A stretch of 64,000 nt of DNA from sequence record MN648445. One strand, 5' to 3'. This stretch comes from Escherichia phage FP43. Within the stretch, counting starts at the first letter, position 1; every line of letters begins with the position of its first letter. The notes under the pieces are model-generated. The model ran no database searches, was not told the origin of the DNA, and saw only the letters and a list, made by a program, of their open reading frames with translations. Below, one piece after another: positions 1 to 64,000 of this stretch. The position numbers and the translations under genes are program-made.

Positions 1-42
1 TGGTGGTAATGAAAAAGAACTTTACTCTGAGGACCTTTACTA

Positions 43-324
43 ATGAATCTTAAACAACTCCAGATTGATGCTATTGAAGCCCACATTAATCATATCAAAC
101 GCCTGAATGTTATGATGGAAGAAAATTATGGTATGTATGCTAATCAGCCTGGTTGGGATGCTTTAGATCATCCTTATTTGGTTAATTTATGTAAAGGTGA
201 TACGTTAGCAATTATTCGTGATGGGTTAAAACCTTTCTTGCGCGACATGTATATTAAAATGAACGAAGAAATTATTAGCTCGTTGCAATATCAATTAAGG
301 AAATTAGATGATGAGAATAATTGA
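43..324 (+). CDS. hypothetical small early protein (93 aa)
   Basis: ATG-initiated ORF upstream of asiA in the T4 arn/motA-side region; no motif recognised. Confidence 0.45.
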   Translation: MNLKQLQIDAIEAHINHIKRLNVMMEENYGMYANQPGWDALDHPYLVNLCKGDTLAIIRDGLKPFLRDMYIKMNEEIISSLQYQLRKLDDENN

Positions 325-535
325 TTCTAAAGCAGATTATTTTAATTCTGTTAATGATAAGAATAAAGCTTTAATTCGCCACTTTATTACTGAGATGGGT
401 TATACTGACTCTAAAGATTTGAAAGAGCACATTATCGAATGTTCTGTGGCTAAAAAGTTTTCTTTCACAGACAAATGTTTAAATGAGGTTATAAATCATT
501 ATGAACAATCTTGTAGCAAAACACGATTTCAATAA
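308..535 (+). CDS. hypothetical small early protein (75 aa)
   Basis: ORF overlapping the previous stop, same strand as neighbours. Confidence 0.35.
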   Translation: MMRIIDSKADYFNSVNDKNKALIRHFITEMGYTDSKDLKEHIIECSVAKKFSFTDKCLNEVINHYEQSCSKTRFQ

Positions 536-609
536 GGCTTCTGTCCATAAGGACAAGAAGAAATCAGAACTTCAATCTAAACGCAAACAAAAACATAAGG
601 GTAAAGACT

Positions 610-909
610 ATGCTTACTAAAATCAAAGAAAATCCTGCCACTGAACTTGTTATTCGTTGTGAAGAACTTGCAGAGCTTTATCAGGTTAACCGAGAAGTGT
701 GTCGTAGTGTTATCGTAGATATGGAAGACGAAGTATGTTCTCGTATTCCTTTTAGTGTCGATTTCAATCACATGAAGCCTGGTGAAATCACTATCGTCTT
801 TGGTTCTGACTATACTGAAGAACGGGCTCTTAATGCCCTAGAATATGAAATGTCATTCTTCGACATACAGGACTACATTGATAGTTATAAGGAACAATAT
901 GAGTCATAA
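610..909 (+). CDS. acidic hypothetical protein (99 aa), possible Arn-like
   Basis: ATG at 610; D/E-rich; sits where T4 carries arn-region genes; identity not confirmed. Confidence 0.4.
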   Translation: MLTKIKENPATELVIRCEELAELYQVNREVCRSVIVDMEDEVCSRIPFSVDFNHMKPGEITIVFGSDYTEERALNALEYEMSFFDIQDYIDSYKEQYES

Positions 910-1060
910 TCTTCAGAACGTAGTAGAGGCCGAACGTGAGCGTGAGGCTTTAGTCTATAATGAACTATTAGCTCCGTTCTTAGCCTTACACTCGTACGAA
1001 CAAGAAGACTACATTGATTATGTTAAAAGCGTAGAAAAAGCCGTTTACAATCAACACTGA
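899..1060 (+). CDS. hypothetical small protein (53 aa)
   Basis: ATG at 899 overlapping the upstream stop (ATGAGTCATAA); the track gives an alternative start at 845. Confidence 0.3.
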   Translation: MSHNLQNVVEAEREREALVYNELLAPFLALHSYEQEDYIDYVKSVEKAVYNQH

Positions 1061-1106
1061 TAATGGTACTATATCCATATCAACCAAGTGGAATGAATAA
1101 AACGTT

Positions 1107-1379
1107 ATGAATAAAGACATTGAAATCGTACGTGAAATTATTACTATTGCTTCTATTTTGATTAAATTCTCTAGGGAAGATATTGTTGAAGACCGAGCAA
1201 GTTTCATCGGATTCTTGAATGAGATTGGAATTAAAAAAGATGGTCGGCAGCTAAATCAGAATTCGTTCAGAAAACTAATTACAAATTTAACTGCCGAAGA
1301 AAAGAAAACACTGATTAGTGAATTCAATGAAGGTTTTGAAAATATTTATCGTCATTTAGCGATGTATTCTAACAACTAA
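1107..1379 (+). CDS. asiA: AsiA anti-sigma-70 factor
   Basis: 90 aa; N-terminus MNKDIEIVREIITIASILIKFSREDIVE matches T4 AsiA as recalled; adjacent to t. Confidence 0.9.
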   Translation: MNKDIEIVREIITIASILIKFSREDIVEDRASFIGFLNEIGIKKDGRQLNQNSFRKLITNLTAEEKKTLISEFNEGFENIYRHLAMYSNN

Positions 1380-2039
1380 TTATTTAGCCCTTCCTAGTAT
1401 TCGGACCGCTTGGTTGCATATAGCTGCTAAGCGATCTTCCTCAAGTATATTACTCCCCTTATACCAATACATCGTCACAGTTCCAGCATAGATGTTATCC
1501 AAATTAAAGTATGGACAACTATACATATAAGAAAGTTCAGCAGTCTTAGATTTTGTAGGCAAAAATGCAAATTCTGATTTAGATGAGAAATGACGGCCAC
1601 TTAAATGAATTATATATTCATTGGCCGTTTTATCCACCGGGAATCCGCCAAGGGACTTTTCAGAAATTGTGCTAGGTAGTTTGCCTTCATAAGCTATAAG
1701 GTCGACGAAATAATTTAAGTTTTTAGGTCTGAAAGAATACACAGCACTAAAATCTGCACCAGATGAGATATGAACTATTTGCAGTTGTTCTAGAGCCGCA
1801 GATTCAAAACGTAAAGCTCGTTCTTTTTGGATTATTTCAGTATAAGTATCATACTTAGCTCTTACATAATAATCCAGCAAAATACTTCCTTTGTACCATA
1901 TTAGTGCCATTAGGAACAAAAGAATAATTACCGCTACTCGGGACATTAAAACCTTTCCAGTAGCGTTATCTTTGAAAATACGATCTAGCAACCCAAATAG
2001 AATATCACTAAGCGAAAATGATACTTTTGGTGTTGCCAT
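1380..2039 (-). CDS. t: holin
   Basis: 219 aa; near-identical to T4 holin T as recalled (N-terminal TM, C-terminal CPYFNLDNIYAG... RILGRAK). Confidence 0.9.
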   Translation of the reverse strand: MATPKVSFSLSDILFGLLDRIFKDNATGKVLMSRVAVIILLFLMALIWYKGSILLDYYVRAKYDTYTEIIQKERALRFESAALEQLQIVHISSGADFSAVYSFRPKNLNYFVDLIAYEGKLPSTISEKSLGGFPVDKTANEYIIHLSGRHFSSKSEFAFLPTKSKTAELSYMYSCPYFNLDNIYAGTVTMYWYKGSNILEEDRLAAICNQAVRILGRAK

Positions 2040-2048
2040 AATACCTCC

Positions 2049-2600
2049 TTACTTAAAGATATTTATAATCGCTTTGATAATAGATTTGTTTTCAAGGTCA
2101 GGGAATTTAGGGAATTCGCCGCCAAGATGTTCATGTTTTTCTAAAAGGGCAAAGAATTTTTTGAGCTCTTTAAATTTTCGTTTTTCTTCTCTATTAGCAA
2201 CCTCTGCGTCAATAAGAGAACTTAAAACACTGAATAATTTATAGAGTTCATGAATTTTCTTATCACGTTGAACTACTCGTTTATATGCTTCATCTTCCTT
2301 CCACCCGTCGTCGGTCCAAATGTCAAATTCACCAGGTTCTTCTGTAGTAACATTTTGAAGAGCACCTGGAGTGTCAATAACAATTTTTTGCTTATCATAT
2401 GTCCATACTGTTTTTCCTCGATGGTCTTCAACATATACCCATTCTTGCTCGCGTTCGTCAAATATAACAGCATAGCCTTCTTTAGGGTCTAAAGGTTTTT
2501 TTGGTGTCGAATGAGCTGGAAATCCTACGCCTTTTAATGGTTTATAATTTTCTTCTTTGTAAAATTCTTTAGTGTCAAAATAATAGTGATAGAGTTTCAT
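2049..2600 (-). CDS. 38: gp38 long tail fiber assembly protein (T4-type chaperone)
   Basis: 183 aa, same length as T4 gp38; immediately downstream of gene 37. Confidence 0.85.
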   Translation of the reverse strand: MKLYHYYFDTKEFYKEENYKPLKGVGFPAHSTPKKPLDPKEGYAVIFDEREQEWVYVEDHRGKTVWTYDKQKIVIDTPGALQNVTTEEPGEFDIWTDDGWKEDEAYKRVVQRDKKIHELYKLFSVLSSLIDAEVANREEKRKFKELKKFFALLEKHEHLGGEFPKFPDLENKSIIKAIINIFK

Positions 2601-2603
2601 ATT

Positions 2604-2625
2604 ATAAAAAGGGACAGAAGTCCCT
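2604..2625 (-). terminator. hairpin + U-tract between genes 37 and 38
   Basis: GGGAC-AGAA-GTCCC (2611-2625) followed by a T-run on the minus strand. Confidence 0.5.
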
Positions 2626-2630
2626 TCTCC

Positions 2631-5600
2631 TTATGCTAAACGAACGATATAGTTAAAAGCAACGTTTTTAACAGTGTTTTCTGTATTTCCTGTGGCATTT
2701 ACAGTTATTGTATGGCCATGGGAACCAATTGCAACAGTATGAGAATGAGCACCAATACCCACCGAATGGGTATGAGCACCAATACCTACCGTATGAGCAT
2801 GGTTACCCGTAGAGCTAGTAGTTCCTGACCAACTATGGGTGTGGGCACCGTCATTTGATGTTTTACCGACCTTAGTTGCTAAAGTCGAACCAGTGATACC
2901 TGAGTTAATTTTAGCATATGAGTTTGCACCTATCGTAGTAACCCCGTCTCTAAACAAATCGTCTGCCCATGCAGCAGTGACCTGTGGACCTGAACGCGCG
3001 TGTTGGTGAGCTCCTGCGGAACTAGTATTACCACTCACTGTATGGTTATGGTTACCAGTGGTATTACTGGTCTTAGTACCATAATCAAAGCTTGAAGTCG
3101 TTTTGCTACCGTAATCAAAACTAGAAGTGGTCTTAGTACCCAAATCTGTGTTTGATGCACTTGCACTATGGCTATGTGACTTAACACCGTCTGCTTCTGT
3201 ACTTAATACAGCGCGCCCAGATGGTTTACCCTTGATAGTTTGACCACGCATATCAGGCAGAGCGCCAGAAGGATACACCGCAGCTAACTTAGGATACAAG
3301 CCAGTATCAAATGTTTGGCCTTCCATTATGGCATAACCTTCAGGAGGTGTATCGGTAGGCCAAGGAATCGGAGCACCAATTGGGTAACTCGAGACAATAT
3401 CCGTTTTAAGGTTATTTATTGTGGTATTCAAGTTAGCAAAGTTGCCAGAACCACCAGTAATATTACCATCAGTACCGAATTGAGCATTACCAACTTTTAA
3501 TGGTTTAGTAATATCGACAGAATCAGAGTTTAATGCAATACCATGTGAATATGTGTAGCTGTGCATACGAACGACGTTGCCGCCATCTCCAATACCTAAA
3601 TACCATTTCGGAACATCTGCTTTACGTCCTTGAATGAAGTTAGAAGACTCTTGTGTTGGAGCATTTATTCTAATAGCATCTGATGCCATATTTACTGTTA
3701 TGCGTTGACCAGCCGTAGTTCCAGCCGCTTCTACTTTAAATCTACCGCCGCCGATATCTACATCATGATCCATGGAAACTTTACCAGTACTTAATGTAAT
3801 ATAGAACGGACGTAAATTAGAAATACCACCTGATTCACCAACATTCTGTGGAGTTGGAATAATATAAAGCTTATCTTCAGAACGACGGAAAATAGCCCCG
3901 TATTCAGCATCGTAAATACGGAAAGCATCAGCAGTCCCGCCAATTTTAACCTGTCCAGTAATTGAGGCACCACCTTGAACAAACAATCCATTATTCATTG
4001 TAACGTTGCCAACTAGAGTGCTTAATCCGTTAACTCTAAGACTTCCGTCGGTTATTAAGCTTCCTCTAGCATTAACCTGTCCATTGAACTGAGTTACAAC
4101 AGGGCCTGTAGTTTCAGAACCGGTCGGAGCTACGCGTTGAGAATAGAAATAATAACCTTGGCCATCAGAAACCTCAAATACGGTTTCTCGAGCTTTATCA
4201 CCAGTAGCATTAAATGAGTTACCCCATGCTTTCACGGTCACATAACTTTTGTTCTGACCTGCACGAGTACCGCCTTCCCAAAGGATTTGTTTGGTGCCAT
4301 CAATACCTGAAGCCGCTTTAAAAACTAGAGAAGCATTAGTTCCATCACCATTAAAATATAATCCATTATTAAGTTTTAACGTTTGAACAGAAGCGATGGT
4401 ACCATCAGCACGCAAATTTAACGAATTTGAACCAGTTTTAATATCTAAAATGCCAGGCTCAACAAGAAGCCCATCACCCATACTAACGGACATACGACCA
4501 GTGCCACGGAAATAGTGATACATCTTGGCATTGCTGCTATAACCAATATGAGTCTGACCGTCACCGTTATTATTACCATCAACATCGGTACGCGCAGTAA
4601 ACATTGCTTGGTTGTTATTTGGGTAATCCCAAGTAGAACCAGAATCTCGACTATAACCAACCATCAATTTTTTAGTACTGTTAATACCGTTATTAAGAAT
4701 AGTGCCGGCAGAAATACCATTCGAAACTAAATCGATAACCCCGTCACGAACCCATTTAATACCAGTATCATTGTCACCAATTGCAATACCTTTACCAAAC
4801 GAAACCAATGGATAACGTCCTTGGTCACCAACATCAGCAAGACCTATACCTATCGAATTAGCAACAGACATACGCCCATCTGTGGTATAAGACCATTGAT
4901 AAACTTCAGCATTACGTCCCGTCCAATACGAAATATTCTGTGGTTTACCTGAACGAGCATCAGCAACTTCATGGAAAATAGCAGAAGAAACATGTCCGCG
5001 GAATTTACGAAGGTAGTTTATACCATTAGTATCCAAATCTGTTTCGGTTGGAGTATAGTGCCAAGTCGGTAATGAAACTAAATCATATGCAGTATCAATA
5101 TTAGTGTCCCAAGATTTAGTGCTCACATTGATATTTTTGGTAATAACTTTAGGACCAATTAAAGAACCAGCTTTAGTTTCAATATTACTTTGAGTAACTA
5201 AATATCCATTAGATACTAATAAACTTCCGGAATCAACTTGAAAATTACCGTTTCGATTAAAAGTCCAGTATTTTGAAGTCCCGGTTTCATCAATATAATG
5301 GAATTTAAAACTACCTTCGTTTACTAATGTACCAGCAGAAAAAGTTCCATCTTTATAGCGTTGTTTAATCAGTGGATGGTATTCTGAAACAGAAGTAGTT
5401 GAACTTAAATCTGTAAAGATAGGGGCTTTATTCGAATGTTGGTTAGCCCAAGCGCCATTTCCAGTGGTTTTAGGTAAAAATTCAATGTATTTTCCTGCAT
5501 AAACAAACTGATTTCCATTGAGATTATACGTGCCGTTTTGTAAATAATCGCCAGTTTGAGTTACATTACCGTTAATATCCCCACCCTTAGCAAAGCCTAG

Positions 5601-5747
5601 GCTAATAATATTACCGAGGTCATCTTTAGTAAAAAGAGTTCGATCTTTTAAGTTTATCGCTAATTCGCCTTCGGCTAATTGTGCTGCAGTAGGATTAACT
5701 CCTGCTACTTTGCTTCTTTTAAATTGTATCTGTTTTAATGTAGCCAT
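2631..5747 (-). CDS. 37: gp37 long tail fiber distal subunit (receptor-binding tip)
   Basis: 1038 aa; C-terminal His-x-His repeats (GAHTHS, GAHSHT, GSHGHT) typical of the T4 gp37 needle; position between 36 and 38. Confidence 0.9.
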
Positions 5748-5755
5748 AAGTCCTC

Positions 5756-6421
5756 TTAATAATAGCCGAAATCTTGAACAGAATCTTTAATTACAATCTG
5801 GTCGAAACGAGGAACATGATTAGCCTCAGACGCCGGATTCTGTGAGAAAAAGTTTGGTGCTGTTAAAGTACCAGTCATGGTATCGCCTTTACGCAATACA
5901 CGGGAATTTGCGTTATCCGTAACAATATTTATTCGTCCATCAACATAATCTTTTCTTGTGAGATCATTTGCTGCAACCGGCGCAGTAGCGTTAGAACGGA
6001 CAGGACCAGTTGCATAAATACCACCTTTAGTGCTGATATCACCAGTACGAGTGTTAACAACAACAGTTCTACCTGCAGATCCTTGTGATGATTTAAAACC
6101 AATGCCATACCATGAAACAATATCAATATTTGCTGTATCAAAAGTAGCAGCATCGCCATTGCCAGGATAAATACCACTTTGATTTGTGTTATTTACGGCA
6201 TAAGGTACTTGCACACCATTATTAAATGTTACTCGAGCGGCATACGTACCACCATTAGCTTTAGAAACGAAATCGTTATCAGCCGCTTGTGGTTTATTAT
6301 ATTCTGAATAGAGTTTAAACGTTTTATACAGGACGTCATCACCTGCTGGCATTAAAGGGAAATTACCTTGATGCCATATAACAGCACCGCCAGTTGTACT
6401 ACCAGCTTTTAAATCGGCCAT
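5756..6421 (-). CDS. 36: gp36 long tail fiber distal connector
   Basis: 221 aa; length and position as T4 gp36. Confidence 0.85.
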
Positions 6422-6445
6422 AGTTGTCTCCTTATATGTATACCA

Positions 6446-6453
6446 TATTTATA
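6446..6453 (-). promoter_or_regulatory. late promoter TATAAATA for gene 36
   Basis: Exact TATAAATA on the minus strand, after the terminator hairpin and before the gene 36 RBS. Confidence 0.7.
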
Positions 6454-6461
6454 CAAAAATA

Positions 6462-6477
6462 GGAGACCGAAGTCTCC
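6462..6477 (-). terminator. hairpin terminator after gene 35
   Basis: GGAGAC-CGAA-GTCTCC; on the minus strand followed by TATTTTTG, then the gene 36 late promoter. Confidence 0.6.
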
Positions 6478-6483
6478 CTAAAT

Positions 6484-7611
6484 TTATTCTGATGCTTCTT
6501 TAAATTCTTGTCCAAATACCTTACCAGTATCAGTTGAAGATTGAGTAGGTAGTGTCATTATGTCTGGGGCACTTAAAGATTCTGAAACATAATTTACACG
6601 AATACCATTTATACCAAACTCGGCCGGTTTTGAAACGCTTCCATTATATGATACTTCAGTGAATATAACGTTTCTTAATCCACCTTGCCCAACTGGAGCT
6701 GTACGATAACAATAAATCGTGAACCCGTCAGCACCAGCAGGAATTTCTATGTAGTCTTCATATATCTTCCATTCACCTGCACCCCCATCAAAGTTTATAT
6801 CCTTAAATGAAATAGGTGAAGTAGAAGGAGATTTAAAGAAACGAATAGAAAGTCGTGTCGTCCCTTGTGCTAACAAATCAGCATCGGCCATTAGTTGGAA
6901 TTTCATATAAAGGAAATCTCCAGGCTTCAATTTATACCCGGCGAGAGGTGTAATAACGGATGTTGTAGGCATCCTTTTAATTTCATTATTAGTACCTCCA
7001 ACAGCAGATAAAAATGTGTCTGTCGATTCGTACGTACGTCTAGGGAAGCCGGTAGCACCAATATCATCGATCGTGTCGTACACAACATCAAGTGGTGTAC
7101 TATAGTCGGTTGAAGTTTTCTTATTACTATACTTAATATGTTCTAGCGCTATAGCATTCTTACCAGAAATATAAAATGCAGAATAAGAAATGTCCACTAT
7201 ATTTAAAACTTGTTGAGCTAATGGAATAGCAGAACTCCCAGCTTTAGTAAACCATGCAAGAACTTCAGGTGGAAAGTTTGTTTTAGCGTTAGTAACAAGA
7301 GCAAATATAAAATTTGAAGCATACGCGTCCATGAAAGTAACAAATGCACTTGACGTGGCGTCGTTTTCAGTAGAGAAATTATATGTCTTAGATTCAACTA
7401 CTGCACCTGTTGTAGGATTTATTACACGAACGTTTAATCCAACGGAAAAAACCTGGGACCCAAGTGGATTATCTTGGAACTTAATATAAGCAGGAGATGT
7501 TGATAGCGGACAAGAGCCCGCTATGCTTAATTTAAATCGTACTGAATTGCTTTCCGATAAAAATGGCGTTTGGACGTATCCTTGTCCAAACTTAGCCATA
7601 AATTTTTCCAT
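6484..7611 (-). CDS. 35: gp35 long tail fiber hinge protein
   Basis: 375 aa; position between 34 and 36. Confidence 0.85.
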   Translation of the reverse strand: MEKFMAKFGQGYVQTPFLSESNSVRFKLSIAGSCPLSTSPAYIKFQDNPLGSQVFSVGLNVRVINPTTGAVVESKTYNFSTENDATSSAFVTFMDAYASNFIFALVTNAKTNFPPEVLAWFTKAGSSAIPLAQQVLNIVDISYSAFYISGKNAIALEHIKYSNKKTSTDYSTPLDVVYDTIDDIGATGFPRRTYESTDTFLSAVGGTNNEIKRMPTTSVITPLAGYKLKPGDFLYMKFQLMADADLLAQGTTRLSIRFFKSPSTSPISFKDINFDGGAGEWKIYEDYIEIPAGADGFTIYCYRTAPVGQGGLRNVIFTEVSYNGSVSKPAEFGINGIRVNYVSESLSAPDIMTLPTQSSTDTGKVFGQEFKEASE

Positions 7612-7619
7612 AATACCTC

Positions 7620-10600
7620 TTATTCAATCCACTCAAATTTAACAGATTTATTCACAGGGTCTGGAATAACGCGGACATTACCAATCCTTAAGAAATCCCT
7701 TATTGTCAAGTTTCCGATTGTTGCATTATCAGAAGGTAAAGCACCAATATCAGAAGGTTGAGGAGGGTTTCCACCATCAAATACCTGAACAAAACTTGAC
7801 CAAGAATTTTTAGTTTTCTGCCATGTACGTGTCCAACGGGTTGTACGTGCCTCTGGAGTTGTTGGATAAGTAATCCAATCTTGGTAAAGCGAATCAAGTG
7901 TATTACCAAACTGAGTCAATGTACCAGGAGATTTAACTTCTTCGCCACGTTCTAAGTATGGAAGCCCAGTCACTTCATTAGTTTTTTCAACCATTTTAAA
8001 ATAACCCGGGAACTGGTTATAAGTGGCTGAATCATTAATATCGATTGACCAGAATCCTACGGTATCAGATGTTGGCGCGCGGGTATATAAATCAGATGCT
8101 TTAGTACCCTGAGAACGAATTCTCGAGTTAACAGTTAAACCACCTGAATTTATAGTAGCACCTTTGGCAATGATTAAGCCTTCACCAATCGTTACTTGGC
8201 CAGATGCATTATTAATAGCCAAAGGACGTAATCCATTAAATCCACCGGTCTGATCACCGGATGCAGTAAGCATAAAATAGGTATTAGCAGCATCATTACG
8301 AATAAAGAATCCGTAATTACCACTAATTGCTCTGAATGCGTTTGCACTATAGGTTATAAATTCACCCTGTGCTGTCACCGAACGTCCAAATGTTGCCGCA
8401 CCATTAGCATTCAATGTTCCGGATGCATTAACATTAATCGGCCGAACTGTACCGTTGATGCTGAAAGTAATATTACCAAGGTTATCCCGTTGTGAATAAA
8501 AGTGGTTAGATGTTTCATCACCAACTTCAAATATCGTAGCACGAGATGTATCAGAACCGCCGGCGAATTGGTTACCCCATACACGGATATTCATCGCCTG
8601 AGCAGGGTTGTTTCCAGTTTGTGGACCTTTTTCAAATATTAAGCGAGTTGAAGCACCTGTATTAGAAATAGTTAATGTACTATTAGCAGATACCGAACCA
8701 CCAAACGTAGCAGTACTAGATGATACAAGAGGGGCACTCAGATTCGTTTGTTGGGTTAAGGTTAGTGAACCATTAACCGTCTGCGCAATGTCCCTACGAA
8801 TGAACTGAGATGAATCTAGGCCATCTAATAAATTTGCATCAGCAGCTTTAGCTTTCAATGGCAAATAGTTAGCAAGTACACGGTTTAATTCATATGGAGA
8901 TATAGCATAGCTATTTTTTTCATACGATTCTAAAGGTTGTGTTGAACCAACTGTATCATTACCAACAAATGTAATAGAACCAGATGAAGTTTTAACGAAT
9001 CCGCGAATTGCTGTAGTAGCAGCCCATGTTGGTTCATTCTGGACAATCCATTTTAAATTCTTAGGAGATACAGCAGTATTAGCAGAAGTTCCTGTTACAG
9101 TTTCAGCCTGAGTAGCAACCTTAATTACGCCTTCAGACGTTTCAGTGGACTTAGTCCCTAAAAGCTTTTTAGGAGTAATAAGAACATCATCTAAAGTTCC
9201 TGCATTAGATTCTGCCTGGGTCGCTACGCGAAGTGTACCACGTTGTGTTTCATTTGCTTTATAAATATCAAGAGTATAATGGTTCCACAAGGTTCCTTCT
9301 TCAATAAGTCCGGAATCAGAATTAACACTGGTACGGTCAGAAGAATCAAAATGAGTTTTAATTTTCAGTGGAGTCGAGATACGAGTATCATCAGTTCCAG
9401 TATCAAATTCAACTTGCGTAGCAATTTCGGCTATGCCGGATAATCCTTCCGTAGCTTTCCTATCATTTAACGTCTTAGGCGTTACTGCACGTGTATAATC
9501 AGTCCCAGCATTAGTTTCTGCTTGCGTAGCAATTTCAATTAAACCAATACGTCCATCAGTAGAAGTTTTCTTATGTAGTGTTTCAGGAGTTACTACAGCG
9601 TGAGAATAACCTGCTTGTGATTGACCAGCAATTACTTCACTATCAACAGCTAAAATTACTGCACCTTGTTGAGCATAAGTTGCTTTATATTGGTCAAGGG
9701 CTTTAGGAGAAATAGTTAAATTATTTACGGTTTTATTATAAACGTTAGTGCCTGCAGCCCCACGAGTTTCAGCAGGAGTAGCAGAAGTAGTTGATACATA
9801 TTTAACTATACCAGACAGTGTTTCAGAACCCTGACGTGCCTGTAATTTCTTAGGTGTAATAATCGTTGTGTCATCAAGACCAGCATCGGTTTCAACCTGA
9901 GTAGCAATTTCAGCAAGACCACGACGAGTTTCAGTTGCTGTACGCTCATTTAATTTTTTAGGCGTAACAATAGTATCGTCCACAAATGCTGCTGTGGAAT
10001 TCTGGTTAACTTGTGCTGTTGTAGCAATTTTAGCGATACCACGTCGAGCTTCAGTTGCTGTACGATTTGCCAACGTTTCAGGAGTAATAGCCACTTCTTT
10101 AGCTGGAGTATTCTCTAAATCAACATTTGCTTGCGCTTGAGTAGCAAGAGCAATAACACCTAAACGAGCTCGTGTAGCATCAGTTCCAGCATCGACACGT
10201 TCTACGGTTGGGACGTTTTGTTGAACAACCCAATAACGTGTACCAGCAACGGTGTCTTCGATATACGCTAATTCTAATACAGGAACATATGAAGTAGTGC
10301 CATTGAATTCTAGTTCAGTAACAGAGACCCATTGAGCATCAGGTGGATATTCAGAACGTTTAGGGAACTGAAGCAATGCAACAGTGGAAGCAATTGTATC
10401 ACCTTCGGCAGCTTTAATTTTTACTGTTTGGCCTTTACGCATGTAGTTCATTGAAATTTTAACAGTGTCACCACTCAAAATTCCGGTAGGCAGCGTAAGA
10501 TTAATAGTTCCGGTTGTAGCGTTATTTGTGCCAAAGATAAGAACTTCTTCATTTGGACGAATATTTGAATCCGCACGGATAATACGAAGACGCGATTTCT

Positions 10601-11495
10601 GGTCGCCTTCCCATATACGCCATAAACTATTTGCAGCATCAAAAACAAAAAACGCGTCAGAGTCATTTCTGCCTTCAGCAATATGAGTCCCGACTTCACC
10701 AATAGACGTTGTATCATCAAATGTTTTAACAATTGTATGATACAGTGGGTTTAATCTATCTAAATCGACTAGGCTGATTATATCACCATTGTTAGCATTA
10801 CGTGGAAGTGTAATGTTGATTGGTGCTGCACTAGTAAAACGACGAACGATAAAATCATTTGCTTGTGCTTGATATGGTGTCGCAGGTGTAACAGTGATTG
10901 ATTCTTTACCATAATCGGTAATATACATCTGCCACAAACGATTACTAAACACAAACAATAGTTGTGAACGTGGGCGCGTCATTAAAACCGTACGAACTTG
11001 TTCACCTCTAAAGTTTAAAATACTCTGTACAGACGCGTTAATCTGTACTTTAACTGTCCCGGTTCGTCCACCAATATCAGCCAAAACAACAGTATCACCA
11101 TCAACTGGAGTATTTGGCAATGTAAAAACCATATCATTGCCGGCCCCAGTGTTAACCGAAATCGATTCACCTGAAGAAAGTTGATAAGTCCCAGAAGCGA
11201 CAGTTATCCATTGTGCATCAGTACGAACTGCACGCCATTGTAAAAGGTTAAATGCCCCGGAAGGAGACACGATATCATTTATTGCTTGATATAAACGGTT
11301 GTCATAAAGAACAACAAATCCTTTGTTGTATCCACGCGTAGAATCATATACTTGAACGGTGTTTTCTTGTACCAGGAAGTCAACGTTTACGCCATCAGTA
11401 CCTACTGTACGGTCGGCTAATGCTACGTTAACAATCTTGTCGCCACCGGCGTCCAGACCGTCTTCGGCTCTGAACTTACGTTTGATGTCGGCCAT
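7620..11495 (-). CDS. 34: gp34 long tail fiber proximal subunit
   Basis: 1291 aa (T4 about 1289); internal repeated ~30-aa motifs (...IATQAET..GTDDT.I.TPKKL). Confidence 0.9.
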   Translation of the reverse strand: MADIKRKFRAEDGLDAGGDKIVNVALADRTVGTDGVNVDFLVQENTVQVYDSTRGYNKGFVVLYDNRLYQAINDIVSPSGAFNLLQWRAVRTDAQWITVASGTYQLSSGESISVNTGAGNDMVFTLPNTPVDGDTVVLADIGGRTGTVKVQINASVQSILNFRGEQVRTVLMTRPRSQLLFVFSNRLWQMYITDYGKESITVTPATPYQAQANDFIVRRFTSAAPINITLPRNANNGDIISLVDLDRLNPLYHTIVKTFDDTTSIGEVGTHIAEGRNDSDAFFVFDAANSLWRIWEGDQKSRLRIIRADSNIRPNEEVLIFGTNNATTGTINLTLPTGILSGDTVKISMNYMRKGQTVKIKAAEGDTIASTVALLQFPKRSEYPPDAQWVSVTELEFNGTTSYVPVLELAYIEDTVAGTRYWVVQQNVPTVERVDAGTDATRARLGVIALATQAQANVDLENTPAKEVAITPETLANRTATEARRGIAKIATTAQVNQNSTAAFVDDTIVTPKKLNERTATETRRGLAEIATQVETDAGLDDTTIITPKKLQARQGSETLSGIVKYVSTTSATPAETRGAAGTNVYNKTVNNLTISPKALDQYKATYAQQGAVILAVDSEVIAGQSQAGYSHAVVTPETLHKKTSTDGRIGLIEIATQAETNAGTDYTRAVTPKTLNDRKATEGLSGIAEIATQVEFDTGTDDTRISTPLKIKTHFDSSDRTSVNSDSGLIEEGTLWNHYTLDIYKANETQRGTLRVATQAESNAGTLDDVLITPKKLLGTKSTETSEGVIKVATQAETVTGTSANTAVSPKNLKWIVQNEPTWAATTAIRGFVKTSSGSITFVGNDTVGSTQPLESYEKNSYAISPYELNRVLANYLPLKAKAADANLLDGLDSSQFIRRDIAQTVNGSLTLTQQTNLSAPLVSSSTATFGGSVSANSTLTISNTGASTRLIFEKGPQTGNNPAQAMNIRVWGNQFAGGSDTSRATIFEVGDETSNHFYSQRDNLGNITFSINGTVRPINVNASGTLNANGAATFGRSVTAQGEFITYSANAFRAISGNYGFFIRNDAANTYFMLTASGDQTGGFNGLRPLAINNASGQVTIGEGLIIAKGATINSGGLTVNSRIRSQGTKASDLYTRAPTSDTVGFWSIDINDSATYNQFPGYFKMVEKTNEVTGLPYLERGEEVKSPGTLTQFGNTLDSLYQDWITYPTTPEARTTRWTRTWQKTKNSWSSFVQVFDGGNPPQPSDIGALPSDNATIGNLTIRDFLRIGNVRVIPDPVNKSVKFEWIE

Positions 11496-11525
11496 TCGTT
11501 TTTCCTTTATTGTTTCAATAATACT

Positions 11526-11533
11526 TATTTATA
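11526..11533 (-). promoter_or_regulatory. late promoter TATAAATA for gene 34
   Basis: Exact TATAAATA on the minus strand about 30 nt upstream of the gene 34 ATG. Confidence 0.7.
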
Positions 11534-11536
11534 CCA

Positions 11537-11566
11537 GTTTACGCTTTCAAATGAGTGTGTTACTAT
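11537..11566 (+). promoter_or_regulatory. early promoter GTTTAC-N18-TACTAT upstream of rnh
   Basis: -35 GTTTAC 11537-11542, -10 TACTAT 11561-11566. Confidence 0.6.
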
Positions 11567-11598
11567 AGACAAGTTGACTAACTGAACAAGAGGTTCAT

Positions 11599-12516
11599 AT
11601 GGATTTAGAAATGATGTTGGATGAAGATTACAAAGAAGGTATTGCACTTGCCGACTTTAGTAACATTGCGTTGGCAGCCGCATTAAACAACTTTGAAGAT
11701 GGCGATAAAATTACTGTTCCAATGGTTCGCCATGTAATATTGAATTCAATTCGTAAAAACGTAGTGATGTTCCGTAAGCAAGGCTATACAAAATTTGTAT
11801 TGTGTATGGATAATGCTACTTCAGGTTATTGGCGACGTGACTTTGCTTACTATTACAAGAAAAATCGCAAAACCGATCGTGAAGCTTCAAAGTGGGATTG
11901 GGAAGGATATTTTACTGCACTCCATCAAGTTGTTGATGAGATTAAGAAATACATGCCATACGTTGTAATGGATATTGACAAGTATGAAGCGGATGACCAT
12001 ATCGGTGTATTAACTAAATATTTGTCATTAGCTGGTCATAAGGTATGTATTGTTGCATCAGATGGTGACTTTACACAATTACACAAATATCCTAACGTTA
12101 AACAGTGGTCGCCACCACAGAAAAAATGGGTTAAAATTAAGAATGGTTCTGCTGAAATTGATTGCATGACTAAAATTCTTAAAGGCGACCGTAAGGATGG
12201 TGTTGCATCTGTTCGAGTTCGTGGTGACTTCTGGTTTACTCGAGTTGAAGGTGAACGAACTCCAAGCATGAAAACATCAATTATTGAAGCAATTGCTAAC
12301 GACCGTTCTCAAGCTGAAGTATTATTAAGTGCAGAAGAATATAAACGGTATCAAGAAAATTTGGTTCTCATTGATTTTGATTATATCCCTGATAATATTG
12401 CTTCAACCATTATAGAGTATTATAACTCGTATAAACAACAACCTAAAGGCAAGATTTATTCATACTTTGTAAAATCTGGTCTTTCTAAATTAACAAGTGT
12501 AATTAATGAATTCTGA
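11599..12516 (+). CDS. rnh: RNase H / 5'-3' flap exonuclease
   Basis: 305 aa as in T4; position between gene 34 and dsbA. Confidence 0.9.
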   Translation: MDLEMMLDEDYKEGIALADFSNIALAAALNNFEDGDKITVPMVRHVILNSIRKNVVMFRKQGYTKFVLCMDNATSGYWRRDFAYYYKKNRKTDREASKWDWEGYFTALHQVVDEIKKYMPYVVMDIDKYEADDHIGVLTKYLSLAGHKVCIVASDGDFTQLHKYPNVKQWSPPQKKWVKIKNGSAEIDCMTKILKGDRKDGVASVRVRGDFWFTRVEGERTPSMKTSIIEAIANDRSQAEVLLSAEEYKRYQENLVLIDFDYIPDNIASTIIEYYNSYKQQPKGKIYSYFVKSGLSKLTSVINEF

Positions 12517-12523
12517 GGTAAAC

Positions 12524-12793
12524 ATGGCTAAGAAAGAAGCAGTTGAATTTAATCAAGATGTGCATGGTGAAGAACTGGCTAAACTAGTCAAGGAAGCTTC
12601 CGATAACAAACTTAAAATTTCTGGTTATAATGAACTGATTAAAGACATTCGTACTCGTGCTAAAGAAGAGCTTGGTGTCGATGGAAAAATGTTTAATCGT
12701 TTGTTAGCTCTTTATCATAAAGATGCTCGTGACCAATTTGAAGCTGAAAACGAAGAGGTAGTCGAGCTTTATGACACAGTTTTCACTAAGTGA
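12524..12793 (+). CDS. dsbA: DsbA double-stranded DNA-binding protein
   Basis: 89 aa from ATG 12524 (SD GAGG); MAKKEAVEF... matches T4 DsbA; track start 12506 is probably too early. Confidence 0.8.
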   Translation: MAKKEAVEFNQDVHGEELAKLVKEASDNKLKISGYNELIKDIRTRAKEELGVDGKMFNRLLALYHKDARDQFEAENEEVVELYDTVFTK

Positions 12794-13109
12794 TATTAAA
12801 CCGGTTGATGAGGCCGGTTTATCTGAACAAGAATTAGCAGTAAAACATGATAAAGATGATATCGCTAAATTGCTTGACCGCCAAGAAAACGGATTCATTA
12901 TCGAATCTATGGTTGAACAATTTGGTATGTCTTATTTAGAAGCAACAACTGCTTTCTTGGAAGAAAATTCTATTCCAGAAACACAATTTGCTAAATTTAT
13001 TCCTACAGGAATTGTTGAAAAAATTACAAGCGAAGCAATTGACGAAAACATGCTTCGCCCATCAGTTGCTCGTGGTGAAAAAACTAATACGTTAGATTTC
13101 TTATTATGA
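12771..13109 (+). CDS. 33: gp33 late transcription co-activator
   Basis: 112 aa; MTQFSLSDIKPVDE... matches T4 gp33. Confidence 0.85.
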   Translation: MTQFSLSDIKPVDEAGLSEQELAVKHDKDDIAKLLDRQENGFIIESMVEQFGMSYLEATTAFLEENSIPETQFAKFIPTGIVEKITSEAIDENMLRPSVARGEKTNTLDFLL

Positions 13110-13759
13110 TTAAAATACGCATGCCTCCTGATGGAGAACGTTATATTAACGGAAAATCGGTATACAAACTATACTTGATGTGCAAACAACATTTTAATGG
13201 TCGGTATGACGTAATCAAATATAACTGGTGCATGCGTGTTTCGGATAATGCGTATCAAAAACGCCGAGATAAATATTTCTTTGAAAAACTAGCAGAGAAA
13301 TATAAATTGAAGGAACTCACCTTGATATTCATAAGCAACTTAGTTGCTAACCAAGACGCATGGATTGGTGAGATATCAGACGCTGATGCATTAGTTTTCT
13401 ATAGGGAATATATTGGACGTCTCAAACAAGCTAAAGAGACGTTTGCCGAAGACGTACGTAACATCTACTATTTCAGTAAGAAAGTTGAAGTTAGTGCGCT
13501 TCAAGAGATATTTGATTATAATAACAACGTTCAGTCGAGCTACATATTCAAATTGCTACAAAGCAATATAATTTCATTTGAAACCTTCTTGTTGTTGGAT
13601 TCATTCTTGAATATTATAGATAAGCATGACGAACTTACTGACAATTTAGTCTGGCAAAATTATTCTACAAAATTAAAGGCATATCGAAAAATACTTCAAA
13701 TCGATGGAAATGCTGCTAAGAAATTGTTCATAGAAACAATCAAATCATGTAAGTATTAA
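13106..13759 (+). CDS. 59: gp59 helicase loader
   Basis: 217 aa as in T4; position between 33 and 32. Confidence 0.85.
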   Translation: MIKIRMPPDGERYINGKSVYKLYLMCKQHFNGRYDVIKYNWCMRVSDNAYQKRRDKYFFEKLAEKYKLKELTLIFISNLVANQDAWIGEISDADALVFYREYIGRLKQAKETFAEDVRNIYYFSKKVEVSALQEIFDYNNNVQSSYIFKLLQSNIISFETFLLLDSFLNIIDKHDELTDNLVWQNYSTKLKAYRKILQIDGNAAKKLFIETIKSCKY

Positions 13760-13788
13760 GCTTTATTTCTTGTGTGTTAAAATTACTT

Positions 13789-13796
13789 TATAAATA
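13789..13796 (+). promoter_or_regulatory. possible late promoter TATAAATA upstream of gene 32
   Basis: Exact TATAAATA on the plus strand about 80 nt upstream of the gene 32 ATG. Confidence 0.4.
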
Positions 13797-13804
13797 AATC
13801 ATAC

Positions 13805-13875
13805 CAGCTACGAGGTATAAGTGTCGTAGCAACCAACTGTAAATAAATTAAATAATCTAAATAAAGGTAAATATA
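13805..13875 (+). promoter_or_regulatory. gene 32 translational operator (pseudoknot-like stem + A/U-rich tract)
   Basis: GCTACGAGG (13807-13815) pairs with TCGTAGC (13824-13830); then AAATAAATTAAATAATCTAAATAAAGG leading into the RBS, as in the T4 gp32 autoregulatory site. Confidence 0.6.
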
Positions 13876-14775
13876 ATGTTTAAACGTAAATCTACTGCTG
13901 ACCTCGCTGCTCAAATGGCTAAACTGAACGGTAACAAAGGTTTCTCTTCAGAAGATAAAGGCGAATGGAAGCTGAAGCTAGATGCATCAGGTAATGGTCA
14001 AGCGGTAATTCGTTTCCTGCCAGCAAAAACTGATGACGCACTACCATTTGCAATTCTTGTTAACCACGGTTTCAAGAAAAATGGTAAATGGTATATTGAA
14101 AATTGCTCTTCTACACATGGTGATTACGACTCTTGTCCTGTATGTCAGTACATTATTAAAAATGACCTGTACAATACCAACAAAACTGAATATTCTCAAC
14201 TGAAACGTAAAACTTCTTATTGGGCTAATATTCTGGTTGTTAAAGACCCTCAAGCTCCAGATAACGAAGGTAAAGTATTTAAATATCGTTTCGGTAAAAA
14301 GATTTGGGACAAAATCAATGCAATGATTGCAGTTGATACCGAAATGGGTGAAACTCCGGTTGATGTTACTTGCCCGTTTGAAGGTGCCAACTTCGTTCTG
14401 AAAGCTAAGCAGGTTTCCGGTTTTAGCAACTATGACGAATCTAAATTCTTGGGTCAATCTGAAATTCCTCGTATTAATGACGAAGCATTCCAGAAAGAAC
14501 TATATGACCAGATGGTAGACCTTACTACTTTGACGGCTAAAGACCAGTTCAAATCCTTTGAAAAATTAAATGAATCTTTCGCTAAGGTTCTTGGTACTGC
14601 CGCTCTTGGTGGTGCAGCAGCTGCCGCAGCTTCTGTTGCAGATAAAGTTGCTTCTGACCTCGACGATTTTGATAAAGACATGGAAGCCTTTAGTTCTGCA
14701 AAAACTGAAGATGACTTCATGAGTTCCTCGTCTTCTGACGATGGCGACCTCGATGACCTGTTAGCTGGTCTATAA
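13876..14775 (+). CDS. 32: gp32 single-stranded DNA-binding protein
   Basis: 299 aa; [36 protein letters not shown]... matches T4 gp32; acidic C-terminus. Confidence 0.95.
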
Positions 14776-14781
14776 TAAATT

Positions 14782-14804
14782 GGGAGACTTCGGTCTCCCT
14801 TTTG
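14782..14804 (+). terminator. rho-independent terminator after gene 32
   Basis: GGGAGAC-TTCG-GTCTCCC + TTTT. Confidence 0.8.
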
Positions 14805-14831
14805 GGCATCTGTAACTTACCTAAAAAAGTT

Positions 14832-14860
14832 GTTTACTTCCTCCAAGGACATGATACTAT
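14832..14860 (+). promoter_or_regulatory. early promoter cassette (PeSL-like)
   Basis: GTTTAC 14832-14837, N17, TACTAT 14855-14860; then CAACAACATGAGGAAA RBS block. Confidence 0.65.
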
Positions 14861-14889
14861 AGACCTATCAACAACATGAGGAAATCAAG

Positions 14890-15276
14890 ATGGAAATCGG
14901 AAAAACTTATATCATTAACCCTTTATTTAAAGATGACTTTGTCCAAGAAGCTCCACGCAATAACAGCCGGATGCTAGATTTGATCGAGAAACATGGCCCA
15001 AGTTTTGTTGTGGAAGAAGATGAATATGATGGCGACGGCTACAACGTAGTATGTGTAACCATGGAAGATGGCACAGAATGTTCTGCTGGCGGTCCGGCAG
15101 AAACTTATTTTGAAATTTATCCTGACGAGTTCAAATACTTCAACGAGGTGACTTTAGAAAAGCCTCAACCTATTGACGAAGGTATAGTTTTAGGTGTAAC
15201 AAAAATTCATTGTGTCGTGGATGAAACTAACGTTGACGAAATCATCGAACTTTTGCAAAAAACTTTTAAAAAGTAG
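14890..15276 (+). CDS. hypothetical protein (128 aa), paralog of 15338..15700
   Basis: Shared IGKTYIINP...HGPSFVV...DEFK.F.EV blocks with the next ORF; own promoter cassette. Confidence 0.6.
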   Translation: MEIGKTYIINPLFKDDFVQEAPRNNSRMLDLIEKHGPSFVVEEDEYDGDGYNVVCVTMEDGTECSAGGPAETYFEIYPDEFKYFNEVTLEKPQPIDEGIVLGVTKIHCVVDETNVDEIIELLQKTFKK

Positions 15277-15314
15277 TATACAAAAAGATAGGACTATGTT
15301 ATAGTAGTCCTATC
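15276..15314 (+). promoter_or_regulatory. early promoter cassette (GTATAC variant) with 10-bp hairpin around the -10
   Basis: GTATAC 15276-15281, -10 TATAGT 15300-15305; inverted repeat GATAGGACTA (15287-15296) / TAGTCCTATC (15305-15314). Confidence 0.55.
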
Positions 15315-15337
15315 AAAACAAATGAGAGGAAATCAAA

Positions 15338-15700
15338 ATGAAAATTGGAAAAACTTATATCATCAATCCAGAATGTAAAGCTATCTTCGCCAATGAATGC
15401 CCACAAAACGCCGATATGCTGGCTTTGATTGAGCTTCATGGTCCTAGTTTTGTTGTAAAAGACATGAACACAGATTATGATGATGATAAATGTGTAACCC
15501 GTGTAACTATGCGAGACGGTACTGAATTCGGTTTTGATGGTAAGCCAGGTTCATATTTTGAGCTTTATGATGATGAGTTTAAACACTTCATCGAGGTATC
15601 TCCAGAGTCTATTTCTAAACAATCACTCATCTTTGAAGTGACTACGGAAAATGCTCGAGATGTGATTGCAGAAATTAAAGAAATTTTTGGAATAAAATAG
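15338..15700 (+). CDS. hypothetical protein (120 aa), paralog of 14890..15276
   Basis: Clear similarity to the upstream ORF; own promoter cassette. Confidence 0.6.
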   Translation: MKIGKTYIINPECKAIFANECPQNADMLALIELHGPSFVVKDMNTDYDDDKCVTRVTMRDGTEFGFDGKPGSYFELYDDEFKHFIEVSPESISKQSLIFEVTTENARDVIAEIKEIFGIK

Positions 15701-15736
15701 TATACAACAGAGTAATGGTGTGATACTATTACTCTG
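15700..15736 (+). promoter_or_regulatory. early promoter cassette (GTATAC variant) with 9-bp hairpin around the -10
   Basis: GTATAC 15700-15705, TACTAT 15724-15729; inverted repeat CAGAGTAAT (15708-15716) / ATTACTCTG (15728-15736). Confidence 0.55.
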
Positions 15737-15765
15737 TCAAAACAAATGAAGCAACGGAGAATAAA

Positions 15766-16014
15766 ATGAAATTACAACGCCAAAGCATTAACGATTCTGA
15801 AGTTAAAGGCAAATGGTACTTCAACATCCTTGATAAAGATGCTGAACTCCTTGAACAAGCTGAAGCAGCTTTACGTGAAATGGGCTGGAATGAAGAATGT
15901 GATGGATGTCCACTTTATGAAGACGGCGAAAGCGCAGGATTCTGGATTCACCACTCCGACGTTGAAATGTTCAAAGCTGATTGGAAAGTTGTTAAAGCAA
16001 ATCTGAGGAAATAA
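15766..16014 (+). CDS. hypothetical protein (82 aa)
   Basis: ATG ORF with its own upstream promoter cassette. Confidence 0.5.
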   Translation: MKLQRQSINDSEVKGKWYFNILDKDAELLEQAEAALREMGWNEECDGCPLYEDGESAGFWIHHSDVEMFKADWKVVKANLRK

Positions 16015-16016
16015 AA

Positions 16017-17792
<1,776 letters not shown>

Positions 17793-17793
17793 A

Positions 17794-18048
17794 ATGATTT
17801 TACGTTTTATTAATTCATATGGCACCACAATTTTTGAAATGAAAAATCCAAGTGAACTGGATATCCCTTCACCGAATAGTGAAATCACAGTTAAAGGTGA
17901 ACGATTCATTTGCCATTCACATGAACGAATTTATGAATATCGTGAATTTTGTGGTGGATTCGGTATGGAAAAAGAGCCTCTGGTTTATTTCGATATTACA
18001 GTCTTGACTCCTAAAGAATATGAAGAAATTATTGCTGAGGATAATTAA
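17794..18048 (+). CDS. hypothetical protein (84 aa)
   Basis: ATG 17794, 1 nt after the td stop; track start 17731 overlaps td. Confidence 0.45.
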   Translation: MILRFINSYGTTIFEMKNPSELDIPSPNSEITVKGERFICHSHERIYEYREFCGGFGMEKEPLVYFDITVLTPKEYEEIIAEDN

Positions 18049-18072
18049 CGCTTCAGTTTAAAAGTGTATAAT
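18047..18072 (+). promoter_or_regulatory. possible middle (MotA-type) promoter upstream of nrdA
   Basis: CGCTTCA MotA-box-like element about 12 nt upstream of TATAAT 18067-18072. Confidence 0.35.
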
Positions 18073-18079
18073 AAATTAA

Positions 18080-18098
18080 CGGGATAAATACTATCCCG
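18080..18098 (+). terminator. hairpin in the nrdA leader
   Basis: CGGGATA-AATAC-TATCCCG then TTTGG; after the ORF ending at 18048. Confidence 0.35.
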
Positions 18099-18135
18099 TT
18101 TGGAGTAATGATTACTAACCTATGCTGAGGAATAT

Positions 18136-20391
18136 ATGCAAGTAACTAAGAGTAGTGGTGTAAGCCAGAATTTTGATGCACAAAAAATTATCCAAGTCTT
18201 AACTTGGCAATGTGAAGGAACACAAATCGACCCATATGAATTGTACGAAGAAATTAAGACCCATCTTGTCGATGGGATGAGCACCAAAGATATCCAGAAG
18301 ATTTGTATTAAAGTTGCAGCTAACTTGATTTCTGTCGAAGAACCTGACTATCAATATGTTGCCGCTAAAGGATTAATGTTTGCACTTCGTAAAGATGTAT
18401 ATGGGCAGTTTGAACCGCCTGCTTTTATCGACCATATTTCTTACTGTGTTAATGAAGGCAAATATGACCCTGAGCTGTTGTCTCAATATTCAGCAGAAGA
18501 AATCATTTATCTCGATTCACAGATTAAACATGAACGAGACTTTGATCTGACTTATGCTGGTGCTATGCAGCTTAAAGAAAAATATCTAGTTAAAGATAAA
18601 ACAACTGGGAAGATTTATGAAACTCCACAGTTTGCTATCATGGCTATTGGCATGGCCTTACATCAAGACGAAACTCATGACCGTTTGAAACATATTATTC
18701 GTTTTTATGATGCCGTTTCTACTCATCAAGTTTCATTGCCAACCCCAATTATGGCAGGTGCTCGTACTCCAACTCGCCAGTTCTCTAGTTGTGTAGTTAT
18801 TGAAGCCGGTGATTCGTTAAAATCTATTAACAAAACTTCAGCATCAATTATTGAATATATTTCTAAACGAGCTGGTATCGGTATCAACGTTGGTATGCTT
18901 CGTGCAGAAGGTTCTAAGATCGGTACGGGTGAAGTTCGACATACAGGTGTTATTCCATTCTGGAAACATTTCCAAACTGCAGTAAAATCTTGTTCTCAAG
19001 GTGGTATTCGTGGTGGTGCTGCTACAGCGTATTATCCGATGTGGCACTTAGAAGTAGAGAACCTGTTAGTTCTGAAAAATAACAAAGGCGTGGATGAAAA
19101 CCGTATTCGACATATGGACTACGGAATTCAGATTAATGACCTTATGATGGAACGCCTTGGTAAAAATGATTATATTACTTTATTTAGCCCTCACGAAATG
19201 TCAGGCGAACTATACTACTCGTTCTTTGAAGATCAAGATAAATTCCGTGAGCTTTATGAGAAAGCTGAAAAAGACCCAACAATCAGAAAGAAAAGAATCA
19301 AAGCACTAGAACTCTTTGAATTGTTCATGACTGAACGTTCTGGCACTGCTCGAATTTATCCACAGTTTGTTGATAACACGAATAACTACACTCCATTTAT
19401 TCGTGAAAAAGCTCCAATTCGACAGAGTAACTTATGTTGTGAAATCGCTATTCCAACTAATGATGTGAATGGTCCTGATGCTGAAATTGGATTGTGCACA
19501 TTATCTGCTTTTGTATTAGATAAATTTGATTGGCAAGACCAAGATAAAATTAATGAACTTGCTGAAGTACAAGTACGTGCACTTGATAACCTGTTAGACT
19601 ATCAAGATTATCCGGTTCCAGAAGCTTTAAAAGCTAAAAAGCGTCGAAACCTAGGTGTCGGTGTTACGAACTATGCCGCATGGTTAGCTTCTAACTTCGC
19701 TTCATATGAAGACGCTAACGATTTGACTCATGAATTGTTTGAGAGATTGCAATATGGCCTTATCAAAGCATCAATCAAACTCGCCAAAGAAAAAGGATGT
19801 TGCGAGTATTATTCAGACACTAAATGGTCTAGAGGCGAATTACCTATCGACTGGTACAATAAAAAGATTGACCAAATCGCAGCCCCGAACTACGTCTGTG
19901 ACTGGGAAGAACTTCGAGCTGAACTCAAAGAACATGGAATTCGTAACTCAACGTTGTCTGCACTCATGCCTTGTGAGTCAAGCAGTCAAGTATCGAACTC
20001 TACAAACGGGATTGAGCCACCACGCGGCCCAGTAAGTATTAAAGAATCTAAAGAAGGCAACTTCCGACAGGTTGTTCCTAATATCGAACATAACATGAGT
20101 CTTTACGACTATGCGTGGAAACTTGCTAAGAAAGGTAATAAACCTTATTTGACTCAAGTTGCTATCATGTTGAAATGGGTGTGCCAATCTGCTTCTGCTA
20201 ATACTTACTATGACCCTGCAGTATTTGAGAAAGGTAAAGTGCCAATGTCAGTAATGCTTGACGATCTGCTTTACTTCTGGTACTTTGGTGGAAAAAACCT
20301 CTACTATCATAACACTCGTGATGGGTCAGGTACAGATGACTATGAATTAGAAACACCTAAAGCTGAAGATTGTTCTGCTTGTAAGCTTTAA
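18136..20391 (+). CDS. nrdA: ribonucleotide reductase large subunit
   Basis: 751 aa; class Ia RNR alpha; C-terminal CSACKL-type tail. Confidence 0.95.
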   Translation: MQVTKSSGVSQNFDAQKIIQVLTWQCEGTQIDPYELYEEIKTHLVDGMSTKDIQKICIKVAANLISVEEPDYQYVAAKGLMFALRKDVYGQFEPPAFIDHISYCVNEGKYDPELLSQYSAEEIIYLDSQIKHERDFDLTYAGAMQLKEKYLVKDKTTGKIYETPQFAIMAIGMALHQDETHDRLKHIIRFYDAVSTHQVSLPTPIMAGARTPTRQFSSCVVIEAGDSLKSINKTSASIIEYISKRAGIGINVGMLRAEGSKIGTGEVRHTGVIPFWKHFQTAVKSCSQGGIRGGAATAYYPMWHLEVENLLVLKNNKGVDENRIRHMDYGIQINDLMMERLGKNDYITLFSPHEMSGELYYSFFEDQDKFRELYEKAEKDPTIRKKRIKALELFELFMTERSGTARIYPQFVDNTNNYTPFIREKAPIRQSNLCCEIAIPTNDVNGPDAEIGLCTLSAFVLDKFDWQDQDKINELAEVQVRALDNLLDYQDYPVPEALKAKKRRNLGVGVTNYAAWLASNFASYEDANDLTHELFERLQYGLIKASIKLAKEKGCCEYYSDTKWSRGELPIDWYNKKIDQIAAPNYVCDWEELRAELKEHGIRNSTLSALMPCESSSQVSNSTNGIEPPRGPVSIKESKEGNFRQVVPNIEHNMSLYDYAWKLAKKGNKPYLTQVAIMLKWVCQSASANTYYDPAVFEKGKVPMSVMLDDLLYFWYFGGKNLYYHNTRDGSGTDDYELETPKAEDCSACKL

Positions 20392-20444
20392 GACTTTTGA
20401 TTATAATTTACTCATGGATGAGTTAAAACTAAGTGAGAAATATA

Positions 20445-21623
20445 ATGAGTACAGTTTTTAACACACAACAAGTCGATGTTTTGAATGAACCGATGTTCTT
20501 TGGTTCTGGTCTTGGTATTGCGCGTTATGATATTCAACGCCATAAAGTTTTTGAAGATTTGACCGAAAAGCAATTGTCATTTTTCTGGCGCCCCGAAGAG
20601 GTAAACTTGATGTTGGACTCTGCGCAGTTCAATAAGCTTCCTCAGTTCCAACAGGACATCTTTACAAACAATCTTAAGTATCAATCATTATTAGATTCTA
20701 TCCAAGGCAGGGCCCCATCTGCGGTACTTATGGCACTGATTTCTGACCCTTCATTAGATACATGGGTTGCAACATGGACATTCAGTGAAACTATTCACTC
20801 TCGTTCGTATACTCATATTATGCGAAATCTTTATACAGACCCATCTAAGGTATTTGATGAGATTGTATTAGACGAAGCAATCATGAAACGAGCTGAATCA
20901 ATAGGTAAATATTACGATGATGTTCTGGTTAAAACTCGTTATTGGGAAAACGCTAAAGCTGATATCGAATACCAAAAAGAAATTAATGCAGACGAAGACG
21001 TTATTGAAGATGCTATTGAGCATGAGACATATTGGAAGCGTGAGCTAATGAAATCTCTTTACCTCTGCCTCCATGTAATCAACGCGTTGGAAGCTATTCG
21101 TTTTTACGTATCATTTGCATGTACTTTCAACTTCCATAAAAATATGGAAATTATGGAAGGTAATGCAAAGATTATGAAGTTCATTGCTCGTGACGAACAA
21201 CTCCACCTCAAGGGTACTCAGTACATTATCCGTCAACTTCAATCTGGTACTGATGGTGATGAGTGGGTTCAAATTGCTAAAGAATGCGAACAAGAAGCAG
21301 TTGATATTTTTATGGAAGTAAATAGACAAGAGAAGGAATGGGCTGCACACCTCTTTAAAGACGGTACATGTCCAGGTATCAATACGCAGAGTATGTGTGC
21401 TTTTGTCGATTACTTGACTGTGTCTCGTATGAAACAGTGTGGTTTGCCATGCCCAATCACTGATGCTCCGACCAAGCATCCGTATCCTTGGATTCGTGAA
21501 TATCTGAACTCCGATTTAGTTCAAGCAGCTCCTCAGGAAGTTGAAATCAGTTCTTATCTTGTCGCACAAATTGATAATGATGTAGACCAAAATGTAATCA
21601 ATTCATACAAAAAATATTTCTAA
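20445..21623 (+). CDS. nrdB: ribonucleotide reductase small subunit (continuous, no intron)
   Basis: ATG 20445 gives MSTVFNTQQVDVLNEPMFFGSG... as in T4 NrdB; the track start 20433 is a GTG. Confidence 0.95.
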   Translation: MSTVFNTQQVDVLNEPMFFGSGLGIARYDIQRHKVFEDLTEKQLSFFWRPEEVNLMLDSAQFNKLPQFQQDIFTNNLKYQSLLDSIQGRAPSAVLMALISDPSLDTWVATWTFSETIHSRSYTHIMRNLYTDPSKVFDEIVLDEAIMKRAESIGKYYDDVLVKTRYWENAKADIEYQKEINADEDVIEDAIEHETYWKRELMKSLYLCLHVINALEAIRFYVSFACTFNFHKNMEIMEGNAKIMKFIARDEQLHLKGTQYIIRQLQSGTDGDEWVQIAKECEQEAVDIFMEVNRQEKEWAAHLFKDGTCPGINTQSMCAFVDYLTVSRMKQCGLPCPITDAPTKHPYPWIREYLNSDLVQAAPQEVEISSYLVAQIDNDVDQNVINSYKKYF

Positions 21624-21627
21624 GGAC

Positions 21628-21648
21628 GGGACTTCGGTCCCACTTTAT
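21628..21648 (+). terminator. hairpin after nrdB
   Basis: GGGAC-TTCG-GTCCC then ACTTTATT (weak U-tract). Confidence 0.5.
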
Positions 21649-21649
21649 T

Positions 21650-22060
21650 ATGAAAGATATTGCCGCCGAATATTCCTTTATTAAATATACAGAATTGGAG
21701 CTATTAGAAGATGCAACAATTAAAACAGTTGATGTCCCTAATAAGAAAAATGTCATATACGCTATTGCTATAGATGACGAACTTGTGTATATTGGTAAAA
21801 CCAAGAATTTAAAGAAACGCATTAACTATTATCGAACAGCCATAAATCGAAAAGACCAGACTTCAGATTCAAGAAAATCACTTATGATTTTGGATGCCTT
21901 AATGCAAGGCAAAAAGGTTGAATTCTGGGCCCGCCAATGTTTTGACCTTTCAGTCACCAACGAACTTGGTTCAATGACCATCGCAACAATGGACCTTGAA
22001 GAACCGCTTTTTATCAAAAAGTTCAACCCGCCTTGGAATATCCAACATAAGAAAAAGTAG
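21650..22060 (+). CDS. denA: endonuclease II (GIY-YIG family)
   Basis: 136 aa; VIYAIAIDDELVYIGKT...KKRINYY GIY-YIG motif; matches T4 DenA. Confidence 0.9.
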   Translation: MKDIAAEYSFIKYTELELLEDATIKTVDVPNKKNVIYAIAIDDELVYIGKTKNLKKRINYYRTAINRKDQTSDSRKSLMILDALMQGKKVEFWARQCFDLSVTNELGSMTIATMDLEEPLFIKKFNPPWNIQHKKK

Positions 22061-22089
22061 TTTACACACCACAAGGATTGTGGTATAAT
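22060..22089 (+). promoter_or_regulatory. early promoter upstream of rnlA
   Basis: GTTTAC 22060-22065, N18, TATAAT 22084-22089. Confidence 0.65.
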
Positions 22090-22106
22090 TTAAAAAAACT
22101 AACTGA

Positions 22107-23240
<1,134 letters not shown>

Positions 23241-23242
23241 TG

Positions 23243-23272
23243 GTTTACAAACACCAAGGAAGGTGTTACTAT
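23243..23272 (+). promoter_or_regulatory. early promoter upstream of alc
   Basis: GTTTAC 23243-23248, N18, TACTAT 23267-23272. Confidence 0.6.
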
Positions 23273-23302
23273 GGCTTTTATCAATAACACGAGGAGAAAA
23301 TT

Positions 23303-23803
23303 ATGAATATGCAATTGATTACTAATGATATGGTCGTAACCGCTTTTGGAGACACAACTGACGGAATCCGAGTCTTTAAGAAAGGACGTCCAGTTGGTTA
23401 TCTTACTGACCTACGTGTTACACTGGCCAAAAATCTTAAAAAGAAAGTAAAACAAAAAGAGTATTCCACCCGATACGCTGAAGAGAAACGTGAAGCAATG
23501 CCGGAAGCAGTTAATGCCATGGTAGAATTTCTTCAAAACAATTTGACTAAATATGACGCTAATGTTTTCGTTAATATTAGTCAACCAAACGTACATATCG
23601 CAGGTATAAAATTCTACATTATTTGCGACCCTCTTACCGACAAATTCAACCGCCTCGGAATTTCAAGTCCATATCATACAGCAGAAGAGTTGTGTGTATT
23701 GTTTGAATCGTACAAAATCCAGTGTGATGGTTTGAAAACCGTTCTTATCAATGGATTATCCCGAGATGAAATCATTGAGATTATTAAAACATGCTTAAAG
23801 TAA
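23303..23803 (+). CDS. alc: Alc inhibitor of host transcription
   Basis: 166 aa (T4 167); position after rnlA. Confidence 0.8.
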   Translation: MNMQLITNDMVVTAFGDTTDGIRVFKKGRPVGYLTDLRVTLAKNLKKKVKQKEYSTRYAEEKREAMPEAVNAMVEFLQNNLTKYDANVFVNISQPNVHIAGIKFYIICDPLTDKFNRLGISSPYHTAEELCVLFESYKIQCDGLKTVLINGLSRDEIIEIIKTCLK

Positions 23804-24147
23804 ATCCAATTTATGCTATAGTAGCAGCTTTTGCTCTAGTTTCTACGGTAACAATAGTTGTCTTAAACAACAAAGTTGATTCGTTGAATACTGAATTAGC
23901 TTCTGTTAAAAAGACCGCTAAAAACAATGCTAAAGTATTAGACGACTTCAAAGCTCAATATCAGTCAATCGAAGAAATGACTTACAAGAATCGTGTTTTA
24001 GTTGACCAACTTAAGGCCGAAAATGAAAAGCTCCGTAAGGATTCGAAGAAGAAGAACGTGGTGGCAAGTAAACCAGGATTGGTCGAAAAACAAATCAACA
24101 AGTCCTTCGATTCCTTTGCAGAAGACCTCAGGAAGCTCTCAGAATGA
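23791..24147 (+). CDS. pseT.3: i-spanin (Rz-like)
   Basis: 118 aa; N-terminal TM helix (IYAIVAAFALVSTVTIVVL) then coiled coil; overlaps the next ORF; T4 pseT.3 position. Confidence 0.7.
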   Translation: MLKVNPIYAIVAAFALVSTVTIVVLNNKVDSLNTELASVKKTAKNNAKVLDDFKAQYQSIEEMTYKNRVLVDQLKAENEKLRKDSKKKNVVASKPGLVEKQINKSFDSFAEDLRKLSE

Positions 24148-24434
24148 TTAAATTAACCGCAGTTGTATTATCTATTGGTATTTTGGCTGGATGTGCCCAG
24201 GATGTGCCCTTAAGCCCTAAAGAAACTTTACATCCGCCATGGCCTGAATCTATTGTTGAATATAACCAGAAATGGCAAGTAAAGGTTATTGATGGTAATC
24301 CATGGGTTGGAATGCCATTTGAAGACTCTCAAGAATTTCGTATCTGGTTAAACGACGTAAAAAGATATGTACATGACCAGAAGACTATGATATGTTATTA
24401 TCGTAGTGGTTTAAAAGAGGAAAAATGCCAATGA
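24144..24434 (+). CDS. pseT.2: o-spanin lipoprotein (Rz1-like)
   Basis: 96 aa; lipoprotein signal with lipobox ILAGC; directly follows the i-spanin. Confidence 0.7.
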   Translation: MIKLTAVVLSIGILAGCAQDVPLSPKETLHPPWPESIVEYNQKWQVKVIDGNPWVGMPFEDSQEFRIWLNDVKRYVHDQKTMICYYRSGLKEEKCQ

Positions 24435-24649
24435 CTAAAGAACAGCATGAATACATTAAAGGGCTTATCTATGAATCTGAAATGGCGGCTATGATTTATG
24501 GGCGCCAGATTCAACGATTAGAATCTTTGCCTCCGACTAATGACCGCTTGTTAGTTCAGTCTCGTGCTAATCTGAAAAATGAATATCAGAATAAGTGGGC
24601 AGTAGCGACTAAAGCTCTTCACGAGTATATTGAATCTTTAGTAAAATAG
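24425..24649 (+). CDS. hypothetical protein (74 aa)
   Basis: ATG ORF overlapping the upstream stop. Confidence 0.45.
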   Translation: MPMTKEQHEYIKGLIYESEMAAMIYGRQIQRLESLPPTNDRLLVQSRANLKNEYQNKWAVATKALHEYIESLVK

Positions 24650-24678
24650 TTTACAAACTCTCAGGAGCAGAGTATAAT
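24649..24678 (+). promoter_or_regulatory. early promoter cassette
   Basis: GTTTAC 24649-24654, N18, TATAAT 24673-24678; flanking AGGAGC/GCTCCT inverted repeat. Confidence 0.6.
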
Positions 24679-24706
24679 GCTCCTATGGATAATTGAGGAA
24701 ATCTAA

Positions 24707-25005
24707 ATGAAAACATTACTAGAGAATTACATCAAACGGTCTGATGAGTATATTGATATCTGCCGTGGAATGTCACTTGGCAATTATGACAAAGATGCAG
24801 CAAAGGCACTAGATGAAGCAGGTAAAGCTCTTCGTAAAGCTGCTAAAGAAAAAGGGTTGGATTTGCAACAACTCAAAAGTCATATGATTAAATTTATTTC
24901 TTCAAACGTTAGAAGTACGTCAATTAATAAAAACGTTGCTGAAATTAATAAAGACCGGCGCGAGCATAACATTCGTATTCTTGAAATTTTCTTAGGAATA
25001 AAATA

Positions 25006-25006
<1 letters not shown>
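24707..25006 (+). CDS. hypothetical protein (99 aa)
   Basis: ATG ORF preceded by promoter cassette and RBS GAGGAAA. Confidence 0.5.
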
Positions 25007-26092
<1,086 letters not shown>

Positions 26093-26093
<1 letters not shown>

Positions 26094-26284
26094 TGAAACG
26101 ATTATATGAAGTGATTGAGGCCATCGAACAGCATAAAGAATATTTGTTTGTAGCCTGGCCTTTAGTAAATGGACAGTTCGGTATTGATGTGCTGGACTAT
26201 GAGCATGAAGAACGTTTGGACGGTGGTATATTTGATAACGTCGACCAGGCAATTGAATGGTTAAATGAAAACTATGTACGATAA
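26093..26284 (+). CDS. hypothetical protein (63 aa)
   Basis: ATG overlapping the pseT stop. Confidence 0.4.
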
Positions 26285-26489
26285 ACATCATGAAATCGAA
26301 GATGAAGCATACAAAATGCTTCGTAAACTAGTGGGACTTAATATGAGTCCTACATTAATCAACAAACTCGCAGGAATTCGTAATGATCTGAATACTCGTT
26401 ACAAAGGCGAATATCATGTAGAGTTTGTTCCTGTAGGTGAACCGACCGAGCGATTTGTTGTTCGAGTTAAAGTAAATACTGTACACTGA
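26265..26489 (+). CDS. hypothetical protein (74 aa)
   Basis: ATG ORF in the cd.x-like region. Confidence 0.4.
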   Translation: MKTMYDKHHEIEDEAYKMLRKLVGLNMSPTLINKLAGIRNDLNTRYKGEYHVEFVPVGEPTERFVVRVKVNTVH

Positions 26490-26496
26490 GGTAATT

Positions 26497-26772
26497 ATGT
26501 TCCCAACTTATTCTGAAATTGTAAAGGTAGTCTTCAGTCAGATTATTGCTAATAATATGTTTGAAGTGCTTGATAATGCAGCCGAACTCAGAGTTCATGC
26601 TCAACTAACTCATGTACTCAATGCTTTGCTCCCAGACCAAGTAGATTCTATTGCTATTACTCTTCTCCCTGGGTCTGCACACGTCATAGTGGTATTTGAT
26701 CTTGACGGCGATTTAGTTATCCAATGTGATATCAATTTCGGTACACAAAAAATTGAATGCAAAGCAATTTAA
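26497..26772 (+). CDS. hypothetical protein (91 aa)
   Basis: ATG ORF with short spacing to neighbours. Confidence 0.45.
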   Translation: MFPTYSEIVKVVFSQIIANNMFEVLDNAAELRVHAQLTHVLNALLPDQVDSIAITLLPGSAHVIVVFDLDGDLVIQCDINFGTQKIECKAI

Positions 26773-26774
26773 TG

Positions 26775-26813
26775 GTTTACAACATGGTGGAGTTGTGATA
26801 CTATAACTCTACC
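26775..26813 (+). promoter_or_regulatory. early promoter cassette (PeSL-like)
   Basis: GTTTAC 26775-26780, N18, TACTAT 26799-26804; imperfect 9-bp inverted repeat 26786-26794 / 26805-26813. Confidence 0.6.
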
Positions 26814-26832
26814 AACAAATGAGGAAATAGAA

Positions 26833-27069
26833 ATGCTAAGTGAAAACCCAATTACAGTACACGAATTTCAGATTAAAGTAAAAGAATTTGCTCAAGCACT
26901 CATCAATAAAGTGTCTGAACGTTTCCAAGATGCAACATTACGAGTTATTCAAGAATCTCCACGTTCTTTTCTCATAATCGTTAATCCTAAAGATGGTGAC
27001 CAAATTACTAATCTTAAATTAGGCAGTGATGGTCTTGTTGAAGCAACTCGAGTATATGGAACACTATAA
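26833..27069 (+). CDS. hypothetical protein (78 aa)
   Basis: ATG ORF preceded by promoter cassette and RBS GAGGAAA. Confidence 0.5.
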   Translation: MLSENPITVHEFQIKVKEFAQALINKVSERFQDATLRVIQESPRSFLIIVNPKDGDQITNLKLGSDGLVEATRVYGTL

Positions 27070-27187
27070 TGAGAGCTATCTCATTACTATCGAGAATGGT
27101 CATAAATCTGAGCACTACCAACTTAGCCTATCTAATCCGGTTAAAGGTATTGTTGAATCAGAATCTGTTTATATCTCCTAAGGATTG
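27056..27187 (+). CDS. possible small ORF (43 aa)
   Basis: ATG 27056 overlapping the upstream stop; fills the 120-nt gap before the DAHP synthase gene; below the ORF-track size cutoff; weak RBS. Confidence 0.2.
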
Positions 27188-27189
27188 TT

Positions 27190-28182
27190 ATGTTACCTGT
27201 CATCAGAAAACTTATTTCTCCAAAAGAACTGGCTGAGATTATTCCTTTGTCGGAAGCTTACGCATCACAAGTGGCTTCTCATCGCGAACAAGTTAATTCG
27301 ATTATGAACGGTGAAGACCCACGCAAACTTATTGTTGTAGGTCCTTGTTCAATTCATGACCCTATTGCTGCTGTTGAATACGGCAAACGTCTGGCTGAAC
27401 TTCAAACTCGTCTTCCTAATGTTCTGTTAGTGATGCGCGTTTATTTTGAAAAGCCTCGAACTACCGTAGGTTGGAAAGGTCTTGTAAATGATCCATATCT
27501 TGACGGAAGTTTTGATATGAACCACGGTCTTATAGTTGCACGAACATTGTGTCGTAAACTTCTACGTATGGGACTTCCATTAGCAACTGAAGTATTAGAC
27601 CCATTCACGATTAAGTATCTTTCTGGTATTTTCTCATGGGTTGCTATTGGCGCCCGTACGACTGAAAGTCAGACACATCGTGAAATTGCTTCGGGTCTAC
27701 CGATGTGCGTAGGCTTCAAGAACGCAACCAATGGTTCTATTAAAGTAGCTACAGACGCGATGTATAGTGCCGCCTGGCCTCATCGGTATATGGGTATGGA
27801 CGTCGATGGTACTGTAGGCATTGTTGAAGCTGAAGGTAATCAGAATACGCATATCGTATTGCGTGGCGGGACCAACGGCCCGAACTATCATTCTTCTGAT
27901 ATTCAAGAAGCTTCTAACAAAGCAAGGGCAGTAGGTCTGAATCATTATGTAATGGTTGACTGTAGCCATGCAAACGCTGATGGGCATTATAGCAATCAAA
28001 TTGGTATTGGTAAAAATTTAGCAGCTAATGATTTGGTCAAAGGAATTATGATAGAATCATTCCTACATGAAGGAAATCAAAAAATTTCCGATAATATGTC
28101 CTATGGCGTTTCCGTTACCGATGCGTGCATCAGTTGGGAACAAACTAAAGAGCTGTTAACTTATATTAATAAGGTTCAATAA
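27190..28182 (+). CDS. 3-deoxy-D-arabino-heptulosonate-7-phosphate (DAHP) synthase, class I (AroG/F/H-like)
   Basis: 330 aa; VVGPCSIHD and VYFEKPRTTVGWKGL and AIGARTTESQTHRE motifs align with E. coli AroG as recalled. Confidence 0.85.
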   Translation: MLPVIRKLISPKELAEIIPLSEAYASQVASHREQVNSIMNGEDPRKLIVVGPCSIHDPIAAVEYGKRLAELQTRLPNVLLVMRVYFEKPRTTVGWKGLVNDPYLDGSFDMNHGLIVARTLCRKLLRMGLPLATEVLDPFTIKYLSGIFSWVAIGARTTESQTHREIASGLPMCVGFKNATNGSIKVATDAMYSAAWPHRYMGMDVDGTVGIVEAEGNQNTHIVLRGGTNGPNYHSSDIQEASNKARAVGLNHYVMVDCSHANADGHYSNQIGIGKNLAANDLVKGIMIESFLHEGNQKISDNMSYGVSVTDACISWEQTKELLTYINKVQ

Positions 28183-28763
28183 TGAAAGCTAGCACATACC
28201 TTCAGATTGCATATCTGATTTCTCAAGAATCAAAATGTTGTTCATGGAAAGTTGGCGCAGTCATTGAAAAAGATGGGCGCATTATTTCTACTGGGTATAA
28301 CGGTTCACCTGCAGGTGGCGTTAACTGTTGCGAACATGCATCTGAAAATGGTTGGTTGAAGAATAAACCAATCCCAGTCATCGTTGCTGGGCATAAAGAA
28401 GGCACTACAGCATTTGGACGGGCCGATAATTTTGTTTTGGCTAAAGAACATCGGGCTGCTCATAGTGCATGGTCTGCCAATAACGAAATCCATGCGGAAC
28501 TGAATGCAATTTTGTTTGCAGCTCGTAAAGGTAATTCTATTGAAGGTGCTACGTTGTATACGACACTTTCTCCATGTCCTGATTGCACTAAAGCTATTAC
28601 ACAGTCAGGTATTAAAAAGGTTGTATATGCAGAATTATATGACCGATCTCCTGAAAATTGGGCAGACATTCTTAAACAAGCTGGTATTGAAGTAATTCAG
28701 TACTCTCGTAATAATCTTCGTTCTCTGAATTGGGAACAAATCCGAAACTTTTGTGGTGAATAA
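28182..28763 (+). CDS. cd: dCMP deaminase
   Basis: 193 aa as in T4 Cd; HAELNA and PCPDC zinc motifs. Confidence 0.9.
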   Translation: MKASTYLQIAYLISQESKCCSWKVGAVIEKDGRIISTGYNGSPAGGVNCCEHASENGWLKNKPIPVIVAGHKEGTTAFGRADNFVLAKEHRAAHSAWSANNEIHAELNAILFAARKGNSIEGATLYTTLSPCPDCTKAITQSGIKKVVYAELYDRSPENWADILKQAGIEVIQYSRNNLRSLNWEQIRNFCGE

Positions 28764-28764
28764 T

Positions 28765-29061
28765 ATGATTTTAACTGAACAAGAAACTATGGTTCTTCGT
28801 GAACGTATTAAAACTATTCTGTCTGTAGGCGTTCATTGTGTTGTATTTGAAAAGGCTAACGGTGATGTTCGTACGATGTTTGCCTCCCGTGATGAACTTG
28901 AAGTCAAATACGAAAATAACAATCCGGCAACAGAAGTTCGTTATGAACCTCGTGAATCAGTTCGAGCATTCGATACCAAGTTAGGCCAGTGGCGTTCTTT
29001 CCGCCTTGATAAAGTAATTTCGGTTGATGGTACTCCGGTAGAACGTTTGCTTCTTATGTAA
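28765..29061 (+). CDS. hypothetical protein (98 aa)
   Basis: ATG 28765 just after the cd stop; the track start 28753 is a GTG. Confidence 0.5.
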   Translation: MILTEQETMVLRERIKTILSVGVHCVVFEKANGDVRTMFASRDELEVKYENNNPATEVRYEPRESVRAFDTKLGQWRSFRLDKVISVDGTPVERLLLM

Positions 29062-29063
29062 TA

Positions 29064-29088
29064 TGCTTTACGAATAGTATGGTATTAT
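29064..29088 (+). promoter_or_regulatory. middle promoter (MotA box + -10) upstream of gene 31
   Basis: TGCTTTA 29064-29070, 12-nt gap, TATTAT 29083-29088. Confidence 0.55.
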
Positions 29089-29118
29089 TAATCTATCGAC
29101 AAACAACAAGGAAATAAG

Positions 29119-29451
29119 ATGTCTGAAGTACAACTCCCAATTCGTGCTGTTGGTGAATATGTCATTCTGGTTTCTGAACCCGCTCAAGCAGGTGATGAAG
29201 AAGTTACCGAATCAGGACTTGTGATTGGTAAACGTGTTCAAGGTGAAGTTCCTGAACTATGCGTAGTTCATTCTGTAGGTCCTGATGTTCCTGAAGGTTT
29301 TGTTGAAGTCGGTGATTTGACTCCACTACCAGTTGGACAAATTCGAAATGTTCCACATCCATTTGTGGCTTTGGGACTTAAACAACCTAAAGAAATTAAA
29401 CAGAAATTCGTAACATGCCACTATAAAGCTATTCCGTGTCTTTATAAGTGA
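29119..29451 (+). CDS. 31: gp31 co-chaperonin (GroES-like)
   Basis: 110 aa; matches T4 gp31 as recalled. Confidence 0.9.
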
Positions 29452-29459
29452 TATAAATA
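29452..29459 (+). promoter_or_regulatory. possible late promoter TATAAATA upstream of rIII
   Basis: Exact TATAAATA on the plus strand right after the gene 31 stop. Confidence 0.35.
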
Positions 29460-29575
29460 ACTATATGAAGAGAACACTCTTCTAAGCGGTAGCCTACAAC
29501 TGAGAGACTTGTCGAAAGAAGGTGAAATTCAGACGAACGTGGCTACTAAATATTATCTCGAATTGAGAATTTAAA

Positions 29576-29824
29576 ATGATTAAACAATTACAACACGCTC
29601 TTGAACTGCAACGCAACGCATGGAATAACGGTCACGAAAACTACGGCGCGTCAATTGATGTTGAAGCCGAAGCACTGGAAATCCTGCGTTATTTCAAACA
29701 CCTGAATCCTGCTCAGGCTACTCTGGCTTCTGAACTGGAAGCTAAAGATGAATTGAAATATGCTAAGCCTCTGGCTTCTGCAGCACGCAAAGCAGTTCGT
29801 CATTTTGTTATTACCCTTAAATAA
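29576..29824 (+). CDS. rIII: rIII lysis inhibition accessory protein
   Basis: 82 aa as in T4 RIII; position after gene 31. Confidence 0.8.
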   Translation: MIKQLQHALELQRNAWNNGHENYGASIDVEAEALEILRYFKHLNPAQATLASELEAKDELKYAKPLASAARKAVRHFVITLK

Positions 29825-30118
29825 GTTTTAGGTGATTCGCTACCTTAGTGCGGCTAGAAAATCGAGGAGCCGTCGAACTGTCTGATTAATGATTTGCGAA
29901 TCATTATAGTTTTAAGACCCCGGCAGTTTTACGGTGTACCTCTTGAATGTATTTTATACTATCACGCGTCAGAAAAAGGTTATCTGTCTAAGTCGTGGTT
30001 GGTATGATGACGGGTTTATGGTTATCCTGTCGTTAAATATCCAAAACCTATGTTCCCCTTGAGGGCTTGCGCAGGCAATGTCAATAAGTCCTGCATTTTC
30101 ATTTAAAGAGAATTTATA

Positions 30119-30298
30119 ATGGCAAAACAAGCTAAAGCAAAGAAAGCAGTTGAAAAGAAAGTTGATGGTACCTCTAAACGCGCTGGATACAAGCGTGGGT
30201 CGAACTCTCGTATTAATCAAACAGTTGAGAAGATCATGCGCAGAGCACGTGCAGTTCTTCGAGATGATGCTTCTCGTTTTGGAAAGGTTGTTGCATAA
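30119..30298 (+). CDS. small lysine/arginine-rich protein (59 aa)
   Basis: ATG 30119 to TAA 30296-30298; sequence MAKQAKAKKAVEKKVDGTSKRAGYKRGSNSRINQTVEKIMRRARAVLRDDASRFGKVVA; followed 5 nt later by a strong terminator; missing from the track (under 60 aa). Confidence 0.45.
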   Translation: MAKQAKAKKAVEKKVDGTSKRAGYKRGSNSRINQTVEKIMRRARAVLRDDASRFGKVVA

Positions 30299-30303
30299 TT
30301 TTA

Positions 30304-30326
30304 GGGAGACTTCGGTCTCCCTTTTG
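30304..30326 (+). terminator. rho-independent terminator after the small basic ORF
   Basis: GGGAGAC-TTCG-GTCTCCC + TTTTG. Confidence 0.8.
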
Positions 30327-30357
30327 TGCGTTTAGGGCAGAAAAAGTTTAAAAAGAT

Positions 30358-30386
30358 GTTTACTCTCCTGTAGGATGTGTTACTAT
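30358..30386 (+). promoter_or_regulatory. early promoter cassette
   Basis: GTTTAC 30358-30363, N17, TACTAT 30381-30386. Confidence 0.6.
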
Positions 30387-30428
30387 AGACTTGTACCATC
30401 TAATCAATAAAACAACCTGGAGAACAAA

Positions 30429-30797
30429 ATGAAAATCAATCTGAACTCATACATCAAATGTAAAGACCACGACGGTTATAAAGCTATCGAAATTAAAGAA
30501 TTCCAGTGGATGTTATACAAAGAGCAATTTGAGATCGTAAGTTGTATGACCCCTGAAGGTCCTTCAAATGATTTCTCTTGGAAAATTGTGTTAGCAAACT
30601 TTTTCACAGGTGACACATACGAATTAAAAACTATTATTACAGGTAAAATTCGCTCAGAAACATATGTTGACGAAGAAACTGGTTACTCTGAAGATGTCAC
30701 ATGGTATCAAAATGGACGCATTACAGCAGATAACCTGATCGAAAAAATGAAAGCCAAAGGTGTTTTAAATTTAGACAATTGGATTAAAGTTGCATAA
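30429..30797 (+). CDS. hypothetical protein (122 aa)
   Basis: ATG ORF with own promoter cassette and RBS. Confidence 0.55.
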   Translation: MKINLNSYIKCKDHDGYKAIEIKEFQWMLYKEQFEIVSCMTPEGPSNDFSWKIVLANFFTGDTYELKTIITGKIRSETYVDEETGYSEDVTWYQNGRITADNLIEKMKAKGVLNLDNWIKVA

Positions 30798-30801
30798 AAC
30801 A

Positions 30802-30841
30802 GTTTACTTTGGTACAGGTTATGTTATTATAGACCTGTACC
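30802..30841 (+). promoter_or_regulatory. early promoter cassette with 9-bp hairpin around the -10 (PeSL-like)
   Basis: GTTTAC 30802-30807, TATTAT 30825-30830; inverted repeat GGTACAGGT (30811-30819) / ACCTGTACC (30833-30841). Confidence 0.6.
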
Positions 30842-30871
30842 AACAAACAACTTAAACATCTGGAGAATAAA

Positions 30872-31237
30872 ATGAACTACATCAACTTCGAACGCAAATA
30901 TGTTTCTAACGGTATCGCTGGTTCTTCTGAAGTTATTTGCTTATGGAAACATAAAAATGGTTCAGTATGTGAAATTGAGCAGTATATGACTCCTAATTAC
31001 GTTTATATGCGATTTGAAAATGGCATCACGGTTTCAATCACGATGGAAGGTTCCAACTTCAAAATTGCATTAGATGACGATTTCCGTCAGCGTGATTTAG
31101 GTACTCATCCTTGCTGGAATGGTGATAATCGTAAACTTCTGGTTAAAACTTGGATTCGTCATATCCTGAGTAACCGAGCTAAACCTGAACATCTCGAAGC
31201 AATCTTTGATGTAGTTCTTAATGAATTCGATATCTAA
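30872..31237 (+). CDS. hypothetical protein (121 aa)
   Basis: ATG ORF with own promoter cassette and RBS GGAGAA. Confidence 0.55.
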   Translation: MNYINFERKYVSNGIAGSSEVICLWKHKNGSVCEIEQYMTPNYVYMRFENGITVSITMEGSNFKIALDDDFRQRDLGTHPCWNGDNRKLLVKTWIRHILSNRAKPEHLEAIFDVVLNEFDI

Positions 31238-31244
31238 TTTAACT

Positions 31245-31259
31245 GGGAGCTTCGGCTCC
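31245..31259 (+). terminator. hairpin after ORF 30872..31237
   Basis: GGGAGC-TTCG-GCTCC; no clear U-tract. Confidence 0.35.
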
Positions 31260-31272
31260 TACTGAGGAAATT

Positions 31273-31887
31273 ATGTTTAAAGTTAATACTTTTTATAAAA
31301 TGAATTTTAAAAATGGGGATATTACTCCACGCCTTAAAAACATGTTCTCATATGACCTTATCGAGCCTTTTGAAGTTTTAGAAGTTACTGATGCCGGCTC
31401 AGTTTGTGAAATTAGAACTTCTGAAGGTAAAATTTATCAGGCAGGTGTCGGTAAATTCAGTAATTGTTTTACTTTAATATTCTCGACTGATTTAGATGAG
31501 CATTTTATTGAATGTCCTAACCCTAAGGTCTATGAAGTTCCACATCAAGAAATTAAGAAAAATGGACCGCACGAATATACGAAGGTTGAAACTCCTCACG
31601 GCGTGATGTGGCGTCATAACTCTCCTTTTGGAAGTAAAGGAACATTTGCTCAACTGGCTAAGCCCTACGACGATGAAAAATATGTAGTAGTCCTTTTATC
31701 TGAACAGGGTACTCAAGACCGTGGATGTCAACGAAGTGGTTTACTAAGTGAACTCGAAGCTCATAACCGAGCACGTGAATTCGTTGAGAAAAATCCTGGT
31801 TCTGAAGCTCTAGTCATGAAAGCAATTACTCAATATATCACTGCTCAACCTGTTGTTCATCCGGTAGAAATTAATTTCATTAAGTAG
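31273..31887 (+). CDS. hypothetical protein (204 aa)
   Basis: ATG ORF with RBS GAGGAAA. Confidence 0.55.
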   Translation: MFKVNTFYKMNFKNGDITPRLKNMFSYDLIEPFEVLEVTDAGSVCEIRTSEGKIYQAGVGKFSNCFTLIFSTDLDEHFIECPNPKVYEVPHQEIKKNGPHEYTKVETPHGVMWRHNSPFGSKGTFAQLAKPYDDEKYVVVLLSEQGTQDRGCQRSGLLSELEAHNRAREFVEKNPGSEALVMKAITQYITAQPVVHPVEINFIK

Positions 31888-31917
31888 TTTACATCCAAGG
31901 ACGGATTAGAGTATAAT
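31887..31917 (+). promoter_or_regulatory. early promoter
   Basis: GTTTAC 31887-31892, TATAAT 31912-31917 (19-nt spacer). Confidence 0.5.
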
Positions 31918-31943
31918 GATTTCTTTACTAAGTGGAAAAAAAT

Positions 31944-32141
31944 ATGAAATTTTTAATAGCACAAACAGTCCAATTAAAAGGTGTTGGAATTCCTGGGGTG
32001 ATTTTTAAAGTTCTCCCTGAATTTAAAACCAGCGCTGGAATTATCAATGAAGCGTATGCTGTTCAATGGGTTGATTGGACTTCTGACATACGTATGGGTA
32101 AAGAGTTATCTCCTATTAAAGGGTTGAAACATGTTGAATAA
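31944..32141 (+). CDS. hypothetical protein (65 aa)
   Basis: ATG 31944; the track start 31932 is a GTG. Confidence 0.4.
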   Translation: MKFLIAQTVQLKGVGIPGVIFKVLPEFKTSAGIINEAYAVQWVDWTSDIRMGKELSPIKGLKHVE

Positions 32142-32343
32142 ATTAATCCAGAAATTGTTAGGTACAGAAATGGTTGAAGTTACGTATCGTGTGACTGATG
32201 TAAGCCCATGGACCCGAAAAGTTGAACCATATACTAAAACAATTAAAATGCTGAAATATGACAGTGGATTATCTATCAAAGACCGTCTACCGGCTTATGG
32301 TCATTGGGCTGATGTTGAAATTATAAGTGTTAAAGATGTCTGA
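32131..32343 (+). CDS. hypothetical protein (70 aa)
   Basis: ATG overlapping the upstream stop (ATGTTGAATAA). Confidence 0.4.
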   Translation: MLNKLIQKLLGTEMVEVTYRVTDVSPWTRKVEPYTKTIKMLKYDSGLSIKDRLPAYGHWADVEIISVKDV

Positions 32344-32794
32344 GTTAGAGATAAGAAGCAATTTCAAGTGGCCGTCATGTGCATTAAGTAACTTTGCTCA
32401 ATGGCCTTTTGTTATGGATGGTATTCAATTCGGAGGTCTTGAAGGATTTCTCCAAGGATGTAAGGTGAAAAATGTTGAACAACAAAGACGTATATTTGGG
32501 TTGTCTGGATTGGCCGCACAGCAAGCTGGAAGGTCTTATGCAAGAGCTCAGGACCGTGGGACTCTCTTCTGGTTAGGAGTTCCATTTTCAAGATACTCCG
32601 AAGCGTGGAAAGAATTATACACAAATGCATATTTTGAAGCCGCGATCCAAAACAAGGGGTTTCGTGATGCCTTACAAGCCTCTAAAGGAAAAATTTTGAA
32701 GCACAGCATGGCCAGCCACCTAACAAAAGATGATACAATACTAACTGAAGATGAATTTATTGACGTGTTAAACCTATTAAGAGACTCTTTATGA
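32336..32794 (+). CDS. NADAR-like (YbiA/DUF1768-like) protein
   Basis: ATG 32336; ALSNFAQWPF..DGIQF...EGFLQGCKV resembles the NADAR signature of E. coli YbiA as recalled. Confidence 0.55.
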   Translation: MSELEIRSNFKWPSCALSNFAQWPFVMDGIQFGGLEGFLQGCKVKNVEQQRRIFGLSGLAAQQAGRSYARAQDRGTLFWLGVPFSRYSEAWKELYTNAYFEAAIQNKGFRDALQASKGKILKHSMASHLTKDDTILTEDEFIDVLNLLRDSL

Positions 32795-33606
32795 AGCCTA
32801 CTATTTTGACTGATATTGATGGTGTATGTTTAAGTTGGCAATCTGGACTTCCTTATTTTGCCCAAAAATATAATCTTCCATTAGAACATATTTTAAAAAT
32901 GATTCAGGACGAAAAATTTATTTCTCCTGGTAAACTGTTCAATACCGATGATAACCTCGGTAAACAATTAATAGAAAAATATAATCGCTCTGATTTTATT
33001 CGTTACTTAGCGCCTTATTCGGATGCTCTTCGAGTTATCAATAAACTAAAAGAAGACTATAATTTTGTAGCCGTGACGGCGCTAGGTGATTCAATTGATG
33101 CTCGATTGAATAGACAATTTAATTTGAATGCTTTGTTCCCAGGCGCTTTTTCTGAAGTAATGATGTGTGGTCATGATTCGTCAAAGGAACAATTATTCGA
33201 ACTAGCTAAAACAAAATATAACGTGATTTGTTACGTTGACGATTTAGCTCATCACTGTGACCATGCGGCAGAAATTCTTAATGTACCGATTTATTGGTTG
33301 GCCCGTGGTGAACGTGATGATATTCCTCGCACTGCACAACGTGTACACACGTGGGATGATATTGAATCTCGTTTGGTTCCACCCGAGCATAATTCAGATT
33401 CAGATCGTGAAGACCTTTTAAAACGATTGGCGGATTTGCTTAAAGAATCAGGTGCAACAAGCCCAGGTGCATGGCCTAATCAAATTGGCGCTCCGTCGAA
33501 TCCGTATACTTGGCGAACTCCAGGACCAACCGATATGCAGCCATGGTGGACGATTCAAAACTTTCCTTTAGATTCGTCCAAATGGACTTGGTCTATAAAT
33601 TGTTAA
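32791..33606 (+). CDS. HAD-superfamily phosphatase / nucleotidase-like protein
   Basis: 271 aa; N-terminal motif ILTDIDGVCL (DxDG nucleophile) and later YVDDL. Confidence 0.55.
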   Translation: MKPTILTDIDGVCLSWQSGLPYFAQKYNLPLEHILKMIQDEKFISPGKLFNTDDNLGKQLIEKYNRSDFIRYLAPYSDALRVINKLKEDYNFVAVTALGDSIDARLNRQFNLNALFPGAFSEVMMCGHDSSKEQLFELAKTKYNVICYVDDLAHHCDHAAEILNVPIYWLARGERDDIPRTAQRVHTWDDIESRLVPPEHNSDSDREDLLKRLADLLKESGATSPGAWPNQIGAPSNPYTWRTPGPTDMQPWWTIQNFPLDSSKWTWSINC

Positions 33607-33615
33607 GGGCTAATT

Positions 33616-33885
33616 ATGTTTGTAGTTCATGATATTACAGATGGCAAAAACACCACACGTGACTACGGTCATGTTAACATGTTCTTTCGAGACTGGCCGG
33701 TGTTTCGTTCAGTAAAAGACGCAGAAATATTTAAAGAGTGTGTTGAACAAGGGTTCATCTACATTTCAGAATATTATGTTGAAGGACTCGGTAAATGGAT
33801 TACCACTTATCAGAAAACGCTGAAATCGCTTCTAGATGAAGTGGCTTATAATAGAACCGTAACCAAAATCGAGGACATCAAATGA
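33616..33885 (+). CDS. hypothetical protein (89 aa)
   Basis: ATG ORF overlapping the ligase start. Confidence 0.45.
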   Translation: MFVVHDITDGKNTTRDYGHVNMFFRDWPVFRSVKDAEIFKECVEQGFIYISEYYVEGLGKWITTYQKTLKSLLDEVAYNRTVTKIEDIK

Positions 33886-35375
33886 TTTTAGATATTTTAA
33901 ACCAAATAGCTGCGATCGGTTCTACTAAAACAAAACAAGAAATCCTTAAGAAAAATAAGGACAACAAATTACTTGAACGTGTGTATCGTTTAACATATGC
34001 ACGTGGTATCCAGTATTATATTAAGAAATGGCCAGGACCAGGTGAAAGGTCTCAAGCGTATGGTCTTCTTGAATTAGATGACATGTTGGATTTTATTGAG
34101 TTCACATTAGCCACTCGTAAACTCACTGGTAATGCTGCAATTAAAGAGCTCATGGGTTATATCGCTGACGGTAAACCTGATGATGTAGAAGTCCTTCGTC
34201 GTGTAATGATGCGAGACCTTGAAGTAGGTGCTTCAGTGTCTATCGCGAATAAGGTGTGGCCTGGACTTATTCAATTGCAGCCACAGATGTTAGCATCTGC
34301 ATATGATGAGAAATTGATTACTAAAAATATTAAATGGCCTGCATTTGCCCAATTAAAGGCAGATGGTGCTCGTTGTTTCGCTGAAGTTCGCGATGATGGC
34401 GTTCAATTCTTTTCTCGTGCCGGTAACGAATACCATGGTCTTACTCTATTAGCAGATGAACTAATGGAAATGACTAAAGAAGCTCGTGAAAGACACCCTA
34501 ATGGGGTTTTAATCGACGGTGAATTAGTTTATCATTCATTTGATATTAAAAAGGCTGTGAGCTCAGGAAATGACCTGTCGTTCTTATTTGGCGATAATGA
34601 AGAATCCGAAGAAGTACAAGTTGCAGACCGTAGCACTTCAAATGGTTTAGCAAATAAATCTCTTCAAGGGACTATTTCTCCTAAAGAAGCGGAAGGTATG
34701 GTTCTTCAAGCCTGGGACTATGTTCCTTTAGATGAAGTCTACTCTGATGGCAAAATTAAAGGTCAGAAATACGATGTTCGTTTTGCTGCTCTTGAAAATA
34801 TGGCTGAAGGCTTTAAGCGAATTGAGCCAATTGAAAATCAGTTAGTTCGTAATCTTGACGAAGCTAAAGTGGTTTATAAAAAATATGTTGACCAAGGTCT
34901 TGAAGGTATTATCCTTAAAAACCGTGATTCATATTGGGAAAACAAACGCTCTAAGAACCTAATTAAATTTAAAGAAGTTATTGATATCGCTTTAGAAGTT
35001 GTAGGATACTACGAACACTCTAAAGACCCTAACAAATTAGGTGGTGTCGAACTCGTATCACGTTGTCGTCGTATTACAACCGATTGTGGTTCAGGGTTTA
35101 AAGATACAACTCATAAAACAGTTGATGGTGTAAAGGTTCTTATTCCTTTAGATGAGCGTCATGATTTAGACCGTGAACGATTAATGGCTGAAGCTCGTGA
35201 AGGTAAATTGATTGGACGTATTGCTGATTGCGAATGTAATGGTTGGGTTCATTCTAAAGGACGTGAAGGCACTGTAGGTATTTTCCTTCCAATTATTAAA
35301 GGGTTCCGTTTTGATAAAACAGAAGCGGATTCATTTGAAGACGTATTTGGACCGTGGTCCCAGACAGGTTTATAA
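33882..35375 (+). CDS. 30: ATP-dependent DNA ligase
   Basis: 497 aa; KADGAR adenylation motif; strong match to T4 gp30 as recalled. Confidence 0.95.
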   Translation: MILDILNQIAAIGSTKTKQEILKKNKDNKLLERVYRLTYARGIQYYIKKWPGPGERSQAYGLLELDDMLDFIEFTLATRKLTGNAAIKELMGYIADGKPDDVEVLRRVMMRDLEVGASVSIANKVWPGLIQLQPQMLASAYDEKLITKNIKWPAFAQLKADGARCFAEVRDDGVQFFSRAGNEYHGLTLLADELMEMTKEARERHPNGVLIDGELVYHSFDIKKAVSSGNDLSFLFGDNEESEEVQVADRSTSNGLANKSLQGTISPKEAEGMVLQAWDYVPLDEVYSDGKIKGQKYDVRFAALENMAEGFKRIEPIENQLVRNLDEAKVVYKKYVDQGLEGIILKNRDSYWENKRSKNLIKFKEVIDIALEVVGYYEHSKDPNKLGGVELVSRCRRITTDCGSGFKDTTHKTVDGVKVLIPLDERHDLDRERLMAEAREGKLIGRIADCECNGWVHSKGREGTVGIFLPIIKGFRFDKTEADSFEDVFGPWSQTGL

Positions 35376-35563
35376 TGAAAGCTTATTTAGAAACAGTTAT
35401 TGTAGCTAAGAAGGATGGTGGAGATGTTTCCACCTCTTGCTCTCAGATTATATTAGATTTTCCTAATAACGATTCCTATCATATTTTTATGGACAATTTC
35501 GATAAGTACGAAAAAGGCTCTAATTTTGAAGTTTATCGTACTTTGCTTCCGATTGTGGATTAA
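35375..35563 (+). CDS. hypothetical protein (62 aa)
   Basis: ATG 35375 overlapping the ligase stop; the track start 35354 is a GTG; followed by a terminator. Confidence 0.4.
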   Translation: MKAYLETVIVAKKDGGDVSTSCSQIILDFPNNDSYHIFMDNFDKYEKGSNFEVYRTLLPIVD

Positions 35564-35584
35564 GAGCCTTCGGGCTCTTTTTGG
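35563..35584 (+). terminator. rho-independent terminator upstream of alt
   Basis: AGAGCC-TTCG-GGCTCT + TTTTGG. Confidence 0.75.
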
Positions 35585-35618
35585 CATAAATATAAATTAT
35601 TACTAAAAGGAAAACACT

Positions 35619-37706
35619 ATGTCTGAACAATTAAATGAAGTGTTTGAATCTGAAGGCAGTCTTCCTGTCGTCAATTTGAACCCTAAAGCTAAAGTTCCAC
35701 AAGTCTGGAAAATTGGTGATATCGATACAAATATTGTAGTTCGTTTATTCTCTTACCTTTCCGAAGGCGACGCTGTAAAACAAGTTAAACTTGGCGACAA
35801 ATACGCTCATGTTGTTATTATGAGTCTGTCTGAAAAGGGTAATCTCGCTGAATTGAAAAATGGCCTTGGTCCTGCTCCTATTGATGCAATCAACACCATT
35901 TTCAATACAGTGTATGAACAGGTTAAAGCTCTTCGTATGGATGCAGTTCTGTTCCGATTCCCTACCAAGAAATTGAAAGGACGTGGACAACAACTTCAAA
36001 CTCTTCTTGCTCGTCTAGTTTCTACTAAAACCGGTGGTCGTTTTAAAGTATTGTCTGCAATGTATCAATTCACAGGTAAACACACCTATGTGATGATGGT
36101 TCGTAAAAATGCCAACATTGAAGATATTAAAGGCATCCCTAACATTAACACAGAGTTGTACACGAAAGTAGATTCTGATGTTGGCGAAGTTTATGTGAGT
36201 AAAAAGACTGGTGAAAAGGTCACCAAAGAAACGGCTATCGCTGGTTCTATTGCTGCTGTAGAAGAAAAACGTAAAGATAAGCCTGTTATTGCTCGTACTA
36301 AAATTTCTCGTCGTGCTATTGCAGCAAGTCAATCTTTAGAAGCTGACCGACAAGAAGGTGAGTTATTCCAGAAATACGAAAATTCTGCTAAAGAAGTTAG
36401 TGGCCCGGCTACAGCTGAATTACTTCCTGAAGCATATGAAATTGTACTAGCCCAAGCATCGTCCACAGCAAAAGGCACTTTAGTTGCTGATATCGAAAAT
36501 AAGATTTATAATCGTATTGATGAATCCTTTAAATTTGCCGATGAAGTTTCTTATGGTAGTGTTATTAAGCCGACTTTAGAAAAGTTTGCTAAGAAAATTA
36601 AAACTGAAAAAACAACATCTGTTAAAGCATTATCTGCTTTTGTTGAAGCTGCAAATGAAATTGCAGACTCTATTAAAGACGAATGGTTTGAAGATTTTAG
36701 ACGTGATAATTTCCAACTGCCTGACGACGTTTTAGCTGAAGTATCTGAAAGAACTTGGAAACAACGTAAATCAGCGTTCTTGTCTAATGTGATGTATACT
36801 TATGCCCGAGAATCGGCTAGAGGCACCTTTAATATAACAATGAATCGGGACCCTAAACAATACTCTGTTGCTGAAAAACGAGCTATTCGTGAATATGCCT
36901 CTTCTGCGTATACCGATATCAATAATATGTTGTTAGGTCGTTATAAACCGGATTTTTATGATGTTGCGGATGAAGATGAAGTTAAACGCGCTATTGATGG
37001 TCTTGATTCGGCGTTTTTAAATGGAGACCGTTTACCTGAAGGACTAACGTTATATAGAGCTCAGTCTATCAGAATGCCTATTTACGAAGCAATGGTTAAA
37101 AATAAGGTATTCTACTTCAGAAACTATGTTTCCACTTCACTAGCTCCTATTATTTTCGGTGGGTTTAAAGAGAACGTTGCCCTTGGACTTGCTCCTGAAG
37201 AAGTTCGCAAAGAGCTTAACATTGACAATAATGACGAAGGTGTTACTATTTCTCCTAGTCAAGTAAGAACAGCTATGCATGCACCAGAACAAATCCGTGT
37301 TAACGTTGGATGGGCTATTGATGGCGCCCATAAAGTTAACGTGATTTATCCAGGACAGTTGAGTAATCACCCTAATGAGCAAGAAATTATTTTGCCTAGA
37401 GGCATTCTCTTGCAGATAAATAAAATTACAGATGCGTCATCTGATACTGGTGCAGGTTTAGAATCCAACCTTAAATTTATTCAAGCTGAAGTTATGTCCT
37501 CAGACCAGTTGGATGAAGCCGTCATTTATGATGGTGATGTTCTCATGGAAACAGGCGAGGTGGTTGCTATGACGGGTGAAATCGAATCAGATGAGCCGGT
37601 ATCGTTCTCCTCATTTGTAGAAAAAACTAGTGCACCTAAAGGTTTGAAATTGTTAGCATCTTTAATGGATTTAGAATCAGTTCCGTTTAAATTTGTCCAA
37701 GGATAG
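35619..37706 (+). CDS. alt: Alt ADP-ribosyltransferase (packaged)
   Basis: 695 aa (T4 about 682); position after ligase, before gene 54. Confidence 0.8.
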   Translation: MSEQLNEVFESEGSLPVVNLNPKAKVPQVWKIGDIDTNIVVRLFSYLSEGDAVKQVKLGDKYAHVVIMSLSEKGNLAELKNGLGPAPIDAINTIFNTVYEQVKALRMDAVLFRFPTKKLKGRGQQLQTLLARLVSTKTGGRFKVLSAMYQFTGKHTYVMMVRKNANIEDIKGIPNINTELYTKVDSDVGEVYVSKKTGEKVTKETAIAGSIAAVEEKRKDKPVIARTKISRRAIAASQSLEADRQEGELFQKYENSAKEVSGPATAELLPEAYEIVLAQASSTAKGTLVADIENKIYNRIDESFKFADEVSYGSVIKPTLEKFAKKIKTEKTTSVKALSAFVEAANEIADSIKDEWFEDFRRDNFQLPDDVLAEVSERTWKQRKSAFLSNVMYTYARESARGTFNITMNRDPKQYSVAEKRAIREYASSAYTDINNMLLGRYKPDFYDVADEDEVKRAIDGLDSAFLNGDRLPEGLTLYRAQSIRMPIYEAMVKNKVFYFRNYVSTSLAPIIFGGFKENVALGLAPEEVRKELNIDNNDEGVTISPSQVRTAMHAPEQIRVNVGWAIDGAHKVNVIYPGQLSNHPNEQEIILPRGILLQINKITDASSDTGAGLESNLKFIQAEVMSSDQLDEAVIYDGDVLMETGEVVAMTGEIESDEPVSFSSFVEKTSAPKGLKLLASLMDLESVPFKFVQG

Positions 37707-37740
37707 TTTACAAACACATGGATGTGTGATACTATCATCC
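37706..37740 (+). promoter_or_regulatory. early promoter cassette (PeSL-like)
   Basis: GTTTAC 37706-37711, N18, TACTAT 37730-37735; GGATG/CATCC inverted repeat flanks the -10; then CAACAACATGAGGAAA. Confidence 0.6.
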
Positions 37741-37764
37741 CATCAACAACATGAGGAAAACGTT

Positions 37765-38058
37765 ATGAAATCTATGCTTCGCTTTAATGGTCAAGAACTA
37801 GTAGTTGAAGATGCTATCCCAGCGGATGATGTTTTTAACGAAGCTGTGATTGACGAATTGAATCGAGTATTCCCGGGTGCATTCCATATTGCTATGGAAC
37901 CTCTTAAAAACTTTCGTGACCCTGAGCACACTGATCAAATTTTTATCGGTGTACTGACAGGTCATTTAGAAACAGAGGTACCAATGGTCGTATTAGTTAA
38001 ATACTCTAAAGATGATACTCCATTCCGAGCACCAGCATTTCTTTCATTCCGTAAATAA
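37765..38058 (+). CDS. hypothetical protein (97 aa)
   Basis: ATG 37765 with promoter cassette and RBS; the track start 37693 overlaps alt. Confidence 0.5.
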   Translation: MKSMLRFNGQELVVEDAIPADDVFNEAVIDELNRVFPGAFHIAMEPLKNFRDPEHTDQIFIGVLTGHLETEVPMVVLVKYSKDDTPFRAPAFLSFRK

Positions 38059-38062
38059 ACCC

Positions 38063-38090
38063 CTAAAGGGAGACAACGTCTCCCTTTTTT
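38063..38090. terminator. bidirectional terminator between ORF 37765..38058 (+) and gene 54 (-)
   Basis: AAAGGGAGAC-AACG-TCTCCCTTT flanked by A-run and T-run. Confidence 0.75.
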
Positions 38091-38091
38091 C

Positions 38092-39054
38092 TTATAGACC
38101 TAAAACTCTTGAGGTAGAATTCACCATACCTGTCATTGTGTTTATATTAGACACACCTCCAGCGGTCCCACCTAATCTAGAAAGTCTTGATACTGCACTT
38201 CCTAGCCCAGAATCATTTTGATTATTCCCAAACATTCCTGAAACGCTACTAATAAGTCCTGATTCCAGCCATTCTAAAGCAGCCTGTCTATTTACAGCAC
38301 CTGATTGCATAACGCGATAAGCAAATGTTACATCAAAAACTGTTATCTGATTATCACCATCATACGTTAACTCAGGAGAAGAGACACTAACAGGAATACA
38401 TCCAGTGAACATGACAGCGGTATGTGGTAAACCATTTCGCGCATGTAAATTAACCTGAATATCTGCTTCGACGTCTTGTGGTAAAGCGCGAAGACCTGTT
38501 ACAGGGTCTTGGACCGAGTTTACCCAGTCTTGCATTGCTCTAAAGTTAGATGCTTCGGAATCCATTCTAAAGCTTATTACTAATGGGTCCATTTCTCTGC
38601 CGGTAATTCGGATGTTCGGGGAGTTATAGTTGAAATCCGTTTCATAAGATAATCGGTTCTCAGGCATTTTTACAGAATAAATCATTAAACCTGTATTATT
38701 ATACGCCATATTGAAGAAGTCTATCAGATAAGATCCTACCGTGAACTCACCTAACAAGCTTTGTACCGTACGTTGGCTCATTGCTCCAATCAGATATTTA
38801 CTTATACCTGATTTTCGAATTAATTTCTGTGTTCCTGCTGTAATCAGGGTTGTTACGCCCTGATTGATATCACCTTGAGTTAATCCTAACCAATCAGAAT
38901 CCAACCCTAAGTTATTATAAGCAAAACTACCAATTGACGAAATTAGTGAAGATGATTTGGTCGATGGCGTAGTAGCAAATACACAACTAAACATATTGTT
39001 TCGTTGGAAATCTGCATTTATAGCTTGGTTATTAAATTCTTCTAAAGAGTACAT
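38092..39054 (-). CDS. 54: gp54 baseplate tail tube initiator
   Basis: 320 aa as in T4; gene order. Confidence 0.85.
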   Translation of the reverse strand: MYSLEEFNNQAINADFQRNNMFSCVFATTPSTKSSSLISSIGSFAYNNLGLDSDWLGLTQGDINQGVTTLITAGTQKLIRKSGISKYLIGAMSQRTVQSLLGEFTVGSYLIDFFNMAYNNTGLMIYSVKMPENRLSYETDFNYNSPNIRITGREMDPLVISFRMDSEASNFRAMQDWVNSVQDPVTGLRALPQDVEADIQVNLHARNGLPHTAVMFTGCIPVSVSSPELTYDGDNQITVFDVTFAYRVMQSGAVNRQAALEWLESGLISSVSGMFGNNQNDSGLGSAVSRLSRLGGTAGGVSNINTMTGMVNSTSRVLGL

Positions 39055-40163
39055 TAGAAAGTCCCCGCATAAAGTGAAGAACGGTTTAATGTAATAATTT
39101 CTCGCATTGTTATCTCTAACGTAAATGTTGACGGTAAGTTAGGAGCAACAGCGAGACCATTAAATTGTCCATTTGGAGTTTTATCAAAACGTACACTTTG
39201 AATTTGACATGGGCCAAATACATCAGTTAACCCGTCAAATTTAGATGTATAACCAAAGTTTTTAACCATCCAAATTGTAGGGTTGCTTACAACTAATACA
39301 TTTGTTAATGACGCAGTAATCTTTTCAAACAATGTCTTATTTTTTACTGCATCATCTGGCGTCATAGGCTCAATAAACGTTGAACGGTACCATTCGTCTA
39401 AATAACTTTTAATCTCTTGGGCGTACTGTGATTTACCGGTCTCACCATATGAGAAATAGTTAAAATACTGGTAAATGTTTATAATAGCCATAAGGTCTTC
39501 AGTTGAACGTGGAGTTAAATCCCATGTAAAGACTTTAGTACGGTTCTCAGCACCGCCATACATACTACGAGAAGTCGTATAAATCTGTTCGTTATTATCG
39601 GCCATAAGCCCTTGAGTAATAGAATCTAATGCACCAAAGACTGCAGTGGAAGCAATGTTACTTAAAACACCTGTAGCAGTACCTCCACCTTTAGTAATAA
39701 GGCTATCACCGATATCATTAAAACGATGCGAAGTTGTATCAACGTCAGATTTGGAACGTGGCAAAAGTATATTAGCAACAGGAGTTTTATTTATAGTAGA
39801 CTTATTAGCTCCGGCAGGAAGCAATCCATTTGAGAATTTAGTCACTGCATCTTTCACGTTATCAGTTAAATCTGATATGATACCATTAGATGAAGTCCCG
39901 GCGTATGCCGGACGTAAATTCCTGAGGGATCCTGAATCGCGTGCAGACATATTGTACGCGGTAAATAATAATCCATTCTTATAAAGGTCTGTTACCTGGA
40001 AGTCTCCTGTGGAGTCATTTCCGGCTGCTCTTCCTGTAGGAAATTGAGCAACATAAGTTTTAGTAGTTGTTTCGGTTTTAGTGCTTTGCCCAGCACTTTC
40101 TGAGACTGGGATTGCTTTATTTAAATCCTTTGCATCTACTACTATTTCTTTTACACTAATCAT
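39054..40163 (-). CDS. 48: gp48 baseplate tail tube cap
   Basis: 369 aa (T4 364); gene order. Confidence 0.85.
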   Translation of the reverse strand: MISVKEIVVDAKDLNKAIPVSESAGQSTKTETTTKTYVAQFPTGRAAGNDSTGDFQVTDLYKNGLLFTAYNMSARDSGSLRNLRPAYAGTSSNGIISDLTDNVKDAVTKFSNGLLPAGANKSTINKTPVANILLPRSKSDVDTTSHRFNDIGDSLITKGGGTATGVLSNIASTAVFGALDSITQGLMADNNEQIYTTSRSMYGGAENRTKVFTWDLTPRSTEDLMAIINIYQYFNYFSYGETGKSQYAQEIKSYLDEWYRSTFIEPMTPDDAVKNKTLFEKITASLTNVLVVSNPTIWMVKNFGYTSKFDGLTDVFGPCQIQSVRFDKTPNGQFNGLAVAPNLPSTFTLEITMREIITLNRSSLYAGTF

Positions 40164-40171
40164 AATAATCC

Positions 40172-41944
40172 TTAATTAACACCGGTGGCATGGAAAATTC
40201 CAGGAGCCGTTGTACTTGTTACAGGGGTCATATTCTGGACTACGGTATTCTTTTTGACGACATTATTTGTGTTACTAATCGCCGCTACCGGTTGCTGTTG
40301 TTTAGATTCAGAAGCACGTCCTTTCTCTATTGACTGAACTTGTTTTGCTTCCGGAGATTTAGTCGAAGATTCAGGCTTAACTGTTGTCTGAGCCTTTTTG
40401 GCTTCAGCCATTTTATTATTTAGCTTTTCAAATCTAGCATCTATTTCCTTTTTAACAACAGGAGTTTTATTAAGTTCAGGGTCTTTAATAAGTTTACTTA
40501 AATCAGCATAAGACTTCTCGACGTTTTTAGCATTTTCCGGATTAGTCATATCGATTTTATCGATATAATCCTCAAATCTAACCAGTGCAGCACGAGTTTC
40601 ATTCGCTTTTATATACGCCTCTTTACGTTCCTCTTCAGGTAACTCTTTTAATTTTGCTGATTCCGCAGCGCGCTCATCACTTGTACTAAACTCTTCTTTA
40701 TTGTCGTTACCACGAACCCAGTTAGTAACGAATGTTTTGCCGCGTTGTAACATATCAAGACCTTTAGAAACGGTTCCTAATTCCCCGTCGTCACGCTTCA
40801 TTTGATATTTAGCGACTTTCTCTTGGTCTTCTTTCTTTAATTTGTTCCCAGTAGTTTCTTGGAATCCTTCTAAAGCACGTCCTTCTATTTCGTCTGCGGT
40901 ATCACCAAAACCTATAGCACGCAATATAGACGCGGAGAGTTTAGCCATTCCTAATTGAATTAGTTCACCTAAGTTCATTAATGCTGTTCCTACACCTTTG
41001 ACAATAGCAACGGTTAAACCACCCCAGTCTCCGGCTTCCCACAATTGTTTTATCGAGTCAATAGAAGTGAATATATCGCTTAAGAATTTACCCCACTCTT
41101 TAGCTTCATCGGAGAATTTAGTAAAGTTTTCATCAAATAAATCCCAGGCAGAAGTGAACTTGTCAGTCCAATATTTGAAATGGACTATCAATAAATCAAT
41201 ACCGATAACAATACCAAGAATAAGCGCGGCCATTTTTGCTGCTTCAATAGCGGCCGTTATAGTGTATTTGAAAAGCATTCCAGCAATTCTGTCTGAAATT
41301 GATATTGATTTATTAAACCCGGTTTGAACTGTTTTGGTGAGCATTGCGATTTTATCGCTCAATTTAAAGCTAATTCCGCCTTTAGAATCGGAAGTAGAAT
41401 TAGCACTTTCTTGAACCGGGGTTGGGAAGAAATCTTCGTCTGGCTTATTATCAATCTTTTCAGGTGTAGGTAATGCTTTAAACAACTCATCAGAAGTTTC
41501 ATTCTCAACCACTTTAACAGGTATTGCGTTCTCAATTACTTCAAGAGAGGTGCCTCCTGTATTTTGAATAGCGGTAGATGCTTGTAATTTTTGCTCTAAC
41601 AATGTAGCTAATCGGTCTAACTTAGAGCTTATTGCACTAGAAACTTCGTTTATACTTTTAGTGACTTCAGTTTGTTTTTCAATAACTTCTGCGATAAGCT
41701 CTGTGCCTTCAGCAGTATTATCTGTCGAATTCTTTAAGTCTCCAATTGATTCAATAATTCCATTGCCTTTATCTTCTACACTTTGTGATGTGAGTTCAGA
41801 CGCGGCTTGGACATCGTCTAGTTTTGATGAAATGTCATTCAATGCTTCTAATGAATCGGTAGCTGCTGTTGCAGCTACTTTTTGTGGTTTATTATCGGCA
41901 ATGACCTTATTTCTACGCATGGATTTCATTTCTTCAGGTTTCAT
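40172..41944 (-). CDS. 29: gp29 baseplate hub / tail length determinator
   Basis: 590 aa as in T4; coiled-coil rich. Confidence 0.85.
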   Translation of the reverse strand: MKPEEMKSMRRNKVIADNKPQKVAATAATDSLEALNDISSKLDDVQAASELTSQSVEDKGNGIIESIGDLKNSTDNTAEGTELIAEVIEKQTEVTKSINEVSSAISSKLDRLATLLEQKLQASTAIQNTGGTSLEVIENAIPVKVVENETSDELFKALPTPEKIDNKPDEDFFPTPVQESANSTSDSKGGISFKLSDKIAMLTKTVQTGFNKSISISDRIAGMLFKYTITAAIEAAKMAALILGIVIGIDLLIVHFKYWTDKFTSAWDLFDENFTKFSDEAKEWGKFLSDIFTSIDSIKQLWEAGDWGGLTVAIVKGVGTALMNLGELIQLGMAKLSASILRAIGFGDTADEIEGRALEGFQETTGNKLKKEDQEKVAKYQMKRDDGELGTVSKGLDMLQRGKTFVTNWVRGNDNKEEFSTSDERAAESAKLKELPEEERKEAYIKANETRAALVRFEDYIDKIDMTNPENAKNVEKSYADLSKLIKDPELNKTPVVKKEIDARFEKLNNKMAEAKKAQTTVKPESSTKSPEAKQVQSIEKGRASESKQQQPVAAISNTNNVVKKNTVVQNMTPVTSTTAPGIFHATGVN

Positions 41945-42474
41945 TCAAGCAATCCAATAATTTCTGCTATACCCTTAATAGGGCCATTAGGGCCTGGAAT
42001 AGCAATGGTTGTCGAAAGGTCTTCTGCCCATTTGATTACAAAAGCAGGCATCTCAAGGAAAGAAATTTCTTTCTCTTCGTCATTAACTTTTATTAAGCAA
42101 TTTGATAGCATTTCACTGATTGTAGCGAATTGTTCAAATTTGCCTGGGGGTCTAAAATAAAAAGTATTACCTTGAAATTGGAATTCTGTTCGTTGGCATA
42201 CATAGACGTCATCTAGTTTATAAGTGAATCCATCTTTTTCAACTTCAGACTTAAGTTTGTTATTAAATTCCAATATGTGTAGACATGCAAAATCAAAATC
42301 TGCCGGACTCATATTTTTACAAATAGAATCAGCTAAGATTTTCATGTTTTCGTCAGGACCTTTAACGTCCTTTAAAAGATTATAATGTTTGAGCCCCAAT
42401 TTGGGAATCATTACCTTTTTATTAGACTGTGGTAGAATTATTTTCTTTAGAGGTAGAATCAGATTTAAGTTCAT
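41941..42474 (-). CDS. 28: gp28 baseplate hub distal subunit
   Basis: 177 aa as in T4. Confidence 0.85.
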
Positions 42475-43594
42475 TTTTAACCTTAACTGGGTTAACAGGT
42501 TCTAACACCATTGAGTTGGTAAACATGTACAGATGAGTTTGTGAGTTGTTATTTGATAACTCATGAATAACTTCATCCACGTAAAATTCGGATTTGAATT
42601 GGTTCTTTTGGTCAACAAATATAATTTTAGTAGCAGGCGTTATGTTAAAATTGCCTGTAGTAGTGCATTTAGCATAACCGTCGTATTGAGCCATTGTCTG
42701 AAGACGACTTGCTTCTTCAAATCCATTACGATAGGTCATTTCAGAATATCCACCAGATCTTGACACAAGAATAGCATTATCACCATCACCTGTAACAATA
42801 ACCGGAATAGATGTATCTAAAAATGAATGGGCGAATATTGTGGCGTTTTTAATAGGGTCTCTTGTAAATTGGTTGGCTTTAGTCATCCAGGTGAAATCCC
42901 ATACTAATGGATACTCAAGCTCTTGAATATACTGACCTACGGTATTTGGCTCACCTACAATCATCTTAATGCCTTCCTGACCAATAAGAGTATCATAGTC
43001 AATCATGTTTACGCCTAAAATATCTTGCCATACGAATACGAACTTATCACTCGCTGTAGCAAGTCCTAATTCTCTGACATATGCCAAATAATCATCAAAT
43101 GTGCTTGTCCAAGGAATATCAGGAACATAAGCATTAATAGTGTTTATTGGCGGAGTAATTAACGTACGGTCTTTGTATATGACACCTAGCATTTCACGTA
43201 TAGATTCGCCTGCGTCTGGGAAGAATGGTCGCCCAAATTTAAGGTTCTCTATAGAATGTATTGTTCCAAGCTCAATTGCAATAATATTGTCACCTTTTGA
43301 GTCCACAGACACAGAATAATGTCTACATCCGTAAATTCGAGTTCTAACTTGGAGAGGTGTGTTTGAATTTGAAACAGAGATTTGGACTATCTGTCTACCA
43401 TCCATTTTAGTGTGGATGTTTTTAGTGTCATAAAATTGAAGAATCCCTTCATTTCTTCCATATAGTGAATCTCGCATGGTTAAAGTTGTTATTGTTGCTG
43501 CGAGTTCAACGTATCTATTTTCTTGCCAAGCCGAATAATCTTGGTATAATTTAACGCTTAAGTTAGGATATCCTGGACGTTGGAATACTGTCAT
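42422..43594 (-). CDS. 27: gp27 baseplate hub subunit
   Basis: 390 aa (T4 391). Confidence 0.85.
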
Positions 43595-44343
43595 TTTTTA
43601 TGGTCCTTTTCTACTAATGTTAAAGCAATACCACGTTCAACAGGAATCATTTGCATAATAGAATCCAATGTGTATTGACTCTTTACTAGTGAATGGTTTA
43701 TCTGATAGAATGTAAAAATCTCATCAGGGTTAACTAACAATTTAAAAACCTCTAAGATATCAGTATATGTTTTAACATGGCGTTCACAACAACCTAATCT
43801 AAGGGTCAAATTAATAGGGTTCATAGAAGCAATAACCTTCTCGAGAGAGTCAATGTCTATTGCTTCTATTACTTGGATTTGGTTCTCTTCAGTCAAATCA
43901 TTCCATGGGTACCATTCATCATTATAATATATTTCTTTTATGTTTTCACTTATCATTAATGCTTTATTGTCATAAAACTTTTCAGGGAAAGAAAAACGTA
44001 TTTTTATACCAGCAACATCAAGTTCAGGTTCGACTAGTTCTTTTTGATATATCTCAAATGGTGCAGTTTTTTCTTTAGAGCATTTAGGGCAAGTGAAAAT
44101 AACGGGAACTTTTGTTTTGCCTATAGATCCTGCAAAAACTTGCAGGAATATAAATGGTTGCCATGTTTTAGGGTACTCGCCAAAATAATCATCAATCAGA
44201 TCGGCAATTATTTCTTTTTGTTCTTGCGGCGAACGATGTTCGATATCATTTCTAACTAGTAAAAAGTCTCTATAATCCGCCACAGTGAACGGCTTAAAAC
44301 GATGAACACCATCCGGTAATTTACAACGAATTATATTAGCCAT
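43591..44343 (-). CDS. 51: gp51 baseplate hub assembly catalyst
   Basis: 250 aa (T4 249); CPKC...C..C Cys cluster. Confidence 0.8.
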
Positions 44344-44360
44344 AATTACTCCTTTTCTAT

Positions 44361-44368
44361 TATTTATA
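44361..44368 (-). promoter_or_regulatory. late promoter for gene 51
   Basis: Minus-strand TATAAATA inside the palindrome TATTTATAAATA. Confidence 0.55.
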
Positions 44369-44372
44369 AATA
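44365..44372 (+). promoter_or_regulatory. late promoter for gene 26
   Basis: Plus-strand TATAAATA inside the same palindrome, 19 nt upstream of the gene 26 ATG. Confidence 0.6.
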
Positions 44373-44390
44373 CACAATAAAGGAGTTAAC

Positions 44391-45017
44391 ATGTACAAAT
44401 ATACGTTTACCGTACGTTTAGGTGATAAAGAAGTGAATTGTAGGGCCTTTACTTTAAAAGAATATTTAGGGCTCATAGGTGCTCGGGCTACTGGTACTAT
44501 TGAATCAGCAGTGAACAATATTATCACTAATTGCTCTAACGCTAAAAACTTGACTAAACAAGAAGCCGAGTTATTGTTGGTAAATCTGTGGGCACATTCA
44601 TTAGGTGAAGTGAATCAAGAACACACCTGGAATTGTTCCTGTGGGCATTCATTTCAAGTCTATATGAATTTATTGCACACTCAATTAGATGAACAGGCCG
44701 ATCCCTGGTATTCGTTCAGCGGTATTAAAATTAAGTTCCGTCAACCTAAATTATTTGATGATAAAAATATCGCATTAATGATTGCTTCATGTATTGAGGC
44801 CGTTTTTGTCAATGGAGAGTCCATCCCTGTTGAAGATTTAACTGAAGCAGAAATAAACGACCTTTATGGCCTTATAACGGAAGATGACATGATCAATATT
44901 AAAAATCTTTTAGTATCACCATCAATTTATCTAGCAACCCCTATTAAATGTCCCAAATGTGGGGCGTCACACGTTCACACAATACGAGGCCTCAAAGAAT
45001 TCTTTGAGTTACTATAA
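44391..45017 (+). CDS. 26: gp26 baseplate hub subunit
   Basis: 208 aa as in T4; divergent from 51. Confidence 0.8.
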   Translation: MYKYTFTVRLGDKEVNCRAFTLKEYLGLIGARATGTIESAVNNIITNCSNAKNLTKQEAELLLVNLWAHSLGEVNQEHTWNCSCGHSFQVYMNLLHTQLDEQADPWYSFSGIKIKFRQPKLFDDKNIALMIASCIEAVFVNGESIPVEDLTEAEINDLYGLITEDDMINIKNLLVSPSIYLATPIKCPKCGASHVHTIRGLKEFFELL

Positions 45018-45415
45018 TGTCTAATATCAATAAACTTTATTCAGATATCGACCCAGAAATGCGTATGGATTGGAACAAGGACGTTGCTCGTTCTGTAGGA
45101 CTTCGTTCTATTAAAAATAGTCTTCTTGGCATAGTGACAACTAGAAAAGGCTCACGCCCCTTCGACCCTGAATTTGGATGCGATTTGGTTGATGAACTTT
45201 TCGAGAACATGACACCACTTACAGCCGATACTATTGAGCGTAATATCCAGGCAGCTGTTCGTAACTATGAGCCACGCATCGACAAACTTTCTGTAAGTGT
45301 AACGCCAGTATATGATGACTATACAGTTATAGTAGAGATTAGATTTTCAGTCGTAGACAACCCTGATGATATCGAACAAATCAAACTTCAGTTAGCATCA
45401 AGCAATAGAGTGTAA
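45017..45415 (+). CDS. 25: gp25 baseplate wedge subunit
   Basis: 132 aa; near-identical to T4 gp25 as recalled. Confidence 0.9.
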   Translation: MSNINKLYSDIDPEMRMDWNKDVARSVGLRSIKNSLLGIVTTRKGSRPFDPEFGCDLVDELFENMTPLTADTIERNIQAAVRNYEPRIDKLSVSVTPVYDDYTVIVEIRFSVVDNPDDIEQIKLQLASSNRV

Positions 45416-45440
45416 TGCTTCAAGGCAACCTATGTATAAT
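45416..45440 (+). promoter_or_regulatory. middle promoter upstream of uvsY
   Basis: TGCTTCA 45416-45422, 12-nt gap, TATAAT 45435-45440. Confidence 0.6.
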
Positions 45441-45495
45441 GGTTTTAGGTCCTTCCGATACAGCCGGGAGATTATTAGTTAAAAGAGAGAACATT

Positions 45496-45909
45496 ATGAA
45501 GCTGGAAGATTTACAGGAAGAGTTAGACGCAGACTTAGCTATTGATACGACAAAGTTGCAATATGAGACGGCGAATAATGTTAAGTTATACAGCAAATGG
45601 CTACGTAAGCACTCATTTATTCGTAAAGAAATGTTGCGTATAGAGACTCAGAAGAAAACTGCTCTAAAAGCAAGATTAGACTACTACTCGGGACGAGGTG
45701 ATGGTGATGAATTCAGTATGGACCGATACGAAAAATCTGAAATGAAAACTGTCCTGGCCGCAGATAAAGATGTGCTTAAAATAGAGACTACTTTACAATA
45801 CTGGGGAATTTTACTTGAGTTCTGTAGTGGTGCACTTGACGCAGTTAAGTCTCGTAGTTTTGCACTTAAACATATCCAGGATATGCGAGAATTTGAAGCG
45901 GGGCAATAA
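45496..45909 (+). CDS. uvsY: UvsY recombination mediator
   Basis: 137 aa from ATG 45496 (MKLEDLQEEL...); the track start 45415 is further upstream. Confidence 0.9.
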   Translation: MKLEDLQEELDADLAIDTTKLQYETANNVKLYSKWLRKHSFIRKEMLRIETQKKTALKARLDYYSGRGDGDEFSMDRYEKSEMKTVLAADKDVLKIETTLQYWGILLEFCSGALDAVKSRSFALKHIQDMREFEAGQ

Positions 45910-46133
45910 TGCGTTATTCAATTGAAGATGCCTTTAATAATGATGAAGAATTTGAAACAGAAATTAAATTCTTAATGGAAAAGTATCGTCTACGACGTCA
46001 GGATATTCGTATCCTGGCAGACCACCCTTGTGGTGAAGACGTCCTTTATATTAAAGGGAAGTTTGCTGGGTATATCGACGAGTATTTTTATACAAAAGAT
46101 ATGGGTATCGATATGTGCATGCGAGTGGTATAA
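45909..46133 (+). CDS. hypothetical protein (74 aa)
   Basis: ATG overlapping the uvsY stop. Confidence 0.45.
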   Translation: MRYSIEDAFNNDEEFETEIKFLMEKYRLRRQDIRILADHPCGEDVLYIKGKFAGYIDEYFYTKDMGIDMCMRVV

Positions 46134-46165
46134 ATAGATATGTAATTTCAACTTAGGAGGCAATC

Positions 46166-46333
46166 ATGTCAGATAAGATTTGTGTTGTCTGTAAAACTCC
46201 AATCGATTCTGCATTGGTTGTTGAAACAGACAAAGGTCCAGCACATCCTGGTCCTTGTTATAATTATGTCCAACAATTGCCGGTTTCAGAAAGTTCAGAA
46301 GAGCAATTGAACGAAACCCAACTTTTACTATAG
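46166..46333 (+). CDS. small Cys-containing protein (55 aa)
   Basis: Strong SD AGGAGG 8 nt upstream of ATG 46166; CVVC...C; the antisense track ORF 46164..46370 has no comparable signal. Confidence 0.4.
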   Translation: MSDKICVVCKTPIDSALVVETDKGPAHPGPCYNYVQQLPVSESSEEQLNETQLLL

Positions 46334-46359
46334 TGTTACCTTTTTTGCCTATGGTTTTT

Positions 46360-46388
46360 GGCCCTTCCAAAAAGGTCGGGCCTTTTTT
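46360..46388. terminator. convergent terminator between the small + ORF and uvsW.1
   Basis: GGCCC...GGGCC stem flanked by T-runs on both sides. Confidence 0.45.
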
Positions 46389-46390
46389 AA

Positions 46391-46624
46391 TTAGAAGTCT
46401 TCTTCCTCATCCTCATCATCGTCGCCTTCAAGTTCGGCACGCTTACCTGCTAAGGCATCCCTGACAGAAATATCATCTGTATCTTTTAATTCCGTTTCTT
46501 TTATACGTTTCTTATAATAAGCTTCCAATTCTTCAAGCCCTTCTAAGGTATGACAACTAGCAATTTTACCCATGAATTCGTCAATAGATGCTTCGTATAA
46601 AAATTGTTTAAATTCAAGTACCAT
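46391..46624 (-). CDS. uvsW.1: UvsW.1 small acidic protein
   Basis: 77 aa, acidic C-terminus; directly downstream of uvsW. Confidence 0.7.
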   Translation of the reverse strand: MVLEFKQFLYEASIDEFMGKIASCHTLEGLEELEAYYKKRIKETELKDTDDISVRDALAGKRAELEGDDDEDEEEDF

Positions 46625-46636
46625 TTTTATCTCCTA

Positions 46637-46650
46637 AGGGCCGAAGCCCT
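46637..46650 (-). terminator. hairpin between uvsW and uvsW.1
   Basis: AGGGC-CGAA-GCCCT; no U-tract; may be an RNA structure rather than a terminator. Confidence 0.3.
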
Positions 46651-48164
46651 TATAAATTAATTGTTTTCATTACATAGTTAAATTTCTCATCAGCGTAACG
46701 CTGGATACGATCAATACCGTGTTTTAACAAGTAATTAAGATGAGTATACTTCTTTTTAGTATTTAATGATTTAGGTTTTACACCTGCGTCATCGATGAGA
46801 TCCCAAACTGTAGCAACGGCTTTAGAACCATGCTTACGAAGCACACGACCTACTGTTTGAAGTACGATAATTTTTGATTTAACACCATGGGCAAAAATAA
46901 CATGATGAAGATTCTTGACTGAAATACCAGTAGAGAATACTCCATATGATGCGACAATAATAATGCCTTTACCATTTTCTGCCATGACTTTAAGCGCGTT
47001 ACGTGTTTCGGTATCAACTTCACCTGATACGTAATAAACTTTTTCGTATCCAAGCTCTTTAATAGCTTCAAATATTTCTTTACCATGTGTAACATGTTTA
47101 AACATTACAAAGGCGTTCTCGTCTTTCTTAGCCAATTTGACTGAAAGTTGAGCAATCCACTTTGTACGACGTTTTAGTCCGGTAATAATTTTAACTTCTT
47201 CTTGGTATGTTTTACCTTTTAATTTAACAGTGAATTCGTCCGGATAACGAAGGAAAATACTATTAATCTTAAGCTCAGTTACTTGACCGTCTTCCGTTAA
47301 TTTAGACGTGCTAACAGGACGGAAGATTTCGCCGAACATACCTACGTACTGCATTACATTGGCTTTTCCGTCTCTTAATGAGCCGGATAAACCGAATTTA
47401 AACATGCAATTATTTAATCCTGAGATGATTGAAGAAATACTTTTGCCTGTTGCTAAGTGGCATTCATCGTTCATCATCATACCGAACTGAGAGAACCATT
47501 CTTTAGGCTGCTTAACTACCGTTTGCCATGTGCCAACAATAATTAGAGCGTCGTTTTTAGATTTGTCAGCTTTATCAGCACCACCACCAATTTTCTTAAT
47601 CATCGAATGACTAAACAAGCGATAATCAACAAAATCATTAGCCATCTGGGTTGTCAATGCTGTTGTAGGGACGATAATGAGAATTTTACCTTCATAGTTC
47701 TCTAAATAATACCGAGCTAAAAGTGCTTGGATTAGTGATTTACCTGCTGATGTCGGAAGGTTTAAAATTCGACGACGATTAACTAGACCTTCATATACTG
47801 CATCTTTTTGATACCAATGTGGTTCGATTTTGGCGTTGCCTGAATAAATTTCTTGTTTAGAAAGCCATGCGTCAAAATCTTCCCTGGTAAGGTCTTCAGT
47901 CTCAAAGATTTTAGGGTCAATCCATACAGAATAACTCATATTGTTACAGAACTTTTTTATTTGTCCTACAAGTCCATACGGTAACAAACGATTGTAATCT
48001 AAAAGTCGAATTCTACCATCCCATTGCCCATAGCGATATTTTGGGTTAAATTTATACCCGTCAGCTTCAAAGCTAAAAAAGTCACGAAGTTCGTAAAACG
48101 TACTTTCGTCGCATTCAATGCGAACGTGACTAAAATCATGAAAATGTACTTTAATGTCAGTCAT
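46650..48164 (-). CDS. uvsW: UvsW DNA helicase
   Basis: 504 aa; SF2 helicase motifs (PTSAGKS, DECH). Confidence 0.9.
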   Translation of the reverse strand: MTDIKVHFHDFSHVRIECDESTFYELRDFFSFEADGYKFNPKYRYGQWDGRIRLLDYNRLLPYGLVGQIKKFCNNMSYSVWIDPKIFETEDLTREDFDAWLSKQEIYSGNAKIEPHWYQKDAVYEGLVNRRRILNLPTSAGKSLIQALLARYYLENYEGKILIIVPTTALTTQMANDFVDYRLFSHSMIKKIGGGADKADKSKNDALIIVGTWQTVVKQPKEWFSQFGMMMNDECHLATGKSISSIISGLNNCMFKFGLSGSLRDGKANVMQYVGMFGEIFRPVSTSKLTEDGQVTELKINSIFLRYPDEFTVKLKGKTYQEEVKIITGLKRRTKWIAQLSVKLAKKDENAFVMFKHVTHGKEIFEAIKELGYEKVYYVSGEVDTETRNALKVMAENGKGIIIVASYGVFSTGISVKNLHHVIFAHGVKSKIIVLQTVGRVLRKHGSKAVATVWDLIDDAGVKPKSLNTKKKYTHLNYLLKHGIDRIQRYADEKFNYVMKTINL

Positions 48165-48193
48165 GTCAAATTACCATGTAATAAATATAGTTA

Positions 48194-48201
48194 TATTTAT
48201 A
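48194..48201 (-). promoter_or_regulatory. late promoter for uvsW
   Basis: Minus-strand TATAAATA about 30 nt upstream of the uvsW ATG. Confidence 0.55.
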
Positions 48202-48214
48202 ATGAGGAAATACT

Positions 48215-48883
48215 ATGATCGATAAAGACTATATTGAAGAGTTACGTGCTCTTTCTGATAAAAAGGAAGCCAAAGCTAAACTGTTTGAATATGCGGAACA
48301 ATTTGGCATTAGTGTTAAGAAAACAAAATCATTCGATAATATTGTTATTGATATCGAAGAAGCTCTTAACGCACTGGCTGATGAACCATTACCTGAAACT
48401 GATGGATTATCTATCACCGATTTAATTACTGCAGCAGATGATGTGGACGGTGTTAATTTCACCAACGAAGAGGTTAAAGAAGAAGCTATTCTGTTGTTTG
48501 ATTCTCCAACAGAACAAGTTGAAGTATTAGAAGTTGTCGAACAAGAAAAAGAATTCGACCATGATAAATTCGAAGAAGCAATTACTCAGGTTGTTGAATC
48601 TGAAAAAGAGCCTGAGTCAGAGGTAAATAAAGAAGTAAAATTTGTTCTGCCTGAAAATTTTAGTCCTACACTCATTAAATTAGGCAAAGGCCCAGGGTAT
48701 GTTACTGTTCCTTGGTGGATTTATCAATGGATAGCCGAAACCCCAGATTGGAAATCTCGCCCAACTAGTTTTGTACACGCTTCTGCTCACCAAACATTAT
48801 TTAGCTTAATTTATTATATTAATCGCGATGGATCAGTTCTAATTCGTGAAACTCGTAATTCTTCTTTCGTAACATTAAAATAA
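48215..48883 (+). CDS. inh: Inh-like inhibitor of prohead protease
   Basis: 222 aa (T4 about 226); position between uvsW and hoc. Confidence 0.6.
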   Translation: MIDKDYIEELRALSDKKEAKAKLFEYAEQFGISVKKTKSFDNIVIDIEEALNALADEPLPETDGLSITDLITAADDVDGVNFTNEEVKEEAILLFDSPTEQVEVLEVVEQEKEFDHDKFEEAITQVVESEKEPESEVNKEVKFVLPENFSPTLIKLGKGPGYVTVPWWIYQWIAETPDWKSRPTSFVHASAHQTLFSLIYYINRDGSVLIRETRNSSFVTLK

Positions 48884-48892
48884 GGATAACTT

Positions 48893-50311
48893 ATGGCTTT
48901 TACAGTTAATATAAATCCTAAAACACCTACTGGAGTTATAGGACAGACCCAGCAGTTTACTGCCACACCTAGTGGTCAGGCTGAAGGTGGAACTATTACA
49001 TATGCTTGGACTTTGGATGGTGTTCCGCAAGATGGAGCTGAAGCAACTTTTAGTTATGTACTAAAAGGACCTGCCGGTCAAAAGACTATTAAAGTAGTTG
49101 CAACAAATACAGTTCCAGAAGCTGAAGCTGAAACAGCAGAAACTACTGCAACTATCACAGTTAAAAATAAAACTCAGACAACTACTCTGGCTATAACTCC
49201 TGATAGCCCTGCTGCTGGAGTAATCGGAACAGCTGTTAAATTTACTGCGGCTTTAGCTTCTCAACCGTCAGGCGCATCTGCTACGTATCAATGGCACGTT
49301 GACGGTTCTCCTGTGAGCGAAGCAACTTCTGCTACATTCAATTACACTCCTACCACAAGCGGAGTTAAAAAAATTAAATGTGTAGCCCAAGTGACGGCAA
49401 CAGACTATGACACAAAAGAAGTTACTTCTAATGAAGTATCACTGACTGTTAATAAAAAGACACAGACAACTACCTTGGCAGTAACTCCTGATAGTCCTTC
49501 AGCTGGAGTAATTGGAACCCCAGTTCAATTTACTGCTGCCTTAGCTTCTCAACCGGCTGGAGCGTCTGCTACGTATCAGTGGTATGTAGATGATTCACAA
49601 GTTGGTGGAGAAACTAACTCTACATTTAATTATACTCCAACTACAAGTGGAGTAAAAAGAATTAAATGCGTAGCCCAAGTAACTGCTGAAAATTACAATG
49701 AAAAGGAAGTTACTTCTAATGAAGTATCATTAACGGTTAATAAGAAGTCAATGAATCCACAGGTTACATTGACTCCTCCTTCTATTAACGTTCAGCAAGA
49801 TGCTTCAGCTACATTTACCGCTAATGTCACTGATGCTCCAGAAGAAGCGCAAATTGAATATTCATGGAAGAAAGATTCTTCTCCTGTAGAAGGGTCAACT
49901 AATGTATATACCGTTGATACTTCATCTGTTGGAAGTCAAACTATTGAAGTGACTGCCATCGTTACTGCAGATGACTATGATAGCAAAACTATTACAGCAG
50001 AAGGTCAAGTTCAAGTGACTGATAAAGTTGCTCCGGAACCAGAAGGTGAATTACCTTATGTTCATCCTCTTCCACATCGTACTTCAGCTTACATCTGGTG
50101 CGGTTGGTGGGTTATGGATGAAATCCAAAAAATGACTGAAGAAGGTAAAGATTGGAAAATTGACGATCCAGATAGTAAATACTACCTGCATCGTTATACG
50201 CTTCAGAAGATGATGAAAGACTATCCGGAAGTTGATGTTCAAGAATCACGTAATGGATACGTCATCAATAAAACTGCTTTAGAAACTGGTATCATCTATA
50301 CATATCCATAA
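48893..50311 (+). CDS. hoc: Hoc outer capsid protein with four Ig-like domains
   Basis: 472 aa; four ~95-aa Ig-like repeats plus a C-terminal domain. Confidence 0.8.
   Translation: MAFTVNINPKTPTGVIGQTQQFTATPSGQAEGGTITYAWTLDGVPQDGAEATFSYVLKGPAGQKTIKVVATNTVPEAEAETAETTATITVKNKTQTTTLAITPDSPAAGVIGTAVKFTAALASQPSGASATYQWHVDGSPVSEATSATFNYTPTTSGVKKIKCVAQVTATDYDTKEVTSNEVSLTVNKKTQTTTLAVTPDSPSAGVIGTPVQFTAALASQPAGASATYQWYVDDSQVGGETNSTFNYTPTTSGVKRIKCVAQVTAENYNEKEVTSNEVSLTVNKKSMNPQVTLTPPSINVQQDASATFTANVTDAPEEAQIEYSWKKDSSPVEGSTNVYTVDTSSVGSQTIEVTAIVTADDYDSKTITAEGQVQVTDKVAPEPEGELPYVHPLPHRTSAYIWCGWWVMDEIQKMTEEGKDWKIDDPDSKYYLHRYTLQKMMKDYPEVDVQESRNGYVINKTALETGIIYTYP
49163..49738 (+). repeat. tandem duplication of ~288 bp within hoc (two adjacent Ig-like domain units)
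   Basis: Units about 49163-49450 and 49451-49738 align over long stretches (roughly 80 percent identity by eye); the encoded 96-aa domains are near-identical. Confidence 0.7.
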
Positions 50312-50317
50312 TCGTAA

Positions 50318-50340
50318 GGGGCTTCGGCCCCTTTCTTCGT
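50318..50340 (+). terminator. rho-independent terminator after hoc
   Basis: GGGGC-TTCG-GCCCC + TTTCTTCGTTTTT. Confidence 0.75.
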
Positions 50341-50412
50341 TTTTAAAGCATACAAAACACAACTTGAGATTGATGTATATAATGGCACAAACCAAATAAT
50401 ACGGGATCGATT

Positions 50413-50607
50413 ATGAGAGCTGAAGTTGAAGTTTATACATTACATGAGGCGGGATTTTCATTCGTAGAAATTGCTCAAAAAATTGGTTTACAACCTAAAG
50501 AAGTTGGATTACTATGGACTAAAGCCGAGACAGCTCGGTCAAAGTTTAAAGCAAAAGAAAAAGTTGTATACCGTAAACGTTTGATTAACAAAAAGGTGAA
50601 GAAATGA
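50413..50607 (+). CDS. hypothetical small basic protein with HTH-like segment (64 aa)
   Basis: GFSFVEIAQKIGLQPKEVG resembles a helix-turn-helix; basic C-terminus. Confidence 0.45.
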   Translation: MRAEVEVYTLHEAGFSFVEIAQKIGLQPKEVGLLWTKAETARSKFKAKEKVVYRKRLINKKVKK

Positions 50608-50855
50608 GTTTTGCACAGGAATTAAGAGAAAGGGCTCTGGCCACTAAGGCCAATTTGTTGAGTGATTTTATTACTAACTTCTCTGTGATGGCAGAGAAAG
50701 CCGCTGACAAAGGCCAGACACAATTCACGTACTATCCGTCAAAGAATGATTTAACTATCACCGAGCAAATCGGTCAATGGCTTCGTGATAACGGCTTTCA
50801 GTACAAAATTAATCACGACCAACGTGATGGACATTGGATAGAAATCAAGTTCTAA
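50604..50855 (+). CDS. hypothetical protein (83 aa)
   Basis: ATG overlapping the upstream stop. Confidence 0.45.
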   Translation: MSFAQELRERALATKANLLSDFITNFSVMAEKAADKGQTQFTYYPSKNDLTITEQIGQWLRDNGFQYKINHDQRDGHWIEIKF

Positions 50856-50857
50856 TA

Positions 50858-50883
50858 TGCTTTACATTTTTTGATGGTATAAT
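50858..50883 (+). promoter_or_regulatory. middle promoter upstream of rnlB
   Basis: TGCTTTA 50858-50864, 13-nt gap, TATAAT 50878-50883. Confidence 0.5.
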
Positions 50884-50974
50884 GAATCTAGGTTCTATCC
50901 ATTCAAATTAAACATCGGGTCGGAGATAGAGTCTCTGCTAATTATTTTGATATTATTATTTATAATGGTGATTT

Positions 50975-51973
50975 ATGTTTAAGAAATACAGCAGTCTTGA
51001 AAACCACTACAACTCTAAGTTTATTGAAAAACTCTACACTAATGGTTTGACTACTGGTGTTTGGGTAGCACGTGAGAAAATCCACGGGACCAACTTCTCG
51101 TTAATAATTGAACGTGACAATGTCACATGCGCCAAGCGCACAGGCCCTATTCTTCCAGCAGAAGATTTTTATGGTTATGAAATCGTACTCAAGAAGTATG
51201 ATAAAGCTATTAAAGCCGTTCAGGAATTCATGTACACAGCTCGAGCCGTATCATATCAAGTATTCGGTGAATTCGCTGGTGGTGGAATCCAGAAAGGTGT
51301 TGACTACGGTGAAAAAGATTTTTATGTGTTCGATATCCTTATCAATACAGAAAGTGGTGATAATACGTATTTGACCGATTACGAAATGCAAGATTTCTGT
51401 AATGAATTCGGTTTTAAAATGGCACCAATGCTTGGTCGTGGAACATTTGATTCTCTTATCATGATTCCAAATGACCTTGATTCCGTCTTAGCCGCTTATA
51501 ACGCTACGGCATCGGAAGACCTTGTCGAAGCAAATAATTGCGTATTTGATGCTAATGTTATTGGTGATAATACTGCAGAAGGTTATGTTCTGAAGCCTTG
51601 TTTCCCTAAATGGCTGCCAAACGGTACTCGTGTAGCGATTAAGTGCAAGAACTCTAAATTCAGTGAAAAGAAAAAGTCTGATAAGCCTATTAAAACTCAG
51701 GTTCAATTAACTGAAATTGACAAAAACTTGCTTGATGTTCTAGCTTGTTATGTTACACTAAATCGTGTTAACAATGTGATTTCTAAGATTGGGACAGTAA
51801 CGCCAAAAGATTTCGGTAAAGTGACTGGATTGACTGTTAAAGATATTCTAGAAGAAACTTCTCGTGAAGGTATTGTATTAACATCATCCGATGACCCGAG
51901 TCTTGTTAAGAAAGAATTAATTAGAATGGTGCAAGATGTTCTGCGTCCTGCATGGATTGAATTAGTATCATAA
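50975..51973 (+). CDS. rnlB: RNA ligase 2
   Basis: 332 aa (T4 334); KIHGTN adenylation motif. Confidence 0.85.
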
Positions 51974-51975
51974 CA

Positions 51976-52002
51976 AAAAAAGGGACCTTACGGTCCCTTT
52001 TT
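51976..52002. terminator. bidirectional terminator between rnlB (+) and gene 24 (-)
   Basis: AAAAAGGGACC-TTAC-GGTCCCTTTTT. Confidence 0.8.
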
Positions 52003-52005
52003 CGT

Positions 52006-53289
52006 TTATTCATCTATAATAATTTTAGGCAATTTAACACCGAGTAAAACAGACAAGTCTGAACGTCCTGCCATTTTATCCATGTCCCCGCCATCAATTA
52101 CTCTCGCTTCTTTTTCATCTTTTGCTACTGTGTAAGGATTTGCTGATAAAGCATATCTAACCAATAAACCTATAGACGGTTGTAAGCTTTCCGGATCAAC
52201 TACAACTTTAAATGCACCGACATGTTCCGGGTCGTCTAAATCCATTCCTTCAGTGTATGGAGCATAAAAGATGGACCCTACAATCTCTTTTTCGCCGATA
52301 TTTTCTACAACACCCACAATAACATAATCTAACGGACTGTTGGTATCGCAGTAAAGAGGTAATCCATTTGCCAAGAATCCATAAGCATTTTGTGAAAGAT
52401 ACTTATCATCTTCCGGCTTATGTTTTAACCAACCAGAAGCAGCAAGAATAGCAGCTGCACGAGCTGAAGCTACGCAAAACGTTGCAGTATAAGTTGACTC
52501 TTTTTGGATATGCGAAACCATTTCACACACCATTCGATATAACGAACGACCTGCTTCCGGAGCAGATGCATAACTCAAGTCAATAAATCCGGTGTCAGTA
52601 ATTCCAGTAACTTTATAACGTTTAGATACAGTAATTAAAGACTGAAGAATATCTTTATTAATTTCATCAGCCATTTCAGTAGCAAGCAAATCTTCTAAGA
52701 AGTTAGGGGCATCAAATCCATTCGCTTCTAAATCTTGCGCTAATTCAACCGTGAGGCCGGTTTTAAGTTTACGAGATTTGACTGAAGTTTGCCATTTATT
52801 AATCTGGAATCTTGCATCAGAAATTTCGCTACCAGAGCTTTCAAATTTGCTTGTTACCGCTGCATCTGAAAATAGCCGTACCTTTAAATGAACGACCGCA
52901 ATCTGAAGAGCTAATTCTAGATCACTTTCCTGAATATCTGCAAACGGCGTATCTTCTAACACTTTATAGACGATATTATTATATTTGAAAAAATCACCTT
53001 TATTTAGTGTGACTTTTGATTCTTCTGTGAGCTCAGTAATTTTTTCTCGGTCTACATATCCAGCTTCGCCTGCATAAGTAGCACCAGTTTTAAATGTTAA
53101 TTCGTTGTCTGGGTTAAGATATTTAATACCATAAAAAGCAGCAACAGGTTGATTAGTTCTTTGTGTTGCCACAATGTCAGAATATATTAATTTAGTCGTA
53201 GCGCGAGTCAAAGCAACGAGATTTGGGCGACCGATTGAGTTGCTAGTAGACGTTGTAGATTCACGCAATAATTTTTGGATTTTACTCAT
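52006..53289 (-). CDS. 24: gp24 head vertex protein
   Basis: 427 aa as in T4; similar to gp23. Confidence 0.9.
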   Translation of the reverse strand: MSKIQKLLRESTTSTSNSIGRPNLVALTRATTKLIYSDIVATQRTNQPVAAFYGIKYLNPDNELTFKTGATYAGEAGYVDREKITELTEESKVTLNKGDFFKYNNIVYKVLEDTPFADIQESDLELALQIAVVHLKVRLFSDAAVTSKFESSGSEISDARFQINKWQTSVKSRKLKTGLTVELAQDLEANGFDAPNFLEDLLATEMADEINKDILQSLITVSKRYKVTGITDTGFIDLSYASAPEAGRSLYRMVCEMVSHIQKESTYTATFCVASARAAAILAASGWLKHKPEDDKYLSQNAYGFLANGLPLYCDTNSPLDYVIVGVVENIGEKEIVGSIFYAPYTEGMDLDDPEHVGAFKVVVDPESLQPSIGLLVRYALSANPYTVAKDEKEARVIDGGDMDKMAGRSDLSVLLGVKLPKIIIDE

Positions 53290-53315
53290 TGCATTTTTCC
53301 TTATGTGATATAGAT

Positions 53316-53323
53316 TATTTATA
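53316..53323 (-). promoter_or_regulatory. late promoter for gene 24
   Basis: Minus-strand TATAAATA about 27 nt upstream of the gene 24 ATG. Confidence 0.65.
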
Positions 53324-53329
53324 AAGATT

Positions 53330-53359
53330 GTTTACAACGTATTTGGTATGTGATACTAT
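53330..53359 (+). promoter_or_regulatory. early promoter cassette between genes 24 and 23
   Basis: GTTTAC 53330-53335, N18, TACTAT 53354-53359. Confidence 0.6.
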
Positions 53360-53389
53360 AGACTTATCAACTACAGAGGAGTAAACAAA

Positions 53390-53659
53390 ATGACTAAAGC
53401 ACGTTTCTTACGAGATACTTTAAAAGTTCTGGAAGCTGAAGCAGTTAAGTTAGTAGAAAAATATGGTGCAAAAGTTAATGGTAATGCCTTCAACAAAGTA
53501 TGGATGAAAGTTGATTCTGAAGCTCGAGCTAAAGGTTATTGGGCCACTGATAAACTTGCATCATTCAAAAACAAAGACGGTTCTCCAGCATATGTCCAAG
53601 AAGGTATGCCTAATTGGCAAAATATTTTGAAAACTTACATCGAAATTGCACAGAAATAA
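53390..53659 (+). CDS. hypothetical protein (89 aa)
   Basis: ATG ORF with promoter cassette and RBS GAGGAG, between late genes 24 and 23. Confidence 0.5.
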   Translation: MTKARFLRDTLKVLEAEAVKLVEKYGAKVNGNAFNKVWMKVDSEARAKGYWATDKLASFKNKDGSPAYVQEGMPNWQNILKTYIEIAQK

Positions 53660-53669
53660 AACCAAAAAT

Positions 53670-53687
53670 GGGAGACCGAAGTCTCCC
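53670..53687. terminator. bidirectional terminator between ORF 53390..53659 (+) and gene 23 (-)
   Basis: GGGAGAC-CGAA-GTCTCCC flanked by A/T runs. Confidence 0.75.
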
Positions 53688-53711
53688 AAAATAAGATTTA
53701 ATCAATTAAGA

Positions 53712-55280
53712 TTAGATGCCTTTTACATATACACGGCGGAAGTAAGCGTTCTTACCAAGGCTGTTCAGGATAGACGGCATACCGGACTGGATGCGAGCAC
53801 CTGGAGCCTGCAGGGAACTTTCAGCAAACGGGTTAACACCGATACCGTAACGAGTTTTAAAGCCCATTACCGGCTGGAAGTTCTTAGGATCGGAACCACG
53901 CAGTGGGGTAAGTGCAACGTAAGGAGCATAGTAGATACCTGCATCCATTTCGTTAGCGCCTTTGTAACCAACGGTGAAGTAATCCTGTTTAGCATACTGG
54001 TCGATGTATACGCGGTATTTACCACCAAGTACACCGGCAAATACAGACTTAGTAGTGTCGGTATTAAAACCAGAAGCCAGACCCTGTGCAGCGTAAGAAA
54101 TACCAGTATCAACTGAAGCCAGTACGTTAACTACGTTACGGGAAGCGATAATGAAGTTACCTTCACCACGACCGGTTTGACGAGCAATTTCAACTGCTTC
54201 TTTATCAATCTGGAACAACAGAGATTTAAAGCTTTCACCGGCCCAACGAGCACCACGGATATCAATCGGGTCCTGGAAGTCAAATACACCAGCTTTAGAA
54301 CCCGGAGTCAGGGTCATACCGGATTTACCAACCTGTGCTGAGTAGTTAATCCAATCAACAACTTCACGGTTGATTTCTAGCATAATTTCTGTAGCCAGAA
54401 TACCGCTCAGTTCAGCATCAGCATCCATACCGTGTACTGCACGGAGGTCTTGTGCTAATTCGATAGAGTAAGCAGCTTTCAGCTGGCGAGATTTAGCTTC
54501 GATAACTTGTTTATCGATACGGAAGCCCATTTCATTCCATGGGTTATCGGTAGAACCGTTGAAACCTTCCTGGAGTTCAGCGATAGAAGTAGCCATACCT
54601 TCAGCGATTTCTACCAGTGCACCGGCTTCCATTTGTTTCTTAACTTCTGCATCTAATTTAGCTGCATCAGTTGCACCAGAATCAAGTGTTACGACAGCAG
54701 AAGCTTGCAAATATACAGTACCAGTTTCTTGGAAGAAGTGAGTATAGATATCACCTACAACAGTAGTAGTGTCAGCAGCCAGAGCTGGGAATTTCTTAGC
54801 AGCACCCTGACCAGAGAACATCGCGTCTGGGGCATACATCGGATGGAAAGCTTCTTTAGCGCCAGCAGCGATAGGGTCTTTACCATATACTGCACGGAGA
54901 GCAAATACCTGACCGGTCGGGCTGTTCATAGGCTGAACACCACAAATATCAAAAGCGATCAGATTAGGAATAGCACGACGAACCATACCCATAACTGCCG
55001 GCCCAATTTGGGTTACTGCACCAGAGGTTTGACCTGCTGCGATGTTCTGAGCATTATAACCATGGTCACCACCAATTTCAGCTTCGGTCAAGAAAGAACC
55101 AAATGCCTGAGCGATTTTCTCGTCTTTATATTCAGGGGATACTTCGAAATCTTTTTCCTGGTTTTCGAAGATTTTAGCGATAATAGCCTGCTTGCTATTA
55201 GCGATTTCCGGCAGGCCTTCACCTTCCAGCAGTTCTTTCCATTTGTCTACGAGCTGAGCTTTAGTTTTGATAGTAGTCAT
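53712..55280 (-). CDS. 23: gp23 major capsid protein
   Basis: 522 aa (T4 521); gene order. Confidence 0.95.
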   Translation of the reverse strand: MTTIKTKAQLVDKWKELLEGEGLPEIANSKQAIIAKIFENQEKDFEVSPEYKDEKIAQAFGSFLTEAEIGGDHGYNAQNIAAGQTSGAVTQIGPAVMGMVRRAIPNLIAFDICGVQPMNSPTGQVFALRAVYGKDPIAAGAKEAFHPMYAPDAMFSGQGAAKKFPALAADTTTVVGDIYTHFFQETGTVYLQASAVVTLDSGATDAAKLDAEVKKQMEAGALVEIAEGMATSIAELQEGFNGSTDNPWNEMGFRIDKQVIEAKSRQLKAAYSIELAQDLRAVHGMDADAELSGILATEIMLEINREVVDWINYSAQVGKSGMTLTPGSKAGVFDFQDPIDIRGARWAGESFKSLLFQIDKEAVEIARQTGRGEGNFIIASRNVVNVLASVDTGISYAAQGLASGFNTDTTKSVFAGVLGGKYRVYIDQYAKQDYFTVGYKGANEMDAGIYYAPYVALTPLRGSDPKNFQPVMGFKTRYGIGVNPFAESSLQAPGARIQSGMPSILNSLGKNAYFRRVYVKGI

Positions 55281-55297
55281 TTGTGTTAACCTTTAAA

Positions 55298-56110
55298 TTA
55301 GAAACGAGATGCGACTTTCGCATATAAACTTACATTAGAATTCTGTTCTACCTGAGTTGTGGTAGTGTCAACTGCTTCGGCAACAAAATTAAGACCGGCA
55401 GCGTCATTGTCAACTGTATTTATACTTTCGGTAATAGCGGCTTCTTCTTTAGTAGAACCTTTAACCATTTCTACAATAGCAGTTAACTTAGTACCAAATG
55501 CGTCAGAATAATCCATACCTTCAACCAGGCCAATAACTTTTTCTTTCTGAGATTCAGTCAGGTCTTTTACGCTTTCATTAATAGCGGTTTCACGCTGAAC
55601 GTAATTGATATATGCATCACGTTTGGTAACTTCTTCGAACAAACGAGCGGTTTCTTCTTTATGTTCGGCCAGCTCTTCTTCCATTTCTGCTACAACATCT
55701 ACAGATTCTTCTGGAACAACAACGTTATGTTCAACAAACAGTTCTTTCAGACCACCAAGCATGGATTCGAACAAATCAGCTTTAATGCCTTTATCAACTG
55801 CGATTTGGTTTTCTGCGAGCCATTCTTTTGCAAGATGGTCCAGGAATTTAGAAGCTTGTTCAGCCAATTTTTTATCAGCTTTCTCTTCAGCATCTTCTTT
55901 AGCCTTTTCAACTTCTTCTTCGGCTTTTTCGGCGATAGCTTTGATATGAGATTCAGCTAGTTTGACTGCTTCCTGCTTAACGGTGGCTTCGAATACAGTG
56001 CTGAAATTAGCTTTAACGTCCGGAGACAGTTCTACTGATTCGAAAACACTATTAAGAGCAACTGAAGTCTCGATATTCTGAGCTTCTTTCAAAAGTTGTT
56101 CTTTGATCAT
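55298..56110 (-). CDS. 22: gp22 prohead core scaffold protein
   Basis: 270 aa; acidic, helical. Confidence 0.85.
   Translation of the reverse strand: MIKEQLLKEAQNIETSVALNSVFESVELSPDVKANFSTVFEATVKQEAVKLAESHIKAIAEKAEEEVEKAKEDAEEKADKKLAEQASKFLDHLAKEWLAENQIAVDKGIKADLFESMLGGLKELFVEHNVVVPEESVDVVAEMEEELAEHKEETARLFEEVTKRDAYINYVQRETAINESVKDLTESQKEKVIGLVEGMDYSDAFGTKLTAIVEMVKGSTKEEAAITESINTVDNDAAGLNFVAEAVDTTTTQVEQNSNVSLYAKVASRF
55417..55424 (-). promoter_or_regulatory. late promoter for gene 23 (inside the gene 22 3' end)
   Basis: Minus-strand TATAAATA about 137 nt upstream of the gene 23 ATG. Confidence 0.5.
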
Positions 56111-56140
56111 TTTAGTGTCCTGTGGTTTAGATTACATTAT

Positions 56141-56148
56141 TATTTATA
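56141..56148 (-). promoter_or_regulatory. late promoter for gene 22
   Basis: Minus-strand TATAAATA about 31 nt upstream of the gene 22 ATG. Confidence 0.65.
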
Positions 56149-56785
56149 ATGCTTTTAAACTCTCTGCGAGAGCTTTAAATGCTTCATCAGCACTGTTTTT
56201 GGTGATTTCCACCGAATTTTCTGATTCTGATATTTGTTTAGGAGTAACCCAAGCATCTGGAGCAGAAGGTCCCCATACGGCATCTACACCGACGGTTAAT
56301 TTAAATCCTTCGTTCACGATACGGTACCCTTTATTGGTGTCGGTTAAAGAACCAAGACCACGAGAGGAAACACCTGGAATCCAACCAGCTCGTATATTAG
56401 CAGCTAATTTATCGCCGGGACCATGGTCACCTTCAATAATTCTAGCACGTCCATATACATCGTTTCCTTTCCACCACATATCTTCAATAATGATAGCGGC
56501 TTGCATAGGGTCAACATTTGCACGAGGTGGATGATTTAATTCTCCAAGGGCTTGTTTGGTTGCGACTTGTTCTTTAATATAGTCGCTTACGGCTTTTTCC
56601 AAAACATGTTTAGGATATAAACGTTTATTTCGGTTAACAACCTCTGCCTGAAGAAAAATACCTTCTATATAAAGCCCTGGTTTTAAGCCAGAATCTTTTC
56701 CATCATGAGATTCCAACATTGGAACGCCATCAATAATCTCACCGGGTTGACCCCAAGTTTCAATAAGTAACTCGGGTTTATTCAT
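56144..56785 (-). CDS. 21: gp21 prohead protease
   Basis: 213 aa (T4 212). Confidence 0.9.
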   Translation of the reverse strand: MNKPELLIETWGQPGEIIDGVPMLESHDGKDSGLKPGLYIEGIFLQAEVVNRNKRLYPKHVLEKAVSDYIKEQVATKQALGELNHPPRANVDPMQAAIIIEDMWWKGNDVYGRARIIEGDHGPGDKLAANIRAGWIPGVSSRGLGSLTDTNKGYRIVNEGFKLTVGVDAVWGPSAPDAWVTPKQISESENSVEITKNSADEAFKALAESLKAL

Positions 56786-57210
56786 TAGCTTAATCCTAAT
56801 GCTTTACGACGTTTAAGAGCTTTTTTACGCTTACGCATGCCTTTAACTTGGCCTGAAGGGTTAGCTTTTTTAGCTTTAACGACCTTACGAGCGATTTGTC
56901 TACGTTTTGCTTTAGAAAGACCGGTTGTTTGGAACGCGTTACGTTCACGAGTTTTACGGTCTTTAGTGCGGGTGACTTCACCACGAGAAGAAACATGTTT
57001 AACGATAAACTCATTTAACTGTTCTTCATTAATAATGGAAGCCATTGCAACAGCTAAATCCGTTTCAGTTTCAAGCATGTTCTCGATAATAGTATTTATA
57101 TCGTCAATATCGAGAGCAGAAGACAATGCATCGATTCGGCCCTGTGCTTCAGGAATAAGTGCTTCGACATTTTCGAGTACCAATTCATAAGATTCAGGGA
57201 TAAGATACAT
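56785..57210 (-). CDS. 68: gp68 prohead core protein
   Basis: 141 aa as in T4; basic C-terminus. Confidence 0.75.
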
Positions 57211-57446
57211 TATTCATCGTCCTCATCATCTTCGTCTTCGTCGTCATCGCCTTCATCAGCGTCGTCTTCCGAAGCTTTAGCTTTCTTTTCTTCTTCAGGT
57301 TCTTCGCCTTCAATCAAAAATTGAGAAGCGATTTCTGCTTTGCGTGCTTCAATCAAACGAACCGTTTTTTCTGCCATTGCACTTTCAAAAAACTTTCGAG
57401 TAGCAACGAGGTCGTTTGATTTAATAGCTTGAATTAAATCGTCCAT
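57210..57446 (-). CDS. 67: gp67 prohead core protein
   Basis: 78 aa; poly-acidic C-terminus. Confidence 0.75.
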
Positions 57447-59017
57447 TAAAAATCCTCTTGTTCTTGGTCGGGGTCTTGGAAACGAGCCTCTTTCGACTCT
57501 TCTTCAATTTGCTTAGCCTCTTGTTCAATTTCCTCGTCAGACATCTGAAGAATATCTTTCATAGCTGTTCTGTGAGAAATATATTTACCAATAAATGGTT
57601 CGGCCATCTGAAGCATATTAATTCGACGCTCCAGAATCTCAGCATCCTTTAATTCAGAGAAATAACTATCCCGATGAAATTTTATCTTAATATTATTTAT
57701 TTCATCATTCCACTCATCTTCTGTAATAATTCCTTTAAGAATTAAATTAGTTTTAAGCGGGTCTAGGAATATCTCTTCAAATTTATGTTGCAGCTCACGA
57801 ATAAATTTACCAAATGATAATTCATCTCGTGTAATAGAAGTACCAGCATCAAACTGTATACCACCTTGGTCACTTGGAATACGGGTAATAGGAATACGTA
57901 AAGCCATATAAAGCGCATTACGGAACCAACGTACATCTTCCATATTTCCAGTATTATCTGCACCTGGTAATGTGTCAACTTCTGTTACTGCTTTACCATC
58001 ACGTCGTTGTAACCAATAATCTTCGGTCATCGACATAATATGCTGCTGGTTTTTAATCTTGCCTGTAGTAGCATCATATGCAATACGGTTTTTCATCGTG
58101 TTCATAACATGTTGCATATGTTCTGCTGCTTTTCTTGAAGGCATATTACCTGTATCAACGTACCATACACGACGATCGGGAGCGCGAGTAATACGATAAA
58201 TTACGACGGCATCTTCAAGAAGTTTTAATTGGTTCGCCGGCTTAATAGCCCGATGCAAATAACCAATGATATTTTTACCACAACAATCAACTAAACCAGA
58301 ATGGGCATAAACAATCGCGGCTTTAGGGATTTTTATTTTTGTGCCAGCTTCATATATGCGACCATCACAAGCATAAGATTCGTGTGATGTGTCATAAATG
58401 AAATATTCTTTATAACCCTTGACTATTTTAACACCGGCTTCAGTGGTTGTAATAACTTCACGGACATATTGAACTTGACGTGGGTCTAAACGACGAAGCT
58501 CTTTAATACCTTCTTTAGGGCGTTTAGGGTCAATAATTTTATGGAAGAAAATTCGAGAATCCACATACCAACGTCTAAAATGATCTGAACCTTTACGTTG
58601 GAAAGATAAATGATTCAACACTTCGTTAAATTCATCCAACATCATTGATTTGATATTTGGACTAAATTTTGTGTTGTCTAAATTTATAGAAACGACTTCT
58701 GTATCATCTTCATATACGATAGCATCGGAAACTATTTCAGAGACCGCGTTATCCACTTCATAGTTCGTCATCAGATTTCGATACGTATCGATTAATTCAC
58801 GGGTTGATTTGAGCCCTGGTTCTTGACTACCGAACATTCTCTGAAACATAGCATTATATGTTTGCTGTGCTTCATTTTCAGATACTTCGTATTCTTTCGC
58901 ACCGTCGTCCAATTTTGGTGTGGTGATCGATTCTAAATTTTCTTTTTCTTGGTCTTTGTAATCACGTTCGTCCATTTTTGCCCATGGAGCAAACAAACTT
59001 AAGATATTAAATTTCAT
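57446..59017 (-). CDS. 20: gp20 portal vertex protein
   Basis: 523 aa (T4 524). Confidence 0.9.
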
Positions 59018-59045
59018 TGTATTCTCCGAATGGGAATTATAGTTA

Positions 59046-59053
59046 TATTTATA
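59046..59053 (-). promoter_or_regulatory. late promoter for gene 20
   Basis: Minus-strand TATAAATA about 29 nt upstream of the gene 20 ATG. Confidence 0.65.
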
Positions 59054-59101
59054 TGGACTTCTCCGTCATCACGGGAAGCTGGGGATTTCTCCCCAACCAG
59101 A

Positions 59102-59593
59102 TTATTCCCACCAATCAAGAGCAAGAGTTACTTCGAACGTTTCAATCTCGTTATTGCTGTCCCAATCAAGAGATACTTCGCCAACGTTAGTAGGCCACAA
59201 GCCGACAATTTCGACTTCTTTAGTGACCGTTTTAGCATCGCGAGCAAATTGGCGAACAATAGCAGACTTTTTATATTCAGCAGGTTTACCACCGGTAATT
59301 TCATTACCTTGTCCTGCTGCAATACCTTGCCAATCAACAAATTTCTGACGAATGCTATGAGCATCATCGTTCATTACTGTAATAGTCCAATCATCAAATG
59401 TACGATCACCGGCCACATTAATTTTACGGTTCATATAAGAAACAGGAACCTTTTCAACGATCGCAGCTGGAAGAGCCGTAGCACGACACTGGAAGCTAAA
59501 GTTTTGCCCAAGATAAGAGATTTCTACTTCGAACAGGTTAGGGCGAGCGAAATCACCTGATTCGAAGGCACGAGTTACGTCATCTACAAACAT
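59102..59593 (-). CDS. 19: gp19 tail tube protein
   Basis: 163 aa as in T4. Confidence 0.9.
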   Translation of the reverse strand: MFVDDVTRAFESGDFARPNLFEVEISYLGQNFSFQCRATALPAAIVEKVPVSYMNRKINVAGDRTFDDWTITVMNDDAHSIRQKFVDWQGIAAGQGNEITGGKPAEYKKSAIVRQFARDAKTVTKEVEIVGLWPTNVGEVSLDWDSNNEIETFEVTLALDWWE

Positions 59594-59665
59594 ATTAGCC
59601 TCTGTAGTAATATGGGCTTAGGATTAACCAGACGCCCATAGAATTAATTTTTAAACGATATAGTA

Positions 59666-59673
59666 TATTTATA
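59666..59673 (-). promoter_or_regulatory. late promoter for gene 19
   Basis: Minus-strand TATAAATA, abutting the hairpin 59673-59694. Confidence 0.55.
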
Positions 59674-59694
59674 TGGGCTACCGAAATAGCCCAT
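59673..59694 (-). terminator. hairpin after gene 18
   Basis: ATGGGCTA-CCGAAA-TAGCCCAT, 8-bp stem, abutting the gene 19 late promoter. Confidence 0.5.
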
Positions 59695-59705
59695 CAGGCG
59701 TCTTA

Positions 59706-61688
59706 TTAACCACCTACAGCACCAATCAGTTCGTCGAAATCGGCACCAGTTGCTGTTGCTACAAAGTTCAACGTAATATAATTTATCGAGCGGGCCGGTT
59801 GTAAGTAGAAAGTAGCTACAAATTCATTACGGTCGATAACTGCTGGGGTGTTATTGGTAGTATCACAAACAACTTTAAAGTTATATACACCACCGAGAGC
59901 TTTAATACCCTGTAGATATTGAGAAGTCTCTGTACGGAAAGAAGAACGGGTAAATGCGTTGTTCAATTCAAACAGGCGATATTTAGATGCTGAACCAATG
60001 TTCGTTTTAACCATATTGAACAAACGACGAACGTTAATACGGTCAAATGGTGAAGGAACAGAAGTGGCAGTTTTATCACCGTACAGAACATACCCATCAC
60101 CACCGGTACCAGTAACAGGGTTAATAGCTTCCTGATACAAACGATCACGTTGTGCTTGGCGAGTTTCAATTGCAAGCTTAATAACGTTAAGAATTTGTCC
60201 ACGGTTATAACCGGCAGGAGACATCCAAGGCTGAGAAATATTGTCTGTGCGAGCACAAAGACCAGCAATATCAGCAGCTAATGGAACCCAACGATTCACA
60301 TCATTATATTTATCATATTGATATTTATAGTTACCGTCAATAGCGGCATAAGTAGAACTTACATTAAAGTTATTATCAGTGTAAGTTCCTGACGCAGTAC
60401 GCCAATCAACCAGATTATCAACTGCACGATTAACAGGAATACCGACTATAGTTGCACGTGGCGGTGAGCAAAGAACCAAGCAATCTTGGCGAGAATCACC
60501 AATTGCTACAACATGTTTCTGAACTGTAGAAGCAACTTCTAAAGATTCACCTGCACAAGAACCTGCAATAAACAACTGCGCATTAACAGATTCGCGGTCA
60601 GCAAACAAATCCCAAGCTTCCATTAAATCGCCAGCGTCAACCGTTTCATTAGATGATAAGCCACCGCCAAGTTTGATTACGCCAGAGAAACCTTTTGGCC
60701 AACCTTGTGCTGTAGCGAAAATATAATTGCTTGCGCCTTTAGCAAAGAAATCATCAATAAAGATATTACTACCATAAATATCGCGTTCACCACGTTTAGT
60801 AGAAAGAACTACACTCTGGACTACAGCATCGTTACGACGAACGATAATTGCATATTGGTCATCAGTTTGTGGGCCATACCCAAAGATTGCTTTAGCAGTA
60901 GATGCGCGAGTACCACCATCAGGATAAATTTTTAACTGGGCTGAAGCACCTTTGTCGTAGTCTGCTTTAGATACGATTTCAATTTCGAGCTGGTCGCCAA
61001 GTTCACCAGGATAAAGAGCAACTACGCCTGGGACACCATATTTTTTAATAGATTCTTGGAAAGTTAGAGAAGTAATAGCTTCTTCAGAAGTTTCAACTTC
61101 AGTTAACAGAATACCCGAATCGGTTACGATAGAACCAATTGTAATAACGCCAGAGAGTCCAGAAGAAGAACTGGCAACTTCGGCGGTCCAGTTAGAACCC
61201 AATGCCGGATATTCATTAATTTCTTTTGCACGAGCAATAATTTTACCGGTTGGGATATAAATGTTAAGAATTTTACCATCGACATCAACTGAAGTGACAT
61301 AACCATCTGCTTCAACAGTTTCGGTCAAATACTTAACGATAATTTTATCACCAACTGCATAGTTACTACCAGCAGCAGAGATTGTGAATTCAATATTGCC
61401 TGCTACAGGAGATGAGTTCTTAGCAGTATCACGGTCAACTGCGCGTACAACACGAAGGTCATTACCATATTGAAGGAAGTTCATAGCAGACATGAAATAA
61501 TCTGCTGTATCCGTATTAGGAGTACCAAACATATCAACCAATGCAACTTCATCAGTGATTTGTTTAATCTGGAATGCAGGTCCCCATTGGAATTTTCCAG
61601 CCAAGGCAGCAGTACCAGTGGAGTTATTAACTACAGTACTCTGTACGGTAGTTTCTTTGAGCTCAACGCCCGGAGAGAGAAGTGACAT
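59706..61688 (-). CDS. 18: gp18 tail sheath protein
   Basis: 660 aa (T4 659). Confidence 0.95.
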   Translation of the reverse strand: MSLLSPGVELKETTVQSTVVNNSTGTAALAGKFQWGPAFQIKQITDEVALVDMFGTPNTDTADYFMSAMNFLQYGNDLRVVRAVDRDTAKNSSPVAGNIEFTISAAGSNYAVGDKIIVKYLTETVEADGYVTSVDVDGKILNIYIPTGKIIARAKEINEYPALGSNWTAEVASSSSGLSGVITIGSIVTDSGILLTEVETSEEAITSLTFQESIKKYGVPGVVALYPGELGDQLEIEIVSKADYDKGASAQLKIYPDGGTRASTAKAIFGYGPQTDDQYAIIVRRNDAVVQSVVLSTKRGERDIYGSNIFIDDFFAKGASNYIFATAQGWPKGFSGVIKLGGGLSSNETVDAGDLMEAWDLFADRESVNAQLFIAGSCAGESLEVASTVQKHVVAIGDSRQDCLVLCSPPRATIVGIPVNRAVDNLVDWRTASGTYTDNNFNVSSTYAAIDGNYKYQYDKYNDVNRWVPLAADIAGLCARTDNISQPWMSPAGYNRGQILNVIKLAIETRQAQRDRLYQEAINPVTGTGGDGYVLYGDKTATSVPSPFDRINVRRLFNMVKTNIGSASKYRLFELNNAFTRSSFRTETSQYLQGIKALGGVYNFKVVCDTTNNTPAVIDRNEFVATFYLQPARSINYITLNFVATATGADFDELIGAVGG

Positions 61689-61715
61689 TTTAATTCCTCT
61701 TAATTTGCTTTATTT

Positions 61716-64000
<2,285 letters not shown>

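Follow-up and report, generated by a model that had tools for sequence, protein, structure and literature searches.

Results

Gene 37 and its neighbours

[quoted passage not shown] The 3117-nt gene shares 99.7% nucleotide identity with the annotated long tail fibre distal subunit gene of SHSML-52-1 (a Shigella phage of the genus Mosigvirus), and 90-95% identity with its counterparts in several other mosigviruses and in Yersinia phage phiD1. In the same list, ORFs of 221, 375 and 1291 codons lie upstream of gene 37, while a 183-codon ORF (gene 38), followed by a 219-codon ORF, lies downstream, an arrangement that we take to be the order of the T4 long-tail-fibre cluster (genes 34 to 38, then t).

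Because the 183-aa gp38 belongs to the Caudo_TAP chaperones and is 67% identical to T4 gp38, the fibre is, as judged from these matches, of the T4 type rather than the T2 type, with its receptor-binding end on gp37 itself and no gp38 adhesin cap. The hairpin between the two genes was seen by direct folding of the region, and is not listed by the terminator scan; the T4 gp37-gp38 junction has a like hairpin arrangement, with a compensatory change in the stem.

Pfam matches within gp37 comprise gp37_trimer (aa 691-765) and Collar (PF07484, E 3.5e-11), the latter directly preceding the stem described below. PF03335, a tail-fibre repeat family with which many homologues are annotated, has no match in gp37 at an E-value threshold of 0.01.

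Table 1. Coordinates of gene 37, the adjoining elements and the segments of the gp37 needle (window numbering).
Feature	Coordinates	Strand	Evidence
Gene 37, long tail fibre distal subunit (1038 aa + stop)	2631..5747	-	ORF list; nucleotide identity; Pfam
Gene 38, T4-type tail-fibre assembly chaperone, not T2-type adhesin (183 aa)	2049..2600	-	67% identity to T4 gp38; Pfam Caudo_TAP
gp37-gp38 intergenic hairpin, between GGAG and gene 38 AUG	2601..2630	-	RNA fold -16.7 kcal/mol, z -3.6
Collar (D10 knob) domain, aa 791-838	3234..3377	-	Pfam PF07484; aligns to 2XGF
Outgoing (ascending) stem strand, aa 857-916; H-x-H at aa 858, 900, 914	3000..3179	-	Motifs; 2XGF/T4 alignment; boundaries drawn by analogy with T4 stem 882-931
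Two tandem 10-aa units (T4: one)	3078..3137 (3108-3137 and 3078-3107)	-	Alignment shows a 10-aa gap in T4 exactly there
Tip (head) subdomain, aa 917-968, presumed receptor-contacting cassette	2844..2999	-	Lies between H-x-H 3 and 4
Returning (descending) stem strand, aa 969-1021; H-x-H at aa 969, 983, 992, 1001, 1010	2685..2843	-	Motifs; alignment; boundaries drawn by analogy with T4 stem 960-1009
Four 9-aa His-box units (T4: three)	2700..2807	-	Unit sequences; Tandem Repeats Finder; 9-aa gap in T4
C-terminal segment returning into the collar	2634..2684	-	Nearly invariant across homologues; corresponds to T4 1010-1026

A T4-type needle at the C-terminus of gp37

The iron-binding needle of T4 is a textbook structure, solved since 2010. 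The last 289 residues of the window gp37 match PDB entry 2XGF, the solved fragment of T4 gp37 covering residues 785-1026, with a phmmer E-value of 7.1e-89, the aligned stretches being query residues 12-168 and 223-289. Eight H-x-H motifs, starting at aa 858, 900, 914, 969, 983, 992, 1001 and 1010 (window 2712-3176), account for all 16 histidines in the last 181 residues of the protein; shuffles of these residues (n = 100,000) contained a mean of 1.3 and a maximum of seven such motifs, and eight were reached in none. All seven T4 H-x-H motifs align with motifs of the window, and the extra one lies inside a 9-aa insertion. The initial annotation had recognised in the His series a T4-type iron-binding needle, and the alignment with T4 gp37 bears this out: the motifs do correspond to those of the gp37 needle.

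Every sequence-level mark of such a needle is thus present, namely H-x-H motifs on both strands, a collar, the match to 2XGF and the downstream chaperone gene, and coordination of iron by three H-x-H pairs per site, as in T4, is predicted for the window gp37. On this evidence the region is identified as the distal needle (knob, stem and tip; D10-D11) of a T4-type gp37, in a Mosigvirus phage essentially identical to SHSML-52-1. The C-terminal segment that follows the returning strand has as its T4 counterpart a stretch assigned to D10 (Islam et al. 2019). An AlphaFold2 monomer model of the last 249 aa, built on a 30-sequence alignment, was poor (mean pLDDT 54.8, pTM 0.24), as expected from an intertwined trimer.

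An old tandem repeat within the stem

Two tandem copies of the nonapeptide KTTSSFDYG are present, the first at aa 872-880 (window 3108-3134) and the second at aa 882-890 (3078-3104). The initial annotation had described such a repeat, encoded by divergent codons, at about 3069-3146; both the repeat and its codon divergence are confirmed, and the two units fall inside that interval. It had also placed the repeat just upstream of the needle, but the position, between the first and second H-x-H, puts it inside the stem.

At the DNA level, the two 10-aa units are identical at 23 of 30 nucleotides, the seven remaining positions comprising five synonymous differences and an ACT/AGC (Thr/Ser) pair. 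Where both units have the same amino acid, the codons are identical in four of nine cases, against 4.17 expected from independent draws on the gene's own codon usage; synonymous positions have thus in effect been randomised. At the DNA level, the 30-nt repeat goes unreported by Tandem Repeats Finder, whose sole report is the 27-nt His-box repeat at 2724-2801. The same diverged pair of copies is found in SHSML-52-1, HX01, S143_2 and mobillu, and since three different tip alleles occur among these genomes, the pair must be older than the tip exchanges. In 14 relatives with near-identical adjacent units, just 50% of same-residue codons match. As far as codon divergence and conservation can tell, the tandem repeat is real, old and kept at the protein level, as the initial annotation had proposed in setting aside recent slippage.

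Copies of another kind are found in a 170-kb T-even contig from IMG/VR (L001), in which the two units are identical at 30 of 30 nucleotides, with His boxes that differ; DNA-level duplication or conversion therefore happens occasionally in the family. T4 and Citrobacter phage PhiZZ23 have a single unit, the DNA of which is the same as, or close to, that of the L001 unit and of the first unit of phage F2.

Matched unit numbers on the two stem strands

In an alignment of the window protein with T4 gp37, lambda Stf and gp37 of the mosigvirus AV118, the T4 stem differs by exactly two gaps, one of 10 aa in the outgoing strand and one of 9 aa in the returning strand. The former corresponds to the second FDYG unit, and the latter to one G-A-H-x-H-x-V-G-I unit. 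The same difference is visible in the spacing of successive H-x-H motifs, which runs 32, 14, 37, 14, 9, 9 in T4, 42, 14, 55, 14, 9, 9, 9 in the window and 42, 14, 48, 14, 9, 9, 9 in lambda Stf. Between the first and second motifs, the outgoing stretch is His-free and built of 10-aa units ending in Gly (30 letters in T4, 40 in the window); the returning strand opposite is built of 9-aa His boxes (G-x-H-x-H-x-V-x-I), of which T4 has three and the window four. Relative to T4, the extra 10-aa unit and the extra His box together appear to constitute one extra rung of the stem. The initial annotation had recognised neither the repeat as a component of the needle nor the additional His box that matches it on the returning strand.

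Covariation between the strands was assessed in two partly overlapping sets of homologues, in which stems were parsed by the series of H-x-H gaps. The first set, compiled from a word-indexed protein search, IMG/VR loci and GenBank phages, contained 138 unique C-termini in 36 tip clusters. In this set, first gaps of 32, 42, 52, 62 and 72 residues pair with two, three, four, five and six trailing 9-residue gaps, respectively, and outgoing 14-aa H-x-H units always equal the returning ones in number. The single exception is a metagenomic sequence (L002, IMGVR_UViG_3300030021_000020) with two outgoing units vs. only three His boxes. Four tip clusters hold more than one stem length, and both strands are matched in each; the same tip is carried, for example, on two stems in PhiZZ23 (32; 9, 9) and in a second protein, P0002 (42; 9, 9, 9).

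For the second set, representatives of 50%-identity clusters were searched exhaustively, which yielded 105 unique sequences after parsing. The rule was obeyed in 104, with stems ranging from a first gap of 22 residues and a single 9-residue gap up to 73 residues and six such gaps, and the non-conforming sequence merely has no second outgoing H-x-H. When the first gap alone was considered, 102 of 105 sequences fitted, whereas permuted pairings gave 44 on average and at most 61. Over both sets (243 parsed sequences), outgoing 10-aa units and returning 9-aa His boxes correspond one-to-one with one exception, although the sequences compared are related and these counts are not independent events, the clearly independent coupled changes numbering approximately four to six. 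The graded series, together with the changes observed within tip families, argue for a structural constraint beyond shared history alone.

Such a constraint can be placed on the published T4 structure, in which the chain extends from the collar to the tip, reverses there and returns, yielding a six-stranded stem (Islam et al. 2019; 2022 review; Bas63 paper). The T4 stem comprises residues 882-931 (outgoing) and 960-1009 (returning), that is 50 + 50 aa on either side of a tip at 932-959, with contacts between G921 and F970 of another subunit and with G964 beside H929 (Islam et al. 2019). Seven iron ions lie along the needle axis (published T4 needle descriptions), and the Bas63 paper portrays the needle as a six-stranded barrel whose H-x-H motifs may scale in number with its length. 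In the numbering given by the 2XGF match, the two T4 contacts define an antiparallel register with i+j near 1891-1893, which places the T4 10-aa unit at 896-905 level with the returning His box around H989/H991. From the covariation and these two contacts, we infer that the repeat supplies the outgoing half of a rung that lengthens the needle, with a His box and its iron site as the returning half. Eight iron sites instead of seven are accordingly predicted for the window needle, along with a stem approximately 10 residues (roughly 3 nm) longer than that of T4. As outgoing units are 10 aa long and returning units 9 aa, a strict residue-for-residue register is impossible, and a bulge or a different coiling radius must be assumed.

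The tip and its likely receptor

The tip allele (aa 917-968) is common to 17 phage records at 94-100% identity, while the next best allele is <60% identical. Carriers include Aplg8, ATK47/48, Mizar, SA79RD, SA35RD, G53 and SHSML-52-1, as well as KAW3E185, LH01, phage 55, PNJ-6 and ST0, and were isolated on diverse STEC and Shigella hosts. By this pattern of identity, the segment between the third and fourth H-x-H motifs is recognisable as a discrete cassette.

Residues of the T4 tip have been mapped as LPS and OmpC determinants (Islam et al. 2019). The window tip is not alignable with T4 932-959, to which it bears no recognisable similarity, and conservation of the T4 determinants (e.g. I933, N937, G938, Y949) was not found in it. 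Since the tip is unalignable to the mapped T4 contacts, the H-x-H motifs give nothing on specificity: they are structural, and uninformative as to the receptor.

A better guide is provided by published receptor assignments. In a 2026 preprint, receptors were assigned for 71 of 73 Straboviridae; all 17 OmpC-specific phages carry T4-type Gp37 D10-D11 with very variable tips, and the remaining 54 with assigned porins reach porins other than OmpC through gp38 adhesins. Two mosigviruses with T4-like gp37, AV117 and AV118, depend on OmpC, as shown by their loss of infectivity on an ompC mutant, while AV122, and perhaps AV116 (both also with T4-like gp37), are apparently LPS-dependent. Literature searches for SHSML-52-1, ATK47, Aplg8, G53, ST0 and SA79RD yielded genome and host-range reports, among which we found no receptor experiment for this tip allele. 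Because published OmpC-specific Straboviridae all carry the T4-type Gp37 C-terminus, OmpC is the best guess, and the receptor is probably OmpC with involvement of LPS. The initial annotation had deduced a likely T4-like (OmpC/LPS-type) receptor from the H-x-H motifs; its OmpC assignment is a fair one given the published association with gp37 type, but the basis on which it was made falls away.

Discussion

The feature itself is already known, given that the gene is annotated in a near-identical genome and the T4 fold has been solved; the His motifs, the variable tip and the abrupt break in identity at the tip have all been published for close relatives. We did not find stated in the available literature either the explanation of the repeat as the outgoing half of a rung or the near-perfect one-to-one matching of units, both of which are modest refinements. 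Taken as a whole, the best explanation of the locus is a T4-type needle in which the repeat forms half of an extra rung, a reading to which we assign a probability of roughly 0.8.

Under this explanation, the T4-type chaperone gp38, the product of the adjacent downstream gene, would assist the folding of the gp37 needle. Within the trimer, as in T4, every chain would travel outward from the collar, build the tip and come back, giving a six-stranded stem held together at its core by iron ions, with three H-x-H pairs to each ion. In this stem, the tandem repeat of 10-aa units would be the His-free outgoing strand, lying alongside the 9-aa His boxes of the returning one. The numbers of units on the two strands would be coupled because the strands must stay in register. 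Losing just one unit would shift the strands against each other, so that protein-level selection would preserve the repeat even as its codons drift.

Other explanations of the repeat fare less well. That it arose recently by replication slippage, or is an artefact of assembly, and in either case lacks functional significance, is scarcely credible, for although L001 (identical at every position of its two units) supplies a precedent for slippage, the window copies differ at seven of 30 nucleotides with codon identity at the random expectation, the identical diverged copies recur in four independently sequenced phages, and two-unit stems are widespread, lambda Stf included. The near-identical DNA copies that recent slippage should leave are not seen (23 of 30 nucleotides, and no report from Tandem Repeats Finder), and with codon divergence and retention in four relatives both against it, this reading is rejected for the window. 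The conserved aromatic, acidic and glycine signature of the FDYG unit, and a copy number that differs among phages, might instead suggest a receptor- or LPS-binding adhesin motif, comparable to the glycine-rich motifs of T2-type gp38, with copy number tuning specificity. This we consider very improbable, and reject on grounds of stem location and conservation across unrelated tips: the repeat is in the collar-proximal stem, far from the tip that bears the mapped T4 receptor contacts; it is nearly the same among phages whose tips are unrelated and whose hosts differ (E. coli, Shigella, Serratia, Citrobacter), and in lambda; and published specificity-associated variation sits in the tip. Somewhat more weight, though still little, can be given to the view that matched unit numbers reflect only shared ancestry and whole-cassette recombination, the repeat being a tolerated spacer. 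The sequences are indeed related, double crossovers in conserved flanks would carry both halves together, and the mismatched L002 might be a viable fibre. Against this, a graded range of 22-73 residues is matched by one to six gaps, the 14-aa units are matched too, four tip families with several stem lengths are all matched, the 243 sequences (in overlapping sets) include one exception, and the stem is six-stranded and antiparallel in the published topology (50+50 residues).

With respect to the receptor, a T4-type needle could carry a tip allele directed not at OmpC but at, for example, the LPS core alone or a different outer-membrane protein, and we hold this to be the less probable case, albeit one to be taken seriously. 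The tip is <60% identical to every other allele and unrelated to that of T4, AV122 and possibly AV116 look LPS-dependent despite their T4-like gp37, and phages with the allele come from diverse STEC and Shigella hosts. What tells against it is that all 17 OmpC-specific Straboviridae in the 73-phage screen share this gp37 type, the other 54 reaching their assigned porins via gp38 adhesins, and that AV118, with the same eight-H-x-H stem and a different tip again, needs OmpC.

For annotation, H-x-H motifs identify the scaffold and not the receptor, so that a receptor should be assigned from the tip allele or by experiment. The odd-looking tandem repeat is an ordinary module from which the stem is built. 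Since outgoing units are strictly paired with returning ones, a simple rule follows for engineering or checking chimeric tail fibres (alter both strands or neither), which also flags mis-assembled or non-functional fibre genes. Divergence of the repeat's codons might itself be favoured, as perfect 30-nt repeats could be deleted by the very active recombination of T-even phages, with a one-sided deletion wrecking the stem. More speculatively, and as an idea we would not yet favour, the T4/lambda-type stem may be a quantised, length-tunable ruler of approximately two to seven matched modules (each a 10-aa unit, a 9-aa unit and one iron ion) able to bear any tip. If so, needle length, and hence reach through LPS, O-antigen or capsule, could be a host-range parameter apart from tip specificity, and length could be engineered by adding or removing matched pairs.

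Comparison with known systems

The closest structural reference is the T4 gp37 needle (D10-D11, 2XGF), with which the window protein shares the collar, the H-x-H stem, the reversal of the chain at the tip, the conserved C-terminal return strand and the downstream gp38 chaperone gene, and approximately 50% identity over the last 189 aa. T4 differs in having one 10-aa outgoing unit and one 9-aa His box fewer, seven H-x-H motifs vs. eight in the window, and a tip of approximately 34 aa between the flanking motifs, against 52 aa in the window. The lambda side tail fibre, Stf (orf-314), the gene for which is likewise followed by one for an assembly protein (Tfa, orf-194), is more similar still, at approximately 61% identity over the last 189 aa, and has the layout of the window stem (42, 14, x, 14, 9, 9, 9) with two FDYG units and eight H-x-H motifs; it differs in its tip (TSGLRMNSSGW...), its temperate siphovirus context and the N-terminal part of its fibre.

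The gp37 proteins of AV117 and AV118 resemble that of the window in their genus (Mosigvirus), their eight-H-x-H, two-repeat stem and their T4-type gp38 chaperone, but end in an unrelated 32-aa tip (SMQFVSGGTSG...), and the OmpC result obtained with these phages is therefore not simply transferable to the window allele. The long and short tail fibre tips of the Felixounavirus Bas63 share the collar, the six-stranded H-x-H needle and the small head, and differ in their distant sequences, their six or seven H-x-H motifs and their mode of attachment; the published remark relating H-x-H number to needle length fits the window stem as well. The T2/T6/S16-type gp38 tip adhesin likewise acts at the far end of the fibre to determine which porin is the receptor, but is a separate protein of approximately 260 aa with glycine-rich motifs that caps gp37, and has no equivalent in the window.

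Tip cassettes on a shared needle stem

Comparison of the gp37 tip in the window with three relatives (L084, L087 and L090) revealed at least three unrelated tip cassettes carried by different mosigviruses on the same stem DNA. Identity falls off abruptly at the H-x-H motifs bordering the tip, a pattern consistent with exchange of tips as cassettes through recombination in the conserved His-box flanks.

The tip of the closest relative, Shigella phage SHSML-52-1, differs from that in the window at a single residue, aa 929 (AAWADDLF in the window, AAWANDLF in SHSML-52-1), and nine other phage records contain a tip identical to the window's. The first stem unit also differs between the two phages, at aa 866, reading SASASSTDLG in SHSML-52-1.

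Coordinates of the gp37 and spacer features compared
Feature	Position	Strand	Remark
gp37-gp38 spacer	2601-2630	minus	30 nt, between gp37 stop and gp38 start
gp37 tip	2844-2999	minus	aa 917-968
Tip residue differing from SHSML-52-1	2961-2963		aa 929
Difference from SHSML-52-1 in first stem unit	3150-3152		aa 866

Unusual stems and fibre-related proteins

In one IMG/VR locus (L001, IMGVR_UViG_2706795401_000001), two outgoing 10-aa units match at 30/30 nt while the His boxes paired with them differ at 5/27 nt, a disparity that suggests a recent conversion or re-duplication affecting one strand of the stem only. A 10.5-kb metagenomic contig (L002, IMGVR_UViG_3300030021_000020) encodes two outgoing FDYG units and just three His boxes (H-x-H spacing 42,14,55,14,9,9), the sole such case among the sequences found; it could have arisen by recombination on one side or be an artefact of chimeric assembly, or its fibre could be defective. 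In a further variant, found in Escherichia virus TH58 (L091) and two proteins (P0185, P0201), the first gap is 41 rather than 42 residues; every 10-aa unit of TH58 is of the TDLG type and none is FDYG, yet its stem still contains four His boxes.

Escherichia coli chromosomes encode four proteins of ∼350-400 aa (P0035, P0108, P0109, P0116) that combine a Pfam match to the terminase large subunit (PF05876) with Collar and tail-fibre repeat domains. One of these, P0116, is present on 480 contigs. The four look like a fusion or rearrangement within a widespread cryptic prophage.

The gp37-gp38 spacer

The spacer preceding gp38 comprises, in order, GGAG, a hairpin (GGGAC-UUCU-GUCCC), a U-rich stretch and the AUG, with a predicted RNA folding energy of -16.7 kcal/mol (z -3.6). 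The T4 spacer is arranged in the same way around the hairpin GGGGC-UUCG-GCCCC, relative to which the stem change in the window is compensatory, from G-C to A-U. The layout resembles the known one of T4 gene 38, in which a hairpin draws a distant Shine-Dalgarno sequence near the start codon.

Follow-up and report, generated by a model that had tools for sequence, protein, structure and literature searches.

As judged from orthology and consensus, the motif repeated along the window analysed here (the whole 64,000-nt stretch of FP43 DNA) marks strong early promoters; FP43 is a Mosigvirus, that is, an RB69-like T4-type coliphage. These promoters are embedded in composite cassettes of a kind already described in T4-type phages as promoter-early stem-loops (PeSLs), one cassette type has spread among unrelated phages, and mobility of the cassettes is partly supported.

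Census and identity of the promoters

The 64-kb window contains 12 matches to GTTTAC-N17/18-TAYWAT, every one of them on the + strand, whereas shuffles predict 0.14; the GTATAC variant of the pattern adds site 15700, and a looser pattern adds site 31887. When a two-block position matrix (-35 and -10) was scored on both strands of the window, 15 sites were retrieved at 27-40 bits, all on the + strand, the next best anywhere, on either strand, reaching at most 10 bits. All 13 copies listed in the sequence-only reading were thus recovered, together with two that it had overlooked, 1043 (5' of asiA) and 50486 (inside gp24.3). The -10 box given there for every copy (TACTAT or TATAAT) has to be corrected to TATAGT at 15276 and TATTAT at 30802, and the N17/18 spacer given for all copies is N19 at site 31887. 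Measured from TTTACN, the spacer is of the canonical 17 bp at 11 sites, 16 bp at three and 18 bp at one, and the ATG lies 26-42 nt beyond the end of the -10 box at 14 sites and 88 nt beyond it at 50486. A further block described as common to several copies is exact (AACATGAGGAAA) at 14832 and 37706 only, with relaxed forms at 15276 and 26775.

The assignment to T4-type early promoters is borne out, since 13 of the 15 sites have orthologs among the early promoters that Nolan et al. predicted in RB69 in 2006 (PMC1524935) and one coincides with Pe133295, marked at the cd.3/cd.2 site in the T4 GenBank record. The consensus of the sites (tttnaaAAAaTaGTTTACAa ... nTgTGnTAcTATagnc) agrees both with the 'UP/-35/TGn/-10' early promoter of T4 (PMC2988021) and with the PST/T4 PeSL promoter TTTACW-N17-TAYWAT (PMC4122927). 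The cassettes had been said to bound most of the small ORFs foreign to the T4 core; most of them instead stand 5' of conserved early genes of T4 (asiA, rnh, rnlA, alc, cd.2, 30.8, 30.7, alt.-3, frd.1, frd.2).

Cassettes measure about 75-90 bp and run, always in the direction of the early genes, from an A-rich UP-like tract (often holding the stop codon of the upstream gene) through the -35 box (G-TTTAC(a)), a 17-bp spacer ending in TGn, the -10 box (TAYWAT) and a pyrimidine-rich discriminator to an unstructured, CA-rich leader of 20-35 nt. This leader holds a Shine-Dalgarno sequence (GAGG or GGAG), followed by the ATG, and in three cassettes a perfect RegB site. Where a stem-loop lies between -35 and -10 or covers the -10 box, the composite layout agrees with that of published PeSLs. 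The cassettes and their associated terminators are as follows.

1029..1109, + strand: cassette 5' of asiA (GTTTAC 1043, TACTAT 1067, ATG 1107), without hairpin; ortholog of RB69 Pe:160217; missing from the earlier list.
11523..11601, + strand: cassette 5' of rnh, lying next to gene 34 in the divergent intergenic region; no significant hairpin; ortholog of RB69 Pe:149309.
14782..14803, + strand: intrinsic terminator 3' of gene 32 (GGGAGAC-TTCG-GTCTCCC-TTTT), 28 nt 5' of cassette 14832, with which it forms a composite terminator-promoter.
14818..14892, + strand: cassette 5' of the first FRD2 paralog (ORF 14890-15276); leader ATCAACAACATGAGGAAATCAAGATG; ortholog of RB69 Pe:146013.
15262..15340, + strand: cassette 5' of the second FRD2 paralog (GTATAC / TATAGT); hairpin arms 15287-15296 and 15305-15314, -10 box in loop and 3' arm; -16.6 kcal/mol, z -4.8; the G of the -35 box is that of the upstream TAG stop codon.
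15686..15768, + strand: cassette 5' of frd.1 (DUF5417; GTATAC / TACTAT); arms 15707-15716 and 15728-15737, z -3.9; Shine-Dalgarno region fitting the RegB consensus GGAGAATAAAA at 15756.
22046..22118, + strand: cassette 5' of rnlA; 7-bp stem inside the spacer (22068-22074 and 22078-22084); ortholog of RB69 Pe:139277; same stem in the T4 counterpart, with the -35 box replaced by a MotA box.
23229..23305, + strand: cassette 5' of alc; 6-bp stem inside the spacer (23250-23255 and 23262-23267); ortholog of RB69 Pe:138093.
24635..24709, + strand: cassette 5' of non-T4 ORFs 24707-25197 and pseT; 7-bp stem (24663-24669 and 24678-24684), -10 box in loop; -12.2 kcal/mol, z -1.6; ortholog of RB69 Pe:136687.
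26761..26835, + strand: cassette between cd.3 and cd.2; hairpin 26785-26814 of 13 pairs including G·U; -16.9 kcal/mol, z -4.5; orthologs RB69 Pe:134561 and T4 Pe133295, the hairpin being kept in T4.
30304..30325, + strand: GGGAGACTTCGGTCTCCCTTTT terminator in its second exact copy, 32 nt 5' of cassette 30358.
30344..30431, + strand: cassette 5' of gene 30.8, with no hairpin of its own; downstream segment AGACTTGTACC similar to the 3' arm of cassette 30802; Shine-Dalgarno region fitting the RegB consensus at 30419; ortholog of RB69 Pe:132117.
30788..30874, + strand: cassette 5' of gene 30.7 (TATTAT); arms 30809-30819 and 30833-30843; -19.7 kcal/mol, z -4.7; same stem at T4 position 129918; Shine-Dalgarno region fitting the RegB consensus at 30862; ortholog of RB69 Pe:131670.
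31873..31946, + strand: cassette (N19, TATAAT) 5' of a 65-aa ORF (ATG 31944) that has no Pfam match; no significant hairpin; within a segment replaced in RB69.
37692..37767, + strand: cassette 5' of alt.-3; weak 5-bp spacer stem only; -35 box overlapped by the alt TAG stop codon; ortholog of RB69 Pe:125323.
50472..50515, + strand: promoter core inside ORF gp24.3, with no conserved leader; next ATG (88 nt on) that of gp24.2, then rnlB; ortholog of RB69 Pe:112451; missing from the earlier list.
53316..53392, + strand: cassette 5' of an ORF of 89 aa that sits between the late genes 24 and 23; ortholog of RB69 Pe:109605.
53666-53687, both directions: bidirectional copy of the UUCG terminator, 3' of the 89-aa ORF of cassette 53330.

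Hairpins within the cassettes

Strong stems (z -3.9 to -4.8) at 15276, 15700, 26775 and 30802 contain the -10 box in their loop or 3' arm, as does a moderate one at 24649 (z -1.6), and stems of 6-7 bp confined to the spacer are found at 22060 and 23243. Five of the 15 sites have a perfect stem of 7 bp or more, a feature of 2.8% of random 40-nt windows. The hairpin coordinates proposed earlier (15287-15314, 15708-15736, 30811-30841) are correct; the accompanying count of at least six copies holds approximately only when spacer stems are included.

Pairing is conserved among relatives. The hairpin is retained at three orthologous T4 sites (-15 to -16 kcal/mol), and compensatory A-T to G-C changes are seen in the 15276 type and at 15700, where one A-T stem pair is G-C in LH01 and T4; in one relative, ATK47, a change in the 26775 stem is left uncompensated. 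Among 28 distinct copies, 93.5% of cells are paired and 11 are altered on both sides versus 4.8±1.6 in shuffles (0 of 500 shuffles reached 11), in a covariation test that involves few variable positions and related sequences. G·U outnumbers A·C in the stems by 19 to 5, an excess indicating sense-strand RNA, while the variation of stem sequence among copies argues against a sequence-specific protein site.

The presence of a hairpin also follows transcriptional context: none of the four cassettes without upstream read-through has one, versus seven of the ten abutting an upstream gene (14 sites, Fisher p ~0.035, our own calculation). No hairpin is found at 11537 and 53330, where nothing co-directional lies 5', and neither of the two cassettes located just 3' of the identical UUCG terminator (14832 and 30358) has one. 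No U-run was found after the hairpins over the -10 box, which are therefore not canonical intrinsic terminators; the PeSL assignment agrees in layout, its 'terminator' half being only putative for these hairpins.

Positional stability, indels and spread

Nine of the 12 cassettes compared occupy the same position in every relative covering them, and only three of about 13 indel events relative to these genomes touch a cassette, all in the gene 32-frd region; the other ten or so are homing-endonuclease or intron insertions, or fall at promoter-less gene junctions. The proposal that cassettes mark indel boundaries holds in the gene 32-frd region; about 10 of the roughly 13 events are unrelated to promoters. 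Ends of indels at gene junctions are also expected from selection for viable recombinants, whatever the mechanism.

In that region, the suspected FRD2 paralog pair proved genuine (55% amino-acid identity), each copy having its own cassette. The ORFs at 30429 and 30872 proved not to be paralogs. The second FRD2 ORF (ORF120, 15338-15700) and cassette 15700 constitute an indel module bounded by cassettes, whose presence or absence is delimited exactly by 16-nt repeats at 15310 and 15734, and both are missing in RB69, APCEc01, ZQ3, WFL6982 and FL18. RB69 has a 251-bp ORF (ORF245c) inserted at 14867-14880, with repeats of the cassette 14832 leader on both sides, and Carettavirus genomes display A|h|X and B|h|Y versus A|h|Y joints at the hairpin.

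Four phage groups, Vequintavirinae among them, carry the 15276-type cassette in almost the same form, with at least 35 nt identical in unrelated contexts, the arbitrary stem sequence TAGGACTA included. In the Vequintavirinae phage W70, 266 records match only the ~90-bp cassette, those among the matches listed being all T4-like phages, and T4-like phages are absent among the matches listed or tallied for the gene 3' of it. The same type also occupies non-orthologous sites in SH7, phiE142 and the ndd region of RB69.

These data bear on another reading, according to which the sites are ordinary, vertically inherited early promoters, alike through selection for an optimal RNA-polymerase site, with nothing mobile about them and hairpins arising as by-products of a spacer AGGA and a discriminator TCCT. 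The fixed position of nine of 12 cassettes in all covering Mosigvirus relatives (several also in T4), the lack of connection between most indels and cassettes, and the short AGG...CCT complementarity seen even in hairpin-less copies all speak for it. We nevertheless regard it as unlikely, as it does not account for identity extending into the stem in four phage groups, for cassette DNA as all that W70 shares with T4-like phages among the matches listed, for recombinant joints at the hairpin, or for pairing kept by compensatory changes while stem sequences vary; cassette-bounded indels and cross-family copies at the predicted frequency are, moreover, shown in part.

Proposed function of the cassettes

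The cassettes are probably sigma-70 early promoters whose hairpins, formed in read-through RNA, serve as insulators, and whose repetition drives the shuffling of ORFs by recombination. Host RNA polymerase would use them as soon as infection has taken place, and transcripts would begin about 7 nt 3' of the -10 box. As spacer and discriminator are complementary in about half of the copies abutting a co-directional upstream gene, read-through transcripts would fold into a hairpin, of 7-13 bp, just 3' of the upstream stop codon and just 5' of the next ribosome-binding site. Such a hairpin may insulate early transcription units from their neighbours, by attenuating or pausing transcription or, once the leader has been cleaved, by protecting the 3' end.

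The inverted repeats could also act as DNA, either as cruciforms (favouring promoter opening, or recombination hot spots through T4 endonuclease VII-type nucleases) or as palindromic sites for a dimeric regulator shutting off early promoters. A cruciform would expose the -10 box in its loop, Arbiol et al. (PMC2839356) localised an RB49 crossover to the loop part of the stem-loop, and the Carettavirus joints lie at the hairpin. This is nonetheless very improbable given the 19 to 5 bias, since sense-strand G·T would leave C·A mismatches on the opposite strand of a cruciform, given arms too variable for a single sequence-specific binding protein, and given that hairpins are absent exactly where upstream transcripts would not cross. 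Least credible of all are terminators acting on opposite-strand transcripts, such as late or antisense ones that run into early regions: on the minus strand TTTTTGTATA follows the 15287-15314 hairpin, which appears terminator-like in a scan, but this minus-strand T-run is confined to the 15276 copy, with none at 15700, 26775, 30802 or 24649, and the G·U bias favours plus-strand RNA.

As for the proposed mobility of the cassettes, their repetition and likeness suggest that recombination between units or leader blocks would add, delete or swap small early ORFs, as in the PeSL idea of Arbiol and Comeau (PMC2839356, PMC4122927). ORFs moved in this way would carry working expression signals along, and a lone cassette may occasionally arrive in another phage.

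Comparison with known systems

PeSLs were described in RB49/phi1 (Arbiol et al. 2010, PMC2839356), then in PST/T4 and nt-1/KVP40 (Comeau et al. 2014, PMC4122927). Like them, FP43 cassettes combine a strong sigma-70-type promoter (here of the PST/T4 form TTTACW-N17-TAYWAT) preceded by an A/T-rich tract, a stem-loop and a 3' Shine-Dalgarno sequence with ATG, and are present in many copies in early regions, with indels or replacements ending inside. The PeSL stem-loop lies between -35 and -10 or over the -10 box (RB49 layout), or just 5' of the promoter (PST/T4 layout); in FP43, unlike in PeSLs, both layouts stand side by side. FP43 further differs in its A/U-rich stems without poly-G/poly-C or U-tract, whose terminator activity is only putative, in the positional stability of most copies, 5' of conserved T4 genes, and in one copy beyond T4-like phages, in Vequintavirinae. 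In the literature searched, where 14 papers use the word 'PeSLs', none was found that describes PeSLs in RB69-like phages, and RB69 is unmentioned in Arbiol 2010 (PMC2839356).

In common with the early promoters of T4 and RB69, FP43 sites have GTTTAC (-36 to -31), an A-rich tract (-40 to -44), a GT-rich TGn preceding the -10 box, C residues (-3 to -1) and the orientation of early genes. RB69 lacks the segments that hold sites 15700 and 31887, and hairpins, palindromes and shuffling have no occurrence in Nolan et al. 2006 (PMC1524935). The 53330 unit, with its promoter, 89-aa ORF and bidirectional terminator between late genes, resembles a lambdoid moron (promoter, gene and terminator). In the moron model, however, regulatory sequences do not act as vehicles of mobility, nor do they have to be repeated, whereas in FP43 the repeated regulatory cassette itself provides the homology, a contrast drawn in PMC2839356.

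A predicted T4-type early promoter cassette

The best megablast matches to positions 11000-33000 (about 96% identity) are all Mosigvirus (LH01, Mizar, ATK47, APCEc01), 144 phage genomes cover at least 80% of this query, and by this similarity the window is that of a Mosigvirus, i.e. an RB69-like T4-type coliphage. In the gene map, taken from annotated relatives, asiA is followed on the minus strand by holin and by tail fibre genes 38-34, then comes a plus-strand early cluster running from rnh to alt.-3 at 11.6-38 kb, and past it lie the late genes for baseplate and head, among which a few plus-strand ORFs are scattered.

The pattern GTTTAC-N17/18-TAYWAT occurs 12 times, always on the plus strand, for 0.14 matches expected; the GTATAC variant brings in site 15700 (sites are named after the window position of their -35 box), and a relaxed spacer brings in site 31887. 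With a two-block position matrix, 15 sites score 27-40 bits and everything else, on both strands, stays below 10 bits; site 50486 scored 29.6 though it had been left out of matrix building. All 13 motif sites listed by the sequence-only reading are recovered, and two are added, 1043 (asiA) and 50486 (inside gp24.3). The consensus (tttnaaAAAaTaGTTTACAa ... TgTGnTAcTAT) displays the features of the early promoter (Pe) class, namely a GTTTAC-type -35, a spacer of ~17 bp, a TAnnnT -10, a TGn motif and an A-rich UP-like tract, in agreement with the 'UP/-35/TGn/-10' architecture of T4 early promoters (PMC2988021), and it equals the TTTACW-N17-TAYWAT promoter of the PST/T4 promoter-early stem-loops, or PeSLs (PMC4122927). 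Eleven of the 15 sites have a spacer of 17 bp when counting starts from TTTACN, and in 14 the ATG follows the -10 box by 26-42 nt; site 15276 combines a GTATAC -35 with a TATAGT -10. Generic sigma-70 scans were not enriched (72 sites vs 64 expected, and 31 vs 28 in a second scan), so the signal is that of a phage-specific consensus.

Matrix matches in RB69, compared with the early promoters of Nolan et al. 2006 (PMC1524935, Additional file 3), coincide exactly with those listed, and 13 of the 15 window sites are their positional orthologs.

Window sites and their orthologous RB69 early promoters
1043, RB69 Pe:160217
11537, RB69 Pe:149309
14832, RB69 Pe:146013
15276 type, RB69 Pe:145300
22060, RB69 Pe:139277
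23243, RB69 Pe:138093
24649, RB69 Pe:136687
26775, RB69 Pe:134561
30358, RB69 Pe:132117
30802, RB69 Pe:131670
37706, RB69 Pe:125323
50486, RB69 Pe:112451
53330, RB69 Pe:109605

For 15700 and 31887 alone there is no RB69 counterpart, since those segments are missing in RB69. The T4 ortholog of 26775 carries the GenBank remark 'early promoter Pe133295 between cd.2 and cd.3'. The early-promoter reading is therefore well supported, and the proposal that these cassettes are T4-type early promoters is solid as judged from consensus and orthology; for RB69, early promoters at these sites have already been published, as predictions. Upstream of rnlA, T4 (L025 15500-15525, minus strand) has a middle-type promoter with a MotA box (TGCTT) and not a GTTTAC -35, and the spacer hairpin CCACA...TGTGG is common to T4 and window positions 22060-22089: the hairpin scaffold is conserved, and the promoter class has changed between the two.

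Leaders, stop codons and downstream genes

An upstream AT-rich tract, and a 3' Shine-Dalgarno with start codon, accompany 14 of the 15 sites, the leader/Shine-Dalgarno block being absent from 50486. There (50486-50540), the promoter core lies inside gp24.3, with no start codon nearby and a G+C-rich hairpin (GCCGAGACAGCTCGGTC) 9 nt past the -10 box; the site is conserved in RB69. The further block that several copies had been seen to share corresponds to the discriminator (TACTAT-AGACCT), with a CA-rich leader and then the Shine-Dalgarno behind it; the exact AACATGAGGAAA is found at 14832 and 37706 only. The strong cleavage consensus of RegB, GGAGRAYARAA (PMC3014915), has three full matches in the 64-kb window, all of them in Shine-Dalgarno regions of cassettes, which predicts early inactivation by RegB of the frd.1, 30.8 and 30.7 mRNAs.

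Full matches to the RegB consensus
15756-15766, leader of frd.1
30419-30429, leader of 30.8
30862-30872, leader of 30.7

In six cassettes, the G of the TAG stop of the upstream gene is also the G of the GTTTAC/GTATAC -35 box (15274-15276, 15698-15700, 22058-22060, 24647-24649, 31885-31887 and 37704-37706), so that the last residues of the upstream protein are encoded by the A-rich UP tract (e.g. ...KKK*, ...FKK*), and the stop codon of the upstream gene seems to come with the cassette.

Conserved T4 genes (asiA, rnh, frd.2, frd.1, rnlA, alc, cd.2, 30.8, 30.7, alt.-3) lie downstream of most cassettes, and only 24649, 31887 and 53330 precede ORFs without a confident Pfam family. The earlier claim that the cassettes bound most non-T4 ORFs was overstated, and the preferential association with ORFans in hyperplastic regions that characterizes PeSLs was not found in the window. 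ORFs 30429 and 30872 correspond to genes 30.8 and 30.7; the idea that they might form another pair of paralogs was rejected by BLASTP (E = 7).

Stem-loops in and around the promoters

RNA folding of 55 nt per site, compared with 200 shuffles, gave the following hairpins, the remaining sites not being individually significant.

Hairpins at cassette promoters (free energy, z-score)
15276, -16.6 kcal/mol, z -4.8
15700, -17.0 kcal/mol, z -3.9
26775, -16.9 kcal/mol, z -4.5
30802, -19.7 kcal/mol, z -4.7
24649, -12.2 kcal/mol, z -1.6

Five of the 15 sites have a perfect stem of 7 bp or longer, vs 2.8% of random 40-nt windows, and the free energies of the cassettes lie below the genomic background (Mann-Whitney p = 0.0013). 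The five hairpins listed share one layout, with the 5' arm in the spacer, the -10 box in the loop, and a 3' arm spanning the discriminator and the first transcribed bases, while 22060 and 23243 have 6-7 bp stems within the spacer. Adding two upstream terminators, a stem-loop lies in or next to the promoter at 9 of the 15 sites; none was found at 1043, 11537, 31887, 50486 and 53330, and only a weak one at 37706. As intrinsic terminators, the -10-box hairpins can be dismissed on sequence, since a U-run follows none of the five; only 15287-15314 is terminator-like, on the minus strand.

Both upstream stem-loops have the T-run of a canonical terminator: the intrinsic terminator GGGAGAC-TTCG-GTCTCCC-TTTT lies, in identical form, ~30 nt upstream of 14832 and 30358, two cassettes without internal hairpin, and the two terminator-promoter composites are 80% identical over ~150 nt. 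This UUCG-tetraloop terminator, GGGAGACTTCGGTCTCCC(T/A)TTT, has four copies in the window, behind early and late genes alike, and its repeated use indicates that terminators, too, behave as reused cassettes.

Copies of the UUCG terminator
6457-6478, minus strand
14782-14803, plus strand
30304-30325, plus strand
53666-53687, minus strand

The copy at 53666 serves gene 23 on one strand and an 89-aa early ORF on the other. Within cassette 30358, positions 30381-30398 (AGACTTGTACC) nearly repeat the 3' arm of hairpin 30802 (AGACCTGTACC, 30825-30843), without the matching 5' arm, which gives it the appearance of a hairpin cassette that is chimeric or has decayed.

At three orthologous sites of T4 (frd.2/frd.1, cd.3/cd.2 and 30.8/30.7), the promoters also form hairpins, of -15 to -16 kcal/mol. 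One stem pair of 15700, A-T in the window, reads G-C in both LH01 and T4, and stems of the 15276 type pass from GGACT/AGTCC to GGGCT/AGCCC via G·T intermediates; the ATK47 copy of 26775 has one uncompensated stem change. Covariation was computed within the TATAGT family only, stems elsewhere sitting at different offsets, on 28 distinct hairpin copies from a search that left the arms unconstrained (an exact pattern scan of IMG/VR, with 14 mostly Carettavirus-like or Mosigvirus-like loci, served only for extra copies). In these 28 copies, 93.5% of cells pair, two stem pairs show an AU/GU/GC series, and 11 cells are changed on both sides, a count not reached in any of 500 shuffles (4.8±1.6). On this comparative evidence, the -10-box hairpins are old, common to T4 and kept by selection. 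G·U cells outnumber A·C cells (19 vs 5), which favours folding of the sense-strand RNA. Hairpins occur in 7 of the 10 cassettes that adjoin an upstream gene and in none of the four that upstream transcripts should not cross (11537 and 53330, divergent; 14832 and 30358, behind terminators), a difference resting on small numbers (Fisher p ~0.035). The hairpins are probably maintained as RNA.

Stability and rearrangement among relatives

Nine of the 12 cassettes compared are fixed in position in every relative covering them, and the claim that cassettes are generally mobile here went too far. Between 11.5 and 38 kb, eight relatives display about 13 indels, of which about 10 do not end in cassettes; those of the gene 32-frd region do. 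As markers of indel boundaries, the cassettes hold for this region and fail for the rest.

The gene 32-frd region occurs in several arrangements and is at least 80% covered in only 20 of 714 records. RB69 has a 251-bp ORF inserted at 14867-14880, with repeats of the leader on both sides. In the window and LH01, the second FRD2 paralog (FRD2b) and cassette 15700 separate the 15276 hairpin from the frd.1 leader; in RB69, APCEc01, ATK47 and phage 55, a 15276-type hairpin is joined directly to that leader, and the breakpoint in ZQ3, WFL6982 and FL18 is the same as this RB69-type joint. Two 16-nt repeats, 15310-15325 and 15734-15749, are 424 nt apart; recombination between them would give exactly the deletion of FRD2b and cassette 15700, and, if PeSL-style, would predict a 424-bp mini-circle. 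These joints provide clear comparative evidence that one hyperplastic region has been shuffled at cassettes. Several indel boundaries coincide with Shine-Dalgarno/ATG junctions, an outcome also expected from selection for viable genomes.

Elsewhere, homing-endonuclease or intron insertions are found in relatives at 13105, 17480, 18101, 19471 and 21119, with a 1.6-kb insertion at 20385, and homing endonucleases and introns account for more of the recent early-region indels than promoter cassettes do. They are located between genes 33 and 59, as well as within or beside td, nrdA and nrdB; the window itself has none of them.

Homing-endonuclease and intron insertions in relatives
Phage 55: L003 8111-8781
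ZQ3: L022 25098-26012
WFL6982: L023 23716-24396, 27361-28453
FL18: L024 7077-7522, 10623-12231, 12912-13505

The other indels outside frd are an aroG-like gene (27085-28178), short ones at 29825-30000 and a replacement at 31280-32127; in the eight relatives, none of these ends within a promoter. The aroG-like gene (27190-28182, a 330-aa phospho-2-dehydro-3-deoxyheptonate aldolase, or DAHP synthase, between cd.2 and cd) is present in most relatives and has no promoter cassette at its ends; in RB69, 27085-28178 is missing and the junction has a 19-nt overlap.

Exchange between phage lineages

The 53-nt cassette at 15276 occurs in 337 phage records at 1384 places, with 7-9 places per genome in Mosigvirus, 6-7 in Carettavirus, and a single one in each of several genomes of Tequatrovirus and Vequintavirinae. 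In the alignments, identity runs from the -35 box through the leader between flanks that are unrelated, and joints fall at the hairpin: phiE142 combines A|hairpin|X with B|hairpin|Y, one relative has A|hairpin|Y, and others C|hairpin|X. These patterns are clear evidence of horizontal exchange of one cassette type.

For W70 (Vequintavirinae), a 1.5-kb query gave 266 records matching only positions 798-891, i.e. the cassette, and every record listed is a T4-like phage. The gene downstream has homologs in Phapecoctavirus and in Rhizobium, Klebsiella, Erwinia and other phages; joint transfer of cassette and gene into Vequintavirinae was rejected, homologs of this gene (W70_90) being exclusively non-T4-like among the hits listed and tallied. 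An 'empty site' was not found in relatives of W70, the flanking DNA being common to only six records. As these matches indicate, the cassette travelled into the W70 lineage without a gene. It is a more speculative, and in our opinion improbable, idea that the ~80-90 bp cassette, especially of the TAGGACTA...TATAGTAGTCCTA type, would be a gene-free regulatory element moving by itself, both within genomes and across phage families (Straboviridae to Vequintavirinae). Such movement would be targeted and structure-dependent, for example through a phage nuclease or recombinase recognising the hairpin or cruciform, as opposed to passive recombination now and then between short homologies.

Of the new findings, the most useful is that four phage groups have one cassette type in nearly unchanged form; in one of these groups, a non-T4 lineage, it is the sole DNA shared with T4-like phages in the records listed. 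Such a comparison is direct evidence that no accompanying gene is needed for a promoter cassette to travel, and it bears on how phages rewire accessory-gene expression.

Comparison with PeSLs

The analysis provides an early-transcription map of the phage, with 15 predicted promoters, their leaders, three RegB-type sites and a reused terminator. Given the internal hairpins and the terminators upstream of 14832 and 30358, both published PeSL layouts occur in the window, i.e. a stem at the spacer/-10 box and a stem upstream of the promoter. As for the terminator function of PeSLs, the two upstream stem-loops have T-runs, whereas the five -10-box hairpins have no U-tract. The PeSL-like interpretation is partly supported: composite architecture, selected hairpins and exchange of one cassette type speak for it, general mobility and the bounding of non-T4 ORFs do not. 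The PeSL concept is extended to RB69-like phages, and the model is tempered in that most cassettes of this clade are stable.

Follow-up and report, generated by a model that had tools for sequence, protein, structure and literature searches.

[quoted passage not shown] The promoter consensus of the T4/PST cassettes is TTTACW-N17-TAYWAT. For the RB49/phi1 cassettes, lacZ fusions showed promoter activity and terminator-like stem-loop activity, mini-circles joined at PeSLs were detected by inverse PCR, and the crossovers of the RB49 mini-circles were mapped between the -10 and the SD (PMC2839356; PMC4122927). In all of these phages the cassettes lie in hyperplastic regions and adjoin indels or replacements between close relatives. 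Mosigvirus PeSLs, and the conservation across genera of a single orthologous PeSL upstream of frd.1 with a changing stem, appear to fall outside the topic of the two papers.

The T4 gene frd.2 lies in the order 32 - frd.3 - frd.2 - frd.1 - frd - td - nrdA and encodes a protein of 128 aa, for which an SH3/LSm-like barrel of the kind also found in GoF and MotB.1 has been published (Kim et al. 2025, PMC12152347). Reports on the importance of Frd.2 conflict, since T4 frd.2 amber mutants plate normally (PMC12152347) while CRISPRi-ART, a genome-wide knock-down screen, scored frd.2 as 'Fit', the sole T4 fitness gene of unknown function (PMC11879866). A tandem frd.2a/frd.2b is annotated in Dhakavirus JS10 (NC_012741), an equivalent pair is present in Gelderlandvirus UTK0003, and three Frd.2 copies occur in the Vequintavirinae phage A7_1. 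The family is small, with 42 matches at E<=1e-3 among 1.84 billion cluster representatives.

The window analysed here is a stretch of 64,000 nucleotides from Escherichia phage FP43 (MN648445), a T4-type phage genome read along the early-transcription direction. On the + strand, rnh, dsbA, gene 33, gene 59 and gene 32 lie upstream of the two ORFs of interest, ORF-A (14890..15276) and ORF-B (15338..15700), both also on the + strand; on their 3' side follow a DUF5417 gene (frd.1), a 112-aa ORF and the genes for dihydrofolate reductase, thymidylate synthase (td, uninterrupted in the window) and nrdA, a gene order that agrees with the T4 map. The nearest public genomes over 20 kb were the RB69-group Mosigviruses LH01, ATK47, phiEC1, Mizar and phage 55 (~96% identity), but for the 1.4 kb that holds both ORFs the best identity to public genomes was only ~91%. 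The phage is an RB69-group Mosigvirus (T4-type) coliphage, and the locus is its variable region from gene 32 to frd. The upstream anchor of this region is gene 32, encoding the ssDNA-binding protein (13876..14775, + strand), a 299-aa ORF that was aligned with the annotated gp32 of Mizar, LH01 and T4. Its downstream anchor is frd.1 (15766..16014, + strand; Pfam DUF5417, 3.8e-35), the counterpart of T4 frd.1. An intrinsic terminator of gene 32 was read from the sequence at 14782..14804 (+ strand; GGGAGAC-ttcg-GTCTCCC, then TTTT), and the records of WFL6982, ATK47 and wV7 carry a terminator annotation on the same hairpin (14782-14799 in FP43). Apart from ORF-A and ORF-B, no further FRD2-like ORF was found within the window, and neither Rfam families nor tRNAs were detected in it.

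The explanation that we prefer, with a probability of about 0.8, is that ORF-A, itself a chimera, and ORF-B represent old Frd.2 paralogs that lie between PeSL cassettes, are shuffled as modules and evolve under purifying selection. Both components, Frd.2-family early genes and PeSL cassettes, are of kinds that are already known.

A first-pass annotation of the sequence had called the two ORFs clear paralogs, and the comparison bore this out. BLASTP aligned residues 1-90 with 51/92 identities (55%, E=2e-26), and both ORFs scored far above the gathering threshold of 29 for Pfam FRD2 (PF03197), with 115.7 bits for ORF-A (128 aa) and 76.9 bits (2e-21) for ORF-B (120 aa), indicating that the similarity is not compositional, the outcome on which that annotation had said its claim would fall. 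The sharing of sequence blocks was correctly seen, but the identity judged by eye (40-45%) was somewhat lower than this 55%; the global identity is 49%. Over the last ~30 residues the two ORFs are only 14-28% identical, but with intermediates in the alignment this part, too, aligns as homologous. Both ORFs also matched phrog_622, and both occupy the position of Frd.2, with gp32 upstream and DUF5417/frd.1, DHFR and td downstream.

T4 Frd.2 belongs to the same Pfam family as the two ORFs, sits in the same place between gene 32 and frd.1, and has the length of ORF-A. In T4, however, frd.2 is single and preceded by frd.3, whereas FP43 has two copies and no frd.3; ORF-B also differs from T4 Frd.2 in carrying another C-tail and a linker ~9 residues shorter. 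A sequence search of the PDB gave no match. Profile matches to giant surface proteins rich in bacterial SH3 repeats (P0059, P0066, P0068) were set aside as weak, repeat-driven noise, at most an echo of the SH3-like fold.

AlphaFold (AF2) models were built from an alignment of 31-40 sequences and reached pLDDT values of 86.7 and 89.4, the latter for ORF-B. The order of elements was the same in both models, namely beta1, two helices, beta2-beta3-beta4, a short helix, beta5, a linker and a C-terminal helix. Both proteins are accordingly modelled as a beta-barrel of the SH3/LSm-like type at the N-terminus that is connected by a flexible linker to a helix at the C-terminus, and the five-stranded bent N-terminal barrel of ~85-90 residues, followed by a flexible linker and a C-terminal domain, corresponds in these predictions to the GoF/MotB.1/Frd.2 fold. 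The predicted architecture of T4 Frd.2 is the same, and its structural neighbours, FeoA-type SH3 barrels, GoF and MotB.1, are also those of the FP43 proteins. A Foldseek search of the BFVD viral models recovered GoF and T4 MotB.1, which reproduces the published result (PMC12152347). In sequence, BLASTP found no similarity between T4 GoF and ORF-B (E=6.9), and T4 GoF gave a faint match (E=0.034) to a Karamvirus 225-aa protein annotated 'goF'; the link to GoF therefore rests on the fold and the literature, not on sequence.

Both Frd.2 paralogs are strongly acidic, small, early proteins, and for ORF-B the pI is 4.55 and the net charge -10. The close Sm/Hfq structural match combined with basic RNA-binding faces, by which a bona fide LSm (Hfq/Sm) protein would be recognised, was not found for them. 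From the negative charge, a protein-binding role appears more plausible than Hfq-like RNA binding.

In the first-pass annotation, the tandem arrangement was taken as the footprint of cassette-mediated duplication and of diversifying pressure, such as would act on an anti-defence or host-takeover factor. On this account, gene and promoter cassette were recently duplicated in situ and the copies diverged rapidly. The two genes are indeed adjacent, their 5'UTRs and first codons are 76% identical over 79 nt, and TAG-TATACA stands at both ORF ends. However, dS between ORF-A and ORF-B is 1.2-1.6 and thus saturating, and the pair does not show what recent tandem copies should show, being neither each other's closest relatives over the full length nor low in synonymous divergence. 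Both lineages already stand in tandem in other genera, the order is reversed and lacks an internal cassette in phage 55, ATK47 and ESh15, and neither of the two cassettes with strong hairpins is a copy of the other. ORF-A and ORF-B represent old lineages of Frd.2 paralogs, corresponding to frd.2b and frd.2a, respectively.

The two parts of ORF-A, moreover, have different histories. Its N-domain (residues 1-88) is 56% identical to ORF-B and ~30% identical to T4 Frd.2, whereas its C-tail (residues 101-128) is 14% identical to ORF-B and 86% identical to T4 Frd.2. A tree of the N-domain placed ORF-A outside the T4/frd.2b-type clade (100% bootstrap) and together with the 2a-type proteins and ORF-B, whereas a tree of the C-tail placed it with that clade (100% bootstrap), with ORF-B among the 2a-type tails. 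Since the two trees disagree with full bootstrap support, ORF-A is a chimera of two lineages, with a 2a-like N-domain and the highly conserved 2b/T4-type C-tail. Other chimeras were found in metagenomes, where two proteins (P0028, P0070) combine a B-like N-domain with an A-type tail. The split phylogeny and the dS values largely refute the account of a recent duplication with rapid divergence under diversifying selection, which we regard as quite improbable.

The pairs in JS10 and UTK0003 are the closest counterparts in other genera. As in FP43, two adjacent Frd.2 paralogs lie 3' of gene 32, one with the tail 'NA..VIA.IK..FGI' and one with 'GVTKIHCIV...LLQKTFKK', and both tail types are present in FP43. 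In JS10 and UTK0003, however, 2a precedes 2b at a distance of 4-21 nt, leaving no room for an internal promoter cassette, whereas in FP43 the 2b-tailed gene comes first and is followed by a cassette, the 2a-type gene and another cassette. The FP43 2b-tailed gene also differs from that pair in having a 2a-like N-domain.

The substitution rates gave no indication of the proposed diversifying pressure. dN/dS was 0.29 between ORF-A and ORF-B, 0.09-0.25 among copy-A alleles and 0.10-0.13 among copy-B alleles, and no 15-codon window exceeded 0.85, none therefore reaching 1. The windows with the highest values covered the disordered linker and codons 1-15, pS being only 0.07 over the latter. The copy-A alleles are unusually diverse, with 73-85% amino-acid identity between phages ~96% identical overall, which would by itself favour rapid divergence, as would the standing of frd.2 as the only T4 fitness gene without known function in CRISPRi-ART for a takeover factor. 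In view of the low dN/dS, this diversity consists of old alleles moved by recombination and kept under purifying selection, and no rapid adaptive change was detectable. An anti-defence or host-takeover role as such is neither supported nor excluded by these results.

A promoter cassette was found before each of the two ORFs and before frd.1, all on the + strand. Cassette c1 (14824..14889) consists of an A-tract, a -35 (TTTACT, 14833-14838), a 16-nt spacer with TGn, a -10 (TACTAT, 14855-14860) and an SD (GAGGAAA, 14878-14884), followed by the ATG of ORF-A at 14890. Cassette c2 (15274..15337) begins with a TAG stop that abuts the -35 (TATACA, 15277-15282), which is followed after 17 nt by the -10 (TATAGT, 15300-15305), preceded by TG and enclosed in a hairpin, and then by an SD and the ATG of ORF-B at 15338. 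Cassette c3 (15698..15765), which serves frd.1, has the same layout, with a TAG stop abutting the -35 (TATACA, 15701-15706), a 17-nt spacer, a -10 (TACTAT, 15724-15729) preceded by TG and enclosed in a hairpin, an SD (GGAG, 15756-15759) and the ATG at 15766. A reading of the cassettes as middle promoters with a MotA box was dropped, no TGCTT box being present at -30.

The hairpins of c2 and c3 are strong. In c2, the arms at 15287-15296 and 15305-15314 are 10 nt long and 100% complementary (11 bp with G.U), with an MFE of -16.6 kcal/mol and z=-7.7 against spacer shuffles. In c3, the arms at 15707-15719 and 15725-15737 are 13 nt long and 92% complementary, forming a 10-bp perfect stem (13-14 bp with G.U) with an MFE of -17.0 kcal/mol and z=-4.8. 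The perfect inverted repeats that had been noticed around the -10 of the two GTATAC-type cassettes were therefore confirmed, at 10 bp in each; the further statement that each of the two ORFs has a hairpin-containing cassette was supported as well, with a stem in c1 that is degenerate and only 5 bp long. Perfect stems of at least 9 bp occur in ~0.1% of random windows of the same size. A pattern scan of the window returned 15 + strand promoter sites of the same kind, at which stems were significantly enriched; the mean stem length was 5.9 bp compared with 3.9 bp in random windows, and stems of at least 7 bp were present at 5/15 sites against 2% expected.

With these features the cassettes conform to the published definition of PeSLs and share the layout of those in RB49/phi1, T4/PST and KVP40/nt-1. 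The stem is stable in c2 and c3; that of c1 is weak, but the gene 32 terminator hairpin lies directly 5' of this cassette. Differences from the described PeSLs were also observed, in that the FP43 stems are A/T-richer than the G-run/C-run stems of RB49, and the -35 of c2 and c3 is TATACA, compared with TTTACW in the T4/PST consensus. By analogy with the PeSLs of RB49/phi1, for which activity and mini-circles have been shown, c1-c3 are predicted to act as promoters and their hairpins as attenuators.

To follow the hairpin beyond FP43, 24 distinct cassettes were assembled, namely c2 and c3 of the window together with their counterparts in T4, in related Mosigviruses and in IMG/VR contigs that represent several T4-like lineages, most of them upstream of frd.1 or of a mini-ORF preceding frd.1. 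The IMG/VR scan returned 2 loci with ORF-A as query and 19 with the better-conserved frd.1. All 24 cassettes fold into hairpins of 10-14 bp enclosing the TGn/-10, although 19 different 5'-arm sequences occur among them, and shuffling of the spacer only abolished the fold (mean z -5.1); the cassettes are related and so not phylogenetically independent. Compensatory changes were observed in both FP43 stems. In c3, CAGAG/CTCTG of FP43 is replaced by CAGGG/CCCTG in Mizar and LH01, a double change. In c2, FP43 has GGACT/AGTCC and phage 55 has GGGCT/AGCCC, and intermediate states with G.T pairs are seen in ATK47, ESh15 and LH01. RNAalifold, applied to an ungapped promoter-anchored alignment of 12 cassettes, yielded no consensus structure, a consequence of small register differences between the stems; folding was therefore evaluated per sequence together with the spacer shuffles, and a hand-fitted structural alignment was avoided as circular.

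The pattern of conservation bears on the level at which the repeats act. If they acted as DNA, they could be operators for a dimeric repressor of early promoters, for which a position bracketing the -10 would be ideal, or cruciform or recombinase targets driving the shuffling; PeSL-flanked mini-circles have been detected in RB49 and phi1, and the PeSL authors speculated that a recombination function might recognise the stem-loop (PMC2839356; PMC4122927). A sequence-specific operator is at odds with stems that differ wholly between cassettes while pairing is kept, and the 4-9 nt loops would disfavour cruciform extrusion. The two strands are also not equivalent, as a symmetric DNA element would require, since the sense-strand RNA was more stable than the antisense RNA in 22/24 cassettes (Wilcoxon p=3e-5), with 39 G.U pairs in sense and 23 in antisense, an asymmetry to which the G+T richness of the sense strand may partly contribute. 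A role at the DNA level is therefore considered distinctly unlikely, and the hairpin is probably under selection as sense-strand RNA.

The same asymmetry speaks against a role as terminators for late-direction (antisense) RNA synthesis that runs into the early region. A CTTTTTG follows the c2 hairpin on the minus strand, where this hairpin received a terminator-like score, but a minus-strand T-run is absent from c3, from the T4 cassette and from most relatives, and minus-strand RNA folds on average 4 kcal/mol weaker, making this explanation very improbable. In the sense direction, c2 and c3 lack a U-tract and are poor canonical intrinsic terminators, so that attenuation or 3'-end protection is suggested rather than classical intrinsic termination.

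Comparison of related phages showed three Mosigvirus configurations of the locus. WFL6982 carries only A, and the question of a cassette between copies does not arise. In phage 55, ESh15 and ATK47 (where B is unannotated), B precedes A with a spacer of 25-29 nt and no cassette. The order A, cassette, B, cassette is found in the FP43 window, Mizar, LH01, phiEC1, the LF82 series and an IMG/VR contig. Copy number in relatives, which the first-pass annotation had wished to see checked, thus amounts to two in Mizar, LH01 and phage 55 and to a single A in WFL6982. The arrangement of the window occurs in ~19/323 matching records, and a close B-type gene in ~21/569 FRD2-bearing records.

Mosaicism was observed in the cassettes and in the genes. 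The 5' half of c2 resembles the Mosigvirus cassette that follows copy A and its 3' half the leader before B in the B-A phages, with the junction between the -10 and the SD, the interval to which the RB49 crossovers were mapped (Arbiol 2010, PMC2839356; Comeau 2014, PMC4122927). Cassette c3 has an almost identical counterpart in T4, the cassette on the 3' side of frd.2. Relative to Mizar, the window is ~100% identical in the flanks and 62-90% identical over 14800-15250, that is, over c1 and ORF-A. The c1 region (80-90% identical to Mizar) forms the left edge of this divergent patch, and the right edge lies at ~15250, near the 3' end of ORF-A and just before c2, at a resolution of ~50 bp. ORF-B, by comparison, is 100% identical in nucleotides to copy 2 of Mizar and LH01. 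Mizar and LH01 have a copy-A allele with 91% identity to the Frd.2 of Tequatrovirus wV7 (dS 0.27), indicating exchange across genera.

The three configurations and the divergent patch place the FP43 cassettes, like the described PeSLs, next to indels and replacements between close relatives, and they fit shuffling of PeSL-bounded modules. That PeSLs mediated the recombination is what we infer from the literature and from the structure of the locus; ordinary homologous or illegitimate recombination, with no special role of PeSLs, could also have produced the B-A and A-B arrangements. Of the duplication claim, what survives is the involvement of cassettes, which are PeSLs of the kind implicated in T4-type gene shuffling, and what is lost is the recent duplication of gene and cassette together.

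In the proposed mechanism, each cassette, starting at or just after the upstream stop, would supply the next gene with a sigma70 -35/TGn/-10 early promoter and an SD. The promoter spacer would pair with the -10/discriminator region, and since the predicted start site lies 3' of the left arm, the full hairpin could form only in transcripts that read through from the upstream gene and not in those initiated at the cassette's own promoter. The hairpin may then attenuate read-through transcripts or stabilise their 3' ends while the promoter re-initiates, so that each gene would be a self-contained expression module. The common cassette ends, from the -10 over the SD to the first codons, would offer short homology for recombination, which may have generated the configurations A only, B-A and A-cassette-B and exchanged the ORF-A allele along with the c1 promoter region.

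A more speculative extension, unlikely as it stands, is that the Frd.2a- and 2b-type proteins form a two-part, allele-matched system, whose acidic barrels would pass between phages as modules, either PeSL-bounded or intragenic, and so keep pace with a variable host target, for example a component of defence or RNA decay, and in which the -10-enclosing hairpin would be a switch coupling upstream read-through to firing of the downstream promoter. If this were true, the locus would be a tractable model of how T4-type phages keep old allele pools of a fitness gene.

The modest value of the locus lies in the natural experiment that it offers, in which the two genes are arranged in three ways among phages ~96% identical overall. 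The hairpin of one orthologous cassette has been retained in several T4-like genera despite changes in the stem sequence, and the natural Frd.2 variants point to constructs for the study of a T4 fitness gene.

The slot between frd.1 and frd is variable among the relatives, and in the window it is filled by an ORF of 112 aa on the plus strand (16017-16355). This ORF matched phrog_8592, and the Pfam search returned no match for it. The phrog_8592 ORF was absent from the Mosigvirus relatives Mizar and ESh15, while LH01, phage 55 and WFL6982 carried other, unrelated small ORFs in its place. No promoter cassette was found upstream of the 112-aa ORF, and its leader is of the SD type only, similar to the leaders of ORF-A and ORF-B, the two Frd.2-family paralogs between gene 32 and frd.1. 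The thymidylate synthase gene (16932-17792, plus strand, 286 aa) is uninterrupted in the window, unlike T4 td, which is split by the intron encoding I-TevI.

Further early-promoter cassettes with stems of the kind seen in c2 and c3, the hairpin cassettes preceding ORF-B and frd.1, were located on the plus strand at 30803-30845, 26776-26815, 24650-24690 and 22061-22100. In the first of these, a 10 bp stem (TGGTACAGGT/ACCTGTACCA) surrounds the -10. The c2 hairpin (15287-15314), taken on the minus strand, precedes CTTTTTG and was scored as intrinsic-terminator-like; this T-run is missing from c3 and from most relatives.

In the Mosigvirus ATK47 (KT184309), a complete B-type frd.2 of 120 aa at approximately 1190-1555 of locus L014, between gene 32 and the annotated frd.2, is missing from the public annotation. 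A hydrophobic mini-ORF of 22 codons lies between the frd.2 cassette and frd.1 in T4 (MFAPYIMAAVMLVCLYLLIKAC), ESh15 and an IMG/VR contig (L018); the T4 and ESh15 records consulted carry no annotation for it, and the window does not contain it.

For copy A, the counterparts of ORF-A in relatives, Frd.2 of the Tequatrovirus wV7 (L010, 1501-1887) shared 91% identity with the Mizar copy (L002, 1693-2079) at a dS of 0.27, and likewise with that of LH01. Between T4 Frd.2 and Mosigvirus copy A, represented by ORF-A of the window, identity reached only about 44%. This indicates that Frd.2 alleles have been exchanged between genera. Across seven alleles, the synonymous difference was 0.07 in the first 15 codons of copy A (14890-14934 in the window), compared to 0.4-0.9 deeper in the gene, and either homogenisation or constraint seems to act on the nucleotide sequence of the cassette-adjacent 5' end.

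Frd.2 relatives were also found outside the close phages. At the goF position (L006, 2486-3160), the Karamvirus Enterobacter phage vB_VIPECLUMC02 encodes a protein of 225 aa that is annotated as 'goF mRNA metabolism modulator'. The sequence of its N-terminal domain is clearly similar to that of the Frd.2 barrel, with 37% identity to ORF-B at E=3e-13. Judged by its sequence, this protein links the Frd.2 position to that of GoF. Three Frd.2 homologues were present in tandem (L009, 1242-2375) in Escherichia phage A7_1 (Vequintavirinae), an rV5-like phage that does not belong to Straboviridae; neither the Frd.2 family nor its array-forming tendency is therefore limited to T4-like phages.

Follow-up and report, generated by a model that had tools for sequence, protein, structure and literature searches.

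The window, that is the whole stretch of 64,000 nucleotides analysed here, belongs to a T4-like (Mosigvirus) phage and encodes a full-length class I-alpha DAHP synthase with intact catalytic residues. Its feedback pocket differs from that of the cellular enzymes at fixed positions, and its distribution among phages tracks a cassette of a Peptidase_U32-family (U32) gene and a chorismate mutase gene. Our leading reading, to which the comparative analysis gives a chance close to but not above even, is that the purpose of the enzyme is the supply of prephenate to the phage U32 enzyme. The gene as such is already known. Its novelty, as suggested by the first-pass annotation, does not hold, as the gene is annotated in about 200 phage genomes; 212 phage records gave a tblastn match, GenBank has a phage protein of 100% identity, and PHROG 5045 is matched over the full length of the product (residues 1-330, E = 2.5e-182; category 'moron, auxiliary metabolic gene and host takeover'). 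Published papers mention phage DAHP synthase as an auxiliary metabolic gene (AMG) of unknown function (including PMC11845039), and among the papers covered by our literature search there was neither a functional study of a phage DAHP synthase nor one tying it to U32 or prephenate. Taken alone, an annotated accessory gene changes nothing; it is the co-occurrence reading and the pocket changes that go beyond the existing annotation, and two testable predictions follow from the closer analysis.

The open reading frame was present as first described, and its assignment to the AroG/AroF/AroH type was corroborated by profile searches, in which the product passed the cut-offs of Pfam DAHP_synth_1 (PF00793; E = 5.2e-75, 252.3 bits, cut-off 25.5) and of the NCBIfam models TIGR00034 aroFGH (428.5 bits, cut-off 173.2) and NF009395 (455.9 bits, cut-off 343). 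With these scores a chance match can be ruled out. The three sequence blocks on which the assignment had originally been based were located at residues 49-57 (VVGPCSIHD), 88-98 (KPRTTVGWKGL) and 152-161 (AIGARTTESQ), and the best match in a PDB sequence search was E. coli AroF (6agm, E = 4e-105). The AF2 model of the phage protein (pLDDT 91.4) superimposes on DAHP synthases of N. meningitidis and E. coli (1KFL, 1GG1, 5DCB) with TM scores of 0.94-0.95 and rmsd values of 1.7-1.8 Å, exhibiting a (β/α)8 barrel with an N-terminal extension and the β6a/6b hairpin (strands 198-203 and 209-214). The metal ligands C53, H260, E289 and D311 correspond to AroG Cys61, His268, Glu302 and Asp326 and are invariant in all 25 phage and all 98 cellular sequences. 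Likewise, the PEP/E4P residues R83, K88, P89, R90, T91, G154, A155, R156, K177 and R225 are all conserved, and the respective positions in AroG numbering (R92, K97, P98, R99, T100, G163, A164, R165, K186, R234) are invariant in 25/25 sequences of the phage clade. Thus, none of the catalytic residues on which the first-pass annotation had made its assignment depend is missing, neither among the four metal ligands nor among the ten PEP/E4P residues, and the product is very probably an active DAHP synthase converting PEP and erythrose-4-phosphate to DAHP.

Compared with AroF, AroG and AroH of E. coli (6AGM, 1KFL, 1QR7), the phage enzyme shares the fold (TM 0.95), the metal ligands and the PEP/E4P residues including the KPRT motif, but is 20-26 residues shorter. 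It is 47% identical to AroG and 51-53% identical to enterobacterial AroF, and it resembles AroF at the AroG positions 147 (Pro) and 211 (Gly). The KPRT motif separates DAHP synthases from KDO8P synthases. A KDO8P-synthase-like activity on arabinose-5-phosphate was rejected, with the KPRT motif being intact and the NCBIfam matches being to DAHP synthase models only. KDO8P synthase is the other enzyme covered by PF00793; a KANRS-type motif is absent from the phage protein.

The DAHP synthases of T4-like phages form a clade that is old and monophyletic, its monophyly being recovered in 50/50 bootstrap trees. Identity to any cellular enzyme is at most about 55%, and with this distance and the monophyly of the clade a recent capture from the host was rejected. 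The orthologues of PHROG 5045 (JS09_0232, Marfa gp230, CHI14 gp196, EcS1 ORF234 and Proteus PM2 gp158) belong to the same clade and occupy the same site upstream of cd, with identities of 99-100% within Mosigvirus and 57-77% between genera. The comparison of synteny around cd that had been proposed at the outset thus revealed a site kept in all five genera examined. Mosigvirus differs from the other genera in that cd.1 is missing, a 41-aa cd.2' scar precedes the gene and a recognisable chorismate mutase is lacking, which the other orthologue genera have. Since pairs within Mosigvirus are too similar for an informative dN/dS (only 3-10 differences per pair), the comparison between genera was used instead, yielding dN values of 0.20-0.40 against a saturated dS of 1.2-2.5.

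As outlined in Table 1, the gene is embedded between the cd.2 homologue and cd. All genes of the block are encoded on the + strand in the order gp32, frd, td, nrdA, nrdB, denA, rnlA, alc, pseT, cd.4-cd.2, DAHP synthase and cd, with DNA ligase farther on; the originally described setting in an early nucleotide-metabolism block is borne out by frd, td, nrdA, nrdB and cd. The TAATG overlap was found where it had been reported, the TAA stop codon occupying 28180-28182 and the cd start codon 28182-28184, and the DAHP synthase gene is translationally coupled to cd.

Table 1 Features of the DAHP synthase locus in the window and of the encoded protein.
Feature	Position	Strand	Remark
Sigma-70-like promoter match, TTTACA-17-TACTAT with TG	26776..26804	+	cd.3/cd.2 gap; consensus match only
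cd.2 homologue, 78 aa, DUF7320	26833..27069	+	last RB69-shared gene before the insert
41-aa ORF, JS09_0231 homologue, phrog_15876	27056..27181, including stop	+	
Left junction TAATGAGAGCTATCTCATT	27066..27084	+	
Segment absent from RB69, ~1.1 kb: cd.2' remnant and DAHP synthase	27085..28178	+	blastn versus RB69
Shine-Dalgarno-like AAGGA	27180..27184	+	5 nt before the ATG at 27190; read from the sequence
DAHP synthase gene (class I-alpha), 330 aa	27190..28182	+	ATG start
cd, dCMP deaminase, 193 aa	28182..28763	+	start codon overlaps the DAHP synthase stop
KPRT motif	residues 88-91 of the phage protein		
Altered allosteric pocket	I141, K142, G146, P171, Y200, A214		phage numbering

T4 carries cd.2-cd.1-cd at this locus and has no DAHP synthase, in agreement with what the first-pass annotation had stated, and RB69 is devoid of the gene as well. 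In blastn, homology to RB69 ends at 27084 and restarts at 28179. The left junction resembles the start of cd, TAATGAAAGCTAGCACAT, at 28180-28197, and the two form an imperfect direct repeat (microhomology) flanking the insert. For the small upstream ORF the start had been assigned correctly, whereas the end (27187) and the length (43 aa) had to be corrected to the values in Table 1. Over residues 6-40 it can be aligned to the cd.2 family (DUF7320/phrog_1504), of which it covers the C-terminal half; the ORF is a recombination scar, derived from the corresponding half of a second gene of the cd.2 type. Recombination with another T4-like phage brought in the Mosigvirus copy as a cassette; the gene was thus gained and subsequently kept, and about 139 sequenced Mosigvirus isolates retain it. 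These data also bear on the proposal that the enzyme acts in metabolic sabotage as a PEP/erythrose-4-phosphate sink, or that the gene is a passenger moron kept by linkage and of no benefit to the phage. Although the gene lies among small, variable accessory ORFs and RB69 manages without it, this proposal is very improbable: the site beside cd is kept across the genera checked, all 14 catalytic residues are invariant with dN far below dS, the gain by recombination was followed by retention throughout those isolates, and a mere sink would not need a downstream chorismate mutase.

In order to compare the regulatory sites, positions were scanned which are at least 90% conserved in the 98 cellular homologues and at least 90% conserved as another residue in the 25 phage sequences. 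This unbiased scan returned six of 350 positions, namely P150I, Q151K, D155G, S180P, F209Y and T223A in AroG numbering, the first five of which are inhibitor-site residues as defined in the literature (PMC9529685; enrichment p about 8e-7). The replacement residues (Table 1) are fixed in 24-25 of the 25 sequences, which span 55-99% identity. Consequently, the feedback-inhibition residues, whose retention had been raised as a question, are not retained, with P150, Q151, D155, S180 and F209 all being replaced. Furthermore, the N-terminal stretch in front of AroG P19 comprises 8-12 aa in phages, whereas the cellular enzymes have at least 16 aa there. The phage enzyme lacks the N-terminal arm with D6/D7, which in the 1KFL structure is part of the inhibitor pocket and which in AroF, AroG and AroH closes the inhibitor site of the neighbouring subunit. 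With the pocket residues replaced and the arm lost, the enzyme should escape inhibition by Phe, Tyr and Trp, and we predict that aromatic feedback has probably been lost or changed.

The comparison with engineered feedback-resistant DAHP synthases points in the same direction. In AroG, the substitutions P150L and S180F confer feedback resistance, and contacts to the inhibitor are made by Q151/Q152 and S180/S181 (PMC9529685); further resistant enzymes are AroG D146N and F209A and variants of AroF. The phage enzyme is altered at the same pocket positions 150, 180 and 209 while its catalytic core is unchanged. In contrast to these single laboratory changes, the phage enzyme combines five altered positions with an altered N-terminus, which occur naturally and are fixed across at least seven genera, its resistance being predicted. 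A natural DAHP synthase whose pocket is rebuilt where metabolic engineers mutate would be available as an already deregulated enzyme and could serve to study the allostery of the class I-alpha type. With regard to isozyme type, the protein scored 364.5 bits against the NCBIfam AroG equivalog NF006723 (cut-off 568) and 386.7 bits against the AroH model NF009396 (of the subfamily kind; cut-off 463). Since both scores fall below the isozyme cut-offs, the GenBank label 'Tyr-sensitive' is unsupported. An AroF-specific equivalog was not among the NCBIfam models listed.

Alternatively, the pocket could have been re-specified instead of lost, placing the enzyme under the control of another ligand, e.g. 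prephenate, chorismate or a nucleotide from the pathway to modified dCTP. Because the substituted residues are strictly conserved, which decay of an unused pocket would not give, the pocket may bind a new effector rather than be dead, and the β6a/6b hairpin and the pocket-building N-terminal helices are kept in the AF2 model. Nevertheless, we regard a re-specified pocket as improbable: changes such as Pro to Ile and Ser to Pro are similar to mutations known to give feedback resistance by just blocking binding, the conservation could stem from a role of the same residues in the dimer interface, and the ligand cannot be deduced from the sequence. Such a re-specification concerns regulation only and fits any proposed purpose of the enzyme.

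Regarding the purpose, the distribution of the gene is informative. JS09_0134 is a Peptidase_U32 member (PF01136, E = 7e-11), and the phage U32 gene is present in 221 phage records. By host genus, the numbers of U32 versus DAHP synthase records are 26 vs 25 for Klebsiella, 7 vs 7 for Proteus, 7 vs 6 for Serratia, 4 vs 4 for Enterobacter, 3 vs 3 for Edwardsiella and 136 vs 124 for Escherichia; co-occurrence was judged from these counts and from sampled rows, and shared ancestry of the genera explains part of it. The DAHP synthase tracks the cassette of U32 and chorismate mutase and not the wider arabinosylation genes. A tie to the arabinose branch, i.e. a drain on erythrose-4-phosphate or pentose phosphates for UDP-arabinose, was rejected as the primary link because the U32 distribution matches that of the DAHP synthase far better: the 368 records of the arabinose-activation gene extend to 57 Acinetobacter phages and to Dhakavirus, which are without DAHP synthase. 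The U32/chorismate mutase module lies outside the window, and its presence in this phage is deduced from relatives that are 99.4% identical over 3.5 kb around the gene, among them UGJNEcP2, which carries both the DAHP synthase and the U32 gene. At the profile level the phage U32 protein is a family member, while pairwise BLAST against E. coli RlhA, TrhP, UbiU and UbiV was not significant. Its assignment by BLASTP to the subfamily of RlhA, TrhP or UbiU was accordingly rejected, NCBIfam giving just an 18-bit UbiU match.

The chorismate mutase, recognised by Pfam CM_2 with 40.9 and 46.2 bits (cut-off 27), sits between the U32 gene and the thymidylate synthase (TS)-like 5-hydroxy-dCMP (5hodCMP) synthase gene in Entb_45 and EcS1. 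It was found by tblastn in 53 records, where the annotated copies adjoin a 'peptidase' and/or a 'thymidylate synthase', and it lies next to U32 in Kanagawa-, Kagamiyama-, Winkler-, Marfa-, Braga- and Tegunavirus-type phages. In the controls without U32 and chorismate mutase (Bp7 and Acinetobacter phage Minot) the TS-like gene is present and the module contains no such cassette. The corresponding Mosigvirus slot holds a 53-aa ORF without chorismate mutase similarity, and a degraded chorismate mutase was rejected for this slot, with tblastn and Pfam both blank.

Several published observations provide the framework for the leading reading. Mosigvirus DNA carries arabinosyl-5-hydroxycytosine, and RB69 gp48, a TS-like flavoenzyme, is a 5hodCMP synthase which uses O2 and needs neither U32 nor DAHP synthase (PMC13326640). 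The U32 enzymes RlhA, TrhP and UbiU/V carry out prephenate-dependent, O2-independent hydroxylations (PMC5727448, PMC6599085, PMC10990095): RlhA makes 5-hydroxycytidine (ho5C) and needs prephenate and Fe-S (PMC5727448), TrhO (O2) and TrhP (prephenate) represent dual routes (PMC6599085), and prephenate is the oxygen donor in UbiU/V-dependent ubiquinone synthesis (PMC10990095). With respect to the published flavoenzyme, which makes 5hodCMP with O2, U32 was rejected as the sole cytosine hydroxylase, and only an anaerobic branch is proposed for it. In this proposal a feedback-blind DAHP synthase would re-open the host shikimate pathway after infection, even in rich or gut conditions, in which the host DAHP synthase isozymes are repressed and inhibited. 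The flux would run from DAHP through host AroB..AroC to chorismate, by phage or host chorismate mutase to prephenate and finally to U32, whose step would be the anaerobic branch making the 5-hydroxycytosine that the phages arabinosylate in DNA, parallel to the published flavin/O2-dependent 5hodCMP route. The demand of the modification is stoichiometric, with about 64,000 C per genome. The first-pass annotation had surmised that the product may serve a non-canonical use, a notion which stands as a possibility. Falling slightly short of an even chance in our estimate, the phage DAHP synthase may thus be not an amino-acid AMG but the entry enzyme of a prephenate line to O2-independent 5-hydroxycytosine. 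Against a role in prephenate supply stand the published 5hodCMP synthase, for which U32 and DAHP synthase are dispensable, RB69, which makes arabinosyl-5-hydroxycytosine DNA without DAHP synthase or chorismate mutase, and the Yersinia phages, which combine U32 and chorismate mutase apparently without DAHP synthase.

The main rival to the prephenate reading is aromatic amino-acid supply, according to which a deregulated DAHP synthase as an ordinary AMG lifts the Phe, Tyr and Trp available for phage protein synthesis after host shut-off. This is the default reading in the literature (PMC11845039). A feedback-blind enzyme fits it too. Moreover, the long ORFs of the AT-rich window contain 4.3% F, 4.0% Y and 1.4% W, and the total of 9.7% exceeds the roughly 8% of E. 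coli. We nonetheless consider it rather unlikely, since amino-acid supply accounts neither for the confinement of the gene to phages with the U32 cassette nor for a chorismate mutase inside the DNA-modification operon, between the U32 and 5hodCMP synthase genes. In addition, hundreds of equally AT-rich T-even phages, T4 included, as well as the Dhakavirus and Acinetobacter relatives, lack the gene, and a cell in the gut or in rich medium can take up aromatic amino acids.

Chorismate-derived cofactors constitute a further conceivable purpose, be it p-aminobenzoate (pABA) and folate for reactions of the thymidylate synthase family and for baseplate folate, or quinones. T4-type phages are heavy folate users, and the gene shares its block with frd, td, nrdAB and cd. 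Still, catalytic amounts of a cofactor suffice, the DAHP synthase gene is not accompanied by pabA/B/C or fol genes, the chorismate mutase of the sister genera draws chorismate off the pABA and quinone branches, and T4 with equal folate needs does without the gene, so that we judge the cofactor proposal highly unlikely.

Returning to prephenate supply, the proposed logic of the phages would resemble the TrhO/TrhP-type duality, with an O2-dependent and a prephenate-consuming route to the same C5-hydroxypyrimidine. Among the known products of U32 enzymes, RlhA ho5C2501 and TrhP ho5U34, the 5-hydroxycytidine of RlhA exhibits the same base chemistry as phage 5-hydroxycytosine. The phage U32 is very divergent from the cellular hydroxylases, and it would act on a deoxynucleotide or on DNA, at the scale of a genome. 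To our knowledge, no dedicated DAHP synthase or chorismate mutase accompanies the U32 hydroxylases in cells. In cyanophage S-B43, CmoA/CmoX generate carboxymethylcytosine, likewise a genome-wide cytosine modification using prephenate as co-substrate, but by Cx-SAM carboxymethyl transfer and with no phage-encoded supply enzymes reported; its authors pose prephenate availability as an open question (PMC12783734). The close co-distribution of the DAHP synthase with U32 and chorismate mutase, which lie beside the 5hodCMP synthase gene, suggests an O2-free hydroxylation of tens of thousands of cytosines per genome in gut phages. If true, this would explain the source of prephenate, the supply question raised for that other phage DNA modification (PMC12783734), and three phage gene families would gain a function, of which PHROGs at present labels one pair as 'peptidase' and 'unknown function'. 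It would furthermore add DNA precursors to RNA and quinones as targets of prephenate-dependent hydroxylation, provide enteric T4-like phages with an anaerobic counterpart to the flavin/O2-dependent 5hodCMP synthase, and represent the first virus that rewires aromatic metabolism for an organic oxygen donor in DNA hypermodification.

Finally, the region was inspected for transcription signals. A terminator scan of 24.8-29.6 kb found no terminator-like sites on the + strand. The promoter and terminator scans carry little weight, because the region yields fewer matches than its shuffled sequence. At the position matching the sigma-70-like promoter candidate of Table 1, T4 has an annotated early promoter.

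The 330-aa ORF ahead of the dCMP deaminase gene cd, for which the first-pass annotation had proposed a class I DAHP synthase, proved to be as described in start, end and length, and all three sequence blocks quoted for it are present. The assignment is borne out by matches to Pfam DAHP_synth_1 (E=5.2e-75) and to the NCBIfam models TIGR00034 (428.5 bits, cut-off 173.2) and NF009395 (455.9 bits, cut-off 343), the closest solved structure being E. coli AroF (6agm, E=4e-105). AAGGA is found 5 nt upstream of the start codon, and the reported TAATG overlap with cd is real, with one A common to the TAA (28180-28182) and the cd ATG. On the plus strand the genes are ordered gp32, frd, td, nrdA, nrdB, denA, rnlA, alc, pseT, cd.4-cd.2 (small ORFs), DAHP synthase and cd, with ligase further on, and the earlier label of a nucleotide-metabolism block is therefore correct. 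No tRNA genes were found in the 64-kb window.

Coordinates of the features in the window and in relatives (L-numbers, local coordinates on stretches of the relatives' genomes)
Feature	Record	Coordinates	Strand	Remark
41-aa ORF (phrog_15876)	window	27056..27181	+	chimera; annotated in relatives
55-aa ORF	window	27069..27236	+	from TAATG ending cd.2; overlaps DAHP synthase start
DAHP synthase, 330 aa	window	27190..28182	+	ATG start; sequence and profile matches
cd (dCMP deaminase), 193 aa	window	ATG 28182-28184	+	start overlaps DAHP synthase stop
U32 gene, JS09	NC_024124	143,822-144,982 (L013 23823-24983)		outside window
U32 and CM cassette, Entb_45	L015	3989-5397
U32 and CM cassette, EcS1	L014	11174-12690
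Homing endonuclease gene, Proteus phage PM2	L008	2106-2822
cd, RB69	NC_004928	133,742-134,251 (L002 13743-14252)		annotated 510 nt

In 25/25 phage sequences no variation occurs at the four metal ligands C53, H260, E289 and D311 or at ten PEP/E4P-binding residues, KPRT among them. The AlphaFold model is confident (pLDDT 91.4) and matches the N. meningitidis and E. coli DAHP synthases with TM 0.94-0.95 and rmsd 1.7-1.8 Å. Between genera dN amounts to 0.20-0.40, with dS saturated at 1.2-2.5. Within Mosigvirus (window 27190..28179 versus JS09, mogra and 348Ecol098PP) the 3-10 nucleotide differences per pair are too few to interpret; most pairs show more non-synonymous than synonymous changes (e.g. 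6 vs 3), some of them in the first seven codons (I5V, R6G), in counts that are likewise too small.

The 3.5 kb around the gene are 99.4% identical to Escherichia phages UGJNEcP1/2 and 98.8% to JS09, and the window therefore derives from a Mosigvirus (RB69-like T-even phage). The protein is 100% identical to its counterpart in phage NBG1, and tblastn located homologues in 212 phage records (139 at ≥95%, 47 at 60-80% and 26 at <60% identity). It forms PHROG 5045 (E=2.5e-182), categorized under 'moron, auxiliary metabolic gene and host takeover', and was reported as a domain hit in phiC120 (PMC8022965), named as present in Mosigvirus in a set of AMGs of unknown function (bioRxiv 10.1101/2020.01.19.911818) and, for a Klebsiella phage, classed with the amino-acid AMGs (PMC11845039). 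The first-pass annotation had itself stated that routine annotation in relatives would make the gene real and not novel; since it is an already catalogued phage AMG, its novelty is lost. The literature searches returned no published functional test of a phage DAHP synthase. What our analysis adds is the specific prediction that feedback control is lost or altered, and a testable hypothesis of prephenate supply. Outside the T4-like clade, homologues at 35-48% identity also turn up in 'phage' records that are fragmentary or unrelated (Aeromonas phage HJ05, 'Bacteriophage sp.' faecal contigs, a 13-kb contig of Acinetobacter phage MD-2021a, a 2.4-kb record of Salmonella phage S.Kent), and may be independent captures or host contamination.

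The feedback residues, whose retention the first-pass annotation had wanted checked, are not retained: five inhibitor-site residues are substituted and the N-terminus is shortened. All 350 AroG positions were scanned for residues conserved to ≥90% in 98 cellular homologues and to ≥90% as a different residue in the phage clade, which yielded six positions only, namely P150I, Q151K, D155G, S180P, F209Y and T223A (residues 141, 142, 146, 171, 200 and 214 of the window protein). Five of these six are on the list of inhibitor-site residues drawn from the AroG-Phe and AroF-Tyr structures and feedback-resistant mutants (PMC9529685; enrichment p about 8e-7). P150L, S180F and F209A confer feedback resistance, Q151 and S180 contact the inhibitor and D155 stabilises the site (PMC9529685). 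The sixth, T223, is two residues away from V221 in the same hairpin. Furthermore, only 8-12 residues precede the position of AroG P19 in the phages vs at least 16 in cells, so that the N-terminal arm, which in the 1KFL structure supplies D6/D7 to the pocket of the neighbouring subunit, is missing. The protein also scores under the NCBIfam cut-offs for the AroG equivalog and the AroH model. From the pocket substitutions, the short N-terminus and these scores we predict that the phage enzyme is insensitive to Phe, Tyr and Trp and that the GenBank label 'Tyr-sensitive' is unfounded. Possibly the pocket has instead been re-specified for another ligand, because the replacement residues are themselves fixed in the phage clade.

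RB69-type phages are known to arabinosylate their DNA (PMC6024577; PMC13326640), and a connection with this modification was suspected first. It was abandoned, as the gene for arabinose activation (RB69 ORF52/53) has a far broader distribution, with 368 records that include Dhakavirus, 57 Acinetobacter phages and others.

The hypermodification module between genes 43 and uvsX, which for FP43 lies outside the window and which we infer from near-identical genomes, also encodes a 'peptidase' that belongs to Peptidase_U32 (PF01136, E=7e-11). This U32 gene, outside Mosigvirus together with a following gene, sits immediately 5' of the gene for the thymidylate-synthase-like 5-hydroxy-dCMP synthase. 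In every non-Mosigvirus genus examined, the small intervening gene is a type II chorismate mutase (CM; CM_2, 40.9 and 46.2 bits, cut-off 27); PHROGs labels the two 'peptidase' and 'unknown function'. CM was detected by tblastn in 53 records and, where annotated, neighbours 'peptidase' and/or 'thymidylate synthase'. U32 occurs in 221 records (82-100% identical), and its host-genus spread closely parallels that of DAHP synthase (U32/DAHP synthase records: Escherichia 136/124, Klebsiella 26/25, Shigella 14/12, Proteus 7/7, Serratia 7/6, Enterobacter 4/4, Edwardsiella 3/3), a co-occurrence based on genus counts and sampled rows and partly phylogenetic. Among 16 sampled non-Mosigvirus records with DAHP synthase, 12 were seen directly with U32 and/or CM and none was seen without. 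By genus counts, phages with arabinose genes that lack U32 also lack DAHP synthase, and the cassette is absent from the module of two such controls, Dhakavirus Bp7 and Acinetobacter phage Minot. Yersinia phages have U32 and CM and apparently no DAHP synthase; RB69 has neither DAHP synthase nor CM, yet makes the modified base. In Mosigvirus the CM slot (JS09, L013 24980-25263) is occupied by a lone 53-aa ORF in which no similarity to CM was detected, and Mosigvirus would need host PheA/TyrA for prephenate.

The O2-independent U32 hydroxylases RlhA (5-hydroxycytidine 2501 of 23S rRNA), TrhP (5-hydroxyuridine 34 of tRNA) and UbiU/V all need prephenate, and for the UbiU/V-dependent ubiquinone hydroxylations it has been demonstrated that prephenate donates the oxygen (PMC5727448, PMC6599085, PMC10990095); phage U32 is too divergent from RlhA, TrhP, UbiU and UbiV for pairwise similarity. 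Mosigvirus DNA carries arabinosylated 5-hydroxycytosine; the 5hodCMP synthase described for this pathway in a 2026 NAR paper is a homologue of TS that depends on flavin and O2, and nowhere does that paper refer to U32, prephenate, chorismate or DAHP (PMC13326640). A feedback-blind DAHP synthase, CM and a U32 enzyme would be exactly the parts required for a prephenate-fed anaerobic branch of cytosine hydroxylation, echoing the cellular TrhO/TrhP pair. The phages with these parts infect facultative anaerobes and also encode nrdD/nrdG; relatives on the strict aerobe Acinetobacter lack the parts. With about 64,000 cytosines per genome, a stoichiometric demand would reach millions of prephenate molecules per burst and would fall in rich medium or the gut, where host enzymes are feedback-inhibited. 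Where the prephenate comes from has already been asked for a cyanophage that uses it up in making carboxymethylcytosine (PMC12783734). The main rival, that the enzyme simply raises aromatic amino acids for phage protein synthesis, accords with an F+Y+W content of 9.7% in the window's long ORFs; it leaves unexplained both the confinement to U32-bearing phages and the CM within a DNA-modification operon. On gene content we tentatively propose, at slightly less than even chances, that DAHP synthase serves to provide prephenate for hydroxylating DNA bases without oxygen.

Identity to cellular homologues is at most about 50-55%, and the 25 phage-clade sequences were monophyletic in 50/50 bootstrap NJ trees with no cellular sequence inside, pointing to a single ancient acquisition without a recognizable donor. 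Ahead of cd, T4 reads cd.2-cd.1-cd, in agreement with the earlier remark that it lacks the gene, and RB69, likewise without it, reads cd.2-cd. The same pseT-cd interval holds the gene in Marfavirus, Winklervirus (CHI14), Bragavirus (Proteus PM2) and Kagamiyamavirus (EcS1), either immediately 5' of cd or with one or two small ORFs between. In PM2 a homing endonuclease gene separates pseT from the cd.x/DAHP synthase genes and could be a vehicle moving this block between phages.

Homology to RB69 ends at 27084 and restarts at 28179. The left junction, TAATGAGAGCTATCTCATT, is similar to the cd start TAATGAAAGCTAGCACAT at the right junction and leads directly into the C-terminal half of a second cd.2-like gene, cd.2' (DUF7320 43-76; phrog_1504 44-76). 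In the simplest reading, a cd.2'-DAHP synthase-cd fragment from another T4-like phage would have recombined into an RB69-like ancestor, with one crossover in cd and the other at the microhomology; a precise deletion in RB69 between short repeats may have occurred instead. The small upstream ORF noted in the first pass starts where claimed, at 27056, and ends at 27181 with 41 rather than 43 aa. Its codons 1-5 are the out-of-frame 3' end of cd.2 and the remainder is the C-terminal half of the second cd.2-like gene, and the ORF is probably a scar left by recombination and not a working gene. The 55-aa ORF, whose first residues MRAISLL resemble the cd start MKASTYL, is most likely no gene, having arisen as a side effect of the microhomology at the junction.

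In the cd.3/cd.2 gap, at the place of an early promoter in T4, there is a promoter-like site, after which no terminator-like site was found on the plus strand; this is weakly consistent with early co-transcription of DAHP synthase with cd. The top sigma-70-like matches of the region (10/12, with TG) are antisense within the DAHP synthase gene (28014..27986, minus strand) and are probably due to chance, because the region has fewer such matches than its shuffles (9 vs a mean of 14). RB69 cd is annotated shorter than in the window and T4 (582 nt), and its translation shifts frame near the C-terminus and then returns (ILKPSWY* ... NNLRSLNWEQIRNFCGE), which suggests a sequencing error such as those described before in other RB69 genes.
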